64,000 nucleotides of DNA from Isurus oxyrinchus (lineage: Eukaryota). Positions 1-64,000 of the stretch are shown here, one piece after another. The translations under genes and the position numbers were made by a program. The DNA is taken from assembly GCA_026770705.1 (NCBI GenBank), contig JANJGN010000018.1:40610001-40674000 (forward strand). The letters are read 5' to 3'. The notes beneath the pieces are model-generated. The model saw only the letters and a program-made list of their open reading frames with translations. It did not search any database and was not told the DNA's origin. The first letter of the stretch is position 1; each line of letters opens with the position of its first letter.

Positions 1-898
1 TCTACATATAAATCTCTTTATTGGTCCCTGATTGACCCTACCCCTCTTTTTATCAACCTTTTACTTCCTAAAACGAATGCACTACTGACCACTCGAAGAG
101 GAAAATGATTTCCAACAGCATTCATCAGCCTGTGACCAATGTTTGTCAAAAAAATCAACAATATGAACAAGAAACTAAATGGCCCCAAATGAAATAACTC
201 GAGAAGTAATGAGATTTATGATGATGACAAAGTGACATATAGGGCTTATTACTAAGATTATTGTCTGGAAAAGTTGCAGGTAATAGATCAAGAAACAAAC
301 AAAGAACACGGAACGGTGATGAGCAGAAGTGACATTAGATGCTGATACAATCTAACTGTACTGAGTGCACTGATCACTAGCCTCAACAGCAGTTAACACA
401 CAAATAAAAAGGGCATTTGTGTGTGGAGAGGTGAATTTCTCATTGTATTCTTCTGCAATCCAGGTGAGTTTCACACAAAAATTTTGCAAAAATAATTTAA
501 ACTATACGGTAGTTTCTCCACCACGAGAATACACACAACCCCTGAGTGTCTACATTCTTCAACGAGCCATTCAGATAATGACAGCACTTAGCTGCATAGG
601 AAAGCAACCACAGAAATCAGCGTGAGCTCCTCTCCTGGACGTTGCTCATGAGGCCTCTGGTTCAGTAGTGCTGGAGCAGTGCAGCCTCAAATTTCTTAAT
701 TGGTTGCTAGGAAAGGAAATTTCTATGGGCCCACTAATATTGCAACAATGATGACCTTTTTAGAGTTCAAAATTTGTTCAAATGAAATGTGTTCTCTTAG
801 TGTGCTGGAGTTTCTCTGTCATGTGGATGCAATTCCATGCACCATGTGAGTCAGTTCCATAGCACCAGCAGCAACAGTCAAATGACTGCATGCAAACT

Positions 899-2410
899 AT
901 CATTGCTGTTGTCAGTCCCTTCAGATGAAGATGATGTCTGCCAGCCTTCAAGATTTGTGTGTTCTCAGGTGACTCCAATCCTGGAGCCACAGGTCTTTGG
1001 GCAGAAAGGACAAGAGTTGCTCCAAGTAAAAAGAGTTTTCTTGAGCCAGGGTTCTGCTCTCTTTCCTTCCACTTTCATTGTTTTTCTGCAGCAGAGTTTA
1101 TGCAGCAGTTCCTGACTGTGTTGCAGCTTATTGGATGAGGCACCACAACACAGCACAATTAACGACAAATTCCTTCCGTGCACCAATGTCAATTTGTTCC
1201 CTTTTCAATAAAGCCTTCAGAGTGTCCTTAAAATGTTTTCTCTGCCTTCCTTGAAATTGGGTGGCATTTAAGTTTGAAAAGAGGATCTGCTTCAGATGCG
1301 GTGTCTGGGTGAGTGGAGCTGATTTCGCATGATTGTGGTTGCAATGCTGGAGGAATTGGCTTTGGTGAGAATGCCAGAGCTTGTTCATCTGTATAAAAAC
1401 AAAAAACTGCAGATGCTAGAAATCCAAAACAGAATTACCTGGAAAAACTCAGCAGGTCTGGCAGCATCGGCGGAGAAGAAAAGAAAAGAGTTTGAGTTCT
1501 GTTGAAGGGTCATGAGGACTCAAAACGTCAACTCTTATCTTCTCCGCCGATGCTGCCAGACCTGCTGAGTTTTTCCAGGTAATTCTGTTTTTGTTTTGTT
1601 CATCTGTATTCCCACTTGACTTTGAGTATTCTGCAGAGACACTGTTGGTGGGGATTCTCCAGTGATCAGAGACTTTGGAAGGTAGCCCAAGTCTCACTGC
1701 CATATAGAAAGTTGGTGACTAAAGCTTTTGCCCTCTTACGAAGATCTCTATTGTCAAAGACCCGCTTGTGCAATTTTTGGAAGGTGCAGCAGCACAGCCA
1801 ATTTGGTGCTGGATCTCCCCTTTGATGGTGACCTTTTGAGAAAGGTAGCTCCCAGGATCTGGGAAGTGTTCAAAACTTCTTAAATTCTCCCCATCAATAA
1901 CAACAGTTGGAGGTGTGGATGCTTGAATGGAGGAGGGCTGGTGGAGGATTTTGGTCTTGCTGATGTTGATTGAGGGATTAACCCTTTTGTATGCAGAGTT
2001 GAAGAGTTTGAGGATGGCCTGAACGTCGTTTGCAGTGTGGGCCACAACTCTGCAGTTGTTGGCATATTTTAAGTCAAGGCTCTCAGCTTGATGAGGTTGA
2101 AAAGCTTCTCATTGAATTGAAACTCATATTATGAGCGCCTGTGAAAATTGGTCATGAATGAGTTCCATGACCAGGCTGAGGTAAATAGTAAAGAGTTGGT
2201 GCAATAATACATCCTTCTTTGATGCCTGTCCATATGTGAAAGGACTTGGTCTCTAATCCATTGCAAAGGATGGTTGCTGTGATGCAATCATACAGAGTGG
2301 ATAGTAACAAATTTTGCTGGTCACCAATCTCTAGAGGACTTTCCAAAATGCTTCACAGGTGATGGAGTCAAAGGCCTTTAACTGATCAAGAAAGGCCATG
2401 TAGAGTTCTA
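899..2410 (-). mobile_element. RTE-clade LINE remnant (RT and 3' end)
   Basis: Degenerate minus-strand peptides GIKEGCIIAPTL, HTANDVQAILKLF...INISKTKILHQ, RQRKHFKDTLK; boundaries approximate. Confidence 0.7.
1395..1595. mobile_element. Fold-back (inverted) PLE pLTR insertion
   Basis: Two inverted pLTR 3' segments. TSD ttgttcatctgtat at 1381-1394 and 1596-1609; interrupts an RTE-like LINE remnant. Confidence 0.88.
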
Positions 2411-4934
2411 GTTATTCAAAATACTTGCGAACTAGATGTAAATGTTAACATTATGAAACCCATATGGTCTGTAAAGGTGGACTGAATATATTTGTGGCTG
2501 AAAAAAATGGCATATTAAACCACTTGATTTATATTAGAAATTTGTGGCAGAACTTGGTACAGCCATCATCAACAGCATGAAAAATAAGGGGCCTTAATAA
2601 CTCCTAACAAAGTAGGGGATTTTCAAATGACACTTTAAAAGTAATGCATTGAAAATATTCCCCTACACTTATTTTCTTTAAGACAGCATTGCTAATTGTC
2701 AGCTTTAAAGTATGTTTTAAACAATAGTCTTCTGCTCATCCCTTACAGTTTGGCAACATTTATATATATATTTTTAAAAAGGCAAAGAAAGCACTGCCTC
2801 TACCCAAGACCTTCCAGTTTGTATCTTGTGATAATGATAACTAGGGATGGTGCTTAACAAATGTCCATACCCAATTTAAGCAACACAGCTGAAAGAATTG
2901 TTCTTGTTGATTCAGTTTAACGTTTTTTGAACGTGTTAGTTTAAATCCTTTTGATGCAGATTTGGTATTATTACTGAGGGATTTGGTTGGGAGATTTACT
3001 GAGTCTTATAGCTGAATTAATACGTTTTGAGATAGATTTAACAATTCAAGACACTTCGGTGATGTTGCTGTTTGAACTGTGTATGATTATTTAGGTCAGA
3101 CATGGTGGTAACTCTTGCCAGTTAGTTTCCAGACATTAGGTCATCAGCATGATTACTGAAACAGAGACTCAAACAAGAAAACAAAGGAATAGGCAACGTA
3201 GCATAAGAAGGACGACAGTATTTTCCCATTCTTGCAGTCATTTTCTCCCCTGGTTTAAGGTACAGTAGTGGCTTGTTCTTTGGCATGGTTTTGTGGGAAT
3301 TGTTGTGGTGCCTGCATGCCATTGTCCTGTAATGGTCCTCAGCAGAGCAAGGGTTAACATGGGACTGGAGAATAGCACCACCCATGGTATGATGTATAGC
3401 GTTACATGGTAATGGACTGAGAGAACAGCTTACAGAGAACACTCTGGAAGCAGCTACCTGCATGATGAACAGCACCATGTATGACAGTAATCTGGGATCT
3501 GTCAATAGTTCAAGACTACCAATAAAGGGTTCATGTTTAAACATACAAGTCTCAAAATCTCATCAATGAGCCACAACAGCTGATCACCCATAGTACAACA
3601 TGGCTGGCAGTGGTAGGAGCGCCTAAAATATATACAGCAGCGGTAATATGAAAGGTGGCAGCATTTTAAGCAATGAATCCAGAACAATTTCCCAAGGTAA
3701 GCAAAACTAAAAACAACTGAAGGCGAACCAGAGAACCTAAGAAGAAAACTTGAAGAAACAATTGAAGAACCTTTGCTACAAACTTAGTAGTTGAGCAATC
3801 CACCGGGGTGAGTGGAAGCCTATTGCAAGACCCATGTGTAATGCAGAGGAAAAATGGAAAAACAACCAGGTCAACTCACAAAGGTGGGTGAGCAGAAATA
3901 CAAAAGTTGCAAGATCCTGAGCGATGCTGATTTAAGACACTTAGTTAGATCGCAAGATGGTGCACAATTCTACAAAAATTGCAAGACCCTGAGTGATGCA
4001 GTGTAAAGAACAGTTTCGAGACAGTGGGCAAAAATGATAAAAAGCTGTATTTACTCTATAGAATAGGTGGCAGTCCCAACGCTCAGCAAATCCATAGAGA
4101 AACTGAAAGACAGCTGCAGTAAAAAAAGGAAAAAGCCTGCAGAGTTTAGGAGAAAGGGAGACCTTTTCAGTTGGGGTCCTGGCTTCTTATATAGAAGAAA
4201 AAATTGCTGCAGTTTAAAATTTTTTTAAAAAGGCCCATGATCAGGGTGATCCCAAAAAAGTGTAAGAGAAACACACAGACAGAACTGATGGCTGCAGACA
4301 GCCCTCAGAGGAAAGAACCCCTTAGAAAAGATGTGCTTCTACCTTGAAAGTTTAGAAGTGTAAAAAAAGTCCCACAATTGCTGGAGAGCCTACCAAAACT
4401 GAAAAGGGCGCAGGAAACTCAAAGCACAGAAAGCTGACAGCCACAGAGTGAAAAAAACGGTTACTTCACTGACAGTCATAAAGCAGTAACGACATTTAAA
4501 GTGATAACTACAGGCCATGGACAGCAAATTAGAAGAGCCAGATGTATTTCTGCTATGGAAAGGGCTAAACCAGACCCAAAAATGGGCGTCTTGGAGAAGA
4601 TAATTTTTAGTGTATAGGAGAAGTACAAGATTAAATAAGGAATCAGAAAAAGTACAATTTGATGAGTTTTTATTCATGTTTGGTTTATTTGCTGGTGAAG
4701 TACTCTATAGCCAACATACAATACCCTTGGTGAGATATTAATATGCTTCAACAGATATTTTAAAGTCCAAGTTATGGAGAAGGTCTAACATACCACACAA
4801 CATTGAGGGCGACGAGACCCCTGAGAGAAGGCAGTTTCTAATAAAGCACCAAGGGCAACAAAACACCCCAGAGAGAGGGCAACTCCCGATAAAGGTGCTG
4901 AGTGCAGCAACAGGTTCAAGAGAAAGGGCAAAAA

Positions 4935-5078
4935 AGAAACCCTGGAGTGACAGAGCCAAAAGACCCCAGAATGAGTGCAACAAGAGACTCCAGAGGGAGG
5001 CCAACAAAAGACTCCAGAACGAGGGTGACAGACAACCCCAGAGAGAGGGAGCCAGAAGACCCCAGGGCAAGGGAGGGA
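4935..5078 (+). repeat. Six degenerate 24-nt tandem units inside the LTR element
   Basis: agaaaccctggagtgacagagcca, aaagaccccagaatgagtgcaaca, agagactccagagggaggccaaca, aaagactccagaacgagggtgaca, gacaaccccagagagagggagcca, gaagaccccagggcaagggaggga. Confidence 0.8.
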
Positions 5079-5149
5079 GACGGCAGTGTGGAGCGTGCAG
5101 ATGGATCTGTACGAAGGAAAGCTCAGAAGAAGCAAAAGGTGCCAAATGT

Positions 5150-5405
5150 AAATGAAGCTGTCCTACAGGAAAATGTTCACATCAGAGCAGAACTGGAAGA
5201 TTTGAAGTGCAAGATTCAAGCTGAGTATATACCTCTGAAAATGCATGATAAACCAAAGTCTTCAATGAACCAAGCTGTTGAGATCTGAACAAACAAATTT
5301 CAGAGATGACACAAAGGTATCAGAAGGAAATAATGATCCTCAATTCCACAGTTGGCAAATCAAAACAGGAGTTGGCAAAACTCAACCAGATGTACAGCCA
5401 GGCAG
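5150..5405 (+). pseudogene. Frameshifted coiled-coil gene fragment, RAI14/UACA/ANKRD24-like, inside the LTR element
   Basis: EAVLQENVHIRAELEDLKCKIQAEYIPLKMHDKPKSSMNQAV / DLNKQISEMTQRYQKEIMILNSTVGKSKQELAKLNQMYSQA with one frameshift near 5281. Resembles recalled ankycorbin/UACA coiled-coil motifs (AEYI.L..H; MN..IDELNKQVSELSQLY). Confidence 0.55.
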
Positions 5406-6296
5406 GTAGAAAAGGCACTCAAAGAGGTTGTAAGAACAGTCTAGAGAGAACACTCTGGAAGCAGCTACCTGCATGATGAATAGCATCATGCATGACAGTA
5501 ACCTGGGATCTGTAATTAGTTAAAGACTACCAATAAAGGGTTCATGTTTAAACAGACAAGTCTCAAGAACTCATCAAAGAGCCACAACAGTCGATCACCC
5601 ATAGTACAACAGGCATCAACCACTTCCCAAGTGGACATTACACCCGTGTGAGCTTAAACATGGAATAATTTATCTTTGAAGGTGTCACATGGGAACCTGA
5701 TCACAACCTCACCTGACATTCACGCTGTCATCAGGTGTCAGTAAACATCAGAAAGGAAGAGGGGCTGTAGTGCATTTTTACCTTGCCCAGCCCAGAAGTG
5801 AAGATATTTTAGCACATTGCTGTTGCTCTTACTAAGGCAATTTATTTGTTTCCCAGTTTAAAACAGCTTAGCTACCCAGATAATCTCAAAGAACTGGTTA
5901 TGAAATATTAAAGAGACTAGATTGTGTAGTGAACACTATTCCGTAGTGCTTCGAAAGAGAGCAGGACCTGCTACCAACTAGGGCAAAGATAACCATGTAA
6001 AAGAGGTAGCCCCTTATAATATAAATCAGAGTCAATGAGATCTCCTGAAGTAGTTTTAATTGCCTAAACAGGGTAGGAGAGGAGTTTTCCAGATTTTCCT
6101 ATCTAATGGCCTAGGTTTTTATTCTGGCAATGACTTGGCTCCAAGTGGGTAGAGGCTGTCTGTATCGTGATGCAAATCAGATCTATATAGGCCAGAGATA
6201 AAAACAAAGAAAACTGCGGATGCTGGAAATCCAAAACAAAAACAGAATTACCTGGAAAAACTCAGCAGGTCTGGCAGCATCGGCGGAGAAGAAAAG

Positions 6297-6333
6297 AGTT
6301 GACGTTTCGAGTCCTCGACCCTTCGACAGAACT
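6297..6333 (-). ncRNA. Hammerhead motif in 3' pLTR of the left arm (2-nt shorter loop II)
   Basis: Reverse complement reads agttctgtcgaagggtc-gag-gactcgaaacgtcaact. Confidence 0.65.
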
Positions 6334-6714
6334 TGATTTCGAGTCCAAGAAAGAGTTGAAATATAAGTTGGTTTAAGGTGTGTGGTGTGGGGGGGGCGGA
6401 GAGATAGAGAGAGAGAGAGGTGCTTGTGCAGACAAACAAGCAGTGATAGAAGTAGATCATCAAAAGATGTCAGCGACAATGGTACAAAAGAACACAGAGG
6501 TGTTAAAGTTAAAGTTGGTGATATTATCTAAACGAATGTGCTAATTAAGAATGGATGGTAGGGCACTCAAGGTACAGCTCTAGTGGGGGTGGGGGGAGCA
6601 TAAAAGATTTTAAAATATTTTAAAATAATGGAAATAGGTGGGAAAAGAAAAATCTATCAAATTTATAGGGGAAAAAGGGGGAAACAGAAAGGGGGTGGGG
6701 ATGGGGGAGGGAGC

Positions 6715-9471
6715 TCACGACCTAAAGTTGTTGAATTCAATATTCAGACCGGAAGGCTGTAAGGTGCCTAGTCGGAAGATGAGGTGTTGTTCCTCCAGTT
6801 TGCGTTGGGCTTCACTGGAACAATGCAGTAAGCCAAGGACAGACATGTGGGCAAGAGAGCAGGGTGGAGTGTTAAAATGGCAAGCGACAGGGAGGTTTGG
6901 GTCATTCTTGCGGACAGACCGCAGGTGTTCTGCAAAGCGGTCGCCCAGTTTACGTTTGGTCTCTCCAATGTAGAGGAGACCACATTGGGAGCAACAAATG
7001 CAGTAGACTAAGTTGGGGGAAATGCAAGAGAAATGCTGCTTCACTTGAAAGGAGTGTTTGGGCCCTTGGACGGTGAGGAGAGAGGAAGTGAAGGGGCAGG
7101 TGTTACATCTTTTGCGTGGGCATGGGGTGGTGCCATAGGAGGGGGTTGAGGAGTAGGGGGTGATGGAGGAGTGGACCAGGGTGTCCCGGAGGGAGCGATC
7201 CCTACGGAATGCCGATAAGGGGGGTGAAGGGAAGATGTGTTTGGTGGTGGCATCATGCTGGAGTTGGCGGAAATGGCGGAGGATGATCCTTTGAATGCGG
7301 AGGCTGGTGGGGTGATAAGTGAGGACAAGGGGGACCCTATCATGTTTCTGGGAGGGAGGAGAAGGCGTGAGGGTGGATGCGCGGGAGATGGGCCGGACAC
7401 GGTTGATGGCCCTGTCAACGACCGTGGGTGGAAAACCTCGGTTAAGGAAGAAGGAGGACATGTCAGAGGAACCGTTTTTGAAGGTAGCATCATCGGAACA
7501 GATGCGACGAAGGCGAAGGAACTGGGAGAATGGGATGGAGTCCTTACAGGAAGCGGGGTGTGAGGAGCTGTAGTCGAGGTAGCTGTGGGAGTTGGTGGGT
7601 TTGTAATGGATATTGGTGGACAGTCTATCACCAGAGATTGAGACAGAGAGGTCAAGGAAGGGAAGGGAAGTGTCAGAGATGGACCACGTGAAAATGAAGG
7701 AGGGGTGGAGATTGGAAGCAAAATTAATAAATTTTTCCAAGTCCCGACGAGAGCATGAAGTGGCACCGAAGTAATCATCGATGTACCGGAGAAAAAGTTG
7801 TGGAAGGGGGCCGGAGTAGGACTGCAACAAGGAATGTTCCACATACCCCATGAAGAGACAGGCATAGCTGGGGCCCATGCGGGTACCCATAGCCACACCT
7901 TTTATTTGGAGAAAGTGAGAGGAGTTGAAGGAGAAATTGTTCAACGTGAGAACAAGTTCAGCCAGACGGAGGAGAGTAGTGGTGGATGGGGATTGTTCGG
8001 GCCTCTGTTCGAGGAAGAAGCTAAGGGCCCTCAGACCATCCTGGTGGGGGATGGAGGTGTAGAGGGATTGGACGTCCATGGTGAAGAGGAAGCGGTTGGA
8101 GCCAGGGAACTGGAAATTGTTGATGTGACGTAAGGTGTCAGAGGAATCATGGATGTAGGTGGGAAGGGACTGGACAAGGGGAGAGAGAAGGGAGTCAAGA
8201 TAACGAGAAATGAGTTCTGTGGGGCAGGAGCAAGCTGAGATGATTGGTCTACCGGGGCAGTTCTGTTTGTGGATTTTGGGTAGGAGATAGAAGCGGGCCG
8301 TCCGAGGTTGGGCGGCTATCAGGTTGGAAGCTGTGGGAGGGAGATCCCCAGAGGAGATGAGGTCAGTGACAGTCCTGGAAACAATGGCTTGATGTTCAGT
8401 GGTGGGGTCATGGTCCAGGGAGAGGTAGGAGGAAGTGTCTGCGAGTTGACGCTCAGCCTCCGCGAGGTAGAGGTCAGTGCGCCAGACAACAACAGCACCA
8501 CCCTTGTCAGCGGGTTTGATGACAATGTCAGGGTTGGACCTGAGAGAATGGAGTGCAGTAAGTTCAGAGAGAGACAGGTTAGAATGGGTGAGAGGAGCAG
8601 AGAAATTGAGACGACTAATGTCGCGCCGACAGTTCTCAATGAAAAGATCAAGAGAAAGTAAGAATCCAGAGGGAGGGGTCCAGGTGGAGGGAGAATATTG
8701 GAGATGGGTAAAAGGATCGGTTGAACTGGGAGAGGACTCCTGCCCAAAGAAGTGAGCCCGGAGACGAAGACGGCGAAAGAAGAGTTCAGTATCATGCCGA
8801 GCCCGAAATTCATTGAGGTGAGGGCGTAAGGGTATGAAACTAAGTCCTTTGCTGAGCACTGAACGTTCAGCATCAGAGAGGGGAAGGTCAGGGGGTATAG
8901 TGAATACACGGCTGGGGCTGGGATTGGAAGATGAGGTGGGGACGGAGGGACAGGCTGGGGTGGAGGGTCCTAGATGGGTGTTGGTGTCGATGAGTTGTTG
9001 GAGCTTGCATTCCTTAGCAGTTGAGAGAAAGAGAAAAAGTTTCTTGTTGAGGCGTCGGATGAGCCGAAGGATAAAATGAAACTGGGGGCACGCGCAGCTT
9101 TGAAAAAGGGTACGGCGGTGCTGCTGGAGGGAGAGGTCGAGTGTGTTCATATGGCGGCGCATGGCACTGAGTGTGGATTTCAGAATGTGACGGGAACAGC
9201 AGTCTGAGAAACGTTTTATGTCCCGGAGATACCGGTAATCCTGGGTGCGTTCGAAAGATGAGGGGTGGAATTTCAGTTGAAATCCGCATGGGGTAAGTCG
9301 GAGACGGAGACAGTCACTGAGAAAGGAGATATGGCTGTGAAAGCGGGTTTTAGTAAACGCCTTGTCAAACACCAGGAGGGAAATGGAAAGCAAAGAAGGT
9401 GAACAAGGCAACAGAGAGATACGGAAATCTTGTCGCAGAGAGGAACAGAACTTCTTCAAGGAGGTAGGCAT
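6715..9471 (-). CDS. PLE polyprotein: reverse transcriptase + Cys linker + GIY-YIG endonuclease (intact, 918 aa from first ATG)
   Basis: Uninterrupted ORF with IKPADKGG, FYLLPKIHK, FTMDVQSLYT, GVAMGTRMGP, LRYIDD, FLDL, CPRKRCNTC linker, LVYC..C..C..LYIGET...R..EH and C-terminal GLN. The ORF-track start at 9495 is TTG. Confidence 0.93.
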   Translation of the reverse strand: MPTSLKKFCSSLRQDFRISLLPCSPSLLSISLLVFDKAFTKTRFHSHISFLSDCLRLRLTPCGFQLKFHPSSFERTQDYRYLRDIKRFSDCCSRHILKSTLSAMRRHMNTLDLSLQQHRRTLFQSCACPQFHFILRLIRRLNKKLFLFLSTAKECKLQQLIDTNTHLGPSTPACPSVPTSSSNPSPSRVFTIPPDLPLSDAERSVLSKGLSFIPLRPHLNEFRARHDTELFFRRLRLRAHFFGQESSPSSTDPFTHLQYSPSTWTPPSGFLLSLDLFIENCRRDISRLNFSAPLTHSNLSLSELTALHSLRSNPDIVIKPADKGGAVVVWRTDLYLAEAERQLADTSSYLSLDHDPTTEHQAIVSRTVTDLISSGDLPPTASNLIAAQPRTARFYLLPKIHKQNCPGRPIISACSCPTELISRYLDSLLSPLVQSLPTYIHDSSDTLRHINNFQFPGSNRFLFTMDVQSLYTSIPHQDGLRALSFFLEQRPEQSPSTTTLLRLAELVLTLNNFSFNSSHFLQIKGVAMGTRMGPSYACLFMGYVEHSLLQSYSGPLPQLFLRYIDDYFGATSCSRRDLEKFINFASNLHPSFIFTWSISDTSLPFLDLSVSISGDRLSTNIHYKPTNSHSYLDYSSSHPASCKDSIPFSQFLRLRRICSDDATFKNGSSDMSSFFLNRGFPPTVVDRAINRVRPISRASTLTPSPPSQKHDRVPLVLTYHPTSLRIQRIILRHFRQLQHDATTKHIFPSPPLSAFRRDRSLRDTLVHSSITPYSSTPSYGTTPCPRKRCNTCPFTSSLLTVQGPKHSFQVKQHFSCISPNLVYCICCSQCGLLYIGETKRKLGDRFAEHLRSVRKNDPNLPVACHFNTPPCSLAHMSVLGLLHCSSEAQRKLEEQHLIFRLGTLQPSGLNIEFNNFRS

Positions 9472-9572
9472 TTCTTGAAGAGCAGTGGCAGTCAATTAAA
9501 CACAGAGATAAAAACAAAGAACACACACCTTAAACCAACTTATATTTCAACTCTTTCTTGGACTCGAAATCA

Positions 9573-9611
9573 AGTTCTGTCGAAGGGTCATGAGGACTCG
9601 AAATGTCAACT
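9573..9611 (+). ncRNA. Hammerhead motif in 5' pLTR of the right arm (stem III C>T)
   Basis: Same motif but gaaaTgtc instead of gaaaCgtc, which breaks the ACGT palindrome. Confidence 0.6.
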
Positions 9612-9746
9612 CTTTTCTTCTCCGCCGATGCTGCCAGACCTGCTGAGTTTTTCCAGGTAATTCTGTTTTTGTTTTGGATTTCCAGCATCCGCAGTTTTCT
9701 TTGTTTTTATCTCTGTGTTTAATTGACTGCCACTGCTCTTCAAGAA

Positions 9747-12503
9747 ATGCCCACCTCCTTGAAGAAGTTCTGTTCTTTTCTGCGACAAGATTTCCGTATC
9801 TCTCTGTTGCCTTGTTCACCTTCTTTGCTTTCCATTTCCCTCCTGGTGTTTGACAAGGCGTTTACTAAAACCCGCTTTCACAGCCATATCTCCTTTCTCA
9901 GTGACTGTCTCCATCTCCGACTTACCCCACGTGGATTTCAACTGAAATTCCACCCCTCATCTTTCGAACCCACCCAGGATTACCGGTATCTCCGGGACAT
10001 AAAACGTTTCTCAGACTGCTGTTCCCGTCACATTCTGAAATCTACACTCAGTGCCATGCGCCGCCATATGAACACACTCGACCTCTCCCTCCAGCAGCAC
10101 CGCCGTACCCTTTTTCAAAGCTGCGCGTGCCCCCAGTTTCATTTTATCCTTCGGCTCATCTGACGCCTCAACAAGAAACTTTTTCTCTTTCTCTCAACTG
10201 CTAAGGAACGCAAGCTCCAACAACTCATCGACACCAACACCCATCTAGGACCCTCCACCCCAGCCTGTCCCTCCGTCCCCACCCCATCTTCCAATCCCAG
10301 CCCCAGCCGTGTATTCACTATACCCCCTGACCTTCCCCTCTCTGATGCTGAACGTTCAGTGCTCAGCAAAGGACTTAGTTTCATACCCTTACGCCCTCAC
10401 CTCTATGGATTTCGGGCTCGGCATGATACTGAACTCTTCTTTCGCCGTCTTCGTCTCCGGGCTCACTTCTTTGGGCAGGAGTCCTCTCCCAGTTCAACGG
10501 ATCCTTTTACCCATCTCCAATATTCTCCCTCCACCTGGACCCCTCCCTCTGGATTCTTACCTTCTCTTGATCTTTTCATTGAGAACTGTCGGCGCGACAT
10601 TAGTCGTCTCAATTTCTCTGCTCCTCTCACCCATTCTAACCTGTCTCTCTCTGAACTTACTGCACTCCATTCTCTCAGGTCCAACCCTGACATTGTCATC
10701 AAACCCGCTGACAAGGGTGGTGCTGTTGTTGTCTGGCGCACTGACCTCTACCTCGCGGAGGCTGAGTGTCAACTCGCAGACACTTCCTCCTACCTCTCCC
10801 TGGACCATGACCCCACCACTGAACATCAAGCCATTGTTTCCAGGACTGTCACTGACCTCATCTCCTCTGGGGATCTCCCTCCCACAGCTTCCAACCTGAT
10901 AGTCGCCCAACCTCGGACGGCCCACTTCTATCTCCTACCCAAAATCCACAAACAGAACTGCCCCGGTAGACCGATCGTCTCAGCTTGCTCCTGCCCCACA
11001 GAACTCATTTCTCGTTATCTTGACTCCCTTCTCTCTTCCCTTGTCCAGTCCCTTCCCACCTACATCCGTGATTCCTCTGACACCTTACGTCACATCAACA
11101 ATTTCCAGTTCCCTGGCTCCAACCGCTTCCTCTTCACCATGGACGTCCAATCCCTCTACACCTCCATCCCCCACCAGGTTGGTCTGAGGGCCCTTAGCTT
11201 CTTCCTCAAACAGAGGCCCGAACAATCCCCATCCACCACTACTCTCCTCCGTCCGGCTGAACTTGTTCTCACGTTGAACAATTTCTCCTTCAACTCCTCT
11301 CACTTTCTCCAAATAAAAGGTGTGGCTATGGGTACCCGCATGGGCCCCAGCTATGCCTGTCTCTTCATGGGGTATGTGGAACATTCCTTGTTGCAGTCCT
11401 ACTCCGGCCCCCTTCCACAACTTTTTCTCCGGTACATCGATGATTACTTCGGTGCCGCTTCATGCTCTCGTCGGGACTTGGAAAAATTTATTAATTTTGC
11501 TTCCAATCTCCACCCCTCCATCATTTTCACGTGGTCCATCTCTGACACTTCCCTTCCCTTCCTTGACCTCTCTGTCTCAATCTCTGGTGATAGACTGTCC
11601 ACCAATATCCATTACAAACCCACCGACTCCCACAGCTACCTCGACTACAGCTCCTCACACCCCGCTTCCTGTAAGGACTCCATCCCATTCTCCCAGTTCC
11701 TTCGCCTTCGTCGCATCTGTTCCGATGATGCTACCTTCAAAAACGGTTCCTCTGACATGACCTCCTTCTTCCTTAACCGAGGTTTTCCACCCACGGTCGT
11801 TGACAGGGCCCTCAACCGTGTCCGGCCCATCTCCCGTGCATCCGCCCTCGCGCCTTCTCCTCCCTCCCAGAAACATGATAGGGTCCCCCTTGTCCTCACT
11901 TATCACCCCACCAGCCTCCGCATTCAAAGGATCATCCTCCGCCATTTCCGCCAACTCCAGCATGATGCCACCACCAAACACATCTTCCCTTCACCCCCCT
12001 TATCGGCATTCTGTAGGGATCGCTCCGTCCGGGACACCCTGGTCCACTCCTCCATCACCCCCTACTCCTCAACCCCCTCCTATGGCACCACCCCATGCCC
12101 ACGCAAAAGATGTAACACCTGCCCCTTCACTTCCTCTCTCCTCACCGTCCAAGGGCCCAAACACTCCTTTCAAGTGAAGCAGCATTTCACTTGCATTTCC
12201 CCCAACTTAGTCTACTGCATTCGTTGCTCCCAATGTGGTCTCCTCTACATTGGAGAGACCAAACGTAAACTGGGCGACCGCTTTGCAGAACACCTGCGGT
12301 CTGTCCGCAAGAATGACCCAAACCTCCCTGTCGCTTGCCATTTTAACACTCCACCCTGCTCTCTTGCCCACATGTCTGTCCTTGGCTTACTGCATTGTTC
12401 CAGTGAAGACCAACGCAAACTGGAGGAACAACACCTCATCTTCCGACTAGGCACCTTACAGCCTTCCGGTCTGAATATTGAATTCAATAACTTTAGGTCG
12501 TGA
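9747..12503 (+). pseudogene. PLE polyprotein, full length with one premature stop
   Basis: Same length (2757 nt) and colinear with the left copy. TGA at 10161-10163 where the partner has CGA (CpG transition); the ORF-track pieces 9723..10163 and 10359..12503 share one frame. Confidence 0.92.
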
Positions 12504-12880
12504 GCTCCCTCCCCCATCCCCACCCCCTTTCTGTTTCCCCCTTTTTCCCTATAAATTTTATAGATTTTTCTTTTCCCACCTATTTCCATTATTTTAAAAT
12601 ATTTTAAAATCTTTTATGCTCCCTCCACCCCCACTAGAGCTGTACCTTGAGTGCCCTACCATCCATTCTTAATTAGCACATTCGTTTAGATAATATCACC
12701 AACTTTAACTTTAACACCTCTGTGTTCTTTTGTACCATTGTCGCTGACACCTTTTGATGATCTGCTTCTATCACTGCTTGTTTGTCCACACAACCACCTC
12801 TCTCTCTCTCTATCTCTCCGCCCCCCACACACACACCTTAAACCAGCTTATATTTCAACTCTTTCTTGGACTCGAAATCA

Positions 12881-12919
12881 AGTTCTGTCGAAGGGTCATG
12901 AGGACTCGAAACGTCAACT
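12881..12919 (+). ncRNA. Minimal type I hammerhead ribozyme in PLE pLTR (variant core)
   Basis: agtt-CTGTCGA-a-gggtc-atgag-gactc-GAAA-c-GTC-aact: stem I agtt/aact, stem II gggtc/gactc, palindromic ACGT mini stem III, GUC cleavage triplet. Hammerheads are an established feature of PLE pLTRs. Confidence 0.75.
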
Positions 12920-14678
12920 CTTTTCTTCTCCGCCGATGCTGCCAGACCTGCTGAGTTTTTCCAGGTAATTCTGTTTTTGTTCTATATAGGCCAGGCTTGA
13001 CAAATCAATATTTTTTTCATGTTATTTCTGTATATTTTTGATTACCACAAGAGAGATCAAGGATTAAAACAGGGACCTTCCTGGTCTAGTTAAAACTTGC
13101 CTTTATCAATTGAGCCTTTACATTTTGATCCTCTTTTCAAAGAATACTCCCACATGTGCATGAGTGAGAATAGATATGAACAGTATTGTCAATATTGTCT
13201 TTTCTTAGCCATAAAATGTATGTGGCCGGTTTGCAAAATCCTTGTCAATTATCTTGTTTATTTTTATAAAATCTTGCTTCATTAAAAACATAATAACAAA
13301 GTGCATTTACATTTTAGAATTAGACTGTTGAGCCTCATCTCTGTAAATGCTAATTTGTTAATTTGTTGAGCGCTCCATATTAAGTGACTTCTGGAGTCAG
13401 CAAAAACTTCATATATCCCTTTTATTTGTTACTGAGAAATGGAATGTTTCAGAATGAATTAGTAGATGTGCTGCAGCATAACTCTTTATTTAATCAGTTT
13501 ATCTGTGTCTCATTGATATTGCAGTAACATAATGGAAAAAACCTTTTTTGTGAGTGTGGAATAGTGACAATGAAACCCTTTCTCCAAAGAAATCAGTCTT
13601 TTTTTCTATAATGAAATCTGGAAAAAAGTTGTTTTGGTTTCTTTTTCTAGAAGTTCTTGTATCCTGTGGCTTCTGTCAATGCAAGACCACAGAGTGAGAC
13701 TGGAATTTGTTCTGAGCAAAAGAGGTTGAAGCTGGAGCCAACAAAGCACCAGAGGGAGTTGATGTTCAACATTTTCCAGTTTGGTGAAGCAATGCAAATG
13801 GATTTAGGCTATGGCACAACTGGAGACAGAAAATGGTGACTGTGGCAATGACTGCAGCCCAGATAATTCTCTTCCACTAACAGCTGGATTTCGGCGAGCT
13901 GGTGCTGAGGCTGTTAGTAAAGAGCACAGCAGCTTTGCTTTTTCTGTGTATTTTCACCTGGTCTTGTCCTTCACTGCAGCACTAATGTCACATGCTAATA
14001 CTTTAGGTTCATGCTTTAGGTATTGGCTTGTTGGCTTTGGAGAGGCAGGAATTAAAGAACACATAAAATGAAGATGATAGTACACTTACCTTGGAGCTGA
14101 ATCACTCAAAGGACCCAGTCAGCAAAATGTCAAACAAATGAAAGGTGGCAAGTGCTCACATCAGTTCCACCTCCTAGATTATAGCCATGAAAATGACAGC
14201 CAACACCAGGGTTCAAATGCAGAATTGTCGCATATCGCAAATGCACTGGTGCTGAAAATAACACTAGCATGAAATCCCTTGGAAAATGTTAATTAGACTT
14301 TAAAATATAATTAGGTACACATGTTCTGTCAGGGAAGAGAATCTGTAAAATATCACTCTCTCTTGGTCCTGAGCTAATTTAAATAGATGTTCAGGTGGCT
14401 GACACTGGCCATCACACATCACAGAGTAAGACATGAATTCATTCCCCACCATGCCTGCTTTTCATCTCTTTTTAAATTCTATACCACTCCTTGACCAAGA
14501 AGAGGACATAAACCTCTGCTAATGCATTCATCAAGAGAGATATATGGCTTGTGTTTAGATTTACCCTCCTGTGCTACTAATAAGGCACCTAGCCACCACT
14601 GCACAGTATGTTCTTTGTAAGCATGCAAGGATTAGAAGTTTATTCTGTACTTGAAAGGAACAAATGTAGGTTCAATAC

Positions 14679-15086
14679 CTGGACGCTGGACAGTGACAGT
14701 GGTCAGTCCGGACATATTCTCTCCAGCTTTATACCAGATGTTGTTGGGGTTCAGCAGCCATTCCTCCACATGACAATAGTATTTCCCACTATCATCAACA
14801 TCAGCTTTTAGTAAGACTAAAGTGTAATGCCCGCTTAAAGCTTTTTCAGCTTGCAGTCTCTCCTTTCTCTTGTCTCTTCCTAACCAGTCCTTATACTCGA
14901 CCACATAGTCACGGTTTGATATCAGGATGAGTTTATCATCTTTCTCCAATGATTTCTGAACGTACCATTGCACGGAGAATTGCGAGTCTGGTCTTGTTTG
15001 ATTCGTGATGATACAATCTAAATGAATGTTGTCATTTTCTTTTACTACAATGTTCCTTTTTATTTGGTTGACTTTTAATCTACAAT
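14679..15086 (-). CDS. IGSF3: IGSF3 internal exon, Ig V-set domain 6
   Basis: DCRLKV...IHLDCII...QWYVQK...DKLIL...DDSGKYYCHVEEWLLNPNNIWYK...SGLTTVTVQRP. ttttccttacag acceptor, gtattg donor; 408 nt, phase 1-1, in frame with the Ig5 exon. Confidence 0.9.
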
Positions 15087-16915
15087 CTGTAAGGAAAAAA
15101 TTGATTAGTCACATGCAGGACAATGGTAAACACAAAATAAAAACACATTTCTGTAATATTTTCCTCTTTTTTTTCTCTCAGATATTCTAGTAACCATAGT
15201 GACCCAGATTTTGCAGTCAGTGGTAAAGTGATGACATCGACCATTGACCTCTAAGAAAGCTCCCCACGACGATCGAGCAATCTCTGTGGCGTGGATTTCC
15301 CCTTTCCAGATATTAATTTGAATCTGGCACCAAGTCAAGGGAATCTCCAGGTGCCCAGAAACAGTCAGCTCATCAAGCAGAGTAATCAGCCAGTCACACT
15401 GAAGTAGACAGTAGAGACAGCAAACTAGCAGGTAAAATGCACTGATTATTCTTCACTTTTTAAATATCTTTTTAGAGAGAATGAAAAAAATGATTGAGAC
15501 ATACATGTGGGATTAAGGTAGAAGCTGAGCTATCGTAAACAGGCTTTTAGAAATGTTAAAAATGTGGATTTTTTTTTTAACTGTAATGGAGAAATTTGGC
15601 ATTCAGCAAATATAACAGTTTATCAGGGCCTGAAAGATAGTTCAGTAATAATTATGAATTTAGTATGCCACGAAAACCCAGTTACACCATTTTCAAAAAG
15701 GTGCAACTTTTTTCAAGGGTTTTTATAGCAGATCTAATAGCGTAAAAGGGCAAGTTCTTGTCAGTTCTGTGATTTCTAATTGTTTGTAGTCTGGGGGTAC
15801 TTCATAGTGCACATTTTGGACAAGCAAGGAGTTACTGACAGCAACTTCTGGATTTTCACTTTTAACTGCGCATGTACAGTCTCCAGGTGTTGCTGCCAGT
15901 TTCAGAGGGAGTAATGATGGTGAATTCTGACAGTTTTGCTGTTATTACTGCTGCAAAATCCAAGCCATCTTCCTCTACAACTGGAGTAAGCACTTCTCCA
16001 CAAGTTGAGCTGTAAGGCAATTTACTTCCAAGCAAGACACTATTTTCTTCTCTAACTCTTCTGCACCCTCCTCTCTGTCTGTTACAGCATTGTAGTGAGA
16101 TAACCCATGTAACAGATGAGTCAACATCAAATAAAACTATTTATAAAACAACGTAACTGTGGTCACATTGGACCATCAGACAAGTATGTGACTCAAATTC
16201 ATAATCACAGGTCTTCAAAACAGACATCTTAACCATACCACTACAGGAACTGCATTGTCTGTCTTTTTTCTGAGTCGATGAACTAATTGAGAGGAGTGTG
16301 AGTCATATGAATAACTGTTTCACCATGGAAAAATTAAGGAGATTATTCAGTGACGAGCAAGATAATTTAGAGTATACTAAGGTTTAGCGTGACTCCAGCT
16401 GGCCAGCAACAAAGATAGCTACGAAACCTGGCTGAGAAACAGAAAAAAAGATGCTTCTCTGTTCCAGTTTTTAATTTTCACTGGAATAATTTGGCATTAA
16501 TGCTGTTTCTGCTTTGCAATATTCATTGAGGCCATCAATGTGATGTACAACAGGTATTATATCCAAAAAGCTGCTGTGTTTGTATCCTTTTTGTGCAAAT
16601 CTGTACTACATTAATATTTAATCAAAGCACTTACATATTAACATGCCAACTGTAATGTTACTCCTGCTGGTAATTTAAAAATAACTTGCAGATTGCAAGT
16701 TCCTCAGATTGCATTGTAACATGAAAAGAAACTTTGTAATGAAACCATTCTTGTTTGCAAACTGGTTTCTGGGAAATGAATCACTGTATGATATAGGAAG
16801 ATTTATAATGAAGTATTGTGTAAAAACAACAATAATTTCCTTTCAGAAAAAAGTTGTATGTTGAAAAACTGTGTTGCAGGATTAATGGCTGTAGGTCTAG
16901 CAACCTTTTGCTGAC

Positions 16916-18812
16916 ATTGATGCCAAAATTCCATGGGCGTTCTGTCACTCTCCACTATAACTTAAGCAGCAGTCTAATGAATGCTCTACAATGTGGACCA
17001 AGGCCCAGAAATGACAGTTTTTACAGGGCCTTGTTGAGAGTGGAACCCCTGCTCACGACCACCAAGGCAGCAATCAGGTACAGGGACTCCCACACAGGAG
17101 TTCACACTCTCCTGGTCTCAAGGGAGCATTGGATAATTGGTTCTTTTGGCAGGGAGCAGCATTCCAGCTCATTCACACAAATGGGGCCCACCTAGTTTTC
17201 CAGGCCTGTGTTACGGTCTGGACTTCTGAAGAATTCTAAGCAATTTTACTTGTTCCCTATAAAAGCTATCAATGGACCCAGGTAAGATGGATTTCCCAAT
17301 GGTCCTGGACACCCCTAAACTGCAATTTGTAGCATCTTCCCTGACCCTATGGCAGCATCTGACATGTGTCCTTATTACCACAGCTGACTTACATAATTAT
17401 TTAAATTAAATGACCTCAATTCCCATGAACTTTGGTGGGATCAATACCAAAGGTCATAGACAGGTGAAGCATGCACTAACGCTGGACTGTTGGGCCCTGA
17501 GTTTTCAGGCCCATTATGCCTAAAATCACACCAGTATGGACCTGGTATGTGGAAAAAAACAGTTGCTCTAAGCAACGGCTATTTTAAAAAAGATGATGAT
17601 TTGACATTATTGAAAAAAGCAAACATTACATTACTGATATGCCACCAGTATGTCATTCACTTTAAACTAGCTGAGTGCTGACTATATTCCCCAGTGTTGT
17701 ACATGAGCTGGCAACCAAATCAAGAAGACTAAAACTGCACAGACGGCAGCTCCCAGACAAAAGGATTTAGAGAGCTCTGTGTGGTACTCACAGGCTTTGG
17801 AGAAGCACAATATATCTACTATATGCATTGATTAATGGAGCTGAGTGGATAAGGCGTACATTAATGGATAATATGTTACCGTACTACACTGATGTTCATC
17901 AAATAAATGTCAGTGCTGTTCAGCTAGCAAATGCTTCCACTTCAAGGGCTGCTGTGGCATCCCTCAAATGGTATGAAATGTAAAATGGATCAATTATTTC
18001 TGATTTTTTTTAAACAATGCCTTTTACCTTCTCACTTTCACATCATTTCTGTTTGCAGTTTCCAGCAGGGTATCATTATAGATAGATGCTAGACCAATTT
18101 GCCACACATTGCCTACTTGGAACACTTAAATGTATGCCTCAATTTAGACAAAAGCTAGTATTGTCATGATGAATAGATGTAGATAAATTAATAGCTTGTT
18201 TGGAATTACAGATGATTAACTAAAAATTAAGTAAGAAAGAGAATGAAAAATATAAAGAAAACAATGCTTTGTTATTTCTATTGCTGCACATTAATTAATA
18301 TGTGAATTATGCCAATACAGAAGAGCTTTTATTGTTGAACCTTAAAAAGGGAGGAAAATATTGGTAGGCATCATCGCCACTAGGTTTTTAAATGTTTCTA
18401 AATGACCATAGAATTAATCTCTCACAAACAAGCATGTGCATACAGAAACTACAAATAGATACAGAATGACAAAAATAATAACACACAGGAGCACATATTG
18501 ACGCCAAAATTCCATGGGCATTCTGTCACTCTCCACTGAAACTTAAGCAGCAGTCTAAGGAAAGCTCTGCAGTGTGTACCAGGGCCCAGAAAAGGCAGTT
18601 TTTACAAGGCCTTGTTGAGAGCAGAGTCTCTTCCCATGACCACGAAGGCTTGTTATCAGGTACAGGGGCTCCCACACAGAAGTTCACACTCTCCTGGTCT
18701 CGAGGGAACATTGGATAATTGGTACTTTTGACTTGGAGCAGCATTCCAGCTCAATCAAACAAATGGGGCCCCACCTGGTTTTCCAGGCCTGTGTTATGGT
18801 TTGGACTTCTGA
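16916..18812 (+). repeat. Pair of ~315-bp diverged direct repeats (16916-17229 and 18497-18812), unclassified
   Basis: Colinear from attga(t/c)gccaaaattccatggg to ggacttctga, with sharp ends and scattered substitutions. Confidence 0.9.
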
Positions 18813-18842
18813 CTATAACACAACTATACATAAAGATACATG

Positions 18843-18860
18843 CACACACACACACACACA

Positions 18861-18922
<62 letters not shown>
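18843..18922 (+). repeat. (CA)n microsatellite
   Basis: About 40 CA units with one TA interruption. Confidence 0.98.
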
Positions 18923-18925
<3 letters not shown>

Positions 18926-20437
18926 CTGTATTTTATGCTCTCCCGCCAGCGGGTTTGAAGGCTGGAAGGGGGGGGAACAAAAAATCTAGCAGTGTCCTTC
19001 CCACCGCCTACTCACCCACTACTCACCTGTTTGACACTTTACAGGGACTGGAGAGGAGACAATTAATGGCCACTTGAGGACCTCATCCCGCCACCACTAG
19101 TGTTTTACATCAGCCTTAGCTGCGCGGGCTGATGGTGAACAAAGGGGAGCCTCCTTTGCGGGTCCCCTGGGCTTATCAGAGGCACCTCCAAGGTCATCCA
19201 CCCTTTTAACCCTCCGCCTGGCCTCTTGAACCCAGTCCTCCAGCCTCCTCAGCATCTCTTGCTGGGGCAGGTTGGCAGGACTTGGTGAGACCCCTGACTC
19301 TGGACTTACCTGGGCTCCTTGTTGTGGTGGAACTGTCTGTAGTCTCAGTAGTGGCCACCACTCCAGGTTGCACTGCTGGGACTACAGAGCTGCTGTCCAT
19401 CTGATTGGCTGGCAGCTCTGTAAGGTGGGACCTTCTCTCAAGATAGGGGCAAAAGTTCCTCTCCTTAAAGCAATTAACATTTACATTACTGCTGTCGGGA
19501 TTGTGAGTGGATTCCCTCCCAACTTTTTAGCCCGGGGTAGGTGGGGGCAGTCGTGCTGGGACCACAGCGCCCTGTAAAATCTAGCCCATAAAGTAACAAA
19601 CACACAAGTACAGATAGCTCTGCAAACATGTCAAAAGAAATCATAGACACAGATATTGACAGAATTATATGACTGCACATAGACACATTTTGAAAATGAG
19701 CAGATTTCTTTGTATTTTTACCATAACCACCTTATTATTATTTATTTGCTCCATTTTGGCTCTTGCCCCCACCCTTTTCTATTTCCTGTCTATCAATTTA
19801 GCTTTGAAGAAAATGTACTTGGGACAGTATTAACCCAGATTTCTGTTCCTGCTGCTACTTTTATATTTTTTGTTCCAACATTTATAGTAACCCAATTGTT
19901 TGTCAATGTGTGAATTAAACAGATGGAATTAGTCAGGGTCTTTATTTTTAAGAGACAAAAGTAACTTTCAACAATGATTTTGAAACAACCAGAATCTGGA
20001 TGTCCCAAGAACTCCTGACATATCAGAACTAGCAGGTGAAAGGGTTAATGATCTTTGAAAATGGACCATTAATAGACCAATCTGTATTCCAAATTACAAC
20101 ACCCTGTTGGCTACTAACAGAGCAATAGATTAAATACACCAATTATATTATCAAGGGAAAACTAAATAAAAGGTTTTTTTCAGTCCAAGCGAGACAATCT
20201 ATGCTGGGTAAAACATAGTATTAGATGTTGTCATTCAAATCCTGCTCAACAAAATTCTGCTAAGAAACGTTATTTTATTCTTTTCAGCTGGGCAATCATT
20301 AAAGCCGACGTGCGATATTTTGGACAATTAATAAGAAAAATATGGTAAGTGATTAGCAACTGATTTAGGGTGGCAAAGGCAGGTTAATGCACAAGAAGCT
20401 GAATGCACATTTTAAGAAGGAAAATGGCTCCAACCTG

Positions 20438-23400
20438 GGCTGCGAAATTCAATTAGCAGATCCAGGGATTGTGATGTGCGATTAACCTATGCCCATTGCT
20501 TCCAATGCAGGCAGCAAGCAAACTTTGTGCTGCCTGCTCATTAGCATCATTGTAGTGCAGCCAGCACTAAGCACATTGTTAAGGGGCTGCACACCTGAGT
20601 AAGGTGTGCAAATTCATGAGAGACCAGCACTGCTTAAAGTTTGCCTGCACTACTTAACTGTGTTCCAGCTGTAGCAGGTGCTGGAAGTGGCTGGAGAACA
20701 GTAGACGGGATCATCCCAGATTTGCCTGGTGGCCGTAATGGTGACTTCCCAAACACGTTGCATTAATTATGTATTTCTGGGAAACACACTGTTTCCATGG
20801 CAAGCAGGCTCCAATTTGCCCACCATGCCATTATCTCACCGCTCCATCACGGTGGGCGCCACATTTAAAGTACAGCCCCGTGCACACCTCTCAGTGCTTC
20901 CAGCCCAGGATGGCTGCAAATAAGACATCGCTCCGAAAGGCAAGAAGACAACAGCCCCCGGGTCTAGTGACCCGTCCCTCGGGTGTCTTTTGGACGCAGT
21001 GGAGGCCTGCTGTGATGTCCTCTACCCCAGCTCTGGCTGCAGGGTGGGCAGCAACATTACCACTCTGGCTTGGTAGGCAATGCCAGTGGTGATCAGTGCC
21101 AATGATGCACAGAAGAGGTTGGCCATCCAATGCAGATAGAGGATGAATGACCTCATCCATGCAGCAAGGGTATGGCAACCACCTCATCACTCTAAACTCA
21201 CACACCCAAGCCCATCACACATTCACTGGCATCTCACTCACTGCCAGCTCAAGGGACATCACCACTCACACACACCCTCACATCCCCATCTGGCCACAAC
21301 TGCTCTTTAGACTGCCTCTGCAGCCCGCGCCATCTTGAGGCCACATGAACAGATCTTGTGGTTTCCATCAAACCCTGGAACAGCCCTCTTCTTCAGAACA
21401 GCTTCCCTTGCCTGAGGCTCCTTCTACCCCTTCCCCAAGCAAGCCCTTACCCTGCAGCCATGCAAAGCCACCCCCGCCTTCGGCTGCTCTGGTAGGTAGA
21501 GACCTGCCCGTGAGCCCCCCCCTAAAAGCGATGTGGTGGTGTCTGTGAAGCCTGGCGCTGATGACAGAGTGCTGACCAAAGCAAGGTAGGCAAACAAACC
21601 TTAATGTCCCGAGCGAAGTGCAGCTGGCCAAGTGCACGTCACTTATGTGCAGCTGTGAAAGACGTCAGTGTGCAATCATGCCGACGTGGGCGGATGATCC
21701 AGCAGGTAGGGGTGGGGGGGGGGGGCATGAGTCTGACAGGCTGGCCTTATAATGATATGCAGATGTATTACAATGAGGTTCCTGACGTCCGACGGCGGGA
21801 AGTGTGCCATTGATGGGCTGAGTGGACGATCGCAAACTGGCCTTCTCACCATATTGTCTGCTTATGCCACTGAGCACACCCAATGCCAGCAAGCACAAAT
21901 GATTCCAGCTAGTGTCTATGTATGAAAGGCTCTGAAAAATAGCACAACGGGACAAGGAGAGATTTTCTGACACAGCATAGAGGTCTTGGTGCAGAAGATG
22001 GAGAGAAGGAAAGAAATCCTCTATCCACAGGGGATTAGAGGACCCTCCAGACAGATACTGCAATGGTAATGGTAGCAGATAACTCTTGCGATCAATACCA
22101 GCAATGTAGCTCAGGATGCAGTGCAGCATGAAGTTCAGTGACCACACCTGAATGGCCAAGGTCAGTGAATACATCTTCAAAAGCCAAATCCCAATGAATA
22201 AAGCACTAGCCTCACACACTGCTCCATTCACCACCACCTCCTTCACTCACCTACCAACAATCGCTATCACCCAACAATCTCTATTACCCAAGACTCATAC
22301 CTCACATTCATAGCTTCACCTCACCCTCACACACTAAGCACTGCTGCAAGCTATTCAAATACCTCAGCCTGCACATGCTGCGAGCTATTCAATCTCAACA
22401 GTCATATAATTGAAATACATTATACCACACCCACTGACACATTTCTCTCTCTCTTGTAGGCCAAGGTGATGCACAACCGCAGGCAGCAGCAGCTAACCAA
22501 TGGGGGACAGGCATGGCTGTCCTCACCTGTTGAGGAGATTGTGTTTACCATCATTGGAAAGGCCATGACTGAAACCAAAGACAACATTAGGTTCATAACT
22601 AATTCCCCTTCTCACAACCCACTTCCCCTTTACTCCACAATCACTTCTGGTTTACTAGCTGCAGCTGGTATAACAATGCATCTCTTGCTTTCCCGTGTTC
22701 CCCTCACCTCAACCCAAATCTTGTGTCTTTCTCCTTTCAGATACCCAGGAACTGCCACCTGGCCAGACAGTGGTGCAGGAGCAAGAGGTGGAGGAGGAAG
22801 AAGAGATTGACGATGAAGAAACATCATCACTCACTCTCACACCTGCAGACACCAAATCAAATACTGATACTCTACGTAGTTTAAAGGGTGGCTTAAAGGA
22901 GGAATCTGCATCTTATGGGTTAATGGGCATGAATGGGCTGCAGTCAGGGCAGAGGGAAAGGATTGCATGTCGCCAGCTTGGAGGAGGGCAAGGTCATCTA
23001 GGAGTTCTGCTATAGAGGATTTTGATGGTGTAAAGTACAGGAAAAAGCTGATGGATATGCACACAGAAATATTTGTTGCATTGGCAGACTTGCCAGAAAG
23101 TCTGCTGTCATTGTCAGGGAGCAAGGAGGAGTCCAGCACCAACGAGGATTTGCGCAGGGATTGGAGTCTATCCTTTCCAGCAGAAAGTGGTGATCCACTC
23201 CATTAACAGACTTGCAAACTTGCATCACAAGCAGAAAGTCACCCAGCATCTGAATGTTGCAGTGGAAGCTCAGACAGCTGCCATTATGGCTGTGGATACA
23301 AGTATTCAAATGGGCTTCTATGTTTCACAGCAACACAGTATTCTTTCCACCAACACATTACTAGGATCGTTGAGATGCCAACCCAGTGAAGCAGCAGAGG

Positions 23401-24130
23401 GTCCATGGAGCATGAACCTGTTGTTCTCTCTCAGGATGGCAACATTTATCCTTTATCTTGCCACTCTGCCAGTGCCCTTACTATTGCCTGTCAGCCAGCC
23501 TGCCCAGACTGCTGCTGCCCATGCCAAGGCGGTGCAGTCCAAACCAAGTCTTCTAGACACACGTGATCATTCTGCAAGGCCATCTACAGTTTCCCCCAAC
23601 TGAAAGTCAGCAGTCTTCCACCAACCATTGCAGCCACGAAGGTAGCACTGCATAGGAGCACTAGAACAGGCAAAGGAAAAGGAAATGCACAAGTCCACTT
23701 TTGTATGCAATATGGCATGGTATAATTTATTAAGATGATTTGGAATGTTTCTTTGTGGTGGCTTTTATTTTAGTTTCATGACCAAGAGAATGCTGTAATG
23801 GTCAACTCCAATGGGGCATAAGGGACTTTTGGTGAGTGGGGAATGGGGGTTACATTCACTGGTACTTCAGTCAGATGAGCCGATCAAGGAAAGCGCGGTT
23901 GGAGTGGGGATGCGTTTGTTGCCTCCTTGCTTTCTCCTCCTCCTCCTCAGCCACTTGCCGTATAACTGGTGGCAAAGTCTGTGCCCTCATGATGGCAAAA
24001 TTGTGCAGGATGCAGAGCACCATGACAAATCATAACATGCTTGGCGAGTACTTCAGATTGCTCCAGAGCAGTCCAGCCACAAGAAGAGTTGCTTAAATGC
24101 CTGGCAGTCTTTTTGATGACATTTGGTGAT
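20438..24130. mobile_element. Decayed, probably nested PIF/Harbinger elements (Myb/SANT gene on +, transposase C-terminus on -)
   Basis: Plus-strand Myb-like starts at ~20930 (APGSSDPSLGCLLDAVEA..DVLYP) and ~21945 (ERFSD.A..VLV). Minus-strand ~23840-24120 gives FKQLFLWLDCSGA..YSP and VLCILHNFAIMRAQ, like HARBI1-type transposase. Boundaries approximate. Confidence 0.6.
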
Positions 24131-26389
24131 CAGTGGATAGCCCTCATCATCCAGCAAAAGAAAAGAGAGAAAAGCAAAAAAAAGTTGTTTATAAAATTTT
24201 GCATTTTTAGAATCTCAAACAACAATTAAAACCTGAAAGAATGAGACTATATGCTCATAATAGTTTAATTTCCAGTGCAGGTGAGGTTGTTTGGCTATAA
24301 TTAAGGCTTATCACATTGTTAAAAGGACACTTAACTGACATGGACAATATTTAACTTTCTTTGATTTGTATCTACTGTGCAAGTACAGCAACTTCAGGTT
24401 ATTCAATGCATTTGAATGGCAAGGCTGACAGAGAGATGCTGTTTTTATGAAACTAACAGTGAAATGGCACAACTGAGACAGCAACTTTTGGATTTTTGCT
24501 TTAACCAAACATCCACCTTTTTCTGAAGCTGCTGTAGCATTTGCATATAACAGTGAATACCTCACCATTATTTTGACAGCAAATTACGGCCCTTTAAGAC
24601 ATGCTAGAAGTGTTTTTTTCAATTATAAATTCAGGTTGTCAGTAGTGGGATGCACCAAGAATAGGTGCCTACAAGAAAATAAATATCGGGGAGGCAAGTA
24701 AAATTAGGTGGTCAGGTTTTTATTGAGTTGATGTTTGTCAATCATACGAACTGCTTTGAGCTTTTCGAGGGATTCAGGGCAGTCAAACAGGAAAATCAAT
24801 ATTACAATTAATGTTCCTCAGTTTTTACACAGTAGTGATAAATCTTAATGCAGCATTTCGAGCAGGACTGAAATGAATTCATTCTTTTATCTTCACATCA
24901 CTGCCCATTTCTTTTAACTTTTATTAACTCAGGGCAAGTAGTCCTAAGTGGACACATGATTAACCTGCCAGGATTGCAATTGCAGAACTTATCTGCATTG
25001 AAATACTAGAATTAATAGAAATGTGTTTGAATTCCCAGTGGTGAACTGTTGAGAGTTCCTGTGTGTCAATGTGGTAATCACGTAGCTCAGGTCAGGTCAT
25101 CTCCTTATCTAGCAATCTCCATTCCTGAGAAGATGTTTAGTGTCTATAGGATTCCTCTGTACTTGCTAACCAAATTCTAGCAAAAACTCAACAATCTAGT
25201 GGCAACAGAAGATTGAAGTAACTATAAGTGTTTAAAACCTGCAACTAAAATGTCAATTAAGTTAAATTAATCATATATATTTAAGAATTTATGTTGCAAC
25301 TGAAAGCCTAACATAAAAAAAATGGCAATCTGAAAGGCTCGACCGGCAAAAATCAGAAACTGGAATTATATGTAGAACTACATAATTATGGTCATTAAAA
25401 GAGATTAGGAGGAAATCATCCTGAGATTAGTATGAATTGCATCAGCAGCTGAACTCCATTTTTTTCCAGAAATTGCATCGATCAGCAATGCCATGGAATA
25501 TCAATTAATAATTTGCAGATTTATCTTAATCCTTTCTAGCATTCAGATTGGTCTTTGGCAAGCAGGTGAATATTAATGTATGATCACTCTGATGGCTGCC
25601 AGGGCCCTTTCACATGCGAGAAGCATGTACTGAGTTTTGGTCCCCGCCCCAATAGTGTTCCACTTTACTGCAGGCCATTCCCTGGCCAGCTTGTGCTTCA
25701 GTCTCCAAACCCAAAGTGCTCTCCATTCCTTGCCTACCAGTGTTCATCTCCCTGCCCAGTCTTTCACGCTCCACACCAACCTTACCCTACAATCCCTGGT
25801 TTATTTGTAAAATACTGTCAACCATGAAAAGAAATGAAAACGGTTCCATAAAAATAATGCAAAGAAAATGGCTTCTTTTAACATACATTTGACAAAAATA
25901 GATTTACATACAAACTGCTACCATTTCTTCATGGGGAAATATTAGTGCCAGTTTCCAGCTGATGTTACTTTTAACAGCTTTCCTTAATATTTATTTCACA
26001 AAGCATAATTACTATTACAAGGTCCCTTCCAGATCTTATTTCTAGTTTCTTTGAGCTCTCTCAGTACTCAAATTTTGGATTCCAGCTCCCTCCCGGTCCC
26101 AGACCAAGTCTCCCTCCTGACCTTCATGCTTCCTTCAAGCTTCCCAGGCCATGAGCCCCAGTGGCCACACTGTTTAAAGTCATAGCTTCCCAGTTTGGCT
26201 CATATGTTATGCATCAACCTGTGGATGTTCCAGTACTAGTCGAGGCAATTACTCTGTATACAATGTTAGAGCAATAGAAAGTCCACACAGTCTACTCTAG
26301 CTCAAGTACACACCACTCCCTTCAGCTCAAGCTCCATCATAAACCATCCCAACCCCCATCTTGCTTCCTCTGAAACCAAATATGCAGGG

Positions 26390-26830
26390 GAGATGAGAAT
26401 AATTTCAGAGGTGAGGAACTTCGGTAAAGTGGATAGACTGGAGAATGTGGAGGCTATTCTCCTTGAAGAAGAGAAGTTTAAGAGGAGATTTGATAGAGAT
26501 ATTCAAAATCATGAGGGGTCAGATCAGAGTACATAGGGAGAAACTGCTCCCCTAGGCAGAAGGATCAAGAACTAAAAGACACTCATTTAAGGGGATTGTC
26601 AAAAGAAGCAACGGCAGCATAAGGAAAAGCATTTTACACAGCAAGTGGAGGCAGTTTCAATTATGGTTTTCAAAAAGAGAACTATTATCTGAAAAGAAAA
26701 AAATTGCAGGGCTATAAGGGAAAAGCAGGGGACTAGGACTAGGTGAGTCACTCTTTCAGAAACCTGGCACAGACACGATAGGCTGAATAGCCTCCTTCTG
26801 TGCTGTAACCATTCTATGGTTCTAAGGTCA
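26390..26830 (+). mobile_element. CR1-clade LINE 3' end
   Basis: ...agaagtttaagaggagatttgatagagatattcaaaatcatgagggg... (LRGDLIE.FKIM) ending gctgaatagcctccttctgtgctgtaaccattctatg. Confidence 0.75.
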
Positions 26831-27419
26831 TTTGTATGACATTTTGAAGATTGCAGAAATACAGGTTGATATCCATCCCTAATGGTTCAATTAATCTTTC
26901 CAGTGAGTAGTTGTGCCATACAGAACAGGAAGACCCCAGGCTGAATTCTCAGTCAATGCTCAATTAGTAAGAGTTGCAGTAAATTGGCCCTAATGTCCTT
27001 CTAGATAAAACTAGCTAGACAATCGACTTGACTGTGCTGTCTCTAAAGCCAAATACTCATCAACATTCACTATAAAAGCTCACACATGAATAATGGGCAT
27101 GTTACTAAAGACTGTCTTTGAAATTGCAGCACAAGAAAGAGTCAATGCCCACAGTGAGAACATTAGCAAGTAATTTTGAAAGGAACAAAACAGTTTTGGG
27201 AATTCCACATATGTATTTTTGTGGAGAATCTGGCAAACACAGGAATTTCCATATAAACTGGAAAACTGCATTATCTAGAGCTATTATTGTGACTTCTAAC
27301 AATTATGAGGCCAAATTTTCAAATGGCCAAGGGGGGAGTGGGGGGAAACGAGGCACTAGAGATGGATGGGCCCACAATTTCCTCCAGGCCTCTGGGTCTT
27401 TTCCATTCCAGAAGGACGT

Positions 27420-27650
27420 TGGACAAGCAGTCTGATAATTTAGCGACAGTGGACGATTTGAAAGAGGTGGTGCTAAGGTAGAGTTGGGTGTTGTCAATGT
27501 ACATATCAAAACTAACACTATTTTTGGAAGATGTCGCTAAGGACAGTCCCACCCAGCTGGATGACAGTGGAGAGGCATTGGAGAAGAATGGTGTGATCAA
27601 ACATGTTGAGAAGGACAAGGAGGGATAGTTTATCTTTGTCACAGACACGT
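27420..27650 (-). mobile_element. L2-clade RT fragment (a further fragment at ~28420-28790)
   Basis: SVSFDMYIDNTQLYLST...KLSDCLSNV (degenerate YADDTQLY motif). Confidence 0.6.
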
Positions 27651-28820
27651 CAGAAGTATTTAATGGAGTTAAAAGGGTTCTTGCCTACTGGCTAGAGAGC
27701 TGGCAATGGCAGATCAAGGACCCTGGTGGCAGAAGTCACAACCATGGACAGCTACTGGCCAGAGGCTGGCAGCTCTTCATTGTTCAGCAGCCCCATTAGG
27801 GAGGCGATGGCTACTGCTGGCACTAGACCCACAAGGCCTAGTATCACAATGGACCCAGGCACAGGTTAGTGATGGTGGTGGGTGGGTGGGCGGTCGGGGG
27901 GTAGGTAGAGGTTTGGCTGTGAGTGGAGGTGGTAGCTCACAGCAGACCACCACCCTCCACCTGTCCACCCCTTCCTGACGCTGGGTCCCTCAATCAGGCA
28001 GAGTGCCTTCAAAGGAGGGACCCCCCGTGGGAGCCCACAAAGGGGGTTTACTTTTTGGGCTCCCCACATGGCGAGTCCCCTGCCTGTGGCTGGGTGAATA
28101 CCAGCGGCAGTGGATCGAGGCCCTTAAGTGGGCATTAATTGTCCACTTAAGGGCCTCAATTGGCAGCGGGGCAGGAGGCTGTCCATGGGCTTTCCTGCCA
28201 CGGACTTAATTGGAGAAAGCGTGGGAAGATGGCAATGTTCCCACCCATCACTCTCCTGTCTGATTAAATGCGCCCCCCCCCCCCCCCCCCCCCAAACTCC
28301 CCAAGGGGAGGGCATTAAATTGCCCATAGGATGTAATTTGTATCCTATGATAAAGCTGTCTTGGTACAGTAGCATGGGCAGAAACCTAATTGGAGGGATG
28401 CAAACATGGAGTTCTGGGAAAGATGGGCATGGATTTGGAAGGTGACAACATGTTCAAGGACTTGGGGAGGAAAGTGAGGTTGGAGATGGGCAGTAGTTTG
28501 CAAGTTTGGCAGAAGAAGTCAAGGATCTTTTTTTTTAGGAGGTATTGACGGCAGATTCGAAAGAGACTGAGACTGTACCTGAAGAGAGAGAACTGTTAAC
28601 AAAATCAAATAATATGGGGACCAGGAGGTGGGTTTTGTGGACCAAATGAGCTCAGAAAGGCCATGAGGGGAGGTAGGAGAGAGACTAGAGAAAGATGTGA
28701 GCTTAAGGCTAGGACAGAGGGGGATCTTTAGAGGAAGTTTGGCCTGGTGGGATAGTGGAAGGGAGGGAAATGGCTGATTAGATAGTTTCATGTTTAATGA
28801 AGTCAATGATTTCTTTGCAC

Positions 28821-30504
28821 ATAGCTGGGCCCCAGCTATGCCTGTCTCTTTATGGGGTATGTGGAACATTCCTTGTTGCAGTCCTACCCCGGCCCCCTTC
28901 CACAACTTTTTCTCCGGTACATCGATGATTACTTCGGTGCCACTTCATGCTCTCGTCGGGACTTGGAAAAATTTATTAATTTTGCTTCCAATCTCCACCC
29001 CTCCATCATTTTCACGTGGTCCATCTCTGACACTTCCCTTCCCTTCCTTGACCTCTCTGTCTCAATCTCTGGTGATAGACTATCCACCAATATCCATTAC
29101 AAACCCACCGACTCCCACAGCTACCTCGACTACAGCTCCTCACACCCCGCTTCCTGTAAGGACTCCATCCCATTCTCCCAGTTCCTTCGCCTTCGTCGCA
29201 TCTGTTCCGATGATGCTACCTTCAAAAACGGTTCCTCTGACATGTCCTCCTTCTTCCTTAACCCAGGTTTTCCACCCACGGTCGTTGACAGGGCCATCAA
29301 CCGTGTCCGGCCCATCTCCCGTGCATCCGCCCTCACGCCTTCTCCTCCCTCCCAGAAACATGATAGGGTCCCCCTTGTCCTCACTTATCACCCCACCAGC
29401 CTCCGCATTCAAAGGATCATCCTCCACCATTTCCGCCAACTCCAGCATGATGCCACCACCAAACACATCTTCCCTTCACCCCCCTTATCGGCATTCCGTA
29501 GGGATCGCTCCCTCCGGGACACCCTGGTCCACTCCTCCATCACCCCCTACTCCTCAACCCCCTCCTATGGCACCACCCCATGCCCACGCAAAAGATGTAA
29601 CACCTGCCCCTTCACTTCCTCTCTCCTCACCGTCCAAGGGCCCAAACACTCCTTTCAAGTGAAGCAGCATTTCACTTGCATTTCCCCCAACTTAGTCTAC
29701 TGCATTTGTTGCTCCCAAGGTGGTCTCCTCTACATTGGAGAGACCAAACGTAAACTGGGCGACCGCTTTGCAGAACACCTGCGGTCTGTCCGCAAGAATG
29801 ACCCAAACCTCCCTGTCGCTTGCCATTTTAACACTCCACCCTGCTCTCTTGCCCACATGTCTGTCCTTGGCTTACTGCATTGTTCCAGTGAAGCCCAACG
29901 CAAACTGGAGGAACAACACCTCATCTTCCGACTAGGCACCTTACAGCCTTCCGGTCTGAATATTGAATTCAATAACTTTAGGTCGTGAGCTCCCTCCCCC
30001 ATCCCCACCCCCTTTCTGTTTCCCCCCTTTTTTTTTCCCTATAAATTTTATAGATTTTTCTTTTCCCACCTATTTCCATTATTTTTAAATATTTTAAAAT
30101 CTTTTATGCTCCCTCCACGCCCACTAGAGCTGTACCTTGAGTGCCCTACCATCCATTCTTAATTAGCACATTCGTTTAGATAATATCACCAACTTTAACT
30201 TTAACACCTATGTGTTCTTTTGTACCATTGTCCCTGACATCTTTTGATGATCTGCTTCTATCACTGCTTGTTTGTCTACACAATCACCTCTCTCTCTCCC
30301 TATCTCTCCGCCCCACACACACACCTTAAACCAGCTTATATTTCAACTCTTTCTCGGACTCGAAATCAAGTTCTGTCGAAGGGTCATGAGGACTCGAAAC
30401 GTCAACTCTTTTCTTCTCCGCCGATACTGCCAGACCTGCTGAGTTTTTCCAGGTAATTCTGTTTTTGTTTTGGATTTCCAGCATCCGCAGTTTTCTTTGT
30501 TTTT
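28821..30504 (+). mobile_element. 5'-truncated PLE copy (RT C-terminal half, GIY-YIG, 3'UTR, pLTR with tail)
   Basis: ORF 28852-29988 is near-identical to the dimer ORFs. TSD atttctttgcac at 28809-28820 and 30505-30516. Confidence 0.92.
30369..30407 (+). ncRNA. Minimal hammerhead ribozyme in PLE pLTR
   Basis: Same 39-nt motif as 12881-12919. Confidence 0.75.
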
Positions 30505-31429
30505 ATTTCTTTGCACTTGTTGCACTGCTACATCACTGTATCTTACACAGTTTTTTTGTGCAAAACTGATGATAATTTATTAGAAATATATAAAAAAAGC
30601 CTTTCATAATGATTTTCAACTCTACTTCCTAAATGAGATAATTATCCAATAGAAGTGCAAAGCAGTGTACCACAATTTTGGGTCAAAATCCTGGAACTCC
30701 CTTCTTTATAGCACTGTGGGTGTACCTATATGACATGGACTGCAGTGGTTCAAGAAGGCAGCTCACCACCACCTTCTCAAGGGCAACTAGGAATGGGCAA
30801 TAAATGCTGGCCCAGCCAGCAAAGTCCACATCCCGTGAATGAATAATAAAAATAAAAAAATTCTGTTTGGGTAGTGATTTTAAGTTAATCTGTATATGTA
30901 AGGCATTATAAAAGTTGAAATGAAAACTTGCCACCATTTCCTGCTGTTTGCACACCGTTCCTCAGACTCCATTAGTGTTCAGCCTAAGTGCCTTTCTGTA
31001 GAGTCTTTAGGGATCAGAACCAAAATTCTACAGAGTGCTGGAAACACTAATGATTTGTGCTGTCAAGACTGAAACCAGATCTTGCACCCGAGTGAGGGAG
31101 GAATTAAACAAAGTGTTGTGTCCATTGCTCTGTTCAAGATAACTGGGGAAAATGATATCTGTTAATAAGTGTCAAGTAACCTGATCTTAGGTAGAATGAT
31201 GATCAGTATGGAAATTGCAAATTTAATATTAATAGTTTAGAAATAATTTATAAGATATGAAAAAAATATTTTTAATTAAATGCTCAATTCAGATTCTATT
31301 TTAATTTAGAACAGAAAATGTGAGTAATTCATAGCAGGACAGGCTGTAAATGTGGAGAGAACAGGTAAGTTAACATTTTGGGTATGGATCCTTCATCAGA
31401 ACTAAAAGATATGACAAATAAACAAAATT

Positions 31430-31765
31430 GGTAGCCCTCTCGCCACTGAGTCGGAAGGTTGTGGGTTCAACCTTTGGTTAAGCATGTAATCTAGTCTGAT
31501 ACTTCAGTTCAGTATGAGGGAGTGCTGCACCGTTGGCGATGCCGTCTTTTGGTTCAGATCTTAAACCGAGGCCCTGTCCACCCTCAAGTGGCTATAAAAG
31601 ATTCCATGGCACTGTTCACAGAAGAACAGGACTTCTTCCAATGCCCTGACCAATATTTATCCTTCACCCTATGCCCAAAATATATAATATGGTCGTTACC
31701 TTATTTCAGTTTGTGGGGGCTTTTTGTTTGCAAATTGGCTGCTGCATTTCCTATATTACAGCAGT
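31430..31765 (+). mobile_element. DeuSINE/SacSINE1-like SINE (second copy ~39120-39620)
   Basis: tRNA-like head (ctgagtcggaaggttgtgggttcaa), core gagggagtgctgcac...ttaaaccgaggcc and caaattggctgctgcatttcct..attaca, shared by both copies. Family name from recall. Confidence 0.65.
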
Positions 31766-32016
31766 CATGTCTTGTGTGTGAAGAGTTATCAGAAGCACAT
31801 GATGTTGATGTAACTATGAATATAATGTCACATGCCTAAGTAACGGAGATCTGGAGAGAGAAGTCCAAGCTCATGCAGAGTTCCCAAAATGTACATTGAG
31901 CTGTAAATAAATAATAATGGTTTTAACAAACTAATGTCTTGAGTAGCTCACGTAGGGAAAGTAGACCAACCCCAAAGAACCCCATCTAGACTTCAAACAC
32001 ATGATGAAACAATGCG

Positions 32017-32178
32017 AAACAAAAACGGAATTACCTGGAAAAACTCAGCAGGTCTGGCAGCATCGGCGGAGAAGAAAAGAGTTGACGTTTCGGCACCGAT
32101 GCTGCCAGACCTGCTGAGTTTTTCCAGGTAATTCTGTTTTTGTTTTGGATTTCCAGCATCCGCAGTTTTATTGTTTTT
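32017..32178. mobile_element. Fold-back PLE pLTR insertion
   Basis: Inverted pLTR segments. TSD atgaaacaatg(c/t)g at 32004-32016 and 32179-32191. Confidence 0.87.
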
Positions 32179-32549
32179 ATGAAACAATGTGCTCTGCCTA
32201 AAGGCAGGTCCTTGGCTCATTGCTTGCTGGTGCTTCAACCTAGGCCATTTTTATGGCAGTTTTTGACAGTGGTGGTTTGCCATTGCCTTCCACTCTCAGA
32301 GGCAGAACCTGAGTCTACCTCAGCCAGAATGGGAACTAACCCCACACTGTTGGCGTTAATTTGAACTACACATGAGCCATCTGGCCAAATGAGCTAACTG
32401 GCCCCCTATTAATGCAATAAAAAGGGTCAAAATAAGGGAAAAATTAAAGGATAAAACCCACATAAGCAGGTAAAAAACTTGCAGAGAGTTGAAGTTGAGA
32501 ACCGCAATAATAAAATAGAAGTCATATAAGTATAAGAGAAATTGAAAAA

Positions 32550-33320
32550 AATAGGAAATATATACATGGCACACAACGGTGAGTGTTATGAATAGAAAAG
32601 TTTCGCTGAAAGTGAAAGGAAGAAACTACGAGACAGTTGTGGCCTTGTTATCTAGTGCAGAAACCTGGACAACATCAAGAAGAGAGGAACAACGAATGGA
32701 TACTAATGAGATGTGGATGCTAAGATGGATGTGTAGAGTAACGAGACGGGATAAAATCAGGAGTCAGCACATCAGGGGGTTAGTGATGACAGTGGGAGCA
32801 TTGAAGAAAGTAGCAGGGAAAACGTTGAAATGGTATGTCACCTGTTGCAAGACAGAGGGAAAGGAAATGTGGTGAAACAAAACAGAAAATGCTGGAAAAA
32901 CTCAGCAGATCTGGCAGCATCTGTGGAGAGAGAAACAAAGTTAACGTTTTGAGTCTGTATGACCCTTCTTCAGAAGGGTCTGAAGCTCTGAAGAAAGGTC
33001 ATACGCACTCAAAACATTAACTCTTTCTCTCTCCACAGATGCTGTCAGACCTGCTGAGTTTTTCCAGCAATTTCTGTTTTTGTTACAGATTTCCAGCACC
33101 CGCAGTGTTTTGCTTTTATCTACAGAAATGTGGTGAGGACAGTGACGGAGATGGGACTGCCAGGAAGAAGGAGAAGAGGAAGGCCCATGATGAGATGGAA
33201 AGATGGTGAGAGATTTAAATCATTTGGAAGAGTAATAGGTGACTGATAGGAGGACGTGGAGAAGGGTGATCAATCAGCATTGTGGTGACCCTAAGTAAAG
33301 TAGGAGAAGCCAAAAGAAGA
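32550..33320 (+). mobile_element. RTE-clade LINE 3' remnant
   Basis: KVKGRNYETVV...AETW...EMWMLRWMCRVTRRDKIRSQHIR, then GRRRRGRP..RW.D after the pLTR insertion. Confidence 0.7.
32876..33124. mobile_element. Fold-back PLE pLTR insertion, related older subfamily (CTGAAGA core)
   Basis: Inverted arms ...aaactcagcagatctggcagcatctgtggagagag... / ...ctccacagatgctgtcagacctgctgagtttt... TSD gaaatgtggtga at 32864-32875 and 33125-33136. Confidence 0.85.
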
Positions 33321-34844
33321 TAGTGTGTGCCCAGCTGAAAGGGTGGGGTTGGCCTGCTGGAAAAGCTGCAGTGACCCAGGAGCATGTTGGAAGAAAAGGA
33401 AGCGGGTTAATACCAAAGAGTAGTTTGCCCTTTCACTGGGCAATAATTCTGTGGAATGAACCATTTGCCCGTCACAGCTCCTAACCCATTTTCATTTCCA
33501 TCATTCGATCAGGCTCCTGACTGCTGCAACTTGCTCACTTTGCCAGTTTTTTAATGCTTTTCTCTGCCCCTTTAGCAGTTCACACACTGTATCTTGTGTG
33601 TGTCCCTCATTTCTTTGTTTCCTGTTTTCTACTTGAACAATTTACAAGTCATTTCATTTCTTTTCTGTGCCTCTGTGTTTAATTTTTTTTATTCTCCCAT
33701 CTTCCCTTTGTTTTGTTCCTTTTGAAATGCTCCTCATCTGTAACATCTTCCTGTTCTGACAGAGTCCATACCTGAAACATTAACTTGCCTATTCCTTCCA
33801 CTGAAGTTGGCTGACCTCCTGAAAGATTCCAGCATTTCCAGAGAACTGCACCTACATCCCTGCTATAGAACAGCAACCAGAAGGCCTCAAGTTCCAAAGA
33901 GCCAACGGGAGGGATCTACTTGATCTTGATCCACCTACATAAGTTCACCTCAGATCTTGGAAATTGTGTACACATTACAGCTTGCAGGGTGCTCCAGGCA
34001 AGCCCAACTTCAAACCTTTGGAATGCCCCTCAATTTGAATATCCTAGAGACAGATGTGCAGTAAAGTGAGGTAGGATTGGTGGGAATATGTTCTCCTGCT
34101 TCATCTAAATGTTAATGCTAAGCTTATGCCTGCTGCAGGTTCTGTAGATCTGTCTACTGAGAGAACTCCAGCAATCTCAAGCTCATGCTATTGGAGCAAA
34201 AACCAGATATAAAAGGGTTTCTATCCCAATTTCCCCCTCCTCGCCATGTTGCACACAGCAAAGAGGAAAATCTATTTTGATATCTCTTGAATTGGAGCTT
34301 TATTATTATGAGGAAAGAGAATGGGAATGGGACTAATTAGATAACTCTTGATATGAGCCAGCACAGGCACAATGGCTTTGCTGTATGTTTCTATGGTTTT
34401 TATCTTTTGATCACAGAGGAGTCCTTTGTGAGCAAGGGGGACTATTACATAATAACCAGGACCATCCTGCCCTCTCCATGGCTTGTGATAGTCAACCATA
34501 TAAAATGAAAGACCTTAAATGTCATTCTTAAAGTGTTAATTTAACTGGCACAATTGTGGTATCAAAATTGACCTCAATGACTAGGAGTTGGGAAAGGGGA
34601 AATCCAGTTTGAGTTCCTGCTCCTGATTATAATCCCATGGTTCCTATAGTTAAGCCTGCATATGAGTTTGTTGTTCCCTATGAAGAATAGGGCAATACTG
34701 AATCATAATGTGCTCCATGTCTGTTGGCATTCACCTTATAGATTAAGAGGTGAGTAGTAGGACATTGGGTGCGAAAAGATTACCAGTCCCCACAACTTGC
34801 ACTTCAGCAAGTCAGTGCCTTCATGCTGAGAGAGGACTAGAAAA

Positions 34845-36010
34845 ATGACTAGTTCACATTGATTTCCAGAAAGCATTTCAAAAGTGCAACATCAAAGGTT
34901 ATTGCAGAAAATAAAAGCTCATGGTGTAGGGGGTAGCATATTGGCATGGATAGAAGATTGGCTAGATGACAGGAAACAGAGGGTGGCCATAAATGGGTCT
35001 TTTTCTGGTAGGCAGGATGTAACGAGTAGTCTGCCACAGGGATCAGTGCTAGGCCCCCAACTTTTTACAATTTATAAAGATCACTTGCATGAAGGGACAG
35101 ATGATATGGTTAAGTTTGCTGATGACACAAAGTAAGTTGTGAAGAACACATAAGGAGGCTACAAAGTGGGATGGATAGGTTAAGTGACTGGGTAAAGACC
35201 TGGCAAATGGACTATATGTGGGCAATGAGAAATTGTCCATTTTGGCAGGAAGAATAAAAAAGAAACATTAGGTAAATGGAGAGAGATTGCACAGCTCTGA
35301 GATTCAGAGGAATCTGGGTGTCTTAATGCATGAATCGCAAAAGGCTAGCATGCAGGTACAACAAATAATTAGGAAAGCTGATAAAACGTTATCGTTTATT
35401 GCGAGGGGAATTAAATACAAAAGTAGGGATGTTATGCTTCAGTTGTACAGGGCACTAGTGAGACCACATCTGGAGAACTGTGTACAGTATTGGTCTCCTT
35501 ATTTAAGGAAATATGTAAATGCGTTAGAAGCAGTTCAGAGAAGGTTTACTTAGCTAATACCGGGAATGGGCGAGTTGCCTTAAGAAAGATTGGACAGGTT
35601 AGGCTTGTATCCATTGGAGTTGAGAAGAGTAAGAAGTGAACGGTTCAAACCTTTAAGATCCTGAGGGGCCTTGACAGAGTGGATGTGGAGAGGATGTTTC
35701 TTCTTGTGGGATCTAGAACTAGGGGTTGCAGTTTAAAAATAAAGGGTCGCTCATTTAAGACAGAGATGAGGAGAAATTTTTTCTCTGCGGGTCGTGAGTC
35801 TTTGGAACTCTCTTCCTCAAAGGCAGTGGATCAGAATATTTGAATATCTTTAAGGCATAGCTAGATACATTCTTGATTAACAAGGTGGTGAAAGGTTATC
35901 AGGGGTAGGTGGGAGGTTACAATCAGATCAGCCATGATCTTATTGAATGGCGGAGCAGGCTTGAAGGGCCGAGTGGCCTCCTCCTGCTCCTTGTTTCTAT
36001 GTTTGTATAA
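34845..36010 (+). mobile_element. CR1-clade LINE 3' remnant
   Basis: DFQKAF..HQRLLQKIKAHGVGG...PQGSVLGPQLFTIY...KFADDTK...LYRALVRPHLENCVQYWSPYL; multiple stops and frameshifts. Confidence 0.88.
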
Positions 36011-36135
36011 ATTGTGCAACCTTAATAATGTTTACAGTTTGTGTCCTAACTTTTATTGCTAATTTTATTAATGCTAAACTGACTTCAGATCAGCTTTTAA
36101 AAACGTTCACCTAAAAACAGGTTTTCAAAGACATA

Positions 36136-36259
36136 GGGCAGAATTTTACAGCCCATTATGGCAGGCAGGACTGGAAAATGCAGCCAGCTGTTCAAAATTC
36201 CATTGACATTGGCAGGACCGGAAAATCTCGCCAGTGGGAGGGGCCATAAAATTCCGCCC
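36136..36259. mobile_element. Short Harbinger-type MITE
   Basis: Terminal inverted repeats gggcagaatttta / taaaattccgccc. Similar GGGC..A.TTT termini delimit GC-rich blocks at ~18920-19590, 27308-28326, 39942-40752, 48292-49095, ~49790-50428 and 58687-59872. Confidence 0.6.
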
Positions 36260-36569
36260 AGAAATTCTAAAATGTTGTGGTTCTTGGGGTTTCCGATAGA
36301 TTTGTCCTCCTCTTTTTCCCCCACACATGCTTCATCCATACTCTGTGTCATGTTTACTCCCTTCTCTTATCCAGTAAAACATTTTTAAAAAAATTTAAAA
36401 ATAAAAATGTTAAATTTTTTTAAATTGTAAAACTGGTAAGGTATTTTACGCTACTTGTCAACTTATAAAAAACATCTTGCTTTATACCAACATACAGGGA
36501 TGTAGGGACAGAGGCAGCAACTGGAGTGGGGAGCATCAAGGCAGCGGTCATGATCAGAAGTGTCAATAT

Positions 36570-37100
36570 AATGGTTGGGATGGGGAATTGGTTAATAGTG
36601 GGCAGGGTGACTGATGGGCAGCTTGAGGTAGCTGTTGGGATGAGGGACTGGTGGGTTGAGATAAAAGACAGGATGTGGGATGGTGGGGGTCCAGGCAGTG
36701 GTCAGGATGGGGGGACCATGGTGGGGGGGAGGGGGGGGGGATTGAAGCAGTGATTGGGATGGGGGGGGTGATGGGGGGTTTGAGGCATGGTTGGGATGGG
36801 GGGATGGTGGGGGGGGGGTCTAGGTAGTGGTCAGGATGGTGGGGGTTGAGGCCATCATTGGGATGGGGCATGGCAGCGGGGGTGGGGGTTGAGGCAGTGG
36901 TCAGGATGATGGGGGTTGAGGCAGTTGTTGGGATGGGGCATGGTGGGGGGTTTGAGGCAGTGGTCGGGATGGGGGATGGATGAGGCAGTCATTGGGATGG
37001 GGGATGGATGAGGCAGTGGTTGGGATGGGGGATGGTAGGGGTTGAAGCAGTGATCGGGACTTGGGTGATGATGAATGGTGGGAGATAGTGGATCGTGGTT
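36570..37100 (+). repeat. G-rich degenerate minisatellite
   Basis: Repeated ~28-35 nt units such as ggggttgaggcagtggtcaggatggtgg / gggatggggcatgg. Confidence 0.85.
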
Positions 37101-37459
37101 TTGGTACAGACCTAGGAGAAATGCTCTTGTACCTTCTGGTTCCGTACTGAGGTAACCATTTTTTTCTAGATACCACACTTTTTGGCAGCTGTCTGAAATC
37201 GGTTCCTTTAAAGGACTCATTAGTTAGGCTGGATGGAGACTTGGTTTTATTGAATACAGCTGGCCCAGCACCAGCTGTATTCATGGCAAACTAAAGTGAC
37301 AAAGGGGCCACCAAATAGGTGTCAGCCTGCTTAATTACATGTGCCAAGGGCAAACATCGGTTTCCGGTGTAGGAACTGGATTTATCTTTTGATATCAATA
37401 TCAACATAGTGGATAATAGACTTCTAGCTCAGAATGTGTGTGCACTGCTGTCACTTTTT

Positions 37460-38180
37460 TTATTCATTCATGGGAAGTGGGCATCGCTGACTAGGCCAGC
37501 ATTTATTACCCTTGAGAAGGTGATGGTGAGCTATCTTCTTGAACTGCTGCAGTCCATGTAGTGTAGGTACACACAGTGCTGTTAGGGAGGGAATTTCAGG
37601 ATTTCAGGACCCAGCGACAGTGAAGGAACAATGATATAACTCCAAGTCAGGATGGTGAGTGGCTTGGAAGGGAACTTCCAGGTGATGGTGTTCCCATATG
37701 TCTGCTGCCTTTGTCTCCCTCTAGATGGTAGCATTTGTGGGTTTGGATGGTGCTGTCTAAGTAGCCTTGGAGTCTTGCAGGTGATACATATTGCTGCCAC
37801 TTTGTGTTGATGATGGAGGGAGTGAATATTTGTGGATGGGCTGCCAATCAAGCAGGCTGCTTTGTCCTGCTGGTGGGACCGGACATACCCAGGGATGCTG
37901 ATGGTGTTGTCTGGGACGTTATCTGTAAGGTATGATTCTGCGAATATGACTATGTCAGGCTGTTGCTTGACTAGACTGTGAGACAGCTCTCTCAATTTTG
38001 GTACAACCCCCCAGATGTTTGTAAGGAGGACTCTGCAGAATCAAGTTTGCCTTTGTTGTTTCCGGTGCTTAATCAATGCAAGGTGGTCCATCCAGTTTCA
38101 TTCCTTTCAGACTTTTAGTGGTTTGATACAACTGAGTGGCTTGCTAGGCTGTTTCAGGGGGCACTTATGAGTCAACCTTA
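37460..38180 (-). mobile_element. Internally deleted CR1-clade element
   Basis: The N-terminal endonuclease segment (ELSHSLVKQQPDIVIFAESYL...IPGY) is joined directly to the ORF2 C-terminus (QDKAACLIG) and 3'UTR. Confidence 0.7.
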
Positions 38181-39442
38181 TTGTCTGCCTTATAGGATGC
38201 TTTGGTGTCTATTTTACATCTGTAAAACGCTGTAGTTTCATCACATTTCTCTGCTTATAAGTGTCTTGGAAGTTCCCCCTGTGATGTTTCTCAACCTCTT
38301 TCTTCTTCTTCTCACTGTGCTTCTGGAATGCTGAACTCATGCATTATTTCTGCTGCCCAGGAAAGATTTTGAGATAAATGCCTTCAAATCAAATAAGACC
38401 CATTCAGCATTGTGAATAAACATATGCTTTGTTAAAGATGATTTGAAAATATTTGAGAACACCTAACGAATGACTCAAGATTTTAAGAGTTAAAGATCCT
38501 CCATTCTGTGTGATTCTGATGAATGGCTCAGAGAAGAACATTCATTACAACTAATGCACAGTGACTCTAATTACTGCTGTGAAAGAACAGTGAAAACATT
38601 AATGGCCACTGGCTCCATTCAATCCTACTTGCAGGAAATGAGCTTTGACGCAAAGCTGACTTTAGAACCTCAAGGGACAGCTACATTTAAGACTGAAGTA
38701 GATGATGGAGATGGGAGCGACTGGAAAGAAAGAAATGAAGTCTAAACTACGGAGCATAGGGAAAGGGAGAGTCTGACTAACAAATAAAAAATAAGTTTTT
38801 ACGTTCTTTGAAGCTTTTAAAGAAGCTTCATTATGGTAGAAAAGGGAGGATATCTGGATGGCATTTACTGATGCAAAACAAACAAACCAGTGCATTCTGT
38901 GTGATGTAGTAATGTTCTGAAACAAATTGTCTGTGTTGGAAAACAAATGCAGGCACCTGCTAAATACTATTCCAATAAACAACGCGTCTTAGTTTTCTGA
39001 TAGCTCAGCATATTTACCTAATAAATAATTGAGCAATTGAAGGCCCACATATAACCTTCCGTTGTGCTGAGCTAGCTGATCTCAGCCAATGTGCAGGTAG
39101 AAGCTCTGTGTATCAGCCAAGGGTCAGTTGATAGCATTCTTGCTTTGGAGTCAAGGGGTTGTGGTTTAACCCCTGGGCTGACACCCTTGTGTGATACTGA
39201 CAAAGTGCTACATTGTCAAAAGGTGCCCTCTTTTGGATGAAATGTTAAACCAAGGCCCCATCTACTCTCTCAGCTGGATATAAAAAATGAGCAGGGAACT
39301 TTTCCCTGGTCTCCTGGCCAATATTTATTCCTCAGTCAATACCACTGTGAAAAATAATCACTGTTGTCTGGGAGAGCTTGCTCTGTAGAAATTGGCTGCT
39401 GCATTTCTTACATTACAACAATGGCCAGACTTCAAAAGTACT

Positions 39443-39573
39443 GAAGAAGAGTTGTACGAACTTGAAACTTTAACTCTGTTCCTCTCCCCACAGATGCTGA
39501 CAGACCTGCTGAGTTTTTATGCATTTTCTGTTTTTATTTCAGATTTCCAGAATCCGCAGTATTTTGCTTTTAT
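39443..39573 (+). mobile_element. Solo PLE pLTR (older subfamily) inserted in a DeuSINE-like element
   Basis: ctgaagaagag...gaaactttaactctg...cagatgctgacagacctgctgag...ccgcagtattttgctttta. TSD cttcaaa(a/c)gtact at 39430-39442 and 39574-39586. Confidence 0.75.
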
Positions 39574-39941
39574 CTTCAAACGTACTTCACTGGCTGTAAT
39601 GCAGGAGATTATGAAAAGTGCTTTCTTTCTTTTGGAGTGGTTTTAATGTACCTGAATTAGGGAGGGGAAAATAACTGGGGTTCTTTTGCCTATCACTATC
39701 CAAACCAAACTGGAGGTGTGTACATTCATACCCACGTTGGGTAAATATGGGACCAGCCTTGGAATCACATTCAACAGCCTACAAATTCTCACTGTCAAGA
39801 TTCGCACACGCATAATAGCCTCTCTGGGCAAGATATCATAGTGCAATCTAGCACCTGGAAACTACTTTAACAAGTAATAGATGCCTTCAAGAGAGAGGAG
39901 AAAAATCTGGCAGAAGGAAACGGTGCATTTTTAAAATGTAT

Positions 39942-40752
39942 GGGGAGAATTTTCTCCCCATCGGGGGGGTTGGGTGGGAGCAGGCGCCCTTGCCACCCGC
40001 GATCGGCTGCGCGCCACCATTTTACATGGGTGGGCCAATAAAGGCCCACCCAACATGACACGCACCAGGAAACGCTGAGTGCGCCCTGTGCGGACGGGGG
40101 GGGAGTAGGCATGCGTGCGAAAGAGCGTAGAAATCTCCCTGAGGCACAGAGCTGCCAATTAAGGCCCGCACAGCATGAAACGTGTGCTTCAGTGCCCACC
40201 GCTGCCTGTTGGGAATGGGGTGGGGGTGGTTGGGGGGAGGGCGAGTGTGAGTTTCACGCATGCGCGTTGGTGCTCGCTGGAAAAGCTCCCTGAGACTCAG
40301 AGCTGCCTCAGGGAGATGGAGGGTTTTCAAAATAAAAAAAGTAAAGAATTTTTCGGTGTAAAAAAACAATGCCCCTCATGCAGCTCTGTCACATGAGCAG
40401 GGACATGTTAGAAATTAAGATGAAGTTTTTATTTTTACTTCTGAATGACAGATCGAAACCTCACTACGCCCGTGGATGAAGTTTTGCAAAAAATGCAAAG
40501 GCGGCCTGACCTTTTTGTCTACCCGCCAACCGTAACGTTGGATGGGCAGCAAAAAATTTAAATCAATTGGATTGTTAATGGCCTTAATGGGCCTTTTAAT
40601 TGTTGGTAGGTGCACTGCCAATTCCCACGTGTGCCCGCCAACTGAAATATCACGCGAGTGCATGTAAACGGCGAGACGCTCACCTGATTTCATCGCGCGT
40701 CAGTTTACACTCTAGCGGGTCGGGCCCATCCACTCATCAAAAGATCCTGGCC
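39942..40752. mobile_element. GC-rich non-autonomous DNA transposon (Harbinger-like); related copies ~41428-41680 and ~49790-50428
   Basis: Termini ggggagaattttc / aaaagatcctggcc; internal motifs (ctccctgaggcacagagctgcc; ttaatggccttaat; gaaatatc.cgcgagtg) recur in the other copies. Confidence 0.55.
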
Positions 40753-40957
40753 ACTATAAACCAAACTATTCTGGGCTGTAGCATATTAATAAGGCATTAC
40801 ACAGACTACTTAGGAACTTAAGTAGCATATTCAACAGCAAAGAATTGAAAATAGCGACTGAAGAGGCAACAGGTAGACAGACAAACTGATGTATTTGAGT
40901 GGTTATTCAGGTTGACAGCTATATTTACTCAAGTTGATCAAGAGAGCTATCACTTAC

Positions 40958-41359
40958 CTGGGGGTTTAATCTTTACCTCCAAAATATTTGAAGATTTACT
41001 GGTTTTCCTCACCCATTGGTCCATTTGATTTTGGTGCCACAGTTCAGCAATGCACTGGTATTTCCCCGCCTCCATGTCACTGGCTTTAGAGACAACCAGA
41101 CGGACATTATTGGACATTGCTTTTATTACCATTGTTTTATTTGTAAAATTTGTTGCCTTGTCTCCCCAAGAAATGGATTTGTCATGTGCAAAGATGATAA
41201 TGTCATAGTTGTTCCTTGATCCAGCTGGCTGGAATTTCCACGTTACAGACACTGACACTCGGGAGGGGTAGGCGGGTCTGATGAAACACTGGAGCTCAAA
41301 TGCATTATTGTAGATCACAGATGGTGTTCGTGTTATTGCAGTAACGCTGAAGCCTGTTT
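40958..41359 (-). CDS. IGSF3: IGSF3 internal exon, Ig V-set domain 5
   Basis: ETGFSVTAITRTP...FELQCFI...VSVTWKFQP...SNNVRL...EAGKYQCIAELW. ttcacag acceptor, gtaagt donor; 402 nt, phase 1-1. Confidence 0.93.
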
Positions 41360-42109
41360 CTGTGAAGTAATAAAAAAAAACTGTTAGCATCAACACTTAC
41401 ATGGTCTAAAAACGCCCCAAGATATTTTGGGCATGATTTGGCCCTTGGTGGGGGTGCTCGGTGGGGGCGAGAGGGGGCTGTCAGGAAGCCAACCGCTGCC
41501 TGCGATCGGCCCAGCACCATGATTTCATGCGGGTGGGCCAATTAAGGCCTGCCCTGCGTTGATTGCGAGTGGCAGCGCTGAGCACTGCTTGTGTGGGAAG
41601 AGGGAGGAGGGAAAGCCAGGGCTAGCACGCAGTTCGCGCCTGTGCGAGACAGAGTGCTTCAATCTCCCTGAGGCATGGAGCTCAAGCATGGACTAGATCA
41701 AGTCTGTGTCAGAAACACCTCGAGTGGTAGTGATAGCAAAGACAATGCGGGTGGGTTGGCACTGTTCTCCTTATTACAGTACTTCCCAACGGTCAAAGTT
41801 TCCACAAGCTGGAGGCGCAGGGCTTCAGAAAATGCTTGCCTGTCTCTCTATAACTCAATCCAGTGTCATGTTGAAAATATCATGCTGCACCCATTTTTAA
41901 CTCCTCAATATCCTCTTCCCAATTACATACTTCATAAGTTGAAATTCTAGCATTACAACTGAAATATGTTGTTTTGTCACTAGCTCCATTACAACATACC
42001 CAGTGTTAACCTGGTCTACATAAAAATGCTCCTTTTAGATAATCAGGCAGTAACTAGACTAGTGCACAGAAAGATTTTCAACCTTCAGACTTTTGATGTA
42101 AATACTTAC

Positions 42110-42511
42110 CAAGAGGTGTTACCACTGCTATAATATGAGCAGACTGCTCTCCTATTTGCTGCCAATCTCCACCCACGTTCATTATCCATTCAGCCACTGT
42201 ACAAACATACTCTCCATCATCCAACATCACTGAATTATATAGCTGCAGCAAGAAAGAATCTGGGCGCTGTTTGGTGAGCATAAGGTCTCCATTAGCAACA
42301 CGCTTGCGGTACAATGTACCAATAACCTGAGTGCCATCTTGTTCCAAGCTGATGATATCAGTGACCTGCTTCTGTTTGTTGATTAACTGCCAGGTGACAG
42401 AAAGGCGACTGTGGCTCCTGATCGCCGAACGAGCATCACAGTTGAACTGGAGCGAGTTACCCTCCAAAACCTTGGTAGTGTTACTGGCAACTGTTGTAAC
42501 CAGACTGCTTT
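42110..42511 (-). CDS. IGSF3: IGSF3 internal exon, Ig V-set domain 4
   Basis: KSSLVTTVASN...LQFNC...SVTWQL...DDGEYVCTVAEWI...GDWQQIGE. ttcctgcag acceptor, gtaagt donor; 402 nt, phase 1-1. Confidence 0.92.
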
Positions 42512-43039
42512 CTGCAGGAAACAAAATACATTTAGTGCAAGTGGTAGTTTTGTAAAAAGACAATTATGACAGATCTAAGCATCCATCATGATTGTAAGGA
42601 TCAGTATTTTTTATGTTTTATAAGAATTTGTAGCAGTGCCAATGAGCTGTACAAGTAGCTTTTGTGAATGTTTTCTGCGTGAGAGTTCTGTTCTCTTTGT
42701 GACAGACAGAACAAGTAATAGCATAGATTTTTTGATCAATGTTATTTTAATACTGGCAGTAATCTATTTTATTGCTATAAGGTCTAGGATAAACTGCTTG
42801 GGATTAGCACACAAGTATGGCAGAGAAAGGGGAGGGGAGGTTCATCAACTGGTTATTTTGTCTTTGTCCATAAACTGTCTATGGTCAGGTCTAGGTTGAA
42901 TGGCCCAACACCAATTATAATACAAATAATATTGCCATTGTGAGAAGAAACACTATTATTTTCCCTAATGGTTGAACCATCAAACAATAAGGTTAATTTT
43001 TTTCAAAAGCTACCTGCTCAAAACACTCTTTCCTAGCTA

Positions 43040-43790
43040 CTGAACCCATCTTTCCCCCTGACAACAATCAGTGTTGGAAACTTGGTGCCACATTTATTCC
43101 CAAGATGAGTTTCTGACCTTATATTTGCACCATCACTAAGACCATGTATTTCCACCTCCATAACATTGTCAGACTTCGCCCCTGTCTCAGCTCATCTGCT
43201 GCAGAAACCCTCATTCATGCCTTCGATACCTCTAGACTCAGCTATTCCAATGTACTTGTCTGGTCTCCCACATTTTACCCTCCAAAACTTGAGGTAATCC
43301 AAAAAGGAACAGTTATGTCTTAACTCAAAGCAAGGCCCATTCACCTATCATTCCCATGCCTGTTGACTTACATTGGCTTTGGGTCAAGCAGGGCCTTGAG
43401 TTTAGAATTCTTATTCTTGTTTCCAAATCCCTCAATGGCTGTGCCTCTCCCTATCTCTGTAATCTTCTCCAGCCTCAAAACCCTCTGAAATATCTATGTT
43501 GCTTTAATTCTGGCCTCTTGTGAATTCCCAGTTATAATTGCTCTACCATTGATGGCTGTGCCTTCAGTTGCCTTGGTCCCAAGCTCTGGAATTCCCTCCC
43601 TGAACCTCTCTGCCTCTCTATCTTGCTTTAAGACACTCCCTAAAAACTACCTCTTTGACCAAGCTCCTGGTCATCTGGCCTAATATCTTCTTACTTGGGT
43701 CAGTGCCATACTTTGTTTTATAATGTCCCTGTGAAGCATCTTGGGACATTTCAATACATTAAAGATACTATATAAATAGATTATTGTTGC
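43040..43790 (+). mobile_element. L2-clade LINE 3' remnant
   Basis: NLG..F...YFHLHNI.RLRP.LSSSAAETLIHAF..SRL.YSN; tail cctgtgaagcatcttgggacat...tatataaata..ttattgttg. Confidence 0.8.
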
Positions 43791-45307
43791 TCACAATTGT
43801 GTCAGAATTAGCATTTCCTGGTTAAAGGGTAGTTATTGTTAAATCAACATAATATGCAAACTAACTCCTTTTATTCTGGTTTTGCTCTGATTTATCCAGA
43901 AGCTGCCAAAATGTGGGCCTATACATACTGTGGTTTACTAAGTTCATCCGTTTAATTCGCTGCAATGGCTGTGTTGAGGCAGGGCGCTCTTTGTGCTACT
44001 CTTTACATTTAAGTAAAAGATACTACTGAAGAGTTTGCTGCATTGAGGGCAGTTAATCTTATTTTTTAAAAAAATGCTAATTCAATTGTGATTCAGTATA
44101 AACTTATTACAGTAAACATTGCTTTATTTTTTTAGCCTGAGCTACACAGTCTGCTAATATTGTGCATTTCATTGGTTTGGAGAGATCACATAATGGTAGG
44201 CAAATTTATTTCCAGTGTGTATCCCAATAATAGAAAAGTTAATTGTTCACCTCCTGGCAACACCATCCAGTCTAGATAAAATCAAGCTTCAATTCATAAG
44301 AAATGTGAAGTTACCTATGGATGCTGACTGCTGTATTGACCGTGAATAACAAACTGTGGAAAAGGATACATTTACACTACGGCTGAGTGAACTGTTTCGA
44401 TTAGGCTGCTGCTTCATGGGGACATTTAATTTGCAATTCTTATTTCAAGCAAAGAGAAGATGCAAGCCTGGAAGTGATTATGAGAAATGTTACAATAACA
44501 TGTTCATATCAAATTCTATTTTAACGGAGGTATTCACTCACAAAAAATGGGTGGATGTTGTAGATAGCATAAAATCATGGCACAAGCAATTAAGGGTAAA
44601 TATATTCATAAATGCAGTTGCTGCCACATTGTCACTGACTTTAAAATGGTGAATTATAAAGTTAGCTCTTTAAAAAATAATGCTTGGGCTTCACTGCTTT
44701 TGGTTCTGGATTTGAACTGCAATTGAAGTATAAATGATAATTGGAGATTCAGTTTCCAAATTTATCAGCAACTGAAAAGGACAGGTAGAAATTCTGATGG
44801 GTAAGTGGGCAGGGGCTCTCTTTCCCTTCATCTCAGCACATTACTTTAATATTATTGTCTAATTCGTCCATCTAATCTTTTTGAAAAGCTGAAGTCAGAG
44901 CACTTTCAATAAAAGCATGTCAGTGTGAAGTACTTTCATAAGCCTTTTCATTACTTCACAGAAGACTCACATACTTTCATGCAAAGAAATTAAAAATCTG
45001 ACATTAATACCATAATGTTTTGCTGATTTTGTGAAAGTAAAGCTTCTATCACTTTTAGGGAAAAGATGAAAGGCAAAAACATCAAAGGGAAATGTTCTCA
45101 ATTTGAACACTGACTAGTGATTTTCAGTCAAACATTTTGGTCTGATTTTGTTTGCGTCTGTATGAGTAATATAACTGATATCAGAAGCTGCAGGCAGATC
45201 AGTGAGATCTTGCAGACTGGGTCATCACTACAGCGTCTATTTGGTGAGCAAAAGCTGTGTCACTCAAAATCAATAAGTTCTTATTATAAGCACATGCTTT
45301 TTAATAA

Positions 45308-45555
45308 AAACAGAATTTCCTGGAAAAACTCAGCAGGTCTGGCAGCATCGGCGGAGAAGAAAAGAGTTGACGTTTCGAGTCCTCATGACCCTTCGACAGA
45401 ACTTGAGGAACTTCATCAAGTTCTGTCGAAGGGTCATGAGGACTCGAAACGTCTACTCTTTTCTTCTCCGCCGATGCTGCCAGACCTGCTGAGTTTTTCC
45501 AGGTAATTCTGTTTTTGTTTTGGATTTCCAGCATCCGCAGTTTTTTTTTGTCTTT
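45308..45555. mobile_element. Fold-back PLE pLTR insertion with two inverted hammerhead motifs
   Basis: ~100-bp near-perfect inverted arms around spacer ggaacttca. TSD tgctttttaataa at 45295-45307 and 45556-45568; hammerhead motifs at 45365-45403 (-) and 45419-45457 (+). Confidence 0.9.
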
Positions 45556-46139
45556 TGCTTTTTAATAAGATTGCTGCATAACAGCAAAACTCTAGTTATA
45601 AAAATTAGTTGGTGAGCTTTTAGCCCCTGTGACATTACTTGAGTTTCATTTCTCCTAAAAGGGCAATTCTGGTCCAAATTACCCCCTTCCTTTAATTCTA
45701 CATCTTTTTTTCCAAGTATGTTCTGGATCTGATAACTGGGCCATATTAAACTTTACGAAGAGTTAATAGAAACAAACAGATGCTTATGTAACCATGGGAA
45801 AGTTTTTTTTAAGTTTCCTCATAAACTGATAAGAGCTGCATCACAAAGCAACAATATTTCCACATAGCCTAAAGCAACCTTGACAGTATGATAACTGCAA
45901 CGTAGCTCTGATTAGATTCTTTGAATTTAAAATATGAAACAACATTAGTTGCAGAGAAAGACTACTTGTGACAAAAAGCATCCTAACTAGAGGCACTGCT
46001 GCATCAAATCAACTTCTTTGTCTGCCTGAAAGGGAACACAATGATTTCTGGAATCGCTCTGCAGTTATTCCAAGCTACTGAAAGATTACACACTGTTAAT
46101 TCTTTGAGGGACAATAAAGATTTGTGGACAGTTACTTAC

Positions 46140-46529
46140 TGATAGGCTGGACATTGATTAAAACTTTAGTAGATTTGTTAGTATCTCTGGCAATGAATTC
46201 TCCAGTAACAGTTTTCTCATGCTCAGTGGCCCGGCAATGGTATTTGCCACTGTCCTCCAGTAGAACATGGTAAATTTTTAGCAGGTATGTTGTATCTGTC
46301 TCCTTTGCAAACCTTACATATCCCAGATGATCTCTGGTTGTGTATTCAACCTTGACTGTTGGTACAGCATTACGGCCAATGTTGGCAATTGGTGTGCCAT
46401 TAAAAATCCACAACACAGAGAAATATCGGTCCTGTATATTTTGAGCTTCAATGGTGCATCTTAATTCCATGGTATCTCCAACTGTGAAAACTCTCCTTTC
46501 ATTCTCCAGCTGAACATTGAAGTTCTTAT
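46140..46529 (-). CDS. IGSF3: IGSF3 internal exon, Ig V-set domain 3
   Basis: DKNFNVQLE...MELRCTIEAQNIQDRYFSVLW...EDSGKYHCRATEHEKTVTGEFI; the EAQN..DRYF and EKTVTGEFI motifs are characteristic of IGSF3. ttatag acceptor, gtaagt donor; 390 nt, phase 1-1. Confidence 0.93.
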
Positions 46530-46754
46530 CTATAACGGAACATAGACATGCAGATAAAATTAGAGCATGGGAATCCAGCAGTGAAGAATTATAATCAAAA
46601 GCTTGTTCTTCAAGTCCTGGGACTGTGAGTTTGTTACCCATATCTGCTGACTGCAGTTTGTCCTTCCAAGCTTCAAAGCTTCTCTGCCTCTCCTAAAAAT
46701 TCTGACTCTTGCTGGGATATTTCACCGGCTTTCCAATATAGTATTATCATTATG

Positions 46755-47195
46755 GAACAGAAGAGTCCATATCGGCTCTCTGGCAGAGCAATCCCTCACT
46801 CCCTTCCCCCTTTGGTTCTGCAAGTTTATTTTGCTCAAGTGCCTACCCAATTTCTTTTTGAAATCATTGATCGTCTCTGCTTCCACCACCCTCATGGGCA
46901 GCAAGACCCATGTAATTAGCACGATAATTAGCTGTATAAAAGTTCTTCCTCACGTACCCCCTGTATCTCTTGCCCAAAACCTTAAATCTGTATCCTCTCA
47001 TCCTTGTACCATCAGCTAATGAGAACAGCTTTTTGTTGTCTTTCTTATCCAAACCTATCATAATTTTGTACGCCTCTCTCAAATATCCCCTCAAGCTTTT
47101 CCCCCCCAAGGAGAACAATCCCAGCTTCTCCAACCTGACCTTGTAGCTAAAATCCTGGGAGCCATTCAGGTGAACCTCTTCTGGACCCTCACAGG
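46755..47195 (-). mobile_element. CR1-clade LINE 3' end
   Basis: SYKVRLEKLGLFSL...LRGYLREAYKIM.GLD...LFSL..GTR.RGYRFKV on the minus strand. Confidence 0.78.
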
Positions 47196-49148
47196 GAATA
47201 TATTTCAATTAATGACTGCTAAAGCAGTGTCACTAGGAAAAATGGACATGGCTGATGAAACCAAAGGTTGAGGGGAGATTTGAGAGAGGAGTACAAGATT
47301 ATGATAGGTTTGGATAAGATGCAGCCAACAGAACATAGGCACAAAATATTTTTTTTTAAAAATACAGCACTGAGTGCTCCAGGGAAATCACTGTGGGGGG
47401 CTGCCTATCCTGCAAAGGCCCCCCATTTTGCTTTAAAAAAGCAATAACGCAATGCAACTGCGCCCCCCCCCCCCCCACTCCTTCTTCTCAAGCTGCTGCT
47501 GGGAAGCCACATCCATTTAGCCCCTTCACGCGGCAGGGAGTCAATTCTTCAATCGGTAAGATGCTGACAGCCGAATTAAGTGGCCCCTAATTGGGCTTTT
47601 ATTTATGGAACAACTCTGGTCCGGCCATTGGTAAAATTCCCTGATGGCGGGACAAAGGCCGGGAAGCTGATCTGACATGGCTCCTTGCGATTTTATCACC
47701 AACCCCCTCCCCCTACCTTCAACCCTGCCTCCAGGGGCCCAGTAAAATTCAGCCCAAAGTTTTAATGAAAGGTCATTGACCTGAAACGTTAACTCTGTTT
47801 CCCTCTCCACTGGTGCTGTCTGACCAGCTGTTTTCTGTTTCAGACTTGAAGACTAGCATTTTGCTATTGATACTTCTCAATGGGCTTCTTGATTCTGTCC
47901 TCACATGCATACCAACCAGCCAGTGTCACTGAAACAGCAATGAGGAATAGGAGCCCTCCCCAGAGTGAGGATTTTTTCATTTTCCCTGACCTGCTAAATG
48001 AACTGACACTCAATAGTGGAGTACATCAGTTGTGTACAGCTAAAAGTGATTACCAAATAGGCAAGAGTGCTACCATCTAAACCAAGCATCAGTTTCAGTA
48101 CCACGATTCGATCTCCAATATTTCCTCCCCAGCCCCTTACTTAGCCTCTGCTTGACATCAACGGCCAACATGGCTTGACTTTCAGAACGCCCAATGATCA
48201 GGAGATAACCACCCTTTGCTCCTCTGAAACCCTAACTATGACCCTTTAAGTGTTGCCTTTTGCACAACTTTTTATATGTCAACAACACATTGGGCAGGAT
48301 TTTTTGGATGATGGGGTTTCTTGTCCTGCCAGCTGAAGTGTCCATAAAGACTGGCTTCCCGCAGCCATTTAACATTCAGTGGGGCATTAATTGGCTAAGG
48401 TCAAAACACCTGGGGAGGGAGTCCCACCTTAGAGAGTAGTCCCTCTGTAGTCCCAGCAGTGCTGGGTTCAAGCAATGGCCACTGCTGGGACTACAGCCAG
48501 TGAAGAAGAGGAGCTAATGGAGCCAGATTGAAGATAGGTCCGGCAAATCGGCGAGGCCTGGCTAAGAGGCCTCAGCTAGAGAAGTCAGTGGGTTGCGGGC
48601 TGAGTTTGACAATCCGAGGCAGGGGGTAAGAGTGTAAGGGAGGGGTAGTCTTTGAAAGGCACAGAGGACCCCAAAAGGAGGTACCAGTCCCCACTTAACT
48701 AACACCAACCCATGTAGCTAAAGCTGTCACTTAAGGTCCTCAAAGGGGGAGGTGGTTGCATAAGGGGAGGTAGTTGCATTGTCACTAGACTAGTATTCCA
48801 GAGACCCTGGGTAATGCTCTGAGGACCCGGGTTCAAATCCCACCATAGCAGATAGAAATTTGAATTCAATAAAAATCTGTTAAAAATTGTCTTATGATGA
48901 CCATGAAATCATTGCCGATTGTTGTAAAAACCCACAGGAAATCTGCATGTGACTCACAGGAAATACCTCTGAACAAGGGCAATTAGGGATGAGCAATGCC
49001 CACATCCCATGAACTCGTCAGGCCACCTGACACCTCCATTGCCCTCTGTGAAAAGGCAGGTTACATGCTGCTGGAGAAGGATAAAATTCTGCCCATTATT
49101 CTCTGTTTGTTCATGTAATGGCTATATGGCTATAAATGAACTACTTAC

Positions 49149-49556
49149 CAGTAGCTTTTATATTCACAATTGTTTTGACAGTGCGTTTGGTAGCTATGGT
49201 GTACCAAGACCTGTCTGGGTCTTGGATCCACTCTCTCGCCTCACAGTAGAACTCTCCCTGATCAAATGCTTGTAATTTGTAGATGGTGAGTTTGAATGAA
49301 GTCACTCCAATCTTATCCAGTCGTACATCTCCTGATGCCTGTCTCTGCTTATATGACTCTCCAGAACGTAGGATGAAATCTCGTGTTAGAGAGATGACCT
49401 TGAGATTCTGATCTCCCTTCTGTAGATACCATGCGACAGCCACATGAGTGTGCTGCGATGTTTGTTTGGATACTTCACAGATCAGTTCCAAGGAGTCACC
49501 TTCTACTTTATTCAGGGTCTGTGATACTGATACTGCACTGAGCGTGTCTGGAATGA
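49149..49556 (-). CDS. IGSF3: IGSF3 internal exon, Ig V-set domain 2
   Basis: Translates VIPDTLS...LELICEV...VAWY...DQGEFYCEAREWIQDPDRSWY (EWI motif), resembling vertebrate IGSF3 Ig2 as recalled. Acceptor tctctcttacag, donor gtaagt; 408 nt, phase 1-1. Confidence 0.92.
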
Positions 49557-51829
49557 CTGTAAGAGAGAGAGTCAAAAATGACCAATGGGGTGTAGATATC
49601 TCAAATAAATATTGAAAAGAGTTAAGTTCATGCAGGAGTCATTGAGAGTTTGACTCACAATAATTTGAGAAATTGGGTAAAGTTCACTAATTTCTTGGAT
49701 GGGAAATGCTGGTACCCTTTGCAGGCTTTGGTGAAAAAAGCAGGAACTACCTCTCTCACAACTCTGAAACCTAATTCTGAACCCCCTTTGCCTGATTTTT
49801 ACCTTTGGCATGATTTCATGCTGGCTGGCTAATTAATGGGCAGCCAAGGTGAAACGCGTGCCGAAAAGCTCAGCACTGCCGGGGTGCAGGCAGGAAGAGG
49901 GCGGGCGATGACATCAATGTGGGCGTGAGTGCATGGTGTGAGAAAGCTCCCTAAAGGCAGACAGCTGTCTCATGGAGCTGCAGACCTGAAAAAGCTAAAA
50001 TAAAGGTTTAAAAAGCTGTAAAAAAAAAAATTGTCCATGCATCACAATCAATCACCTGAAAATATAACTGATAAAAGATGCTGACCACAGATATTTATTT
50101 TTATTTTATTTCATAATGGAAATTTCATCCCGCCCTTGGATGAGGTTTGATGAAAAATGCAAAGGCCGCCTCTAGCCAATTCGCCTGTCCACCAACCATA
50201 AGGTTGGGCGAGCCACAAAAAAAATCAGAGACAATTGCACCATTAATGGGCTTAATTGCCCTCTTAATTCTCAGTGGGCGAGCTTCTGACTTTTGCGCGT
50301 GCCAGCCGAGCGAAATATCGCACAAGTGTGCGATGACATCAGGATGTTCACCTGACATCTTCTCGCACGATTTTACTCCTGATCGGGTCAGGCATACACC
50401 TGCCCACGGGACGTAAAATTCAGTCCCTGGAGTCTGGTAATAGGGCACCATCGATCCTCACCATGGAAGTGCTCACATGTTAATACTGCCCTTTAGGGTT
50501 AAAGAAATGTTGCAGCTAGATATGAATGGCGAGTGAGAAAAATATATGGAAGCTAGGGAAGAGATGGAGGTTTGCATTATTCATGAGTGGGGAAAAAAAA
50601 ATCAACTAATGGATGTTTTAGCAGGTTCTTATTCTTTCAATTTTTAAGAATTACATCATCGATTTAACACATGAATGCACTGGTCTGAAACTTCATCAGT
50701 AAACATAAATATATTTTCTAAAATTAGAAAGGAGAATTTCAGGCAAACACATTAAGCATTCGTGCATATATATCCCAAGCTGTAATTCCAATACACAAGT
50801 CTAAAAAAAACAAGCATTAACTTCCATCTGCCCACAGCAGCTTTTCAGAACATTTTGTTATCTAATGTTTATGAGTTATGGATCACTGAGGCCTAGCAGG
50901 ATTCTCAAAACACCAAGTCCTAGGCCTCACTCAGACGCTTTCCTGATGGGAAGGGCATTAGTTTCAGTGATATCATTCTAAGTGTTCTGATGCCCTCCAG
51001 TGCTGACCCTACTGGAGTTTACAAAACTTGACTGAAGACATCTAAAGTCACTGAAGGCATAGCTTTGTTACCTGCTTCTTCCATGCAGCTGGAAAATCAG
51101 GTTCCTTCTCACCACAGGGGAGGGGGTGCAGTGGCTCAGCAGCTTTCTCCACCCCCTCCCGCCATTGCCCCAGACTCAATAATACTCCACTTGACTTCTT
51201 GACCCCTTGTTTAATTTATTAAAAAAAGCACCTTAGCTTCAGAGATCCAGGTTTTTGTACTCGCGTGGTTGCTCGGCCCCCAATTGGCAGTACACTTGTG
51301 CCATCTGGGATTCAGCGTAACTCACCTCACTCAGTGCACTGTCTGTTAGGAATTCACATGGTTCCTGCTGAGCCAGGAAAGTGGGATTTCCTAGCAAAGG
51401 GACTGACATTAGTCTCGTAAGGAACAGGCAGAAATCCTGCCCCTAAGGTCAAGTGGGAAATCCCAAAATTATCAAAGCCTAGCATAACTGAGGGACACTG
51501 CTGTGATATACTGACATTACCCATCCCTGAAGAAATTTGGGGCCATTATCTCCATCTGTAGCAAATACATTTGATTGTTTTTAATTGTCATGAAATTCTA
51601 GGATAGATATATGAGAAAACTCAAGATCTTAGGATTCCATTATTGTCACCTGCATTATTTCATTTATTACTACTAACATGTTGTAAGAAATATTGCATTT
51701 AAGGCAAAAGGCTTCAGTTGTGTTATATTTTTTTTTGCTTGATACTAAATTCACAACCTCAAATTGTTGTAACAACTAACACCATCAGTAATTTGTAATT
51801 ATAAATTCTTTACCCTATACAGCGTAGAT

Positions 51830-53450
51830 TTTTTTATTCATGGGATGTGGGTATCACTGGCTAGGTCAGCATTTATTGCCCATGCATAATTAGCATTGAG
51901 AATGTGGTAGTGAGCTGCCTTCATGAACTGCTGCAGTCCATGTGGTGTAGGTACACTCAGAGTACTGCTGGGGAGTTGCAGGGTTTTGACCCAAAGACAG
52001 GGAAGGAACGGCGATACAGTTCCAAGTCAGGATGGTGTGTGGCTTGGAGGGGAACTTGCAGATGGTGGTGTTCCCATACATCTGCTGCCCTTGCCCTTCT
52101 AGAATGTAGAGGTCACGGGTTTGCAAGGTGCTGTCAAAGGAGCCTTGGAGAGTTGCTGGAGCATCTTGTAGATGGTACACACTGCTGCTACTGTGCGCCA
52201 GTGGAGGGAGTGAATGTTTGTGGATGTGGTGCCAATCAAGCCGGCTGCTTTGTCCTGGATGGTGTGGAGCTTCTTGAGTGTTGATGGAGCTGCACTCATC
52301 CAGGCTAGTGGAAAGCATTCTGTCACACTCCTGACTTGTGGCTTGTGGATGGCAGACAGGCTTTGGGGAGTCAGGAGATGAGTTACTCCCTGCAGAATTC
52401 CCAGCCTCTGACCTACTCTTGTAGCCACAGTATTTATATGGCTAGTCCAGTTCAGTTTCTGGTCAATGGTAACCCCCAGGATATTGATATTGGGGGATTC
52501 AACAATGCTAATGCCATTGAATGTCAGGGAGCAATGGTTAGATTCTGTCTTTCTGGAGATGGGCATTGCCTGGCACTCATGTGGTGGAATGTTACTTGCC
52601 ACATCAGCCTAAGCCTGGATATTGTCTAGGTCTTGCTGCATTTGAACACGGACTGCTTCAGTATCTGAGGAGTCATGAACGGTGCTGGACATTGTTAAAT
52701 CATCAGTGAACATTCCCAATTCTGGCCTGATGATGGAAGGAAGGTCATTGATGAAGCAGCTGAAGATGGCTGCGTCTAGGACACTACCTTGAGGAACTCC
52801 TGCAGCGATGTCCTGGGACTGAGATGATTGACCTCCAACAACCACAACCAGCTTCCTTTGTGCTGGGTACGAATCCAACAAGTGGAGAGTTTTCCTTCAA
52901 TTCCCTTTGACTTCAGTTTTGCTAGAGCTCCTTGATGCTGCACTTGGTAAAATGCTGTCCTGATATCAAGGGCAGTCACTCTCACCTCACCTCTTGAGTT
53001 CGGTGTTTGGATCAAAGCTGTAATGAGGTCTGGAGCTGAGTGGCCCTGGTAGAATCCAAACTGAGCGTCAGTGAGCAGGTTATTGCGAGTGCGTGCCACT
53101 TGATAGCATGTCAACAACACCTTCCATCACTTTGCTGATGATTGAGAATAGACTGATGGGGCAGTTATTAGCCAGGTTGGATTTGTCCTACTTTTTATGT
53201 ACAGGACATACTTGTGCAATTTTCTACTTAGTTCTGTTGAAGGGTCATAAGGACTCGAAATGCCAACTTTGTTCTTCTCCGCCGATGCTACCAGACCTGC
53301 TGAGTTTTTCCAGGTATTTCTGTTTTTGTTTTGAATTTTCCACATTGCCAGGCAGATGGCAGTGTTGTAGCTGTATTGGGACAGCTTGGCTAGAGGTGTG
53401 GCTGGTTCTGGAGCACAAGTCTTCAATGCTATTGCTGGAATGTTGTCAGG
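51830..53450 (-). mobile_element. CR1-clade LINE remnant with an HE1-SINE-like 3' end
   Basis: GPDNIPAIALKTCAPE, LLTDAQFGF, GVPQGSVL...FINDLPS, ILGVTIDQKLNW. The 3' end is shared with the elements at 30680-30850 and 37460-37600. Confidence 0.85.
53228..53333 (+). mobile_element. Solo PLE pLTR inserted in a CR1 remnant
   Basis: agttctgttgaagggtcataaggactcgaaat...ctgtttttgttttg. TSD aattttc(t/c)ac at 53218-53227 and 53334-53343. Confidence 0.82.
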
Positions 53451-53886
53451 GCCCAAAATGGTCTCCCTATACACAATTCAAGACATAAAGCTTGAAATGT
53501 GTTATGCCCTGTTCTACAGGTGGACGTGCAGAGGGCAGGACTTCTAGCTGCTGGTACCACAGGAGGTTGAGCTTGTCAATGTCCTGACGTCAATTCATTT
53601 AAGTAATTGAGTTGGAAAAGGGTGCGAATCTTGTCCAAAACAGGGCAGTAACCAGAGGTCTTGAAAATGCAGGGTTGGGGGTGGAGGCCATTGTGGGTAG
53701 GTGCAGGGAAGCTGAAGGAAGGTCCGGAGCAGATCCAGAATGGGATTTTAAAGCTTGCATATTGTTAAAAGGGCTGAGGTTTAAGGAGGGGAGGAGAAAA
53801 TGGCAGCTGACAAAAGAGAATGAGAGTTTCAAACTTTGCAGACTACAATGTGGAAGTGGTCCTTACTGAAATGAGTCAGAAAAGGG

Positions 53887-54504
53887 TGTGTGCCAACCTC
53901 TACTGGAAGAAGAATTCATGAATGTTAAATAGCAGCAGCATCCTTTGATATTTATCTCATTTGACTGTCAATCTGTAGTGAAATAGAAGGATGTAATATT
54001 GGAGATGAGCTTCAAAGGGCTAGCAAGAATTGCAAGATGTGAGGGAATGTTAAACAGAAGTCTTGCCTTGTCATGAGGAAGGAGGTAGAAAGACAAGTAA
54101 CAGCACCTTCAAAATGTCAAGGACCTCCATCCCCAAAAACGTGGAAGAAATTTAACAAACTCACCAGGGCAGCAAGGAAATGTGACCAACCAATTAAGTA
54201 TCCTGCCAACTTGCCGATACCCTTGGAGAAAATTCAACATTGTCTGTGCTCAATGTTGAGGTTCAGCATCATTGGGATTACAAATAACACATATTGTTTC
54301 ATGTATGAGTCAGCTTGTCTGTCATGAACCCTTCTGTTTAACATTCCCTCACATCTTGCAATTCTTGCTAGCCCTTTGAAGCTCATCTCCAATATTACAT
54401 CCTTCTATTTCACTACAGACTGACAGTCAAATGAGATAAACATCAAAGGATGCTGCTGCTATTTAACATTCATGAATTCTTCTTCCAGCAGAGGTTGGCA
54501 CACA
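53887..54504. repeat. 174-bp near-perfect inverted repeat (53887-54060 / 54331-54504), 270-bp spacer
   Basis: Manual alignment shows three mismatches and no indels. Confidence 0.92.
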
Positions 54505-57500
54505 ATGTCAAAAAAGCAGCAGGCCACAGGTGGAAGCCACTTATGCGCCAAGCAATTGACCCAGTTAGAGGAAGATACCAAGCCTATCCAAGGAGTAAAC
54601 TCCTTTTGAGCTAGAAAACCTGGAGCCTTGAGCTCAAAATCAGCTTGTGATGCAGAATTGTTAACTTGGAAGCTGTAGTTATGGAAACAGAGACATGCCT
54701 GAGAGAATTTATGACTAAAAGACAATAAGGATAGCGATGAATGGGAGCAGAAAGCTGGTAGAAGTCTTTCTTTTGTTTCTTCGGAATCATGAAGCTCAGA
54801 GCCAACAAGTGAGGCAGTGGAGTATGGAGTTCCGGGTCCTTCCAAGGCTGGCAGTGGCCCTTAGACTCTCACCCATCCCACCAGTTTCACTCTCACCAGC
54901 CCAGATAAAGCGGCAACGTAGTATAGGTGGCAAAGTGTCGCTTGGTTAGTCACAGAGCACAAGGAATCCAGAAGTTCAATTTTTGGCAGTAGGACTTGAT
55001 ATTACTGAGTGGAGGGCAAGGTAATGTCACTGCTAAGGAAACAGCTGATGATATCAAGATGTCCTGCCATGAGAAGAGAATATCAGACACATTTGGACAG
55101 CTTCTCAGACATGCAATTGTTGACTAGCCTGGTAATTAAGCCTAATGGATTCCCATACAGCCCCATCTGAGAGGGCTTTACTTCAATACAGTGCCTGCTG
55201 GAGAGAATGGCAGCAACAGCAACATTTACACCTTTTACCCCAAATTATATGGCATCCGGGTCAGTCAATGTCTTCAAGTGGGAGGATTAATTACAGGCCT
55301 TCAGACTTCCAGACTGAATGGAGATAACAATGACTGACGGATTCTGAATCCAAACCAGCATCACAGAGGGCTGACAGGGTAACCATTACGGTCGCTCTAA
55401 GAATTTGATCAGGTCAGTTTTTCCTCAGGTCAAGGGGCTGTTCTTGGTTCAGGTGGGAGAACTGTAGATTACACTGATTGGGAGCTTACCTTCAGGACAG
55501 GATCAATACCAAGACCACCAGAAACCCATCTCAGAATTCTTCATAAGTGGAGTGGTCCTAGCAGAGCCAGCCTCTGGCTAAGCTGATGTTTAATATGTAG
55601 CCCACTGCAGTCTATTTCAGACCTTAGCATTTATGAGTTAAAGGCCACCTTCATCCCACAAGGTTCATGATCTGAGGTGCCATCCACATGCAAGGCCAAT
55701 ATTCTTCAGGTTGCACTTAAATATAATGTTAGAAATAAGTCTTCAAAAAAAATGGGACATTGACCAGAGGCTTGTACAGTGAAGCCATTATAAAAAACAC
55801 AGTAAATAGCTTATTTTGTTTGGGGCATGATTCAGGCTGTTGTTTTGAGTTAAGGAAAATAGTAAACATGATGTCATACTTTGCAGTTACTAATTTTAGG
55901 GCTTTCTGCACTTCACTTCAAAGATAACTCCCATGTTCAAAGAGTTTTGAATAAGATTAAATAAAGGCTGCTTGAGCAGCACAAAGATTCTCTTTGTATG
56001 CGTGTGTTGACAAGCAGCACTTTGATACTTCAGTGAATGAGTCTTGAGTAAACCAGTCACATCTCTCCAGTTGTGTTGGTTGTTGGTTCATCTGCTTTCT
56101 CTTATGCCTGATATTCACTCTCCACGGGGTCACCATCTGCATCACAATTTTCCTCCGGCATGACAAATTGGATGTTCTTCTGAGTTGCAAAACGTTGCAA
56201 GACGCAACAGGCTATAAAAATCTGTAATAACACATGAGGAGCATACTGAAGGGACTCTTATGAGCTATCCAGGCAATCACACCTTCCTTTGGGTATTCCT
56301 TTGTCTGTACAATGGGAATTCTTATACTCATGTGAGCTTCACTATGTTTCTCCTCTGCTGCATTGGGGCTCCTCAGAAGTGGCATCATGAAGCATGGAAT
56401 GAATGGGCAGAATGTATCTCCAAGGAATCATCCTATTAAAAATACTGCCTTCACAGAGTGAATTGGAGCTGTTATTCTATTCAGAACAAAGTCTGAAGTC
56501 ATAATAATAGAGTACAACAAGGTGTGAAGGAAGTGAAGCAGCTGTACATAAGAAGGTATCTGAAATGAAAGATATTTAGTTACATGAAATGAAATGGTCC
56601 ATTTTAGATTCTGTCTAATGACTGTTACCCCCATTTATTTGTCTGTTCCCCCAGAAATGCTACAAAATCTTGCATTAAACAAAACAATGTTCAGTGAATT
56701 AAAAAGAACAGATTACCTAATTCTCAAAATTAATGATCACTAAACCTTTAATACATATTCAATATACAACATAATACCTTTGTCCACAAATAACACCTCA
56801 GAAATGCATTAAATACTACCAAACAAATGAGACTATATAAATAATTGAGAGTATATTCAATTGCTGATGATAATCCTGAGGCAGGACTACAGTAAAAACA
56901 CTACAGTTGAGCACTAAGCTAGTTGTGTACATCCTGAAACTTTTTCTGCTTTTCTCTAACCGAGAAATCACTGTTGTAGAAAGCCATGCATATCTGACAG
57001 TGATCTTGGTGACATACTTTAACCACAAGCATAGCTGAGTAATTTGCTAAAGAAAAATATAAATGAACCAAATGTCAAATCAAGCCTGTTTTCCAAATTT
57101 TGATGCTGCACGGTTCATTGTATGGGGTTTAACAGCTGTGGGATATTTCCATGTAACAGACGTTTCAGCCTGAATTTTCCGGTTGGGCCTGAACCCAACT
57201 GGAAGGAGAGTTGGTTGAGATTCCAACTGACTAAGGGTGATGAGAGCTGACACTGCTATAGCTTCTCACAGGCAATGGTGGCAGATTGGAAAAGCAATGA
57301 ACAGCAACTCCATAACATGCTAATCAACCAAGCGTTTCCTGAAGTTTAATAGCCTTAGGACATTGGCCAAATAAGAGAAGGCACTAACACCTTCTAAGAA
57401 TCTATTGTAATAAGCATGCCTATCACTAACAAGGATTTCTCCAGCTCACTGTATTAAGTGTTTTCATAACTCAATGTCCATGATGTTAAACAGTAGATGA

Positions 57501-59169
57501 CAGCCTCAGGCATAACCCACAAGTGCTCTTTTACTCAATATTTACATACATGAACCCTGCAAAAGCCTTGGATGGTATGCAATTGCTCCTGTGTACCTAT
57601 CTTCAAATTACAACACCTGTGTTTTACTGCATGTTATAGCAATAAAGAAGAATTGCAACCTTTTACATTCTTTTTCAAGATACAGACAGCACATAATGCT
57701 ACAGCTAGCTGCAACAGATGGCAATCCACAACCACACTATCATATCTGATGTGCGCAAAGTACAACAATTCCTTACAAGGGAGCCCATATTGGTTTTCAG
57801 AGGCTGGGAATTAAGAGGGGATGTAACAGCTGCTGTAGGTGCATGATAAAAACCTGTGTTTCTTCATTCTCATCCTATTGTGACCCACCTTAACTGTCAG
57901 CAAACTACATCATGAGAACCTCAGGCGATTCCTCCTATAATACATATGAACACTGTTCATGACGAAGCCTCATTATTTATTTTCTACTTCCTAATGTTGC
58001 TGAGAAAGAGCATGCACATTCCAACACATATGGCTTGGCAGCACTTCTGAGCATGCACTATTTTAATCTATCCATCAGAGCTCAGACAGGGTTACACCAA
58101 GGGAGTTACAGTGTACTGAGAGACAGAAAGGACGTAACTGAACAGGAGCAGCAGCTGGCGGCACTAGGAAGACAACATTGCTAGAAGGAAGGTCATGGTT
58201 GCATTGCCTCTTCATCGAAGTGATTTCATGAGTCTAGCTGTTAAAAACACATTGTGCAAGTGACTGGGTTTTGAATAAGTTACAATCAGGTCCTTTATTT
58301 CCAAAGTTTCAAACATTGGTGCCATGCCAGACAGGGTGCTGCAGGTGGAGTCCACTTAACAGCACATATGGAACCACACCAAAACCTTGCAGGTACTGTT
58401 AGAACATATGGCTTTCCTAGGAGTAGTAACCCAGGGGTGCTTTAAGCTTCTTACTTCTGCTCTAATAAAGATCAGCTAACAGCTAAAGCCTGGCCTGTGT
58501 GGCACAGCTACTGACTGAACAAACATACAAAATATCACCAAGAGGACCATTTGCTTATTTTAAACATAAATGGTAAGTCATCTGCCAAGACCCTGTATGC
58601 CTTTCAAGCTGTGGTCATTGGTTAGCATCCAGGAGAGCTAGAAACAGACAGTCGCTCCATTTCAGTCTGGATCAGATTCAGTTTTAGGGCTGGATTTTGG
58701 CTAACCAGTCGGATAGCTCAATTCAAGGCCCTCCTCAGTAAAAAGTGCACCAACTTGTGAGATTTTTGTTTCACAGAGGGCAGGGGCAGAATGAAGTCAG
58801 GCCTGCTGATCCTGGAAGCAGATGTTGGGGGTCCACGTGGGCGGGCAAGTACCGAAGTGGGCTGGTTAGAAGGACTGCCTCAGTTCTTTGGGATTTGATT
58901 CTAGTTATTTTAGAAGATATTAGGCTCTTACAGCCCCACCCACTCCCCCATGGCTCCTCATACCCACATGCCAACTTACCCAATATCCACCTTGGATAGA
59001 CCTCAGGACTCTTGTGGAGATGAAGAAAATTAAACTTCTAAAAATCTAATACAGCTCCCACTATACAGACTTGATAGTGAAAAAAAACTCCCATTCATAA
59101 AGCTTTGAAACCTCAAGTGGTTAATCTCTTATCAAACCAAACAAACCTCTATTCAATATTAAAATAATA

Positions 59170-59305
59170 TAAAGGTAAAATACTGCGGACGCTGGAAATT
59201 TGAAATGAAAACAGAAAATACTGGAAAAGCTCAGCAAGACTGGCAGCATTTGTGGAGAGAGAAACAGAGTTAATGTTTTAAATCTGTATGACTCTTCTTC
59301 AGAGC
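59170..59305 (-). mobile_element. Solo PLE pLTR remnant (older subfamily)
   Basis: aaaatactgcggacgctggaaat...ctcagcaagactggcagcatttgtggagagag...gactcttcttcag, the reverse complement of the pLTR motif. Further decayed copies at ~31310-31405 (-), ~33750-33840 (+) and ~47760-47870 (+). Confidence 0.7.
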
Positions 59306-60339
59306 CCTAATTCTTTAATACCCTCTTTAAGCTGTCAATCAAACGGAGCTCAGAACATTCTGCTGAGATAACTAGAAATTTTGAAACTCAGTCAAGCATT
59401 CATAATGAATAGCCATGAGGGAAATAACAAAGATCCCTATTTAAATTGTTCAAACAGATGTTACACCAGTTGGCCTGTCATTCAAATCTGTCCAACAGAG
59501 GTTTTTTTTAAACAATCACTGACAGCTCCAGCCAGTTTTTCTTTTACAGTTTAAAGAGTAGGGAATTTAAAAAGCTTCAGATCATGACAGTGAAATAGAC
59601 TTTACCCATCTGTCAAGAGCATTATACGTCCACTCATAAATTCATGACTCCCACACCGCAGGTTCAGGCCCTTGCAAGAGCCAAAACTAGGTCTATTTGA
59701 ACTCAGCACTAAGTTCAAATGGTCCTGCTGAGTTCATGTTTCCCTCATGTATGAAACATGCCCTACTGACAAAAATGGGATCTACTGGAAATGGGGGTGG
59801 AACTTCTGTATCCAGGTCCCACCACCAACTTTAAAGGTCCACAAAGTCTTTCTGACTCTGAAAATCCAGCCCTTTACATCCCACTCAGGAGTGCCTTAGT
59901 CCTCACTATTAACATAACACCTGAAGTGAAAGTACAAGTCATTCATTTTCAATAATTCTTAAAGCTTAATGTAATAGGATGAAAGATGGCTTAAATAAAT
60001 TTTGAATATTTTTAAATGTGTTTAACTTTATAGTAACATTTCTTCTGTTTGTTGAGTGCATTGCATCTGCTTGTTCACCAACGTTCCAACGTTCCTAACA
60101 ATTTTCTTCTTACTTGGGTAAGCTCTATTATTCTGCAGATGCAGTATTTATCACTCCAAAAAATAGAAAACTATATTTGAAATGAAGGGTAAGGAAATGC
60201 CAAAAGAAAAGCAAAAGATGAAAATATAAAAAGCAATTAAAATTTTCAATGAAAATTTAGAAAAAAATGAAAATGTGTTGTCAGCCAACATCGGATTGTT
60301 TTGATGACGTTATTCAGCACTTTCTTTAATTCTTTGTTC

Positions 60340-62530
60340 TTATTCATAACTACATTCCAACTTTTGTGACTCGTAGACTAGGACACCCAGATCCCTCTGC
60401 ACCACAGAGCTCTGCAATTTCTCTCTATTTAAATAATAGATTGCTTTTCTATTCTTCCTCCCAAAGTGGACAAGTTCACATTTTCCCACATTATACCCAT
60501 ATGCCAAATTTTTGCCTACTCATTTGACCTATCTACATCCCTTTACAGAATCCTTATGTCCTCTTCACAACCTACTCTCCTGCCTATCTTTGTGTCATCA
60601 GCATATTTAGCAACAATACATTCTGCCCCTTAACCCAAGTCATTGATTATAGATTATAAATAGTTGAGGCCCCAGCATTGATCCTTGTGGTACTCCACTA
60701 GTTATAGCTTGCCAACTGAAAATAACCCATTTATCCCTACTCTCCACTTCTTGTTGTCTAACTAAAACTCTATTCATGCTAATATGTTACCTTCTACACC
60801 ATGAACTCTTATTTTTTGTAGTAACTTTTGATGTGGCACCTTATCAAATGTCTTTTGAAAATCCAAGTACATCACATCTGCAGATTCCCCTTTATTCATG
60901 TCGCTTGTTACTTCAAAGAACTCTAAAAAATTTGTTAAATACAATTTCCCTTTCATGAACCATGTTGAATCTGCCTTATTGCATTAATTTTTTTAAGTGC
61001 CCTGCTGCTACCTCAAGAAGAATAGATTGTAGCATTTTTCCCAAAACAGATGTCAGGCTAACTGGCCTGCAATTTCCTGCTTTCTGGCTCCCTCCTTTCT
61101 TGAATAGAGGAGTTACATCAGCTATTTTCCAATCAGATGGGATATTTCCAGAATCTAGAGAATTTTGGAAAATTACAACCAATGCATCTGCTATCTCAGT
61201 AGCCACTTCTTTTAAGACCTTAGGACACAGGCCATCAGGGTCCTGGGGACTTACCAGCTTTAGTTCTAATAGTTTTCTCAGCACGTTTTTCCCAGTGATT
61301 ACAATTGTTTTAAGTTCCTCTCTCCCTTTCACCTCTTGATTTACAAGTATTTCTGGGATGTTATTTCTGTATTCTACTGTGAGGACTGACACAAAACAGG
61401 TGTTCAATTCTTTCGTCATTTCCTTATTTCCCATTATTAATTCCCTAGATTCTCTCTCTAGAGGGAGGGCCAATACCCACTTTAGTTGCTCTCTTCCTTT
61501 GTAAATACTTGTAAAAACTCTTACTGTCTGTTTTTATGTTTCTAAATAGTTTTCTCTCATACTTTAATATCTCCCTCTTTATTTTTTTAGTCATCCTTTT
61601 CTGGTTTTTAAATTCTGTTCAACCTTCTGACTTACCACTAATCTTCACAGAATTGTGCATTTTTTCTTTCAAGTTGATACTATCTTGAACTTTTTTAGTT
61701 AGCCATGGATGGCACATCCTTCTTCAAGAGCCTTCCTTTCTCATTGGAACATATCATAGCTGAGTATTATGAAATATTTCCTTAATTGTTGGCCACCACA
61801 TCTCTACTGAGACCTACCCTTTAGCTTAGTTTTGCATTTCACTTTAGTCAGCTCTCTCTCATTCTCCTGTAATTGCCTCTATTTAAGTTTAAAACACTAG
61901 TCCTAAGCTCACTCTTCTCAAACTGAATGCGAAATTCAATCATGTTATGATAACTGCTACCTAAAGGCTCCTTAACTATGAAGTCAGAGAGATGGTGGCA
62001 TCATAGTAATGTCACTGTGCTAGTAATCAAGAGACCCAGGTTAATGCTCTGGGACAAGGGTTCAAATCCCACCATGGGAGCTGGTGGAATTTCAATTAAT
62101 AATTCTGGAATTGAAAAATAGTCTCTGTAGTGGTGACCATAAAAACATTATTGATGGTCACAAAAACCCATCTGGTTCACTAATCTACTACCCTTACCTG
62201 GTCTGCCCTATATGTGACTTCAGACCCACAGCACGGTGGTTGACTCTTAACTTCCCTCTGAATTGGCCTAGCAGGCCCCTCAGTTCAAGGGCAGTTAGGG
62301 AGGGGCAACAAATGCCAGCCTTGCCAGCAATGGCCACATCCCATGAAAACAAATTAATTCATCCTGTCTCATTCTACATTAGTAGGTCTAGAATCGCCTA
62401 CTCTCTGGTTGGCTCAAGAATGCGCTGCTCTAAGAAATTGTCCTGAAAACACAATGAACTCATCTTCCAGACTACCTTTGCACATCAGATTTATCCGATT
62501 TGTGTGTTGACTAAAACCACCCATGATTAT
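60340..62530 (-). mobile_element. CR1-clade LINE ORF2 remnant (interrupted by a SINE at ~61990-62350)
   Basis: PDGLCPKVLKEVA.EI...DWKIADVTPLFKKG...RPVSLTSV, YLDFQKTFDKVPHQKLL. Confidence 0.85.
61990..62350 (+). mobile_element. HE1-like tRNA-derived SINE (other copies ~48770-49010 +, ~63310-63375 +, 3' part ~30680-30850 -)
   Basis: ggtggc..agtaatgtcact..ctagtaatc.agagacccagg..aatgctctggg..ggttcaaatcccaccat (Pol III A/B-box-like) with CR1-like tail aagggcagttaggga.gggcaacaaatgc...ccacatcccatg. Confidence 0.7.
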
Positions 62531-64000
62531 TGCCAAGGATCCATGAAACATTTGGGTCAGAAAAAGATTGAAATGATGGCTCTTTGGGCGCCCCCCCTCT
62601 CCCCTCAACTCCACCGCTTCTTCACCACCACCCCCCCCACCTCAACTCCACAGCTTCTCCACCACCACCCCACCCCCACCCCACCACCCACCCTAAACTG
62701 AGAAATCCGATACTGACGAATGAACTTCCAATTTCAGAGGCATCGCTGTGTGGAGCGGGAAAAAAAAATGTAGTTTAGGTGGGAAAGTGAAATAAAGGAA
62801 AAGGTATCATCTCGGTGATCTGTAGGGCAGAAGAAGAGAGAAATAAAGTCAGAGAAAGAAAAAAAAACTTGCATTTATTTGGTGTTTTTTATGTGACATT
62901 CCAAAGTGCTTCCTGGCCAATTAATTTTACCAAAAGTTTAAAAGATGGCCTACCAATCCATGTCAGCATTTACCCATCAAATGAGGAAATAATCATCATG
63001 TTTACTCATTGTGTTTCCATTTACTTTCATCCACCTATTCAATCTAATCCCAATATAGGCCACCACTGACTCTTAAAAATGTCACTGTCTCAGAATTCTA
63101 TGTAAACAATTTTCTTCTGCCTTCTCTTCTAAATCTTTAACAATTAACTTTGCATCTAAGACCTCCAATTACGGTATCTAATTAATATTTGGCCAGTGAA
63201 CTATTGGCAGTCGACTTCATCATTAACTTCCAACTGACTTGTAATTGCACAAATTAAAAATCTAAGCTTAATTTTCAGTTCACTAAAAAGTGCAATTTCT
63301 ATACTACTTAGGTGGCATAGTGATAACGTCACTGGACTGGTAATCCAGAGTCCCAGGCTAATGCTCTGAGGTGTTACAACTGCAGCCAATGTTATTTGTT
63401 GAGCAAGCCAAATTCCAGGGGGAAACTTGTCTTACTGTTCATAACTATTTTTTTGTTTTTGAAAAACAAAGGGGAAACTATTAAACCCAGAAGCATAGAA
63501 TCCCAGTAACACTTTTTAGGATTTTAAAATTAGAAAATTTATTAACAAAATAATCTTAAAAACACAAGATTAAAATACACAGTTAAACGGTCTTACAAAA
63601 CATTACCCCCAAAAAACCCACTTGGTCAAAGAACACAAGGTACCTACTTGGAAACAGTTCCCTTATAGATTTTTTAACTCTAAAAATGCAGTAACCCAAA
63701 GCAAAAACTGCTGCTTTAATAAAGTATACCACATGACTTCTCAGTCTCTTCCACTCTGCTGTGGAACCAAAGGAAGTTCAGAAACAGACTGCTGTCAGAA
63801 AGCAAAGACTTCTTTGGCATGAAACTGGATGACTACTTCAAAGTCTCAACTTTTCTCAGCACAGAGCTGGTTTCAGGACAGCCCCCCACCACCGACACAC
63901 AGACAACACAACTCAACTAAACATCTTTTCTTAAATATCCTTTTCCACTTTGATCTTAGCCTCCATTGTTCAAAGCACCTCTTTGAATTCAATTTTCCCA

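What the first reader, a model, noticed from the sequence alone, without database searches (positions are those of the whole stretch)
1381..45568. Five of five inverted PLE insertions pair a long-tailed arm with a short arm, inside a 12-14 bp TSD
Seen: in the insertions at 1395-1595, 6196-12980, 32017-32178, 32876-33124 and 45308-45555, both 3' ends point outward. One arm always stops at ...(a)ttctgtttt(tgtt), and the other always runs ~35-45 nt further through the tail (gatttccagcatccgcagtttt...ttttat). The long arm is on the left in two cases and on the right in three, and the rule holds in both the young and the older subfamily. Established: PLEs have a 3' tail beyond the pLTR and often show inverted segments. 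Inference: both 3'-OH ends of a 12-14 nt staggered GIY-YIG cut prime reverse transcription at two fixed, adjacent RNA start sites, and the two cDNAs are then joined 5' to 5'. Insert size would then range from ~160 bp to 6.8 kb depending only on processivity.
Basis: partly seen in the sequence, partly recalled or inferred. Interest (0 to 1): 0.8.

Follow-up and report, generated by a model that had tools for sequence, protein, structure and literature searches.

The report
Penelope twin insertions, one-sided tail
Five jumping-gene insertions in this window are pairs of Penelope-like element ends facing outward, one with a roughly 30-40-base tail and one without; this is a published hallmark of these elements, and only the strictness of the pairing may be new.

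Summary
All 5 head-to-head Penelope-like (PLE) insertions in the window sit inside one exact 11-14 bp target duplication. In each, one arm runs to the tail end and the other stops 30-41 nt earlier in a T-rich tract. An unbiased census found no long/long or short/short twin.

Reads of a related species show the same two end classes genome-wide, with the short class about 0.29 of listed ends. Under independent choice, 5 of 5 mixed pairs has p of about 0.01-0.03.

Frangieh et al. 2024 showed in vitro that a PLE protein cuts and extends both strands, and starts reverse transcription at two adjacent internal RNA sites with the tail between them. Earlier papers describe the tail as present at one end of inverted pLTRs.

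Only the strict one-long-one-short pairing was not found in print. "Size set only by processivity" is not supported, because inner ends pile up 139-140 nt from the tail end. Earlier notes of this scan report the same asymmetry on other DNA of this genome.

The parts
1381..1394 (.). I1 target site duplication, left copy (14 bp; right copy at 1596-1609)
   Evidence: Exact repeat found by script; sequence read.
1395..1500 (-). I1 long arm: pLTR 3' part plus tail. Its inner end is about 120 nt from the tail end. It has a 6-nt deletion at the short-site tract.
   Evidence: Alignment to the natural reference arm.
1495..1595 (+). I1 short arm: ends in the T-rich tract with no tail. Its inner end is at the hot spot, about 140 nt from the tail end. 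It overlaps the long arm by about 6 nt at the centre.
6182..6195 (.). I2 target site duplication, left copy (14 bp; right copy at 12981-12994)
6196..9520 (-). I2 long arm. In sense order it holds 14-16 nt of an upstream tail, then the body with an intact 918-aa ORF (6718-9471), then the pLTR and the tail.
   Evidence: Pfam RVT_1 at 2.8e-8; GIY-YIG at 1.2e-3, which is below the curated cut-off.
9521..12980 (+). I2 short arm: about 150 nt of an upstream pLTR, then the tail (to 9713), the body and a pLTR that ends without a tail. It is more than one unit long. It reaches about 177 nt further 5' than the long arm. Its ORF is broken (longest ORF 714 aa).
32004..32014 (.). I3 target site duplication, left copy (11 bp; right copy at 32179-32189)
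32015..32092 (-). I3 short arm; inner end 114 nt from the tail end
32093..32178 (+). I3 long arm with tail; inner end about 89 nt from the tail end
32864..32875 (.). I4 target site duplication, left copy (12 bp; right copy at 33125-33136)
32876..32975 (-). I4 short arm (older subfamily); a 7-nt spacer at 32976-32982 follows it
32983..33124 (+). I4 long arm with tail (older subfamily)
45295..45307 (.). I5 target site duplication, left copy (13 bp; right copy at 45556-45568)
45308..45406 (-). I5 short arm; an 8-nt spacer at 45407-45414 follows it
45415..45555 (+). I5 long arm with tail
28821..30508 (+). Single-arm, 5'-truncated copy with a long tail and a 12-bp TSD (28809-28820 and 30505-30516). 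Used as the reference for the reads.
53230..53345 (+). Single-arm copy that ends at the short site with no tail. Its inner end is at the hot spot.
39420..39575 (+). Single-arm older copy with tail. A 13-bp flank repeat with one mismatch was seen by eye.
   Evidence: The script found no exact repeat.
59167..59303 (-). Single-arm older copy with tail; TSD not resolved

Best explanation
These are ordinary integration products of an endonuclease-bearing Penelope-like retrotransposon (reverse transcriptase plus C-terminal GIY-YIG).

The proposed steps are:
1. The element's protein nicks the two target strands 11-14 bp apart.
2. Each exposed 3'-OH primes reverse transcription on element RNA at one of two internal start zones. 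The short zone (S) lies in the U-rich tract at the end of the pLTR. The long zone (L) lies 30-41 nt downstream, at the end of the tail.
3. The 3' ends of the two cDNAs are joined head to head, by a template jump or by microhomology.
4. Filling in leaves one target duplication around the whole twin.

Shown here:
- the anatomy;
- the two end classes, in the window and genome-wide in a related species;
- that both start zones are internal to a longer RNA. In I2 the tail lies between an upstream pLTR and the body, and the short arm is more than one unit long;
- that in 3 of 5 twins neither arm could have been copied from the other.

Taken from print (Frangieh 2024, in vitro, another PLE): both strands are cut and extended, there are two adjacent RT start sites, and the tail lies between them.

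My inference for the strict pairing, at about one in three: the short site is primed first. The long site, still single-stranded on the same RNA, is primed second and trails behind. If the long site is primed first, no second site is left, and a single-arm tailed copy results. This predicts that twins are always long/short, that single-arm copies are mostly long, and that short arms reach at least as far 5' as long arms.
For: - One exact TSD per twin, 11-14 bp, in 5 of 5; control 2 of 2000.
- 5 of 5 twins are long/short, and the BLAST and nhmmer census found no other twin.
- Protein domains: RVT_1 at 2.8e-8, and GIY-YIG at 1.2e-3, below the curated cut-off.
- Reads of related organism B, 175,046 laid. 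Loose ends lie behind 30469 (2,616 reads) and 30471 (4,057 reads), which are short ends. Loose ends behind 30494 number 16,386; their loose letters continue with the rest of the tail and then T/A-rich flank, so these are long ends.
- I2 holds pLTR, tail and body contiguously inside the short arm.
- In I1, I2 and I3 the short arm has 20, about 177 and 25 nt more 5' sequence than the long arm, while the long arm has the tail.
- Clear single-arm copies are 3 long and 1 short.
- Published in vitro data and descriptions of the one-sided tail.
Against: - n is only 5. Short arm at least as long as long arm is informative in only 3 twins. In I4 and I5 the long arm reaches 1-3 nt further.
- Frangieh 2024 saw no start-site difference between strands in vitro. 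That neither supports nor excludes coupling within one event.
- A single short-ended copy exists (53230-53345).
- The two full-length arms of I2 differ at 48 of 3,272 aligned sites. They are no closer to each other than to an independent copy, so nothing shows a shared template RNA.
- GIY-YIG scores below Pfam's cut-off.
Confidence: 0.7

Rival explanations
1. Snap-back (self-priming). One cDNA is primed at the long site, folds back on itself and copies itself toward the target. Something bound to the tail stops the copy early, which gives the short arm. Pairing would then be automatic.
For: - In I4 and I5 the inner ends of the two arms coincide within 1-3 nt around 7-8-nt spacers.
- The best-supported opposite-strand joints in reads are symmetric: 30369/30369 with 78 reads and 30369/30370 with 74 reads.
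- Arkhipova 2013 argued for self-priming from palindromes at inverted junctions (passage seen).
Against: - In I1, I2 and I3 the short arm carries 20, about 177 and 25 nt of genuine element sequence that the long arm lacks. The short arm therefore cannot be a copy of the long arm.
- The long arm's tail cannot be copied from the short arm.
- Symmetric joints are also what two run-off cDNAs ending at one RNA 5' end would give.
Confidence: 0.1
2. Each nick picks its start site independently, as the in vitro data suggest, and 5 of 5 mixed pairs is chance.
For: - Frangieh 2024 found no difference in start site between top and bottom strands.
- Single-arm copies use both sites.
- The window alone gives only p of about 0.012-0.031.
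Against: - 5 of 5 here with unbiased ascertainment.
- Several earlier notes of this scan on other DNA of the same genome report the same asymmetry: 7 insertions, 8 of 8, and 3 palindromes. These are unchecked leads, not support.
Confidence: 0.1
3. The short twins are copies of pre-formed fold-back (hairpin) non-autonomous elements. The asymmetry would then be inherited, not made anew at each insertion.
For: - The mode of about 245 bp (I4 is 249 bp, I5 is 248 bp).
- Recurrent identical joints in reads.
- Earlier notes speak of a family of fold-back mini-elements (unchecked).
Against: - The five twins have five different centre junctions and sizes from 164 bp to 6.8 kb, in two subfamilies.
- A hairpin RNA would need a transcript that starts exactly at the element's short end.
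Confidence: 0.05
4. Endonuclease-mediated resolution. The tail difference arises when the element's nuclease cuts the intermediate at the pLTR/tail boundary on one side. This is the suggestion of Craig et al. 2021.
For: Craig 2021 states that the tail most likely results from EN-mediated resolution (passage seen). Frangieh 2024 recounts that the D. virilis EN needs the tail sequence for recognition.
Against: - Frangieh 2024 mapped the two ends to RT start sites directly.
- Short ends here are ragged over about 8 nt in a T-rich tract, with small overlaps to the target. That fits priming better than a sequence-specific cut.
Confidence: 0.05

Closest known systems
PAc, a Poseidon-type Penelope-like element of Anolis carolinensis (Frangieh et al. 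2024, PMC11167929; main text read)
   Same: - RT plus GIY-YIG protein.
- Both target strands are cut and extended.
- Reverse transcription starts at two adjacent internal RNA sites.
- The 30-40 nt tail is the sequence between the two sites.
- The template is a multi-copy RNA.
- The target is AT-rich.
   Different: - In PAc the start sites lie 111-118 nt inside the ORF, in an AC-rich stem-loop. Here they lie upstream of the ATG, in U-rich tracts.
- The paper reports no strand difference and does not address whether the two sites are used once each within one insertion.
- Its supplementary figures, which show genomic insertion ends, could not be opened.
Pen2a_Av and other Penelope families of Adineta vaga (Arkhipova et al. 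2013, PMC3846280; passages seen)
   Same: - Direct pLTRs plus an adjacent inverted pLTR inside one 8-10 bp TSD.
[quoted passage not shown]
- Short palindromes or overlap at the inverted junction.
   Different: The authors explain the structure by self-priming, possibly on an antisense template. They give no tally of long/short pairing.
General PLE architecture (Craig et al. 2021, PMC8557442; passages and the Fig. 2 legend seen)
   Same: - 5' truncation and partial tandems that form pLTRs.
- An inverted 5'-truncated copy next to the upstream pLTR.
[quoted passage not shown]
   Different: The wording is "often", not "always". The cause is attributed to EN-mediated resolution.
Twin priming of human L1 (Ostertag and Kazazian 2001; recalled, not read here)
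   Same: The second nick's 3'-OH primes on RNA instead of on the first cDNA, and the two cDNAs are joined by microhomology inside one TSD.
   Different: In L1 the second primer anneals further 5' on the RNA. The product is an inversion without duplication and has one poly(A) end. Here both arms carry the same 3' sequence, so that region was copied twice.

Membership tests
Endonuclease-bearing Penelope-like elements (canonical, C-terminal GIY-YIG) | Reverse transcriptase domain in a single ORF | tested here: met
   Pfam RVT_1 at E=2.8e-8 and 34.2 bits (cut-off 29.6), residues 402-572 of the 918-aa ORF 6718-9471(-). Assignment to a PLE clade was not tested.
Endonuclease-bearing Penelope-like elements (canonical, C-terminal GIY-YIG) | C-terminal GIY-YIG endonuclease | tested here: inconclusive
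   Pfam GIY-YIG at E=1.2e-3 and 19.5 bits, below the cut-off of 22.6, residues 821-855. No PDB sequence match for the C-terminal 161 aa at E up to 1. Position and motif fit by eye.
Endonuclease-bearing Penelope-like elements (canonical, C-terminal GIY-YIG) | Pseudo-LTR formed by a partial tandem copy | tested here: met
   The I2 short arm has its pLTR at 9521-9671 repeated at 12830-12980.
Endonuclease-bearing Penelope-like elements (canonical, C-terminal GIY-YIG) | Optional 30-40 bp tail beyond the pLTR, often at one end only | tested here: met
   The tail is 30-41 nt. It is present on one arm in 5 of 5 twins. Two end classes appear in reads.
Endonuclease-bearing Penelope-like elements (canonical, C-terminal GIY-YIG) | Inverted 5'-truncated copy joined head to head within one variable-length TSD | tested here: met
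   Five twins with TSDs of 11-14 bp.
Endonuclease-bearing Penelope-like elements (canonical, C-terminal GIY-YIG) | Hammerhead ribozyme motif in the pLTR | tested here: inconclusive
Rfam found no hit at gathering score on the window. It found no hammerhead hit at E up to 10 on 30300-30520 or 32860-33140. By eye there is a minimal hammerhead-like core. It is canonical in the older subfamily. In the young one, core position 6 is changed. Activity is unknown.
L1-type twin priming | The two segments are non-overlapping parts of one RNA: an inversion with no duplicated 3' end | tested here: not met
   Both arms of every twin contain the same pLTR 3' region.

The most novel reading that the evidence does not exclude
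Each Penelope twin insertion uses each of the two start sites exactly once, because both cDNAs are made on one RNA in a fixed order. The short site is primed first. The long site, still single-stranded, is primed second and trails by strand displacement. Priming at the long site first closes the option and gives a single tailed copy. That would be a coordinated two-primer mode of target-primed reverse transcription that I have not seen described for any other retroelement (from recall, not searched). It would explain twins, the one-sided tail and the excess of tailed single copies with one rule.
Probability: 0.3. Interest if true: 0.6.

Novelty: already known. Interest (0 to 1): 0.3.

Why it matters
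How Penelope-like elements integrate is still only partly worked out. Craig 2021 lists the complex tandem and inverted structures as unexplained. Frangieh 2024 leaves the steps after initiation as yet to be validated.

The structure and the two-start-site idea are already in print, so this window mainly adds a clean vertebrate example, apparently from a shark. What could matter is the strictness. That constrains models of the dimeric RNP and can be tested directly in the published in vitro system.

The fixed inner end at 139-140 nt suggests that many insertions are run-off copies of the RNA's 5' end. That would explain why tiny PLE fragments dominate such genomes.

Tried and rejected
- Rfam did not recognise any family. 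There was no hit at gathering score on the whole window. No hammerhead appeared at E up to 10 on a young copy or on I4. The hits on I4 were chance matches of miRNA precursor models to a long hairpin.
- Single-sequence RNA folding of pLTR end, tail and 5' UTR gave -33.7 kcal/mol with z=+0.94, and 162 of 200 shuffles fold as well. There is therefore no support for a special structure between the two start sites. I dropped that idea and ran no covariation test.
- I compared the two full-length arms of I2 with the independent copy at 28821-30508. Private differences were 12 (long arm), 10 (short arm) and 17 (third copy), with 1 site where all three differ. This star-like pattern cannot tell one RNA from two.
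- Pattern scans for more copies found 0 in metagenome contigs, 0 in viral contigs and 0 in prokaryote genome contigs.
- The sigma-70 promoter and terminator scan is a bacterial tool. It has no bearing here and found 0 and 0.
- PDB sequence search with the C-terminal 161 aa found 0 matches.
- Other inverted repeats in the window, at 53887-54504 and 47043-47319, are unrelated to the PLE and are not twins.
- Reads could not test pairing, because 151-nt reads do not reach both ends of a twin. Tables 5 and 7 show only the best-supported rows; 424 joints and 3,133 loose ends were not shown. The short-end share of 0.29 therefore rests on listed rows only.
- I did not run the large protein searches, because the family assignment did not need them.
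- Literature: two full-text searches. Frangieh 2024: main text read. Craig 2021, Arkhipova 2013, Lopez-Cortegano 2023 and Goubert 2022: passages seen. Schostak 2008: abstract only. None states an always-one-of-each rule. Supplements were closed, and Frangieh's Fig. S1-S2 on genomic ends may bear on this. [quoted passage not shown]


Full report
**What is there.** The window holds a young family and an older relative of a Penelope-like retrotransposon (PLE). The one full-length ORF (6718-9471, minus strand, 918 aa from the ATG) matches Pfam RVT_1 at 2.8e-8, above the cut-off. It matches GIY-YIG weakly at its C-terminus, at 1.2e-3 and 19.5 bits against a cut-off of 22.6.

BLAST of a natural pLTR-plus-tail stretch (9511-9713) against the window gave 15 arm matches at nine insertion loci. 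An nhmmer profile of the natural arms added three clearly weaker, older hits and one marginal hit at E=0.5 that I did not examine, and no further twin. The window has no N.

**The observation.** Five loci are head-to-head twins with both 3' ends outward: I1 1395-1595, I2 6196-12980, I3 32015-32178, I4 32876-33124 and I5 45308-45555.
- A script that looks for the longest exact repeat across the two boundaries found 14, 14, 11, 12 and 13 bp. Of 2000 random placements, 2 reached 10 bp or more.
- Alignment of every arm to a natural reference arm shows the split in each twin. One arm runs to within 0-4 nt of the tail end. The other stops in the T-rich tract at the end of the pLTR, 30-41 nt earlier.
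- The short ends are ragged over about 8 nt and the long ends over about 4-6 nt.
- The long arm is left in I1 and I2, and right in I3 to I5.
- I4 is of the older subfamily.

There are four clear single-arm copies:
- 28821-30508: long, with a 12-bp TSD.
- About 39420-39575: long.
- 59167-59303: long.
- 53230-53345: short.

There are also weak old hits at 47754-47870 (with tail), 31310-31404 (short-like) and 33751-33837 (unclear). The short site is therefore also used in single-arm insertions, and single-arm copies are mostly long.

**Is 5 of 5 more than chance?** If each arm chose its end independently, the chance of a mixed pair is at most 0.5, which gives 0.031 for 5 of 5. To estimate the real shares I laid reads on the single-arm copy 28700-30650.
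- A 2026 Illumina run of a related species (organism B) gave 175,046 reads at 90% likeness or better.
- Loose ends pile up behind 30469 (2,616 reads) and 30471 (4,057 reads). Both have random T/A-rich continuations. These are short ends.
- Loose ends behind 30494 number 16,386. Their loose letters continue with the rest of the tail and then T/A-rich sequence. These are long ends.
- The short share is thus about 0.29 on the listed rows; 3,133 further loose-end rows were not shown.
- Depth falls from about 39,100 (30416-30481) to a bin mean of about 4,600 (30482-30547), which fits a share of up to about 0.4.
- With p between 0.29 and 0.40, 5 of 5 mixed pairs has probability 0.012-0.026.

This is suggestive, not decisive. 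The reads confirm two discrete end classes genome-wide, but 151-nt reads cannot link the two ends of one twin. Two other species of the same study held the family in 2 reads each.

**Earlier notes of this scan.** Look-ups of the scan's own notes list several findings on other DNA of this genome that report the same asymmetry:
- s1-868623: seven insertions. Its follow-up judged this the published PLE hallmark.
- s1-897392: 8 of 8.
- s1-897007: three palindromes.
- s1-901384, s1-898401, s1-864285 and s1-900780.

I saw only their headline lines and could not check them. They are leads. No listed line mentions a long/long or short/short twin.

**Anatomy that bears on mechanism.**

(a) I2 shows what the tail is. 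Its plus-strand arm reads partial pLTR (9521-9671), tail (to 9713), body and pLTR, and ends without a tail.
- The tail is therefore the stretch between a pLTR and the next body in a tandem or multi-unit template.
- Both end classes are internal positions of a longer RNA, not its 3' end.
- This arm is more than one unit long.

(b) Inner ends, in nt from the tail end (I2):

| Twin | Long arm | Short arm |
|---|---|---|
| I1 | about 120 | about 140 |
| I3 | about 89 | 114 |
| I4 | 141 | 138 |
| I5 | 144 | 143 |
| I2 | (see right) | about 177 nt further 5' than the long arm |

- In I1, I2 and I3 each arm carries genuine element sequence that the other lacks: the tail on one, extra 5' sequence on the other.
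- Neither arm can then be a copy of the other. Both need their own template, which speaks against pure snap-back for these three.

(c) Centre junctions differ in all five. I1 has a 6-nt overlap, I2 has 0-2 nt, I3 has 0-1 nt, I4 has a 7-nt spacer and I5 has an 8-nt spacer. These are five separate events, not copies of one fold-back master.

(d) Inner ends are not spread as free processivity would give.
- By my reading, about 8 of the 14 arms of twins and clear single copies end within a few nt of one place, 135-144 nt from the tail end.
- In the reads, 3,688 loose ends lie before 30369.
- The best-supported opposite-strand joints are 30369/30369 (78 reads) and 30369/30370 (74 reads); 424 further joints were not shown.
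- A TATA-like heptamer lies at 30337-30343, 32 nt upstream. My inference is that the hot spot is the 5' end of pLTR-initiated RNA, and that the many insertions of about 100-140 nt, and the twins of about 245 bp, are run-off copies started at the promoter-proximal start sites. This is untested.

(e) The two 3.3-kb arms of I2 differ at 48 of 3,272 aligned sites (35 transitions and 13 transversions). They are as far from each other as from the independent copy at 28821-30508. This cannot tell one template RNA from two.

**What is known.**
- Frangieh et al. 2024 (main text read) purified an Anolis PLE protein. It cleaves and extends both target strands. Reverse transcription starts at two adjacent sites internal to the RNA and not homologous to the cut DNA. 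[quoted passage not shown] Start sites did not differ between top and bottom strands. The protein is predicted to be a dimer.
- Arkhipova et al. 2013 (passages) describe direct plus inverted pLTRs within one TSD. [quoted passage not shown] They favour self-priming to explain palindromes at the junction.
- Craig et al. 2021 (passages and the Fig. [quoted passage not shown]

What I did not find in the two full-text searches or in the texts I read is the statement that a twin always has one end of each kind. Frangieh's Fig. S1-S2 on genomic insertion ends may bear on this.

**Most likely mechanism.** This is dual target-primed reverse transcription from a staggered double nick, with one cDNA started in the short zone and one in the long zone, and the two cDNA 3' ends joined by template jump or microhomology.

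For the strictness I propose an order rule, as inference at about 0.3.
- Priming at the short site leaves the long site single-stranded on the same RNA for the second nick.
- Priming at the long site first converts the short site into RNA:cDNA hybrid. No second priming then follows, and a single tailed copy results.
- This predicts always-mixed twins (5 of 5), mostly long single copies (3 of 4 clear ones) and short arms reaching at least as far as long arms (3 of 3 informative twins, with two ties within 3 nt).
- None of these counts is significant alone.

**Rivals.** Snap-back is contradicted in 3 of 5 twins. Independent site choice has p of about 0.01-0.03. Inheritance from a hairpin master is contradicted by five different junctions. 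EN trimming is less consistent with the ragged T-rich ends and with the in vitro mapping.

**Verdict.** The feature is real and cleanly documented, and it is already known in kind and in mechanism. The strict pairing and the fixed inner end are modest additions worth a genome-wide tally. Interest is 0.3.

Noticed in passing
window 30369-30370 (equivalents: 1495, 53230, about 32975/32983, about 45406/45415): There is a hot spot for the inner (5') ends of arms, 139-140 nt from the tail end. Reads show 3,688 loose ends there, and the best head-to-head joints lie there too. A TATA-like heptamer sits 32 nt upstream at 30337-30343. The hot spot may be the transcription start of the pLTR, which would make the many tiny insertions run-off copies.
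   Followed up: partly
window 30371-30410; 32940-33010: A minimal hammerhead-like motif lies in the pLTR. By eye the older subfamily has the canonical core, and the young subfamily has core position 6 changed. Rfam gives no hammerhead hit at E up to 10.
   Followed up: partly
window 28700-30650, X1 contig joints (table 5c): Contigs of the source-like sample join a short end (30470) straight to a restart at 30370. They also join long ends (30503, 30506) to restarts at 30133 and 30253. These are head-to-tail partial tandems, including about 100-nt monomers.
   Followed up: no
window 6196-12980: The long (minus) arm keeps an intact 918-aa ORF. The short (plus) arm's ORF is broken, with a longest ORF of 714 aa from 10359. 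The arms differ at 48 of 3,272 sites.
   Followed up: partly
window 53887-54060 and 54331-54504: An inverted repeat with 174-nt arms, 98% complementary, lies 270 nt apart. It is unrelated to the PLE and its nature is not determined.
   Followed up: no
window 47043-47099 and 47263-47319: A 57-nt inverted repeat, 93% complementary, lies 163 nt apart. It is unrelated to the PLE.
   Followed up: no
reads laid on window 28700-30650: The family is very abundant in the related organism B, with 175,046 reads from about 3% of one run. It is nearly absent from organisms D and E of another study, with 2 reads each.
   Followed up: no
window 1430-1445: The long arm of I1 lacks 6 nt exactly in the T-rich tract where short arms end.
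   Followed up: no

What the first reader, a model, noticed from the sequence alone, without database searches (positions are those of the whole stretch)
6182..12994. 6.8-kb head-to-head dimer of two full-length Penelope-like elements within a single TSD
Seen: two complete 2757-nt RT/GIY-YIG coding regions diverge from a junction at ~9520/9521. The right arm has pLTRs at both ends (~9521-9715 and ~12830-12980), while the left arm's 5' end stops ~50 nt upstream of its ATG and abuts the right arm's 5' pLTR. One 14-bp duplication (tctatataggccag) bounds the whole. Established: inverted segments next to PLEs are known but are usually short and 5'-truncated. Inference: a single integration event made two full-length cDNAs, giving an unusually complete snapshot of the mechanism.
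Basis: partly seen in the sequence, partly recalled or inferred. Interest (0 to 1): 0.8.

Follow-up and report, generated by a model that had tools for sequence, protein, structure and literature searches.

The report
Full-length head-to-head Penelope retroelement pair
Two nearly complete copies of a Penelope-like jumping gene sit head to head inside one 14-base target duplication in a shark genome, a real but expected product of the way these elements are known to insert, unusual only because both copies are full length.

Summary
The structure is real. The left arm (- strand, 9521/9524 to 6193) and right arm (+ strand, 9521 to 12981) of an RT/GIY-YIG Penelope-like element (PLE) meet head to head. 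One exact 14-nt duplication bounds them and occurs nowhere else in the window; neither arm has a duplication of its own. One correction: only the left ORF is open. The right one has an in-frame stop at 10161-10163.

The arms differ at 48 of 3286 aligned places, in a neutral pattern. Their 3' ends lie 42 nt apart, which matches the published PLE "tail". Their 5' ends differ (q174 against q1), so this is not a fold-back copy.

Four short head-to-head pairs in the same window show the same plan. In all 5 pairs, one end is tailed and the other tail-less.

Contigs of a related organism follow the left flank exactly to the end of the duplication and then continue in other, low-copy sequence. That looks like an empty site, but continuity into the right flank was not shown. 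Reads did not test the central junction.

Single-event, double-primed integration is supported (about 0.8). The architecture is already published (inverted copy, one duplication, one tail, both strands extended in vitro). Earlier notes of this scan report the same plan elsewhere in this genome. This is a new member of a known kind, of moderate interest.

The parts
6182..6195 (.). Left copy of the 14-nt target-site duplication. Its last 3 nt (CAG) could equally be the last 3 nt of the left arm.
6193..9524 (-). Left arm: one full unit plus 22 nt (period 3310). It reads 9524 to 6193 in sense. The 5' end corresponds to q174 of the pLTR and the 3' end to q195 (q = position in the right arm's 5' pLTR, q1 = 9521).
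6193..6234 (-). 'Tail': the 42 nt at the left arm's 3' end that the right arm's 3' end lacks.
   Evidence: (I3 against I4). Literature on the tail:
6193..6384 (-). Left arm 3' pLTR (q1-q195), with a minimal-hammerhead-like motif.
   Evidence: Motif read by eye. Rfam gave no match
6715..9495 (-). Left ORF, open: 926 aa from TTG at 9495, 918 aa from ATG at 9471. RVT_1 lies at aa 410-580 and GIY-YIG at aa 829-863.
9521..9522 (.). Central head-to-head junction. The two 5' ends meet with 1-3 nt of shared letters and no filler.
   Evidence: Not tested by reads (one search listed no piece across it)
9521..9715 (+). Right arm 5' pLTR (q1-q195), i.e. the 5'-truncated upstream partial copy.
9521..12981 (+). 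Right arm: one unit plus 153 nt (period 3308). The 5' end is at q1 and the 3' end at q152/153 (tail-less).
9723..12503 (+). Right ORF, colinear with the left one and in the same frame, with one in-frame stop at 10161-10163 (codon 147). RVT_1 and GIY-YIG are present in the 714-aa part.
12829..12981 (+). Right arm 3' pLTR (q1-q153), without the tail.
12981..12994 (.). Right copy of the 14-nt target-site duplication. Its first T could equally be the arm's last base.

Best explanation
This is one insertion event of an endonuclease-bearing Penelope-like element (PLE). The element's GIY-YIG nuclease cut both target strands 14 bp apart, so that each 3' end carried the 14 nt. Both 3' ends then primed reverse transcription of element RNA at internal start sites. 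The top-strand end started at the distal site (left arm, with the 42-nt tail). The bottom-strand end started at the proximal site (right arm, without the tail). Each cDNA ran for slightly more than one unit, 3.33 kb and 3.46 kb. The two cDNA 3' ends were joined at 1-3 nt of microhomology (9521-9524), and each served as template for the other strand. Filling in the two 14-nt stretches produced the duplication. Afterwards both arms decayed neutrally, and the right ORF acquired a stop. Shown here: the anatomy, the single duplication, the absence of per-arm duplications, the different 5' and 3' end points, neutral and equal divergence, and the same plan in four short pairs. Inferred: the cut geometry, the order of steps, that two RNA templates were used, and the join by annealing.
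For: Only the composite is flanked by a duplication: 14 nt, against 5 nt for each arm alone. The 14-mer is unique to the two edges. The arms are 3286 aligned columns with 48 mismatches and 6 gap columns, and 19 of the 48 mismatches are CpG transitions. In the ORF, 7 differences are synonymous and 32 non-synonymous, a ratio of 1.48, so the differences arose without selection, as expected after insertion. Private changes are 12 in the left arm, 10 in the right arm and 15 in a third copy, over 1637 shared columns. The 3' ends lie at q195 and q152/153, which matches the two reverse-transcription start sites, separated by the tail, reported in vitro. The same paper reports that the PLE protein cuts and extends both strands. 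In this window 5 of 8 insertions of the family are outward-facing pairs with one 11-14-nt duplication each, and in 5 of 5 pairs one arm ends in the short class (q150-156) and the other in the long class (q187-195). Contigs of organism B from two runs (X15 record 9, 3019 nt; X9 record 24, 1416 nt) match 5650-6195, stop exactly at 6195, and carry 2313 and 881 further letters that do not lie on the arm. The organism A contig instead enters the arm with 0 differences and ends 18-21 nt inside the repeat.
Against: No listed contig piece crossed the central junction, so it rests on the assembly alone. The third organism B run laid (X5) gave no listed piece at the site. Equal private counts fit any two copies from one burst, not only a joint origin. 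Two places (6996, 7761) group the left arm with the third copy against the right arm. Both are CpG transitions, so parallel change is likely, but different source RNAs are not excluded. Only 32 of the 91 variant places on the arm were visible to me (one search kept 59 rows back). The in vitro study saw no difference in start site between the two strands, so the strict one-tail rule seen here is not explained.
Confidence: 0.8

Rival explanations
1. Two separate insertions: the second element landed exactly at the 5' edge of the first, in the opposite orientation.
For: PLE ribonucleoproteins are reported to nick their own pLTR as well as other AT-rich DNA, so nested hits are plausible in principle. 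The family is very abundant, with 8 insertions in 64 kb.
Against: Neither arm has its own flanking repeat: the longest shared word is 5 nt, at chance level. The 14-nt duplication pairs the 3' flank of one arm with the 3' flank of the other. The same plan recurs in 4 other pairs in the window. Private changes are equal, 12 against 10.
Confidence: 0.04
2. Assembly artefact: a false inverted duplication made from a single copy, for example from a chimeric fold-back read.
For: No listed contig piece tested the central junction. Craig 2021 notes that these inverted structures often cause assembly problems.
Against: The arms differ at 48 places plus 6 gap columns. One ORF is open and the other is stopped. 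The 5' ends (q174 against q1) and the 3' ends (q195 against q153) differ. The duplication is direct, not inverted. The left outer junction is present without differences in a 689-nt contig of organism A, although that sample may be the one the assembly came from.
Confidence: 0.03
3. A single event with one primer only: the first cDNA snapped back on itself, or the enzyme switched template to the nascent cDNA. The second arm would then be a DNA-templated copy of the first. Arkhipova 2013 discussed self-priming for PLE inverted repeats.
For: The self-priming proposal is. Two of the 5 pairs here have nearly the same turn point in both arms (D: q50/q49; C: q55/q52). This route would also explain why one arm stops short of the tail.
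Against: In the focal pair the junction is not symmetric: q174 meets q1, so the right arm carries 173 nt at its 5' end that the left arm lacks there. Pairs A and B are asymmetric in the same way (q88-91 against q53; q79 against q105). Single, unpaired copies E and F also begin at q52-53. A shared RNA 5' end therefore explains the symmetric pairs. Of the 15 joints listed, 13 join arms whose 5' ends differ by more than 5 nt. These joints have short sides of 19-26 letters, and 2399 more were not shown.
Confidence: 0.08

Closest known systems
Canonical EN+ Penelope-like element insertions (Evgen'ev and Arkhipova; Craig et al. 2021, PMC8557442; Arkhipova et al. 2013, PMC3846280)
   Same: A single ORF encodes RT plus a C-terminal GIY-YIG nuclease. 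A pseudo-LTR arises from a partial upstream copy. An inverted copy sits next to the upstream pLTR, and one TSD surrounds the whole. A 30-40-bp tail is present at only one end (passages read).
   Different: In the published typical form the inverted copy is 5'-truncated, often to a pLTR only. Here it is a whole unit with an open ORF.
Drosophila virilis Penelope 'form C' (Schostak et al. 2008, PMC2377424)
   Same: [quoted passage not shown] This form is frequent in D. virilis and in transformed D. melanogaster (passages read).
   Different: That is an insect element. The passages I read do not say whether an inverted arm ever reaches full length with an ORF.
In vitro PLE integration, Anolis Poseidon PAc (Frangieh et al. 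2024, PMC11167929)
   Same: [quoted passage not shown] Reverse transcription starts at two adjacent internal sites, and the spacing between them equals the genomic tail (main text read). The two 3' end classes here lie about 40 nt apart.
   Different: In PAc the start sites lie 111-118 nt inside the ORF. Here they lie upstream of the ATG (q153 and q195 against the ATG at q227). In vitro, start-site use did not differ between strands. Here every pair has one arm of each class.
L1 twin priming (inversion with 5' truncation).
   Same: Both 3' ends of a staggered break prime reverse transcription, and the two cDNAs join by microhomology inside one TSD.
   Different: In L1 the two segments come from different parts of one RNA and do not overlap. 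Here each arm holds a whole unit, so either two RNAs or one multi-unit RNA is needed.

Membership tests
EN+ Penelope-like elements (C-terminal GIY-YIG) | Single ORF with a reverse transcriptase domain | tested here: met
   RVT_1 scores E 2.8e-08 and 34.1 bits against a cutoff of 29.6, at aa 410-580 of the left ORF. It is also present in the right arm's 714-aa part. There are 1122 relatives at E<=1e-10 among 8000 candidates scored, mostly about 900 aa and carrying RVT_1.
EN+ Penelope-like elements (C-terminal GIY-YIG) | GIY-YIG endonuclease C-terminal to the RT | tested here: inconclusive
   PF01541 matches at aa 829-863 with E 0.0013 and 19.5 bits, below the curated cutoff of 22.6; the right arm scores 20.2 bits. 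Part of the relatives carry PF01541 in precomputed Pfam. The position and the motifs seen in the translation fit, but the curated threshold is not reached.
EN+ Penelope-like elements (C-terminal GIY-YIG) | Pseudo-LTR formed by a partial tandem copy | tested here: met
   9521-9673 matches 12829-12981 at 99% with a spacing of 3308 nt. The left arm has a 22-nt terminal redundancy with a spacing of 3310 nt.
EN+ Penelope-like elements (C-terminal GIY-YIG) | Hammerhead ribozyme motif in the pLTR | tested here: inconclusive
   Rfam gave no hammerhead match: 0 matches at E<=1 over 5800-13400, 0 at E<=10 over 12820-12990, and only hairpin-type chance matches in an older copy. By eye there is a min-HHR-like layout: a 4-bp helix I, a bulged base before a 5-bp helix II, and GAAAC followed by GUC, as described for PLE min-HHRs. 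The core, however, reads CUGUCGA instead of CUGANGA. Cleavage was not tested.
EN+ Penelope-like elements (C-terminal GIY-YIG) | Tail of 30-40 bp at only one end of the insertion | tested here: met
   The left arm ends at q195 and the right arm at q152/153, a difference of 42 nt. The same holds in 5 of 5 pairs in the window.
EN+ Penelope-like elements (C-terminal GIY-YIG) | Short target-site duplication around the whole unit, inverted copy included | tested here: met
   An exact 14 nt, unique to the two edges.
EN+ Penelope-like elements (C-terminal GIY-YIG) | Clade assignment (Neptune, Penelope/Poseidon or Nematis) | not tested
No named reference proteins were available. The nearest named hits are uncharacterized Chiloscyllium punctatum proteins at 64-68% identity over 60-65% of the query.
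Fold-back (snap-back) palindrome | Both arms start at the same point, symmetric about the turn | tested here: not met
   The arm 5' ends are at q174 and q1.
L1-type twin priming on one single-unit RNA | The inverted and direct segments are non-overlapping parts of one template | tested here: not met
   The arms overlap over 3286 aligned columns.

The most novel reading that the evidence does not exclude
Both arms were copied from one multi-unit (tandem) transcript held by one dimeric ribonucleoprotein. The right-arm cDNA started at the proximal site of one pLTR. The left-arm cDNA started one unit downstream at the distal site, ran exactly one unit, and stopped at q174. That is 21 nt short of where the other enzyme had started (q153). 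On such an RNA the two arms are adjacent, non-overlapping stretches. On this reading the odd 5' end of the left arm marks a collision of the two priming complexes, and the rule of one tailed and one tail-less end (5 of 5 pairs here) reflects two protomers that each use a different start site.
Probability: 0.1. Interest if true: 0.6.

Novelty: new member of a known kind. Interest (0 to 1): 0.35.

Why it matters
How PLEs integrate is still only partly understood. In vitro work shows that both target strands are cut and extended and that reverse transcription starts at two internal sites. It does not follow the reaction to a finished insertion. This locus is a finished product in which both cDNAs reached full length. 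It shows that the inverted partner is an independent, processive cDNA and not a short by-product or a snap-back copy. It also shows that the two ends use different start sites, and that the two cDNAs join with almost no homology. Because a related organism probably has the empty site, the event can be dated and the target reconstructed. This is useful as a worked example and as a constraint on models. It is not a new kind of element or mechanism.

Tried and rejected
Hammerhead by Rfam: three searches gave no hammerhead match, so I only describe the motif by eye.

RNA folding of 9565-9740: the fold is no more stable than shuffles (z = +1.86; 197 of 200 shuffles fold at least as well). I therefore make no claim about RNA structure at the start sites.

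Same source RNA for both arms: of the 32 variant places on the arm that one search listed (59 more rows were withheld), 13 are left-arm-only changes and 19 are shared by both arms. Of the 6 shared places that the third copy also covers, 5 are shared by that copy too, so they are subfamily marks. Only 1 (6497) is specific to the two arms. Two places group the left arm with the third copy. The question stays open.

Flank paralogues for a second empty site: only a 179-nt match of 5433-5611 to 3422-3600, which is far from the junction and of no use.

Local alignment of arm ends ran on into T-rich flanks. I replaced it with anchored, ungapped reading.

Depth was not used as copy number, as the tool advises.

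Literature: searches. In the passages I read I found no explicit report of a pair with both arms full length. The supplementary figures of PMC11167929 (Fig. S1, S2) and the supplementary files of PMC8557442 may show such copies. [quoted passage not shown]
Full report
ANATOMY. In this report q is the position in the right arm's 5' pLTR, with q1 = 9521. Between 6182 and 12994 lie two copies of one retroelement, head to head. The right arm runs on the + strand from 9521 to 12981 (3461 nt). Its first 153 nt are repeated at its end (9521-9673 matches 12829-12981 at 99%, spacing 3308), so it is one unit plus a partial upstream copy, that is, a pseudo-LTR. The full pLTR spans 9521-9715 (q1-q195), as shown by its match to 6193-6384 on the other strand. 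The left arm runs on the - strand from 9521/9524 to 6193 (about 3330 nt). It is one unit plus 22 nt (6193-6214 repeats 9503-9524, spacing 3310). In q terms the left arm starts at q174 and ends at q195, and the right arm starts at q1 and ends at q152/153. The left arm therefore carries 42 nt at its 3' end (6193-6234) that the right arm lacks. The two 5' ends meet at 9521/9522. One to three letters could belong to either arm, and there is no filler.

THE DUPLICATION. The 14-mer at 6182-6195 recurs exactly at 12981-12994. With one mismatch allowed it is found only at these 2 places in the 64 kb. The expected number is 0.03, and 0 of 100 shuffles reached 2. I compared 36-nt windows at the edges. 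The composite shares 14 nt, while the left arm alone and the right arm alone each share only 5 nt with their far edge. In 2000 random pairs, 5 nt was the commonest value (779 pairs). Neither arm has its own duplication; only the pair does.

PROTEIN. The left ORF (9495-6715) is open: 926 aa from the first TTG and 918 aa from the ATG at 9471. It has RVT_1 above Pfam's cutoff (E 2.8e-08, aa 410-580). A GIY-YIG match lies at aa 829-863, just below the cutoff (19.5 against 22.6 bits). The translation shows the DKG stretch that Craig 2021 names as diagnostic of PLEs. The word search found 1122 relatives at E<=1e-10 among the 8000 candidates scored. Most are about 900 aa and carry RVT_1, and some carry PF01541. 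The nearest named ones are uncharacterized proteins of the bamboo shark Chiloscyllium punctatum, at 64-68% identity over 60-65% of the query. The right ORF (9723-12503) is colinear and in the same frame, but it has a stop at codon 147 (10161-10163). Its 714-aa part keeps both domains.

THE ARMS COMPARED. Over 3286 aligned columns there are 48 mismatches and 6 gap columns. Of the mismatches, 35 are transitions and 19 of those sit at CpG. In the ORF, 7 differences are synonymous and 32 non-synonymous (ratio 1.48), so there is no sign of selection between the arms. A third, 5'-truncated copy (28826-30513) shares 1637 columns with both arms. Over these columns 12 changes are private to the left arm, 10 to the right arm and 15 to the third copy. 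The arms have thus decayed equally and neutrally. That fits a joint origin, but it would also fit two copies from one burst. I tried to tell whether both came from one source RNA by using the letters that most contigs read. Among the 32 visible places, 13 are left-arm-only changes and 19 are shared by both arms. Of the 6 shared places also covered by the third copy, 5 are shared by it too. Only one place is specific to the two arms, and two CpG places group the left arm with the third copy. This test is inconclusive.

THE SAME PLAN ELSEWHERE IN THE WINDOW. blastn of the right arm against the window and direct reading show 8 insertions of this family or older relatives. Five are outward-facing pairs: the focal one plus A (1393-1598), B (32011-32180), C (32875-33121) and D (45303-45548). 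Three are single: E (53230-53338), F (39436-39575) and G (28826-30513). Each has its own flanking duplication of about 10-14 nt; those of E and F are imperfect by one letter. The 3' ends fall into two classes. The short class (q150-156) holds focal right, A+, B-, C-, D- and E. The long class (q187-195) holds focal left, A-, B+, C+, D+, F and G. In 5 of 5 pairs one arm is short and the other long. If each arm chose independently, that outcome would have a probability of at most 0.03. The arm 5' ends are often unequal: A has q88-91 and q53, B has q79 and q105, and the focal pair has q174 and q1. They are nearly equal in C (q55, q52) and D (q50, q49). The single copies E and F also begin at q52-53, so q49-56 looks like a common template 5' end.

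READS. The run search with 5650-6450 found an organism A (4 runs of one sample, holding 0.88-0.92 of the sampled words, probably the source of the assembly). It also found an organism B (16 runs, 9 samples, 7 studies, 0.29-0.51 of the words). I laid contigs of X1 (A) and of X5, X9 and X15 (B) on 5650-9800. In A, a 689-nt contig covers 5650-6213 with 0 differences and ends 18-21 nt inside the arm, as expected where a high-copy repeat begins. In B, two contigs from different studies (X15 record 9, 3019 nt; X9 record 24, 1416 nt) match the flank with 8 substitutions and 2 indels. Both stop matching exactly at 6195, the last base of the duplication, and carry 2313 and 881 further letters that lie nowhere on the arm. 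Contigs of this type break at the repeat in A, so such a long continuation means low-copy sequence follows in B. This is what an empty site predicts, and it also shows that the whole 14-mer, including its final CAG, was target sequence. I could not show that the continuation is the right flank. The third B run (X5) had thin cover there and gave no listed piece. No listed piece crossed 9521, so reads did not test the central junction. The same call lists 15 joints (2399 more not shown) that link a - strand pLTR directly to a + strand pLTR in all four runs. This fits many short head-to-head pairs in both organisms. These joints have sides of only 19-26 letters, so I use them as weak support only. 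The flank divergence between A and B (8 of 546) is about the same as the divergence between the arms. With CpG transitions excluded, the arms differ at 29 of 3286 places, which fits an insertion after the two organisms split.

WHAT IS KNOWN. [quoted passage not shown] Arkhipova 2013 describes a rotifer copy with two direct pLTRs and one inverted pLTR, one 9-bp TSD and a 31-bp tail on one inverted pLTR. That paper calls head-to-head the most frequent arrangement and notes long tandem/inverted structures that broke assemblies. [quoted passage not shown] Frangieh 2024 shows in vitro that a PLE protein cleaves and extends both strands. It also shows that reverse transcription starts at two adjacent internal sites, and that the spacing between them is the tail. 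Every feature of this locus is therefore on record, except that the inverted arm is a whole unit with an open ORF. I found no explicit report of that in the passages I read. Supplements were closed. Earlier notes of this scan, unchecked, report the same plan on other pieces of this genome, including arms of about 1.45 kb and the one-short-end rule. They also call the genome a shark.

MECHANISM AND RIVALS. The best reading is one event with both target 3' ends priming reverse transcription, two independent cDNAs of full length, and a join at microhomology (confidence 0.8). Sequential insertions are disfavoured by the duplication pattern (0.04). An assembly artefact is disfavoured by the 48 differences, the unequal ends and the direct duplication (0.03). 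A one-primer snap-back is disfavoured by the asymmetric junction here and in pairs A and B (0.08). One bolder variant cannot be excluded. On a multi-unit RNA the two arms would be adjacent, non-overlapping stretches separated by only 20 nt (q154-q173), so one RNA may have served both primers, with the left cDNA stopping where the right one began. It rests on one locus, and the short pairs cannot be explained this way, so I give it 0.1.

VERDICT. The single-event reading is supported. It is a well-preserved, datable, full-length example of a published insertion mode: a new member of a known kind, with interest 0.35.

Noticed in passing
window 1393-1598, 32011-32180, 32875-33121, 45303-45548: Four short (170-250 nt) outward-facing pairs consist only of pLTR ends of the same family or an older relative. 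Each has its own 11-14-nt target duplication, and each has one short (q150-156) and one long (q187-195) 3' end.
   Followed up: yes
window 1495, 32983, 32975, 39436, 45406, 45415, 53230 (arm 5' ends): Seven of the 10 short arms (8 arms in pairs A-D plus single copies E and F) begin at q49-56. That is about 25-30 nt downstream of a TATA-like stretch of the pLTR (9541-9547 in the focal copy). They may be full-length copies of transcripts that start in the pLTR. A pLTR start site is published for Penelope.
   Followed up: partly
window 9575-9612 and 12866-12918; older copies 32950-33040, 39436-39480: The pLTR has a minimal-hammerhead-like layout. Its core reads CUGUCGA in the young copies, while two older copies read CUGAAGA, which fits the canonical CUGANGA. 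Rfam finds no hammerhead in either.
   Followed up: partly
window 1484: The - strand arm of pair A begins exactly at the base after the GUC of the hammerhead-like motif, which is the predicted cleavage site (q88).
   Followed up: no
window 14632-14973 (- strand): An ORF of 113 aa matches the immunoglobulin V-set domain (E 8.7e-06, 26.3 bits against a cutoff of 26). It is probably an exon of an Ig-superfamily gene and lies 1.6 kb from the insertion.
   Followed up: partly
window 5798 and about 5897: In the left flank, organism B contigs carry a 3-nt and an approximately 30-nt insertion relative to the window, together with 8 substitutions over 5650-6195.
   Followed up: no
window 28826-30513: A 5'-truncated single copy of the same subfamily (98% identical to the right arm) has a full tailed 3' end, a 12-nt duplication and 4 extra letters at its 5' junction.
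   Followed up: partly
window 5433-5611 and 3422-3600: A 179-nt direct repeat (91%) lies left of the insertion.
   Followed up: no

Follow-up and report, generated by a model that had tools for sequence, protein, structure and literature searches.

The motif at positions 12881–12919 of the window (the whole 64,000-nt stretch of DNA that was analysed) was confirmed, from its sequence, as a type I hammerhead of the minimal kind, carried by the pseudo-LTR (pLTR) of a Neptune/Nematis-type Penelope-like element (PLE), with U in place of the conserved A at core position 6. With a probability of about one half, we read this U6 motif as an attenuated ribozyme with a fold that selection still maintains, lying where the element's RNA would have its 5' end and passed on through copies made from uncut RNA. 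In a genome of 5 Gb, the element ranks among the most successful repeats; its expansion came after a "strictly conserved" core base had changed, and the A6A7 and A6U7 ancestors, the U6U7 and U6C7 descendants and a C6 side group are all legible in that one genome. The features of the window are collected in Table 1.

The stretch 12881–12919 has stems I and II, the extra base after A9, the G10.1-C11.1 pair, GAAA, the palindromic positions 15.2/16.2 and H17. C17 lies at 12915, where the original prediction had placed it, and the predicted cut follows it by homology to the published minimal hammerhead consensus (PMC4209133). The window motif lacks the A6 of the CUGANGA core, which the ancestral stages have. 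The motif works like, and derives from, a PLE minimal hammerhead and, as this one defining core letter fails, it is a variant rather than a plain member. In 12 copies, 92.6% of cells are paired, against at most 45% when the register is slid; covariation in 12 copies amounts to one both-sided and three one-sided changes in nine pairs, a score reached by 83/500 shuffles. None of the 22 Rfam matches at E ≤ 10 was to a hammerhead family, and the old A6 copies also matched none, so the assignment is based on the published consensus and not on a covariance model. In RNA starting at stem I, the predicted probability of stem II is only 0.06–0.15 (four latest stages).

Table 1 Features of the window, with positions counted from its first letter.
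Feature	Position	Strand	Remarks
Target-site duplication (14 bp), left copy	6182..6195		Flanks whole 6193–12981 insertion
Target-site duplication (14 bp), right copy	12981..12994		
Inverted partner ORF	6715..9471	-	Open 918 aa; DKG, YIDD, CX4CXXC linker, GIY-YIG
PLE ORF (RT + GIY-YIG)	9747..12503	+	One premature stop, codon 139
3' pseudo-LTR of plus-strand element	12504..12981	+	Hammerhead motif near its end
TATA-like box TATATTT (TATAAAT in oldest stage)	12849..12855	+	Putative promoter role
Fast-evolving spacer with two 10-mers (12855–12864, 12868–12877)	12855..12880	+	Match in or just after hammerhead, in permuted order
Stem I 5' strand AGUU	12881..12884	+	Putative first transcript nucleotides; truncated-copy 5' ends cluster here
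Core C3-U4-G5-U6-C7-G8-A9 plus extra A typical of PLE hammerheads	12885..12892	+	U6 = 12888
Stem II GGGUC/GACUC (one G-U pair), loop AUGAG	12893..12907	+	
G12-A13-A14, palindromic ACGU replacing stem III, C17	12908..12915	+	Predicted cut after 12915
Stem I 3' strand AACU	12916..12919	+	
Conserved pLTR end box to insertion's right end	12936..12981	+	3/46 sites changed since U6
5' pLTR hammerhead copy	9573..9611	+	U6; ACGT decayed to ATGT
Hammerhead copy of inverted partner	6297..6333	-	U6; 2-nt loop deletion
Young U6 hammerhead copy	30369..30407	+	
Head-to-head pair of short U6 copies	45303..45553		45365–45403 minus, 45419–45457 plus
CUGUUGA copy with G12>A	1495..1533	+	
CUGUUGA copy, mid-age linker	53230..53268	+	
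Old A6 (CUGAAGA) copies, head-to-head pair	32939..33022		
Old A6 copy	59268..59306	-	
Old decayed A6 copy	39437..39475	+	

Within the window, the cores stand where they had been reported: CTGTCGA at 6329 (minus), 9577, 12885, 30373, 45399 (minus) and 45423, CTGTTGA at 1499 and 53234, and the older CTGAAGA at 32973 (minus), 32988, about 39441 and 59302 (minus). That stem II and the ACGT palindrome are kept is true of ACGT in five of the six CTGTCGA copies and fails for the ATGT at 9577 and for stem and loop defects elsewhere, such as the shortened loop at 6329 and the one broken stem I pair at 45423. The CTGTCGA heptamer alone is a weak marker, with six matches in the window and 4/100 shuffles reaching six. 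Further older A6 families are present at 47758–47794 and 31372–31399 (minus), with stem II AGGUC/GACCU and a short GGAUC form. Short head-to-head pairs with joints at or near stem I occur at 45303–45553, 1422–1595, 32018–32178 and 32875–33124; the first is joined just 5' of stem I and flanked by a 13-bp duplication, and head-to-head junctions genome-wide track microhomologies such as AACT, ACT and TCA.

The host element has the attributes of an endonuclease-bearing (EN+) PLE: a 918-aa ORF with RVT_1 (E=2.8e-8), GIY-YIG (E=1.1e-4), DKG and YIDD, and CPRKRCNTC at residue 784 as the CX2-5CXXC linker between RT and EN. On the basis of RT plus GIY-YIG, DKG and the CX4CXXC linker, we place it in the Neptune/Nematis type. 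The best named protein homologs are from bamboo shark (64–68% identity), which makes a cartilaginous fish the likely host. The pLTRs are arranged as in an inverted partial tandem with a 14-bp target-site duplication, and at another locus (L071, 2210–8903) three U6 hammerheads lie head-to-tail at spacings of 3353 and 3340 nt, the ORF of the unit from 5733 being uninterrupted over 918 aa. Ahead of the main ATG at 9747 lie short ORFs (window 9590–9722), one of 18 codons from the loop II ATG and one of 10 from the end box; a third upstream ATG, at 9603, was created by a mutation of that copy itself. In the A6U7 ancestor the core contained an AUG, which was lost through A6U. Around the PLE copies, minus-strand host-gene exons of immunoglobulin V-set/I-set type lie at 14632–15108, 42078–42563, 46132–46692 and 49141–49638, with PLE copies in between; presumably these resemble the IGSF3/CD101 group, and the open frames 37582–38040, 51890–52608 and 60976–61533 look like fragments of non-LTR retrotransposon endonuclease/RT.

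The original prediction that position 6 of this PLE minimal hammerhead is fixed as U, with A6 in older relatives, is borne out across the genome: there are 60,876 exact U6C7 (CUGUCGA) 31-mers, with reversed-pattern controls giving 0, against 138 31-mers with A6 on the same stem. C or G at position 6 gave 1,751 matches (CUGCUGA in 84 of the first 100 listed). In 1.064 Mb sampled regardless of the motif, made up of 60 spaced stretches of 10 kb and the 464 kb surrounding the window, the 83 copies comprised 65 U6, 15 A6 and 3 C6, and two core-free searches (50,759 and 9,402 matches) had A6 in none of the first 100 listed of each, with U6 in 97 of the first 100 from the smaller search. Thirty A6 loci were inspected by eye, of which 12 were at inversion junctions, 9 had older linkers, 7 had young linkers and 2 were solo; none of them pointed to a part of the young family that had reverted to A6. 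The idea of another young family, with A6 and GGGUC/GACCC, was likewise rejected, nearly all of the first 100 of 229 matches being point mutants of the U6 family. Contigs from sequencing runs of four organisms, in which A6 families align poorly, whose RNA status is a guess and one of which is represented by 9 contigs only, showed no other position-6 letter above 5% of depth; the U6 families are likely common to several related species.

The substitution at position 6 could be placed within the order of subfamilies. A profile gave 333 matches, of which 332 fit the core pattern; 197 were grouped, and the alignment took in 188 of these as ten stages with 5 to 35 copies each, leaving out 2 C6-linker and 7 unassigned copies. 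This alignment and a ladder-like tree of 109 copies show that the core passed from A6A7 through A6U7 and U6U7 to U6C7, the root being taken from divergence because old A6 copies are nearly absent from the tree. At non-CpG sites, copies diverge from the majority of their stage by a mean of 0.114 for A6A7, 0.05–0.06 for A6U7 and the first U6 stages, and 0.013 for the window's own stage. A6U arose in a mid-age subfamily, preceding GGGUC, AUGAG, GUC and C7, as the GAGUC/GUU group (6,307 matches) already mixes the cores: the first 100 listed have 48 UU, 27 AU, 18 AA and 7 other at positions 6/7 (by eye). U6 persisted across eight subfamily stages. The original prediction of a recently active lineage with an altered core thus stands in that the U6 lineage spread, but U6 itself predates the young family, being found in those 48 copies; similarly, CUGUUGA, which had been counted among the young copies, is the ancestral U6 state of the mid-age stages and not decay alone. 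The change of U17 to C came later than U6; GUC is the better cleavage triplet. Position 6 moved again in the amplified C6 side group, which may represent several events because C6 copies sit at several mid-ladder positions in the tree. A still older family with AGGUC/GACCU (144 exact matches), whose stem register can be read two ways, has A6 in 85 of the first 100 (by eye).

Between the first U6 stage and the youngest, 0/13 core sites, 0/2 palindrome sites and 0/8 stem I sites changed, against 58/267 sites in the rest of the pLTR (0/23 constrained hammerhead sites; Fisher p=0.006). The comparison for the 13 core sites alone gives p=0.077, and four-fold sites of the ORF changed at 13/99. Five hammerhead sites did change: N7, H17, two bases of loop II, and a stem pair that went from A-U to G-U; this count of 5/15 free sites is partly circular, since stages S3a–S4 are partly defined by stem II, loop II and H17. 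The flanks of the motif did change (spacer 15/23 sites changed, downstream stretch 5/16). Ninety loci were retrieved with patterns that fix the core, and the core-free listing gives the same majority. The original prediction had posed a choice between a functional variant and a fold kept without cleavage, and posed it rightly: none of the 23 motif sites changed, yet a 16-nt TATA-like box (0/16) and the end box are equally conserved, so that the pattern could arise without catalysis, from constraint on a promoter or on protein binding. Individual copies appear to be unprotected after insertion, as 44 young copies carry 18 post-insertion changes at 18 constrained non-CpG sites versus 23 at 42 tail sites, although junction-adjacent sites may inflate the figure of 18.

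The distance from the TATA-like box to the A of AGTT is 29–32 nt in all 10 stages, a spacing that suits a polymerase II TATA box. Of 223 U6 copies, from loci that were partly selected, 84 break between box and core, and 75 of these 84 retain at most 14 nt, mostly 4–8; in an unselected set, 16/68 copies end at most 20 nt before C3 and 2 end in +30 to +39. Copy 5' ends therefore cluster at stem I and not at the cut site. Given the TATA-like box and these copy ends, the element's RNA likely starts at the ribozyme, in stem I, and the simplest reading is that reverse transcription runs through the uncut motif to that 5' end. Among described PLEs, TATA plus initiator was proposed in the Adineta Pen2a pLTR (PMC3846280), and Penelope of D. 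virilis has a TATA-less internal promoter (PMC2377424).

A fossil trace of cleavage was considered and rejected as support, although a weak signal may be present. A first estimate put the copies that begin precisely after C17 at 357 (11/30 loci x 973), with 94 at +30 (5/30 x 566) and 53 at +33 (2/30 x 797), which favors cleavage, but the cut site does not clearly stand out when microhomology is taken into account. Among 1,086 inversion junctions, the first 100, counted by eye, include 7 at +31, 7 at +28, 6 at +29, 7 at +34 and about 11 at +19; of the 7 at +31, 5 use AACT microhomology, and a scripted count gave 2/30. Also rejected were a shift of the 5'-end peak where the spacer is longer by 3 nt (medians 5 and 4 nt, not significant at p=0.18) and a role of old spacers as a polypyrimidine-AG acceptor, the truncated copies being without a common upstream exon. 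The listed contig joints had no GT-AG skip and no start or end sites, which carries no weight as these are contigs only, and a bacterial promoter scan, whose model is irrelevant to this element, found nothing.

The permuted partial duplicate upstream of the motif is real, as originally described: two 10-mers are shared with the downstream sequence, a match that 0/1000 linker shuffles reach. It exceeds chance only in stages S8 and S9, the last two of the eight U6 stages, and the stage alignment shows that it was built stepwise over S4–S9 by single substitutions and short insertions. About ten successive spacer changes each raise the match to the two downstream 10-mers; repeated short templated copying by the RT, or selection on promoter DNA, is a possible source of this convergence. 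Under the proposed switch, GGGUC would pair with the upstream GACUCGAAA to give an alternative stem II, and this pairing would toggle the ribozyme; the non-random match lends something to the idea, as does the expectation that read-through RNA at the 3' pLTR would include the spacer. We nevertheless regard such a switch as highly improbable: the predicted pairing probability is 0.001, the native spacer is no worse for stem II than shuffled ones, the duplicate postdates U6 by six stages and was not made by one duplication, and GACUCGAAA would be missing from promoter-driven RNA because it lies between the TATA-like box and the likely start. An anti-ribozyme clamp formed by the spacer was rejected too, since shuffled spacers lower stem II likewise (10–46/100 shuffles leave it as low as the native spacer in S8 and S9). 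In the youngest stage only, 12869–12897 presents GACUC-GAAAUC, AAGUU and CUGUCGA-A-GGGUC in the order expected for a permuted hammerhead of type II, with no loop room in stems III and I and a predicted pairing of 0.001; this order is probably a by-product of the convergence.

If the U6 motif is an attenuated ribozyme, as we favor, A6U would strongly lower the cleavage rate, by analogy to A6C and to mutational scans. A natural A6C variant has low but detectable activity, with one or two hydrogen bonds expected to be lost (PMC3088659), and shows a strong preference for Mn2+, the A6C mutation lowering the rate from 0.3 to 3.55e-6 per min at 0.3 mM Mg2+ (PMC7151607). In another hammerhead, scanned through all its single and double mutants, those of the CUGA region were poorly active, rescue coming only from a C3-G8 swap (PMC9901934), and even canonical PLE minimal hammerheads are described as slow and inactive as monomers (PMC4209133). 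For these reasons, A6U likely lowers a rate that was already low. What cleavage is left would be slow and would likely need dimer formation and the element's protein. The drop in rate may be tolerated in that reverse transcription would start downstream and have to read through the uncut motif, and in that cleavage some 35 nt from the cap would leave the RNA uncapped; the residual cleavage could then keep the other core residues fixed. A bolder proposal, which we think unlikely, is that position 6 is now a free pyrimidine position, that the element's protein has replaced the role of A6, and that a protein-dependent hammerhead in the first 35 nt de-caps the RNA at a set stage.

The same mutational data can be read differently. 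Poor activity of position-6 mutants (PMC7151607, PMC9901934) would also fit a motif in which A6U abolished cleavage and which was kept as a non-catalytic 5' fold or sequence, for protein binding, RNP assembly or as downstream core-promoter DNA, a reading that we hold tentatively as the less probable one. Conservation of the adjoining non-ribozyme boxes speaks for it, as do copy ends without a pile-up at the cut site, the multiplication of Naiad PLEs without detectable hammerheads, and Anolis core mutants that insert normally in vitro, with no RNA-seq ends at the cut site (PMC11167929). On the other hand, all changes since U6 in the 39-nt motif hit positions left free by the consensus, a pattern that a generic element need not follow, and A6C variants retain some activity (PMC7151607, PMC3088659). 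More doubtful still is a dead relic that looks conserved by chance over a short lineage: the core-only p value leaves room for it, and with so few four-fold ORF sites changed a 13-nt stretch may escape by chance, but the absence of change extends to the palindrome and the two strands of stem I (p=0.006) while the flanks changed at many sites.

PLE hammerheads are slow in vitro and dispensable for insertion in the one reconstituted system. If U6 cleaves, the CUGANGA core rule and search descriptors miss whole families; if it does not, the genome holds natural evidence that PLEs need the fold and not the cut. Should the element's protein replace A6, the ladder of ten stages would offer a natural series on which to study the purpose of PLE hammerheads.

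In structure, the element agrees with EN+ Neptune/Nematis PLEs (10.1101/2021.04.23.441226; PMC3846280) in the C-terminal GIY-YIG, DKG, CX2-5CXXC and pLTRs, and also in the inverted 5'-truncated partner and target-site duplication; no structural difference was found. Its motif shares with the PLE minimal hammerheads of PMC4209133 the pLTR site before the ORF, a short stem I, the extra nucleotide between 9 and 10.1, G10.1-C11.1, GAAA, the palindromic 15.2/16.2 without a stem III loop, and H17. It differs in that their consensus is CUGANGAH, with A6 in all accessible alignment rows, whereas the window lineage has U6 and the side group C6; the core variant reported there is U3-A8, and these rows include no cartilaginous fish. 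A change at position 6 is itself already published as A6C, and a natural A6U was not found in print: the literature search gave no title or abstract on one, its two "A6U" listings being about twister ribozymes and an RNA selection, Lunse et al. 2017, which possibly lists position-6 variants, lying outside it, and the accessible text of a retrozyme preprint with canonical and minimal models (10.64898/2026.07.22.740005) has nothing on A6U. The phage Bcep176 A6C hammerhead (PMC3088659; PMC7151607) is alike in being a natural position-6 change with the rest of the core kept, but it is one phage sequence with measured, low, Mn2+-favored activity, whereas here more than 60,000 U6 copies of an animal retroelement are known from sequence. 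The Poseidon element PAc of Anolis (PMC11167929) is also alike, with a PLE hammerhead near the ORF start and copies seemingly made from uncut RNA; its hammerhead cleaves only with protein, its core mutants leave in vitro insertion unimpaired, and RNA-seq reads neither began nor ended at the cut site. It differs in belonging to the Penelope/Poseidon clade, in its protein-assisted activity in vitro and in that no core change is reported in the available text, and its ORF starts inside the hammerhead, whereas that of the element described here starts about 130 nt past the cut site.
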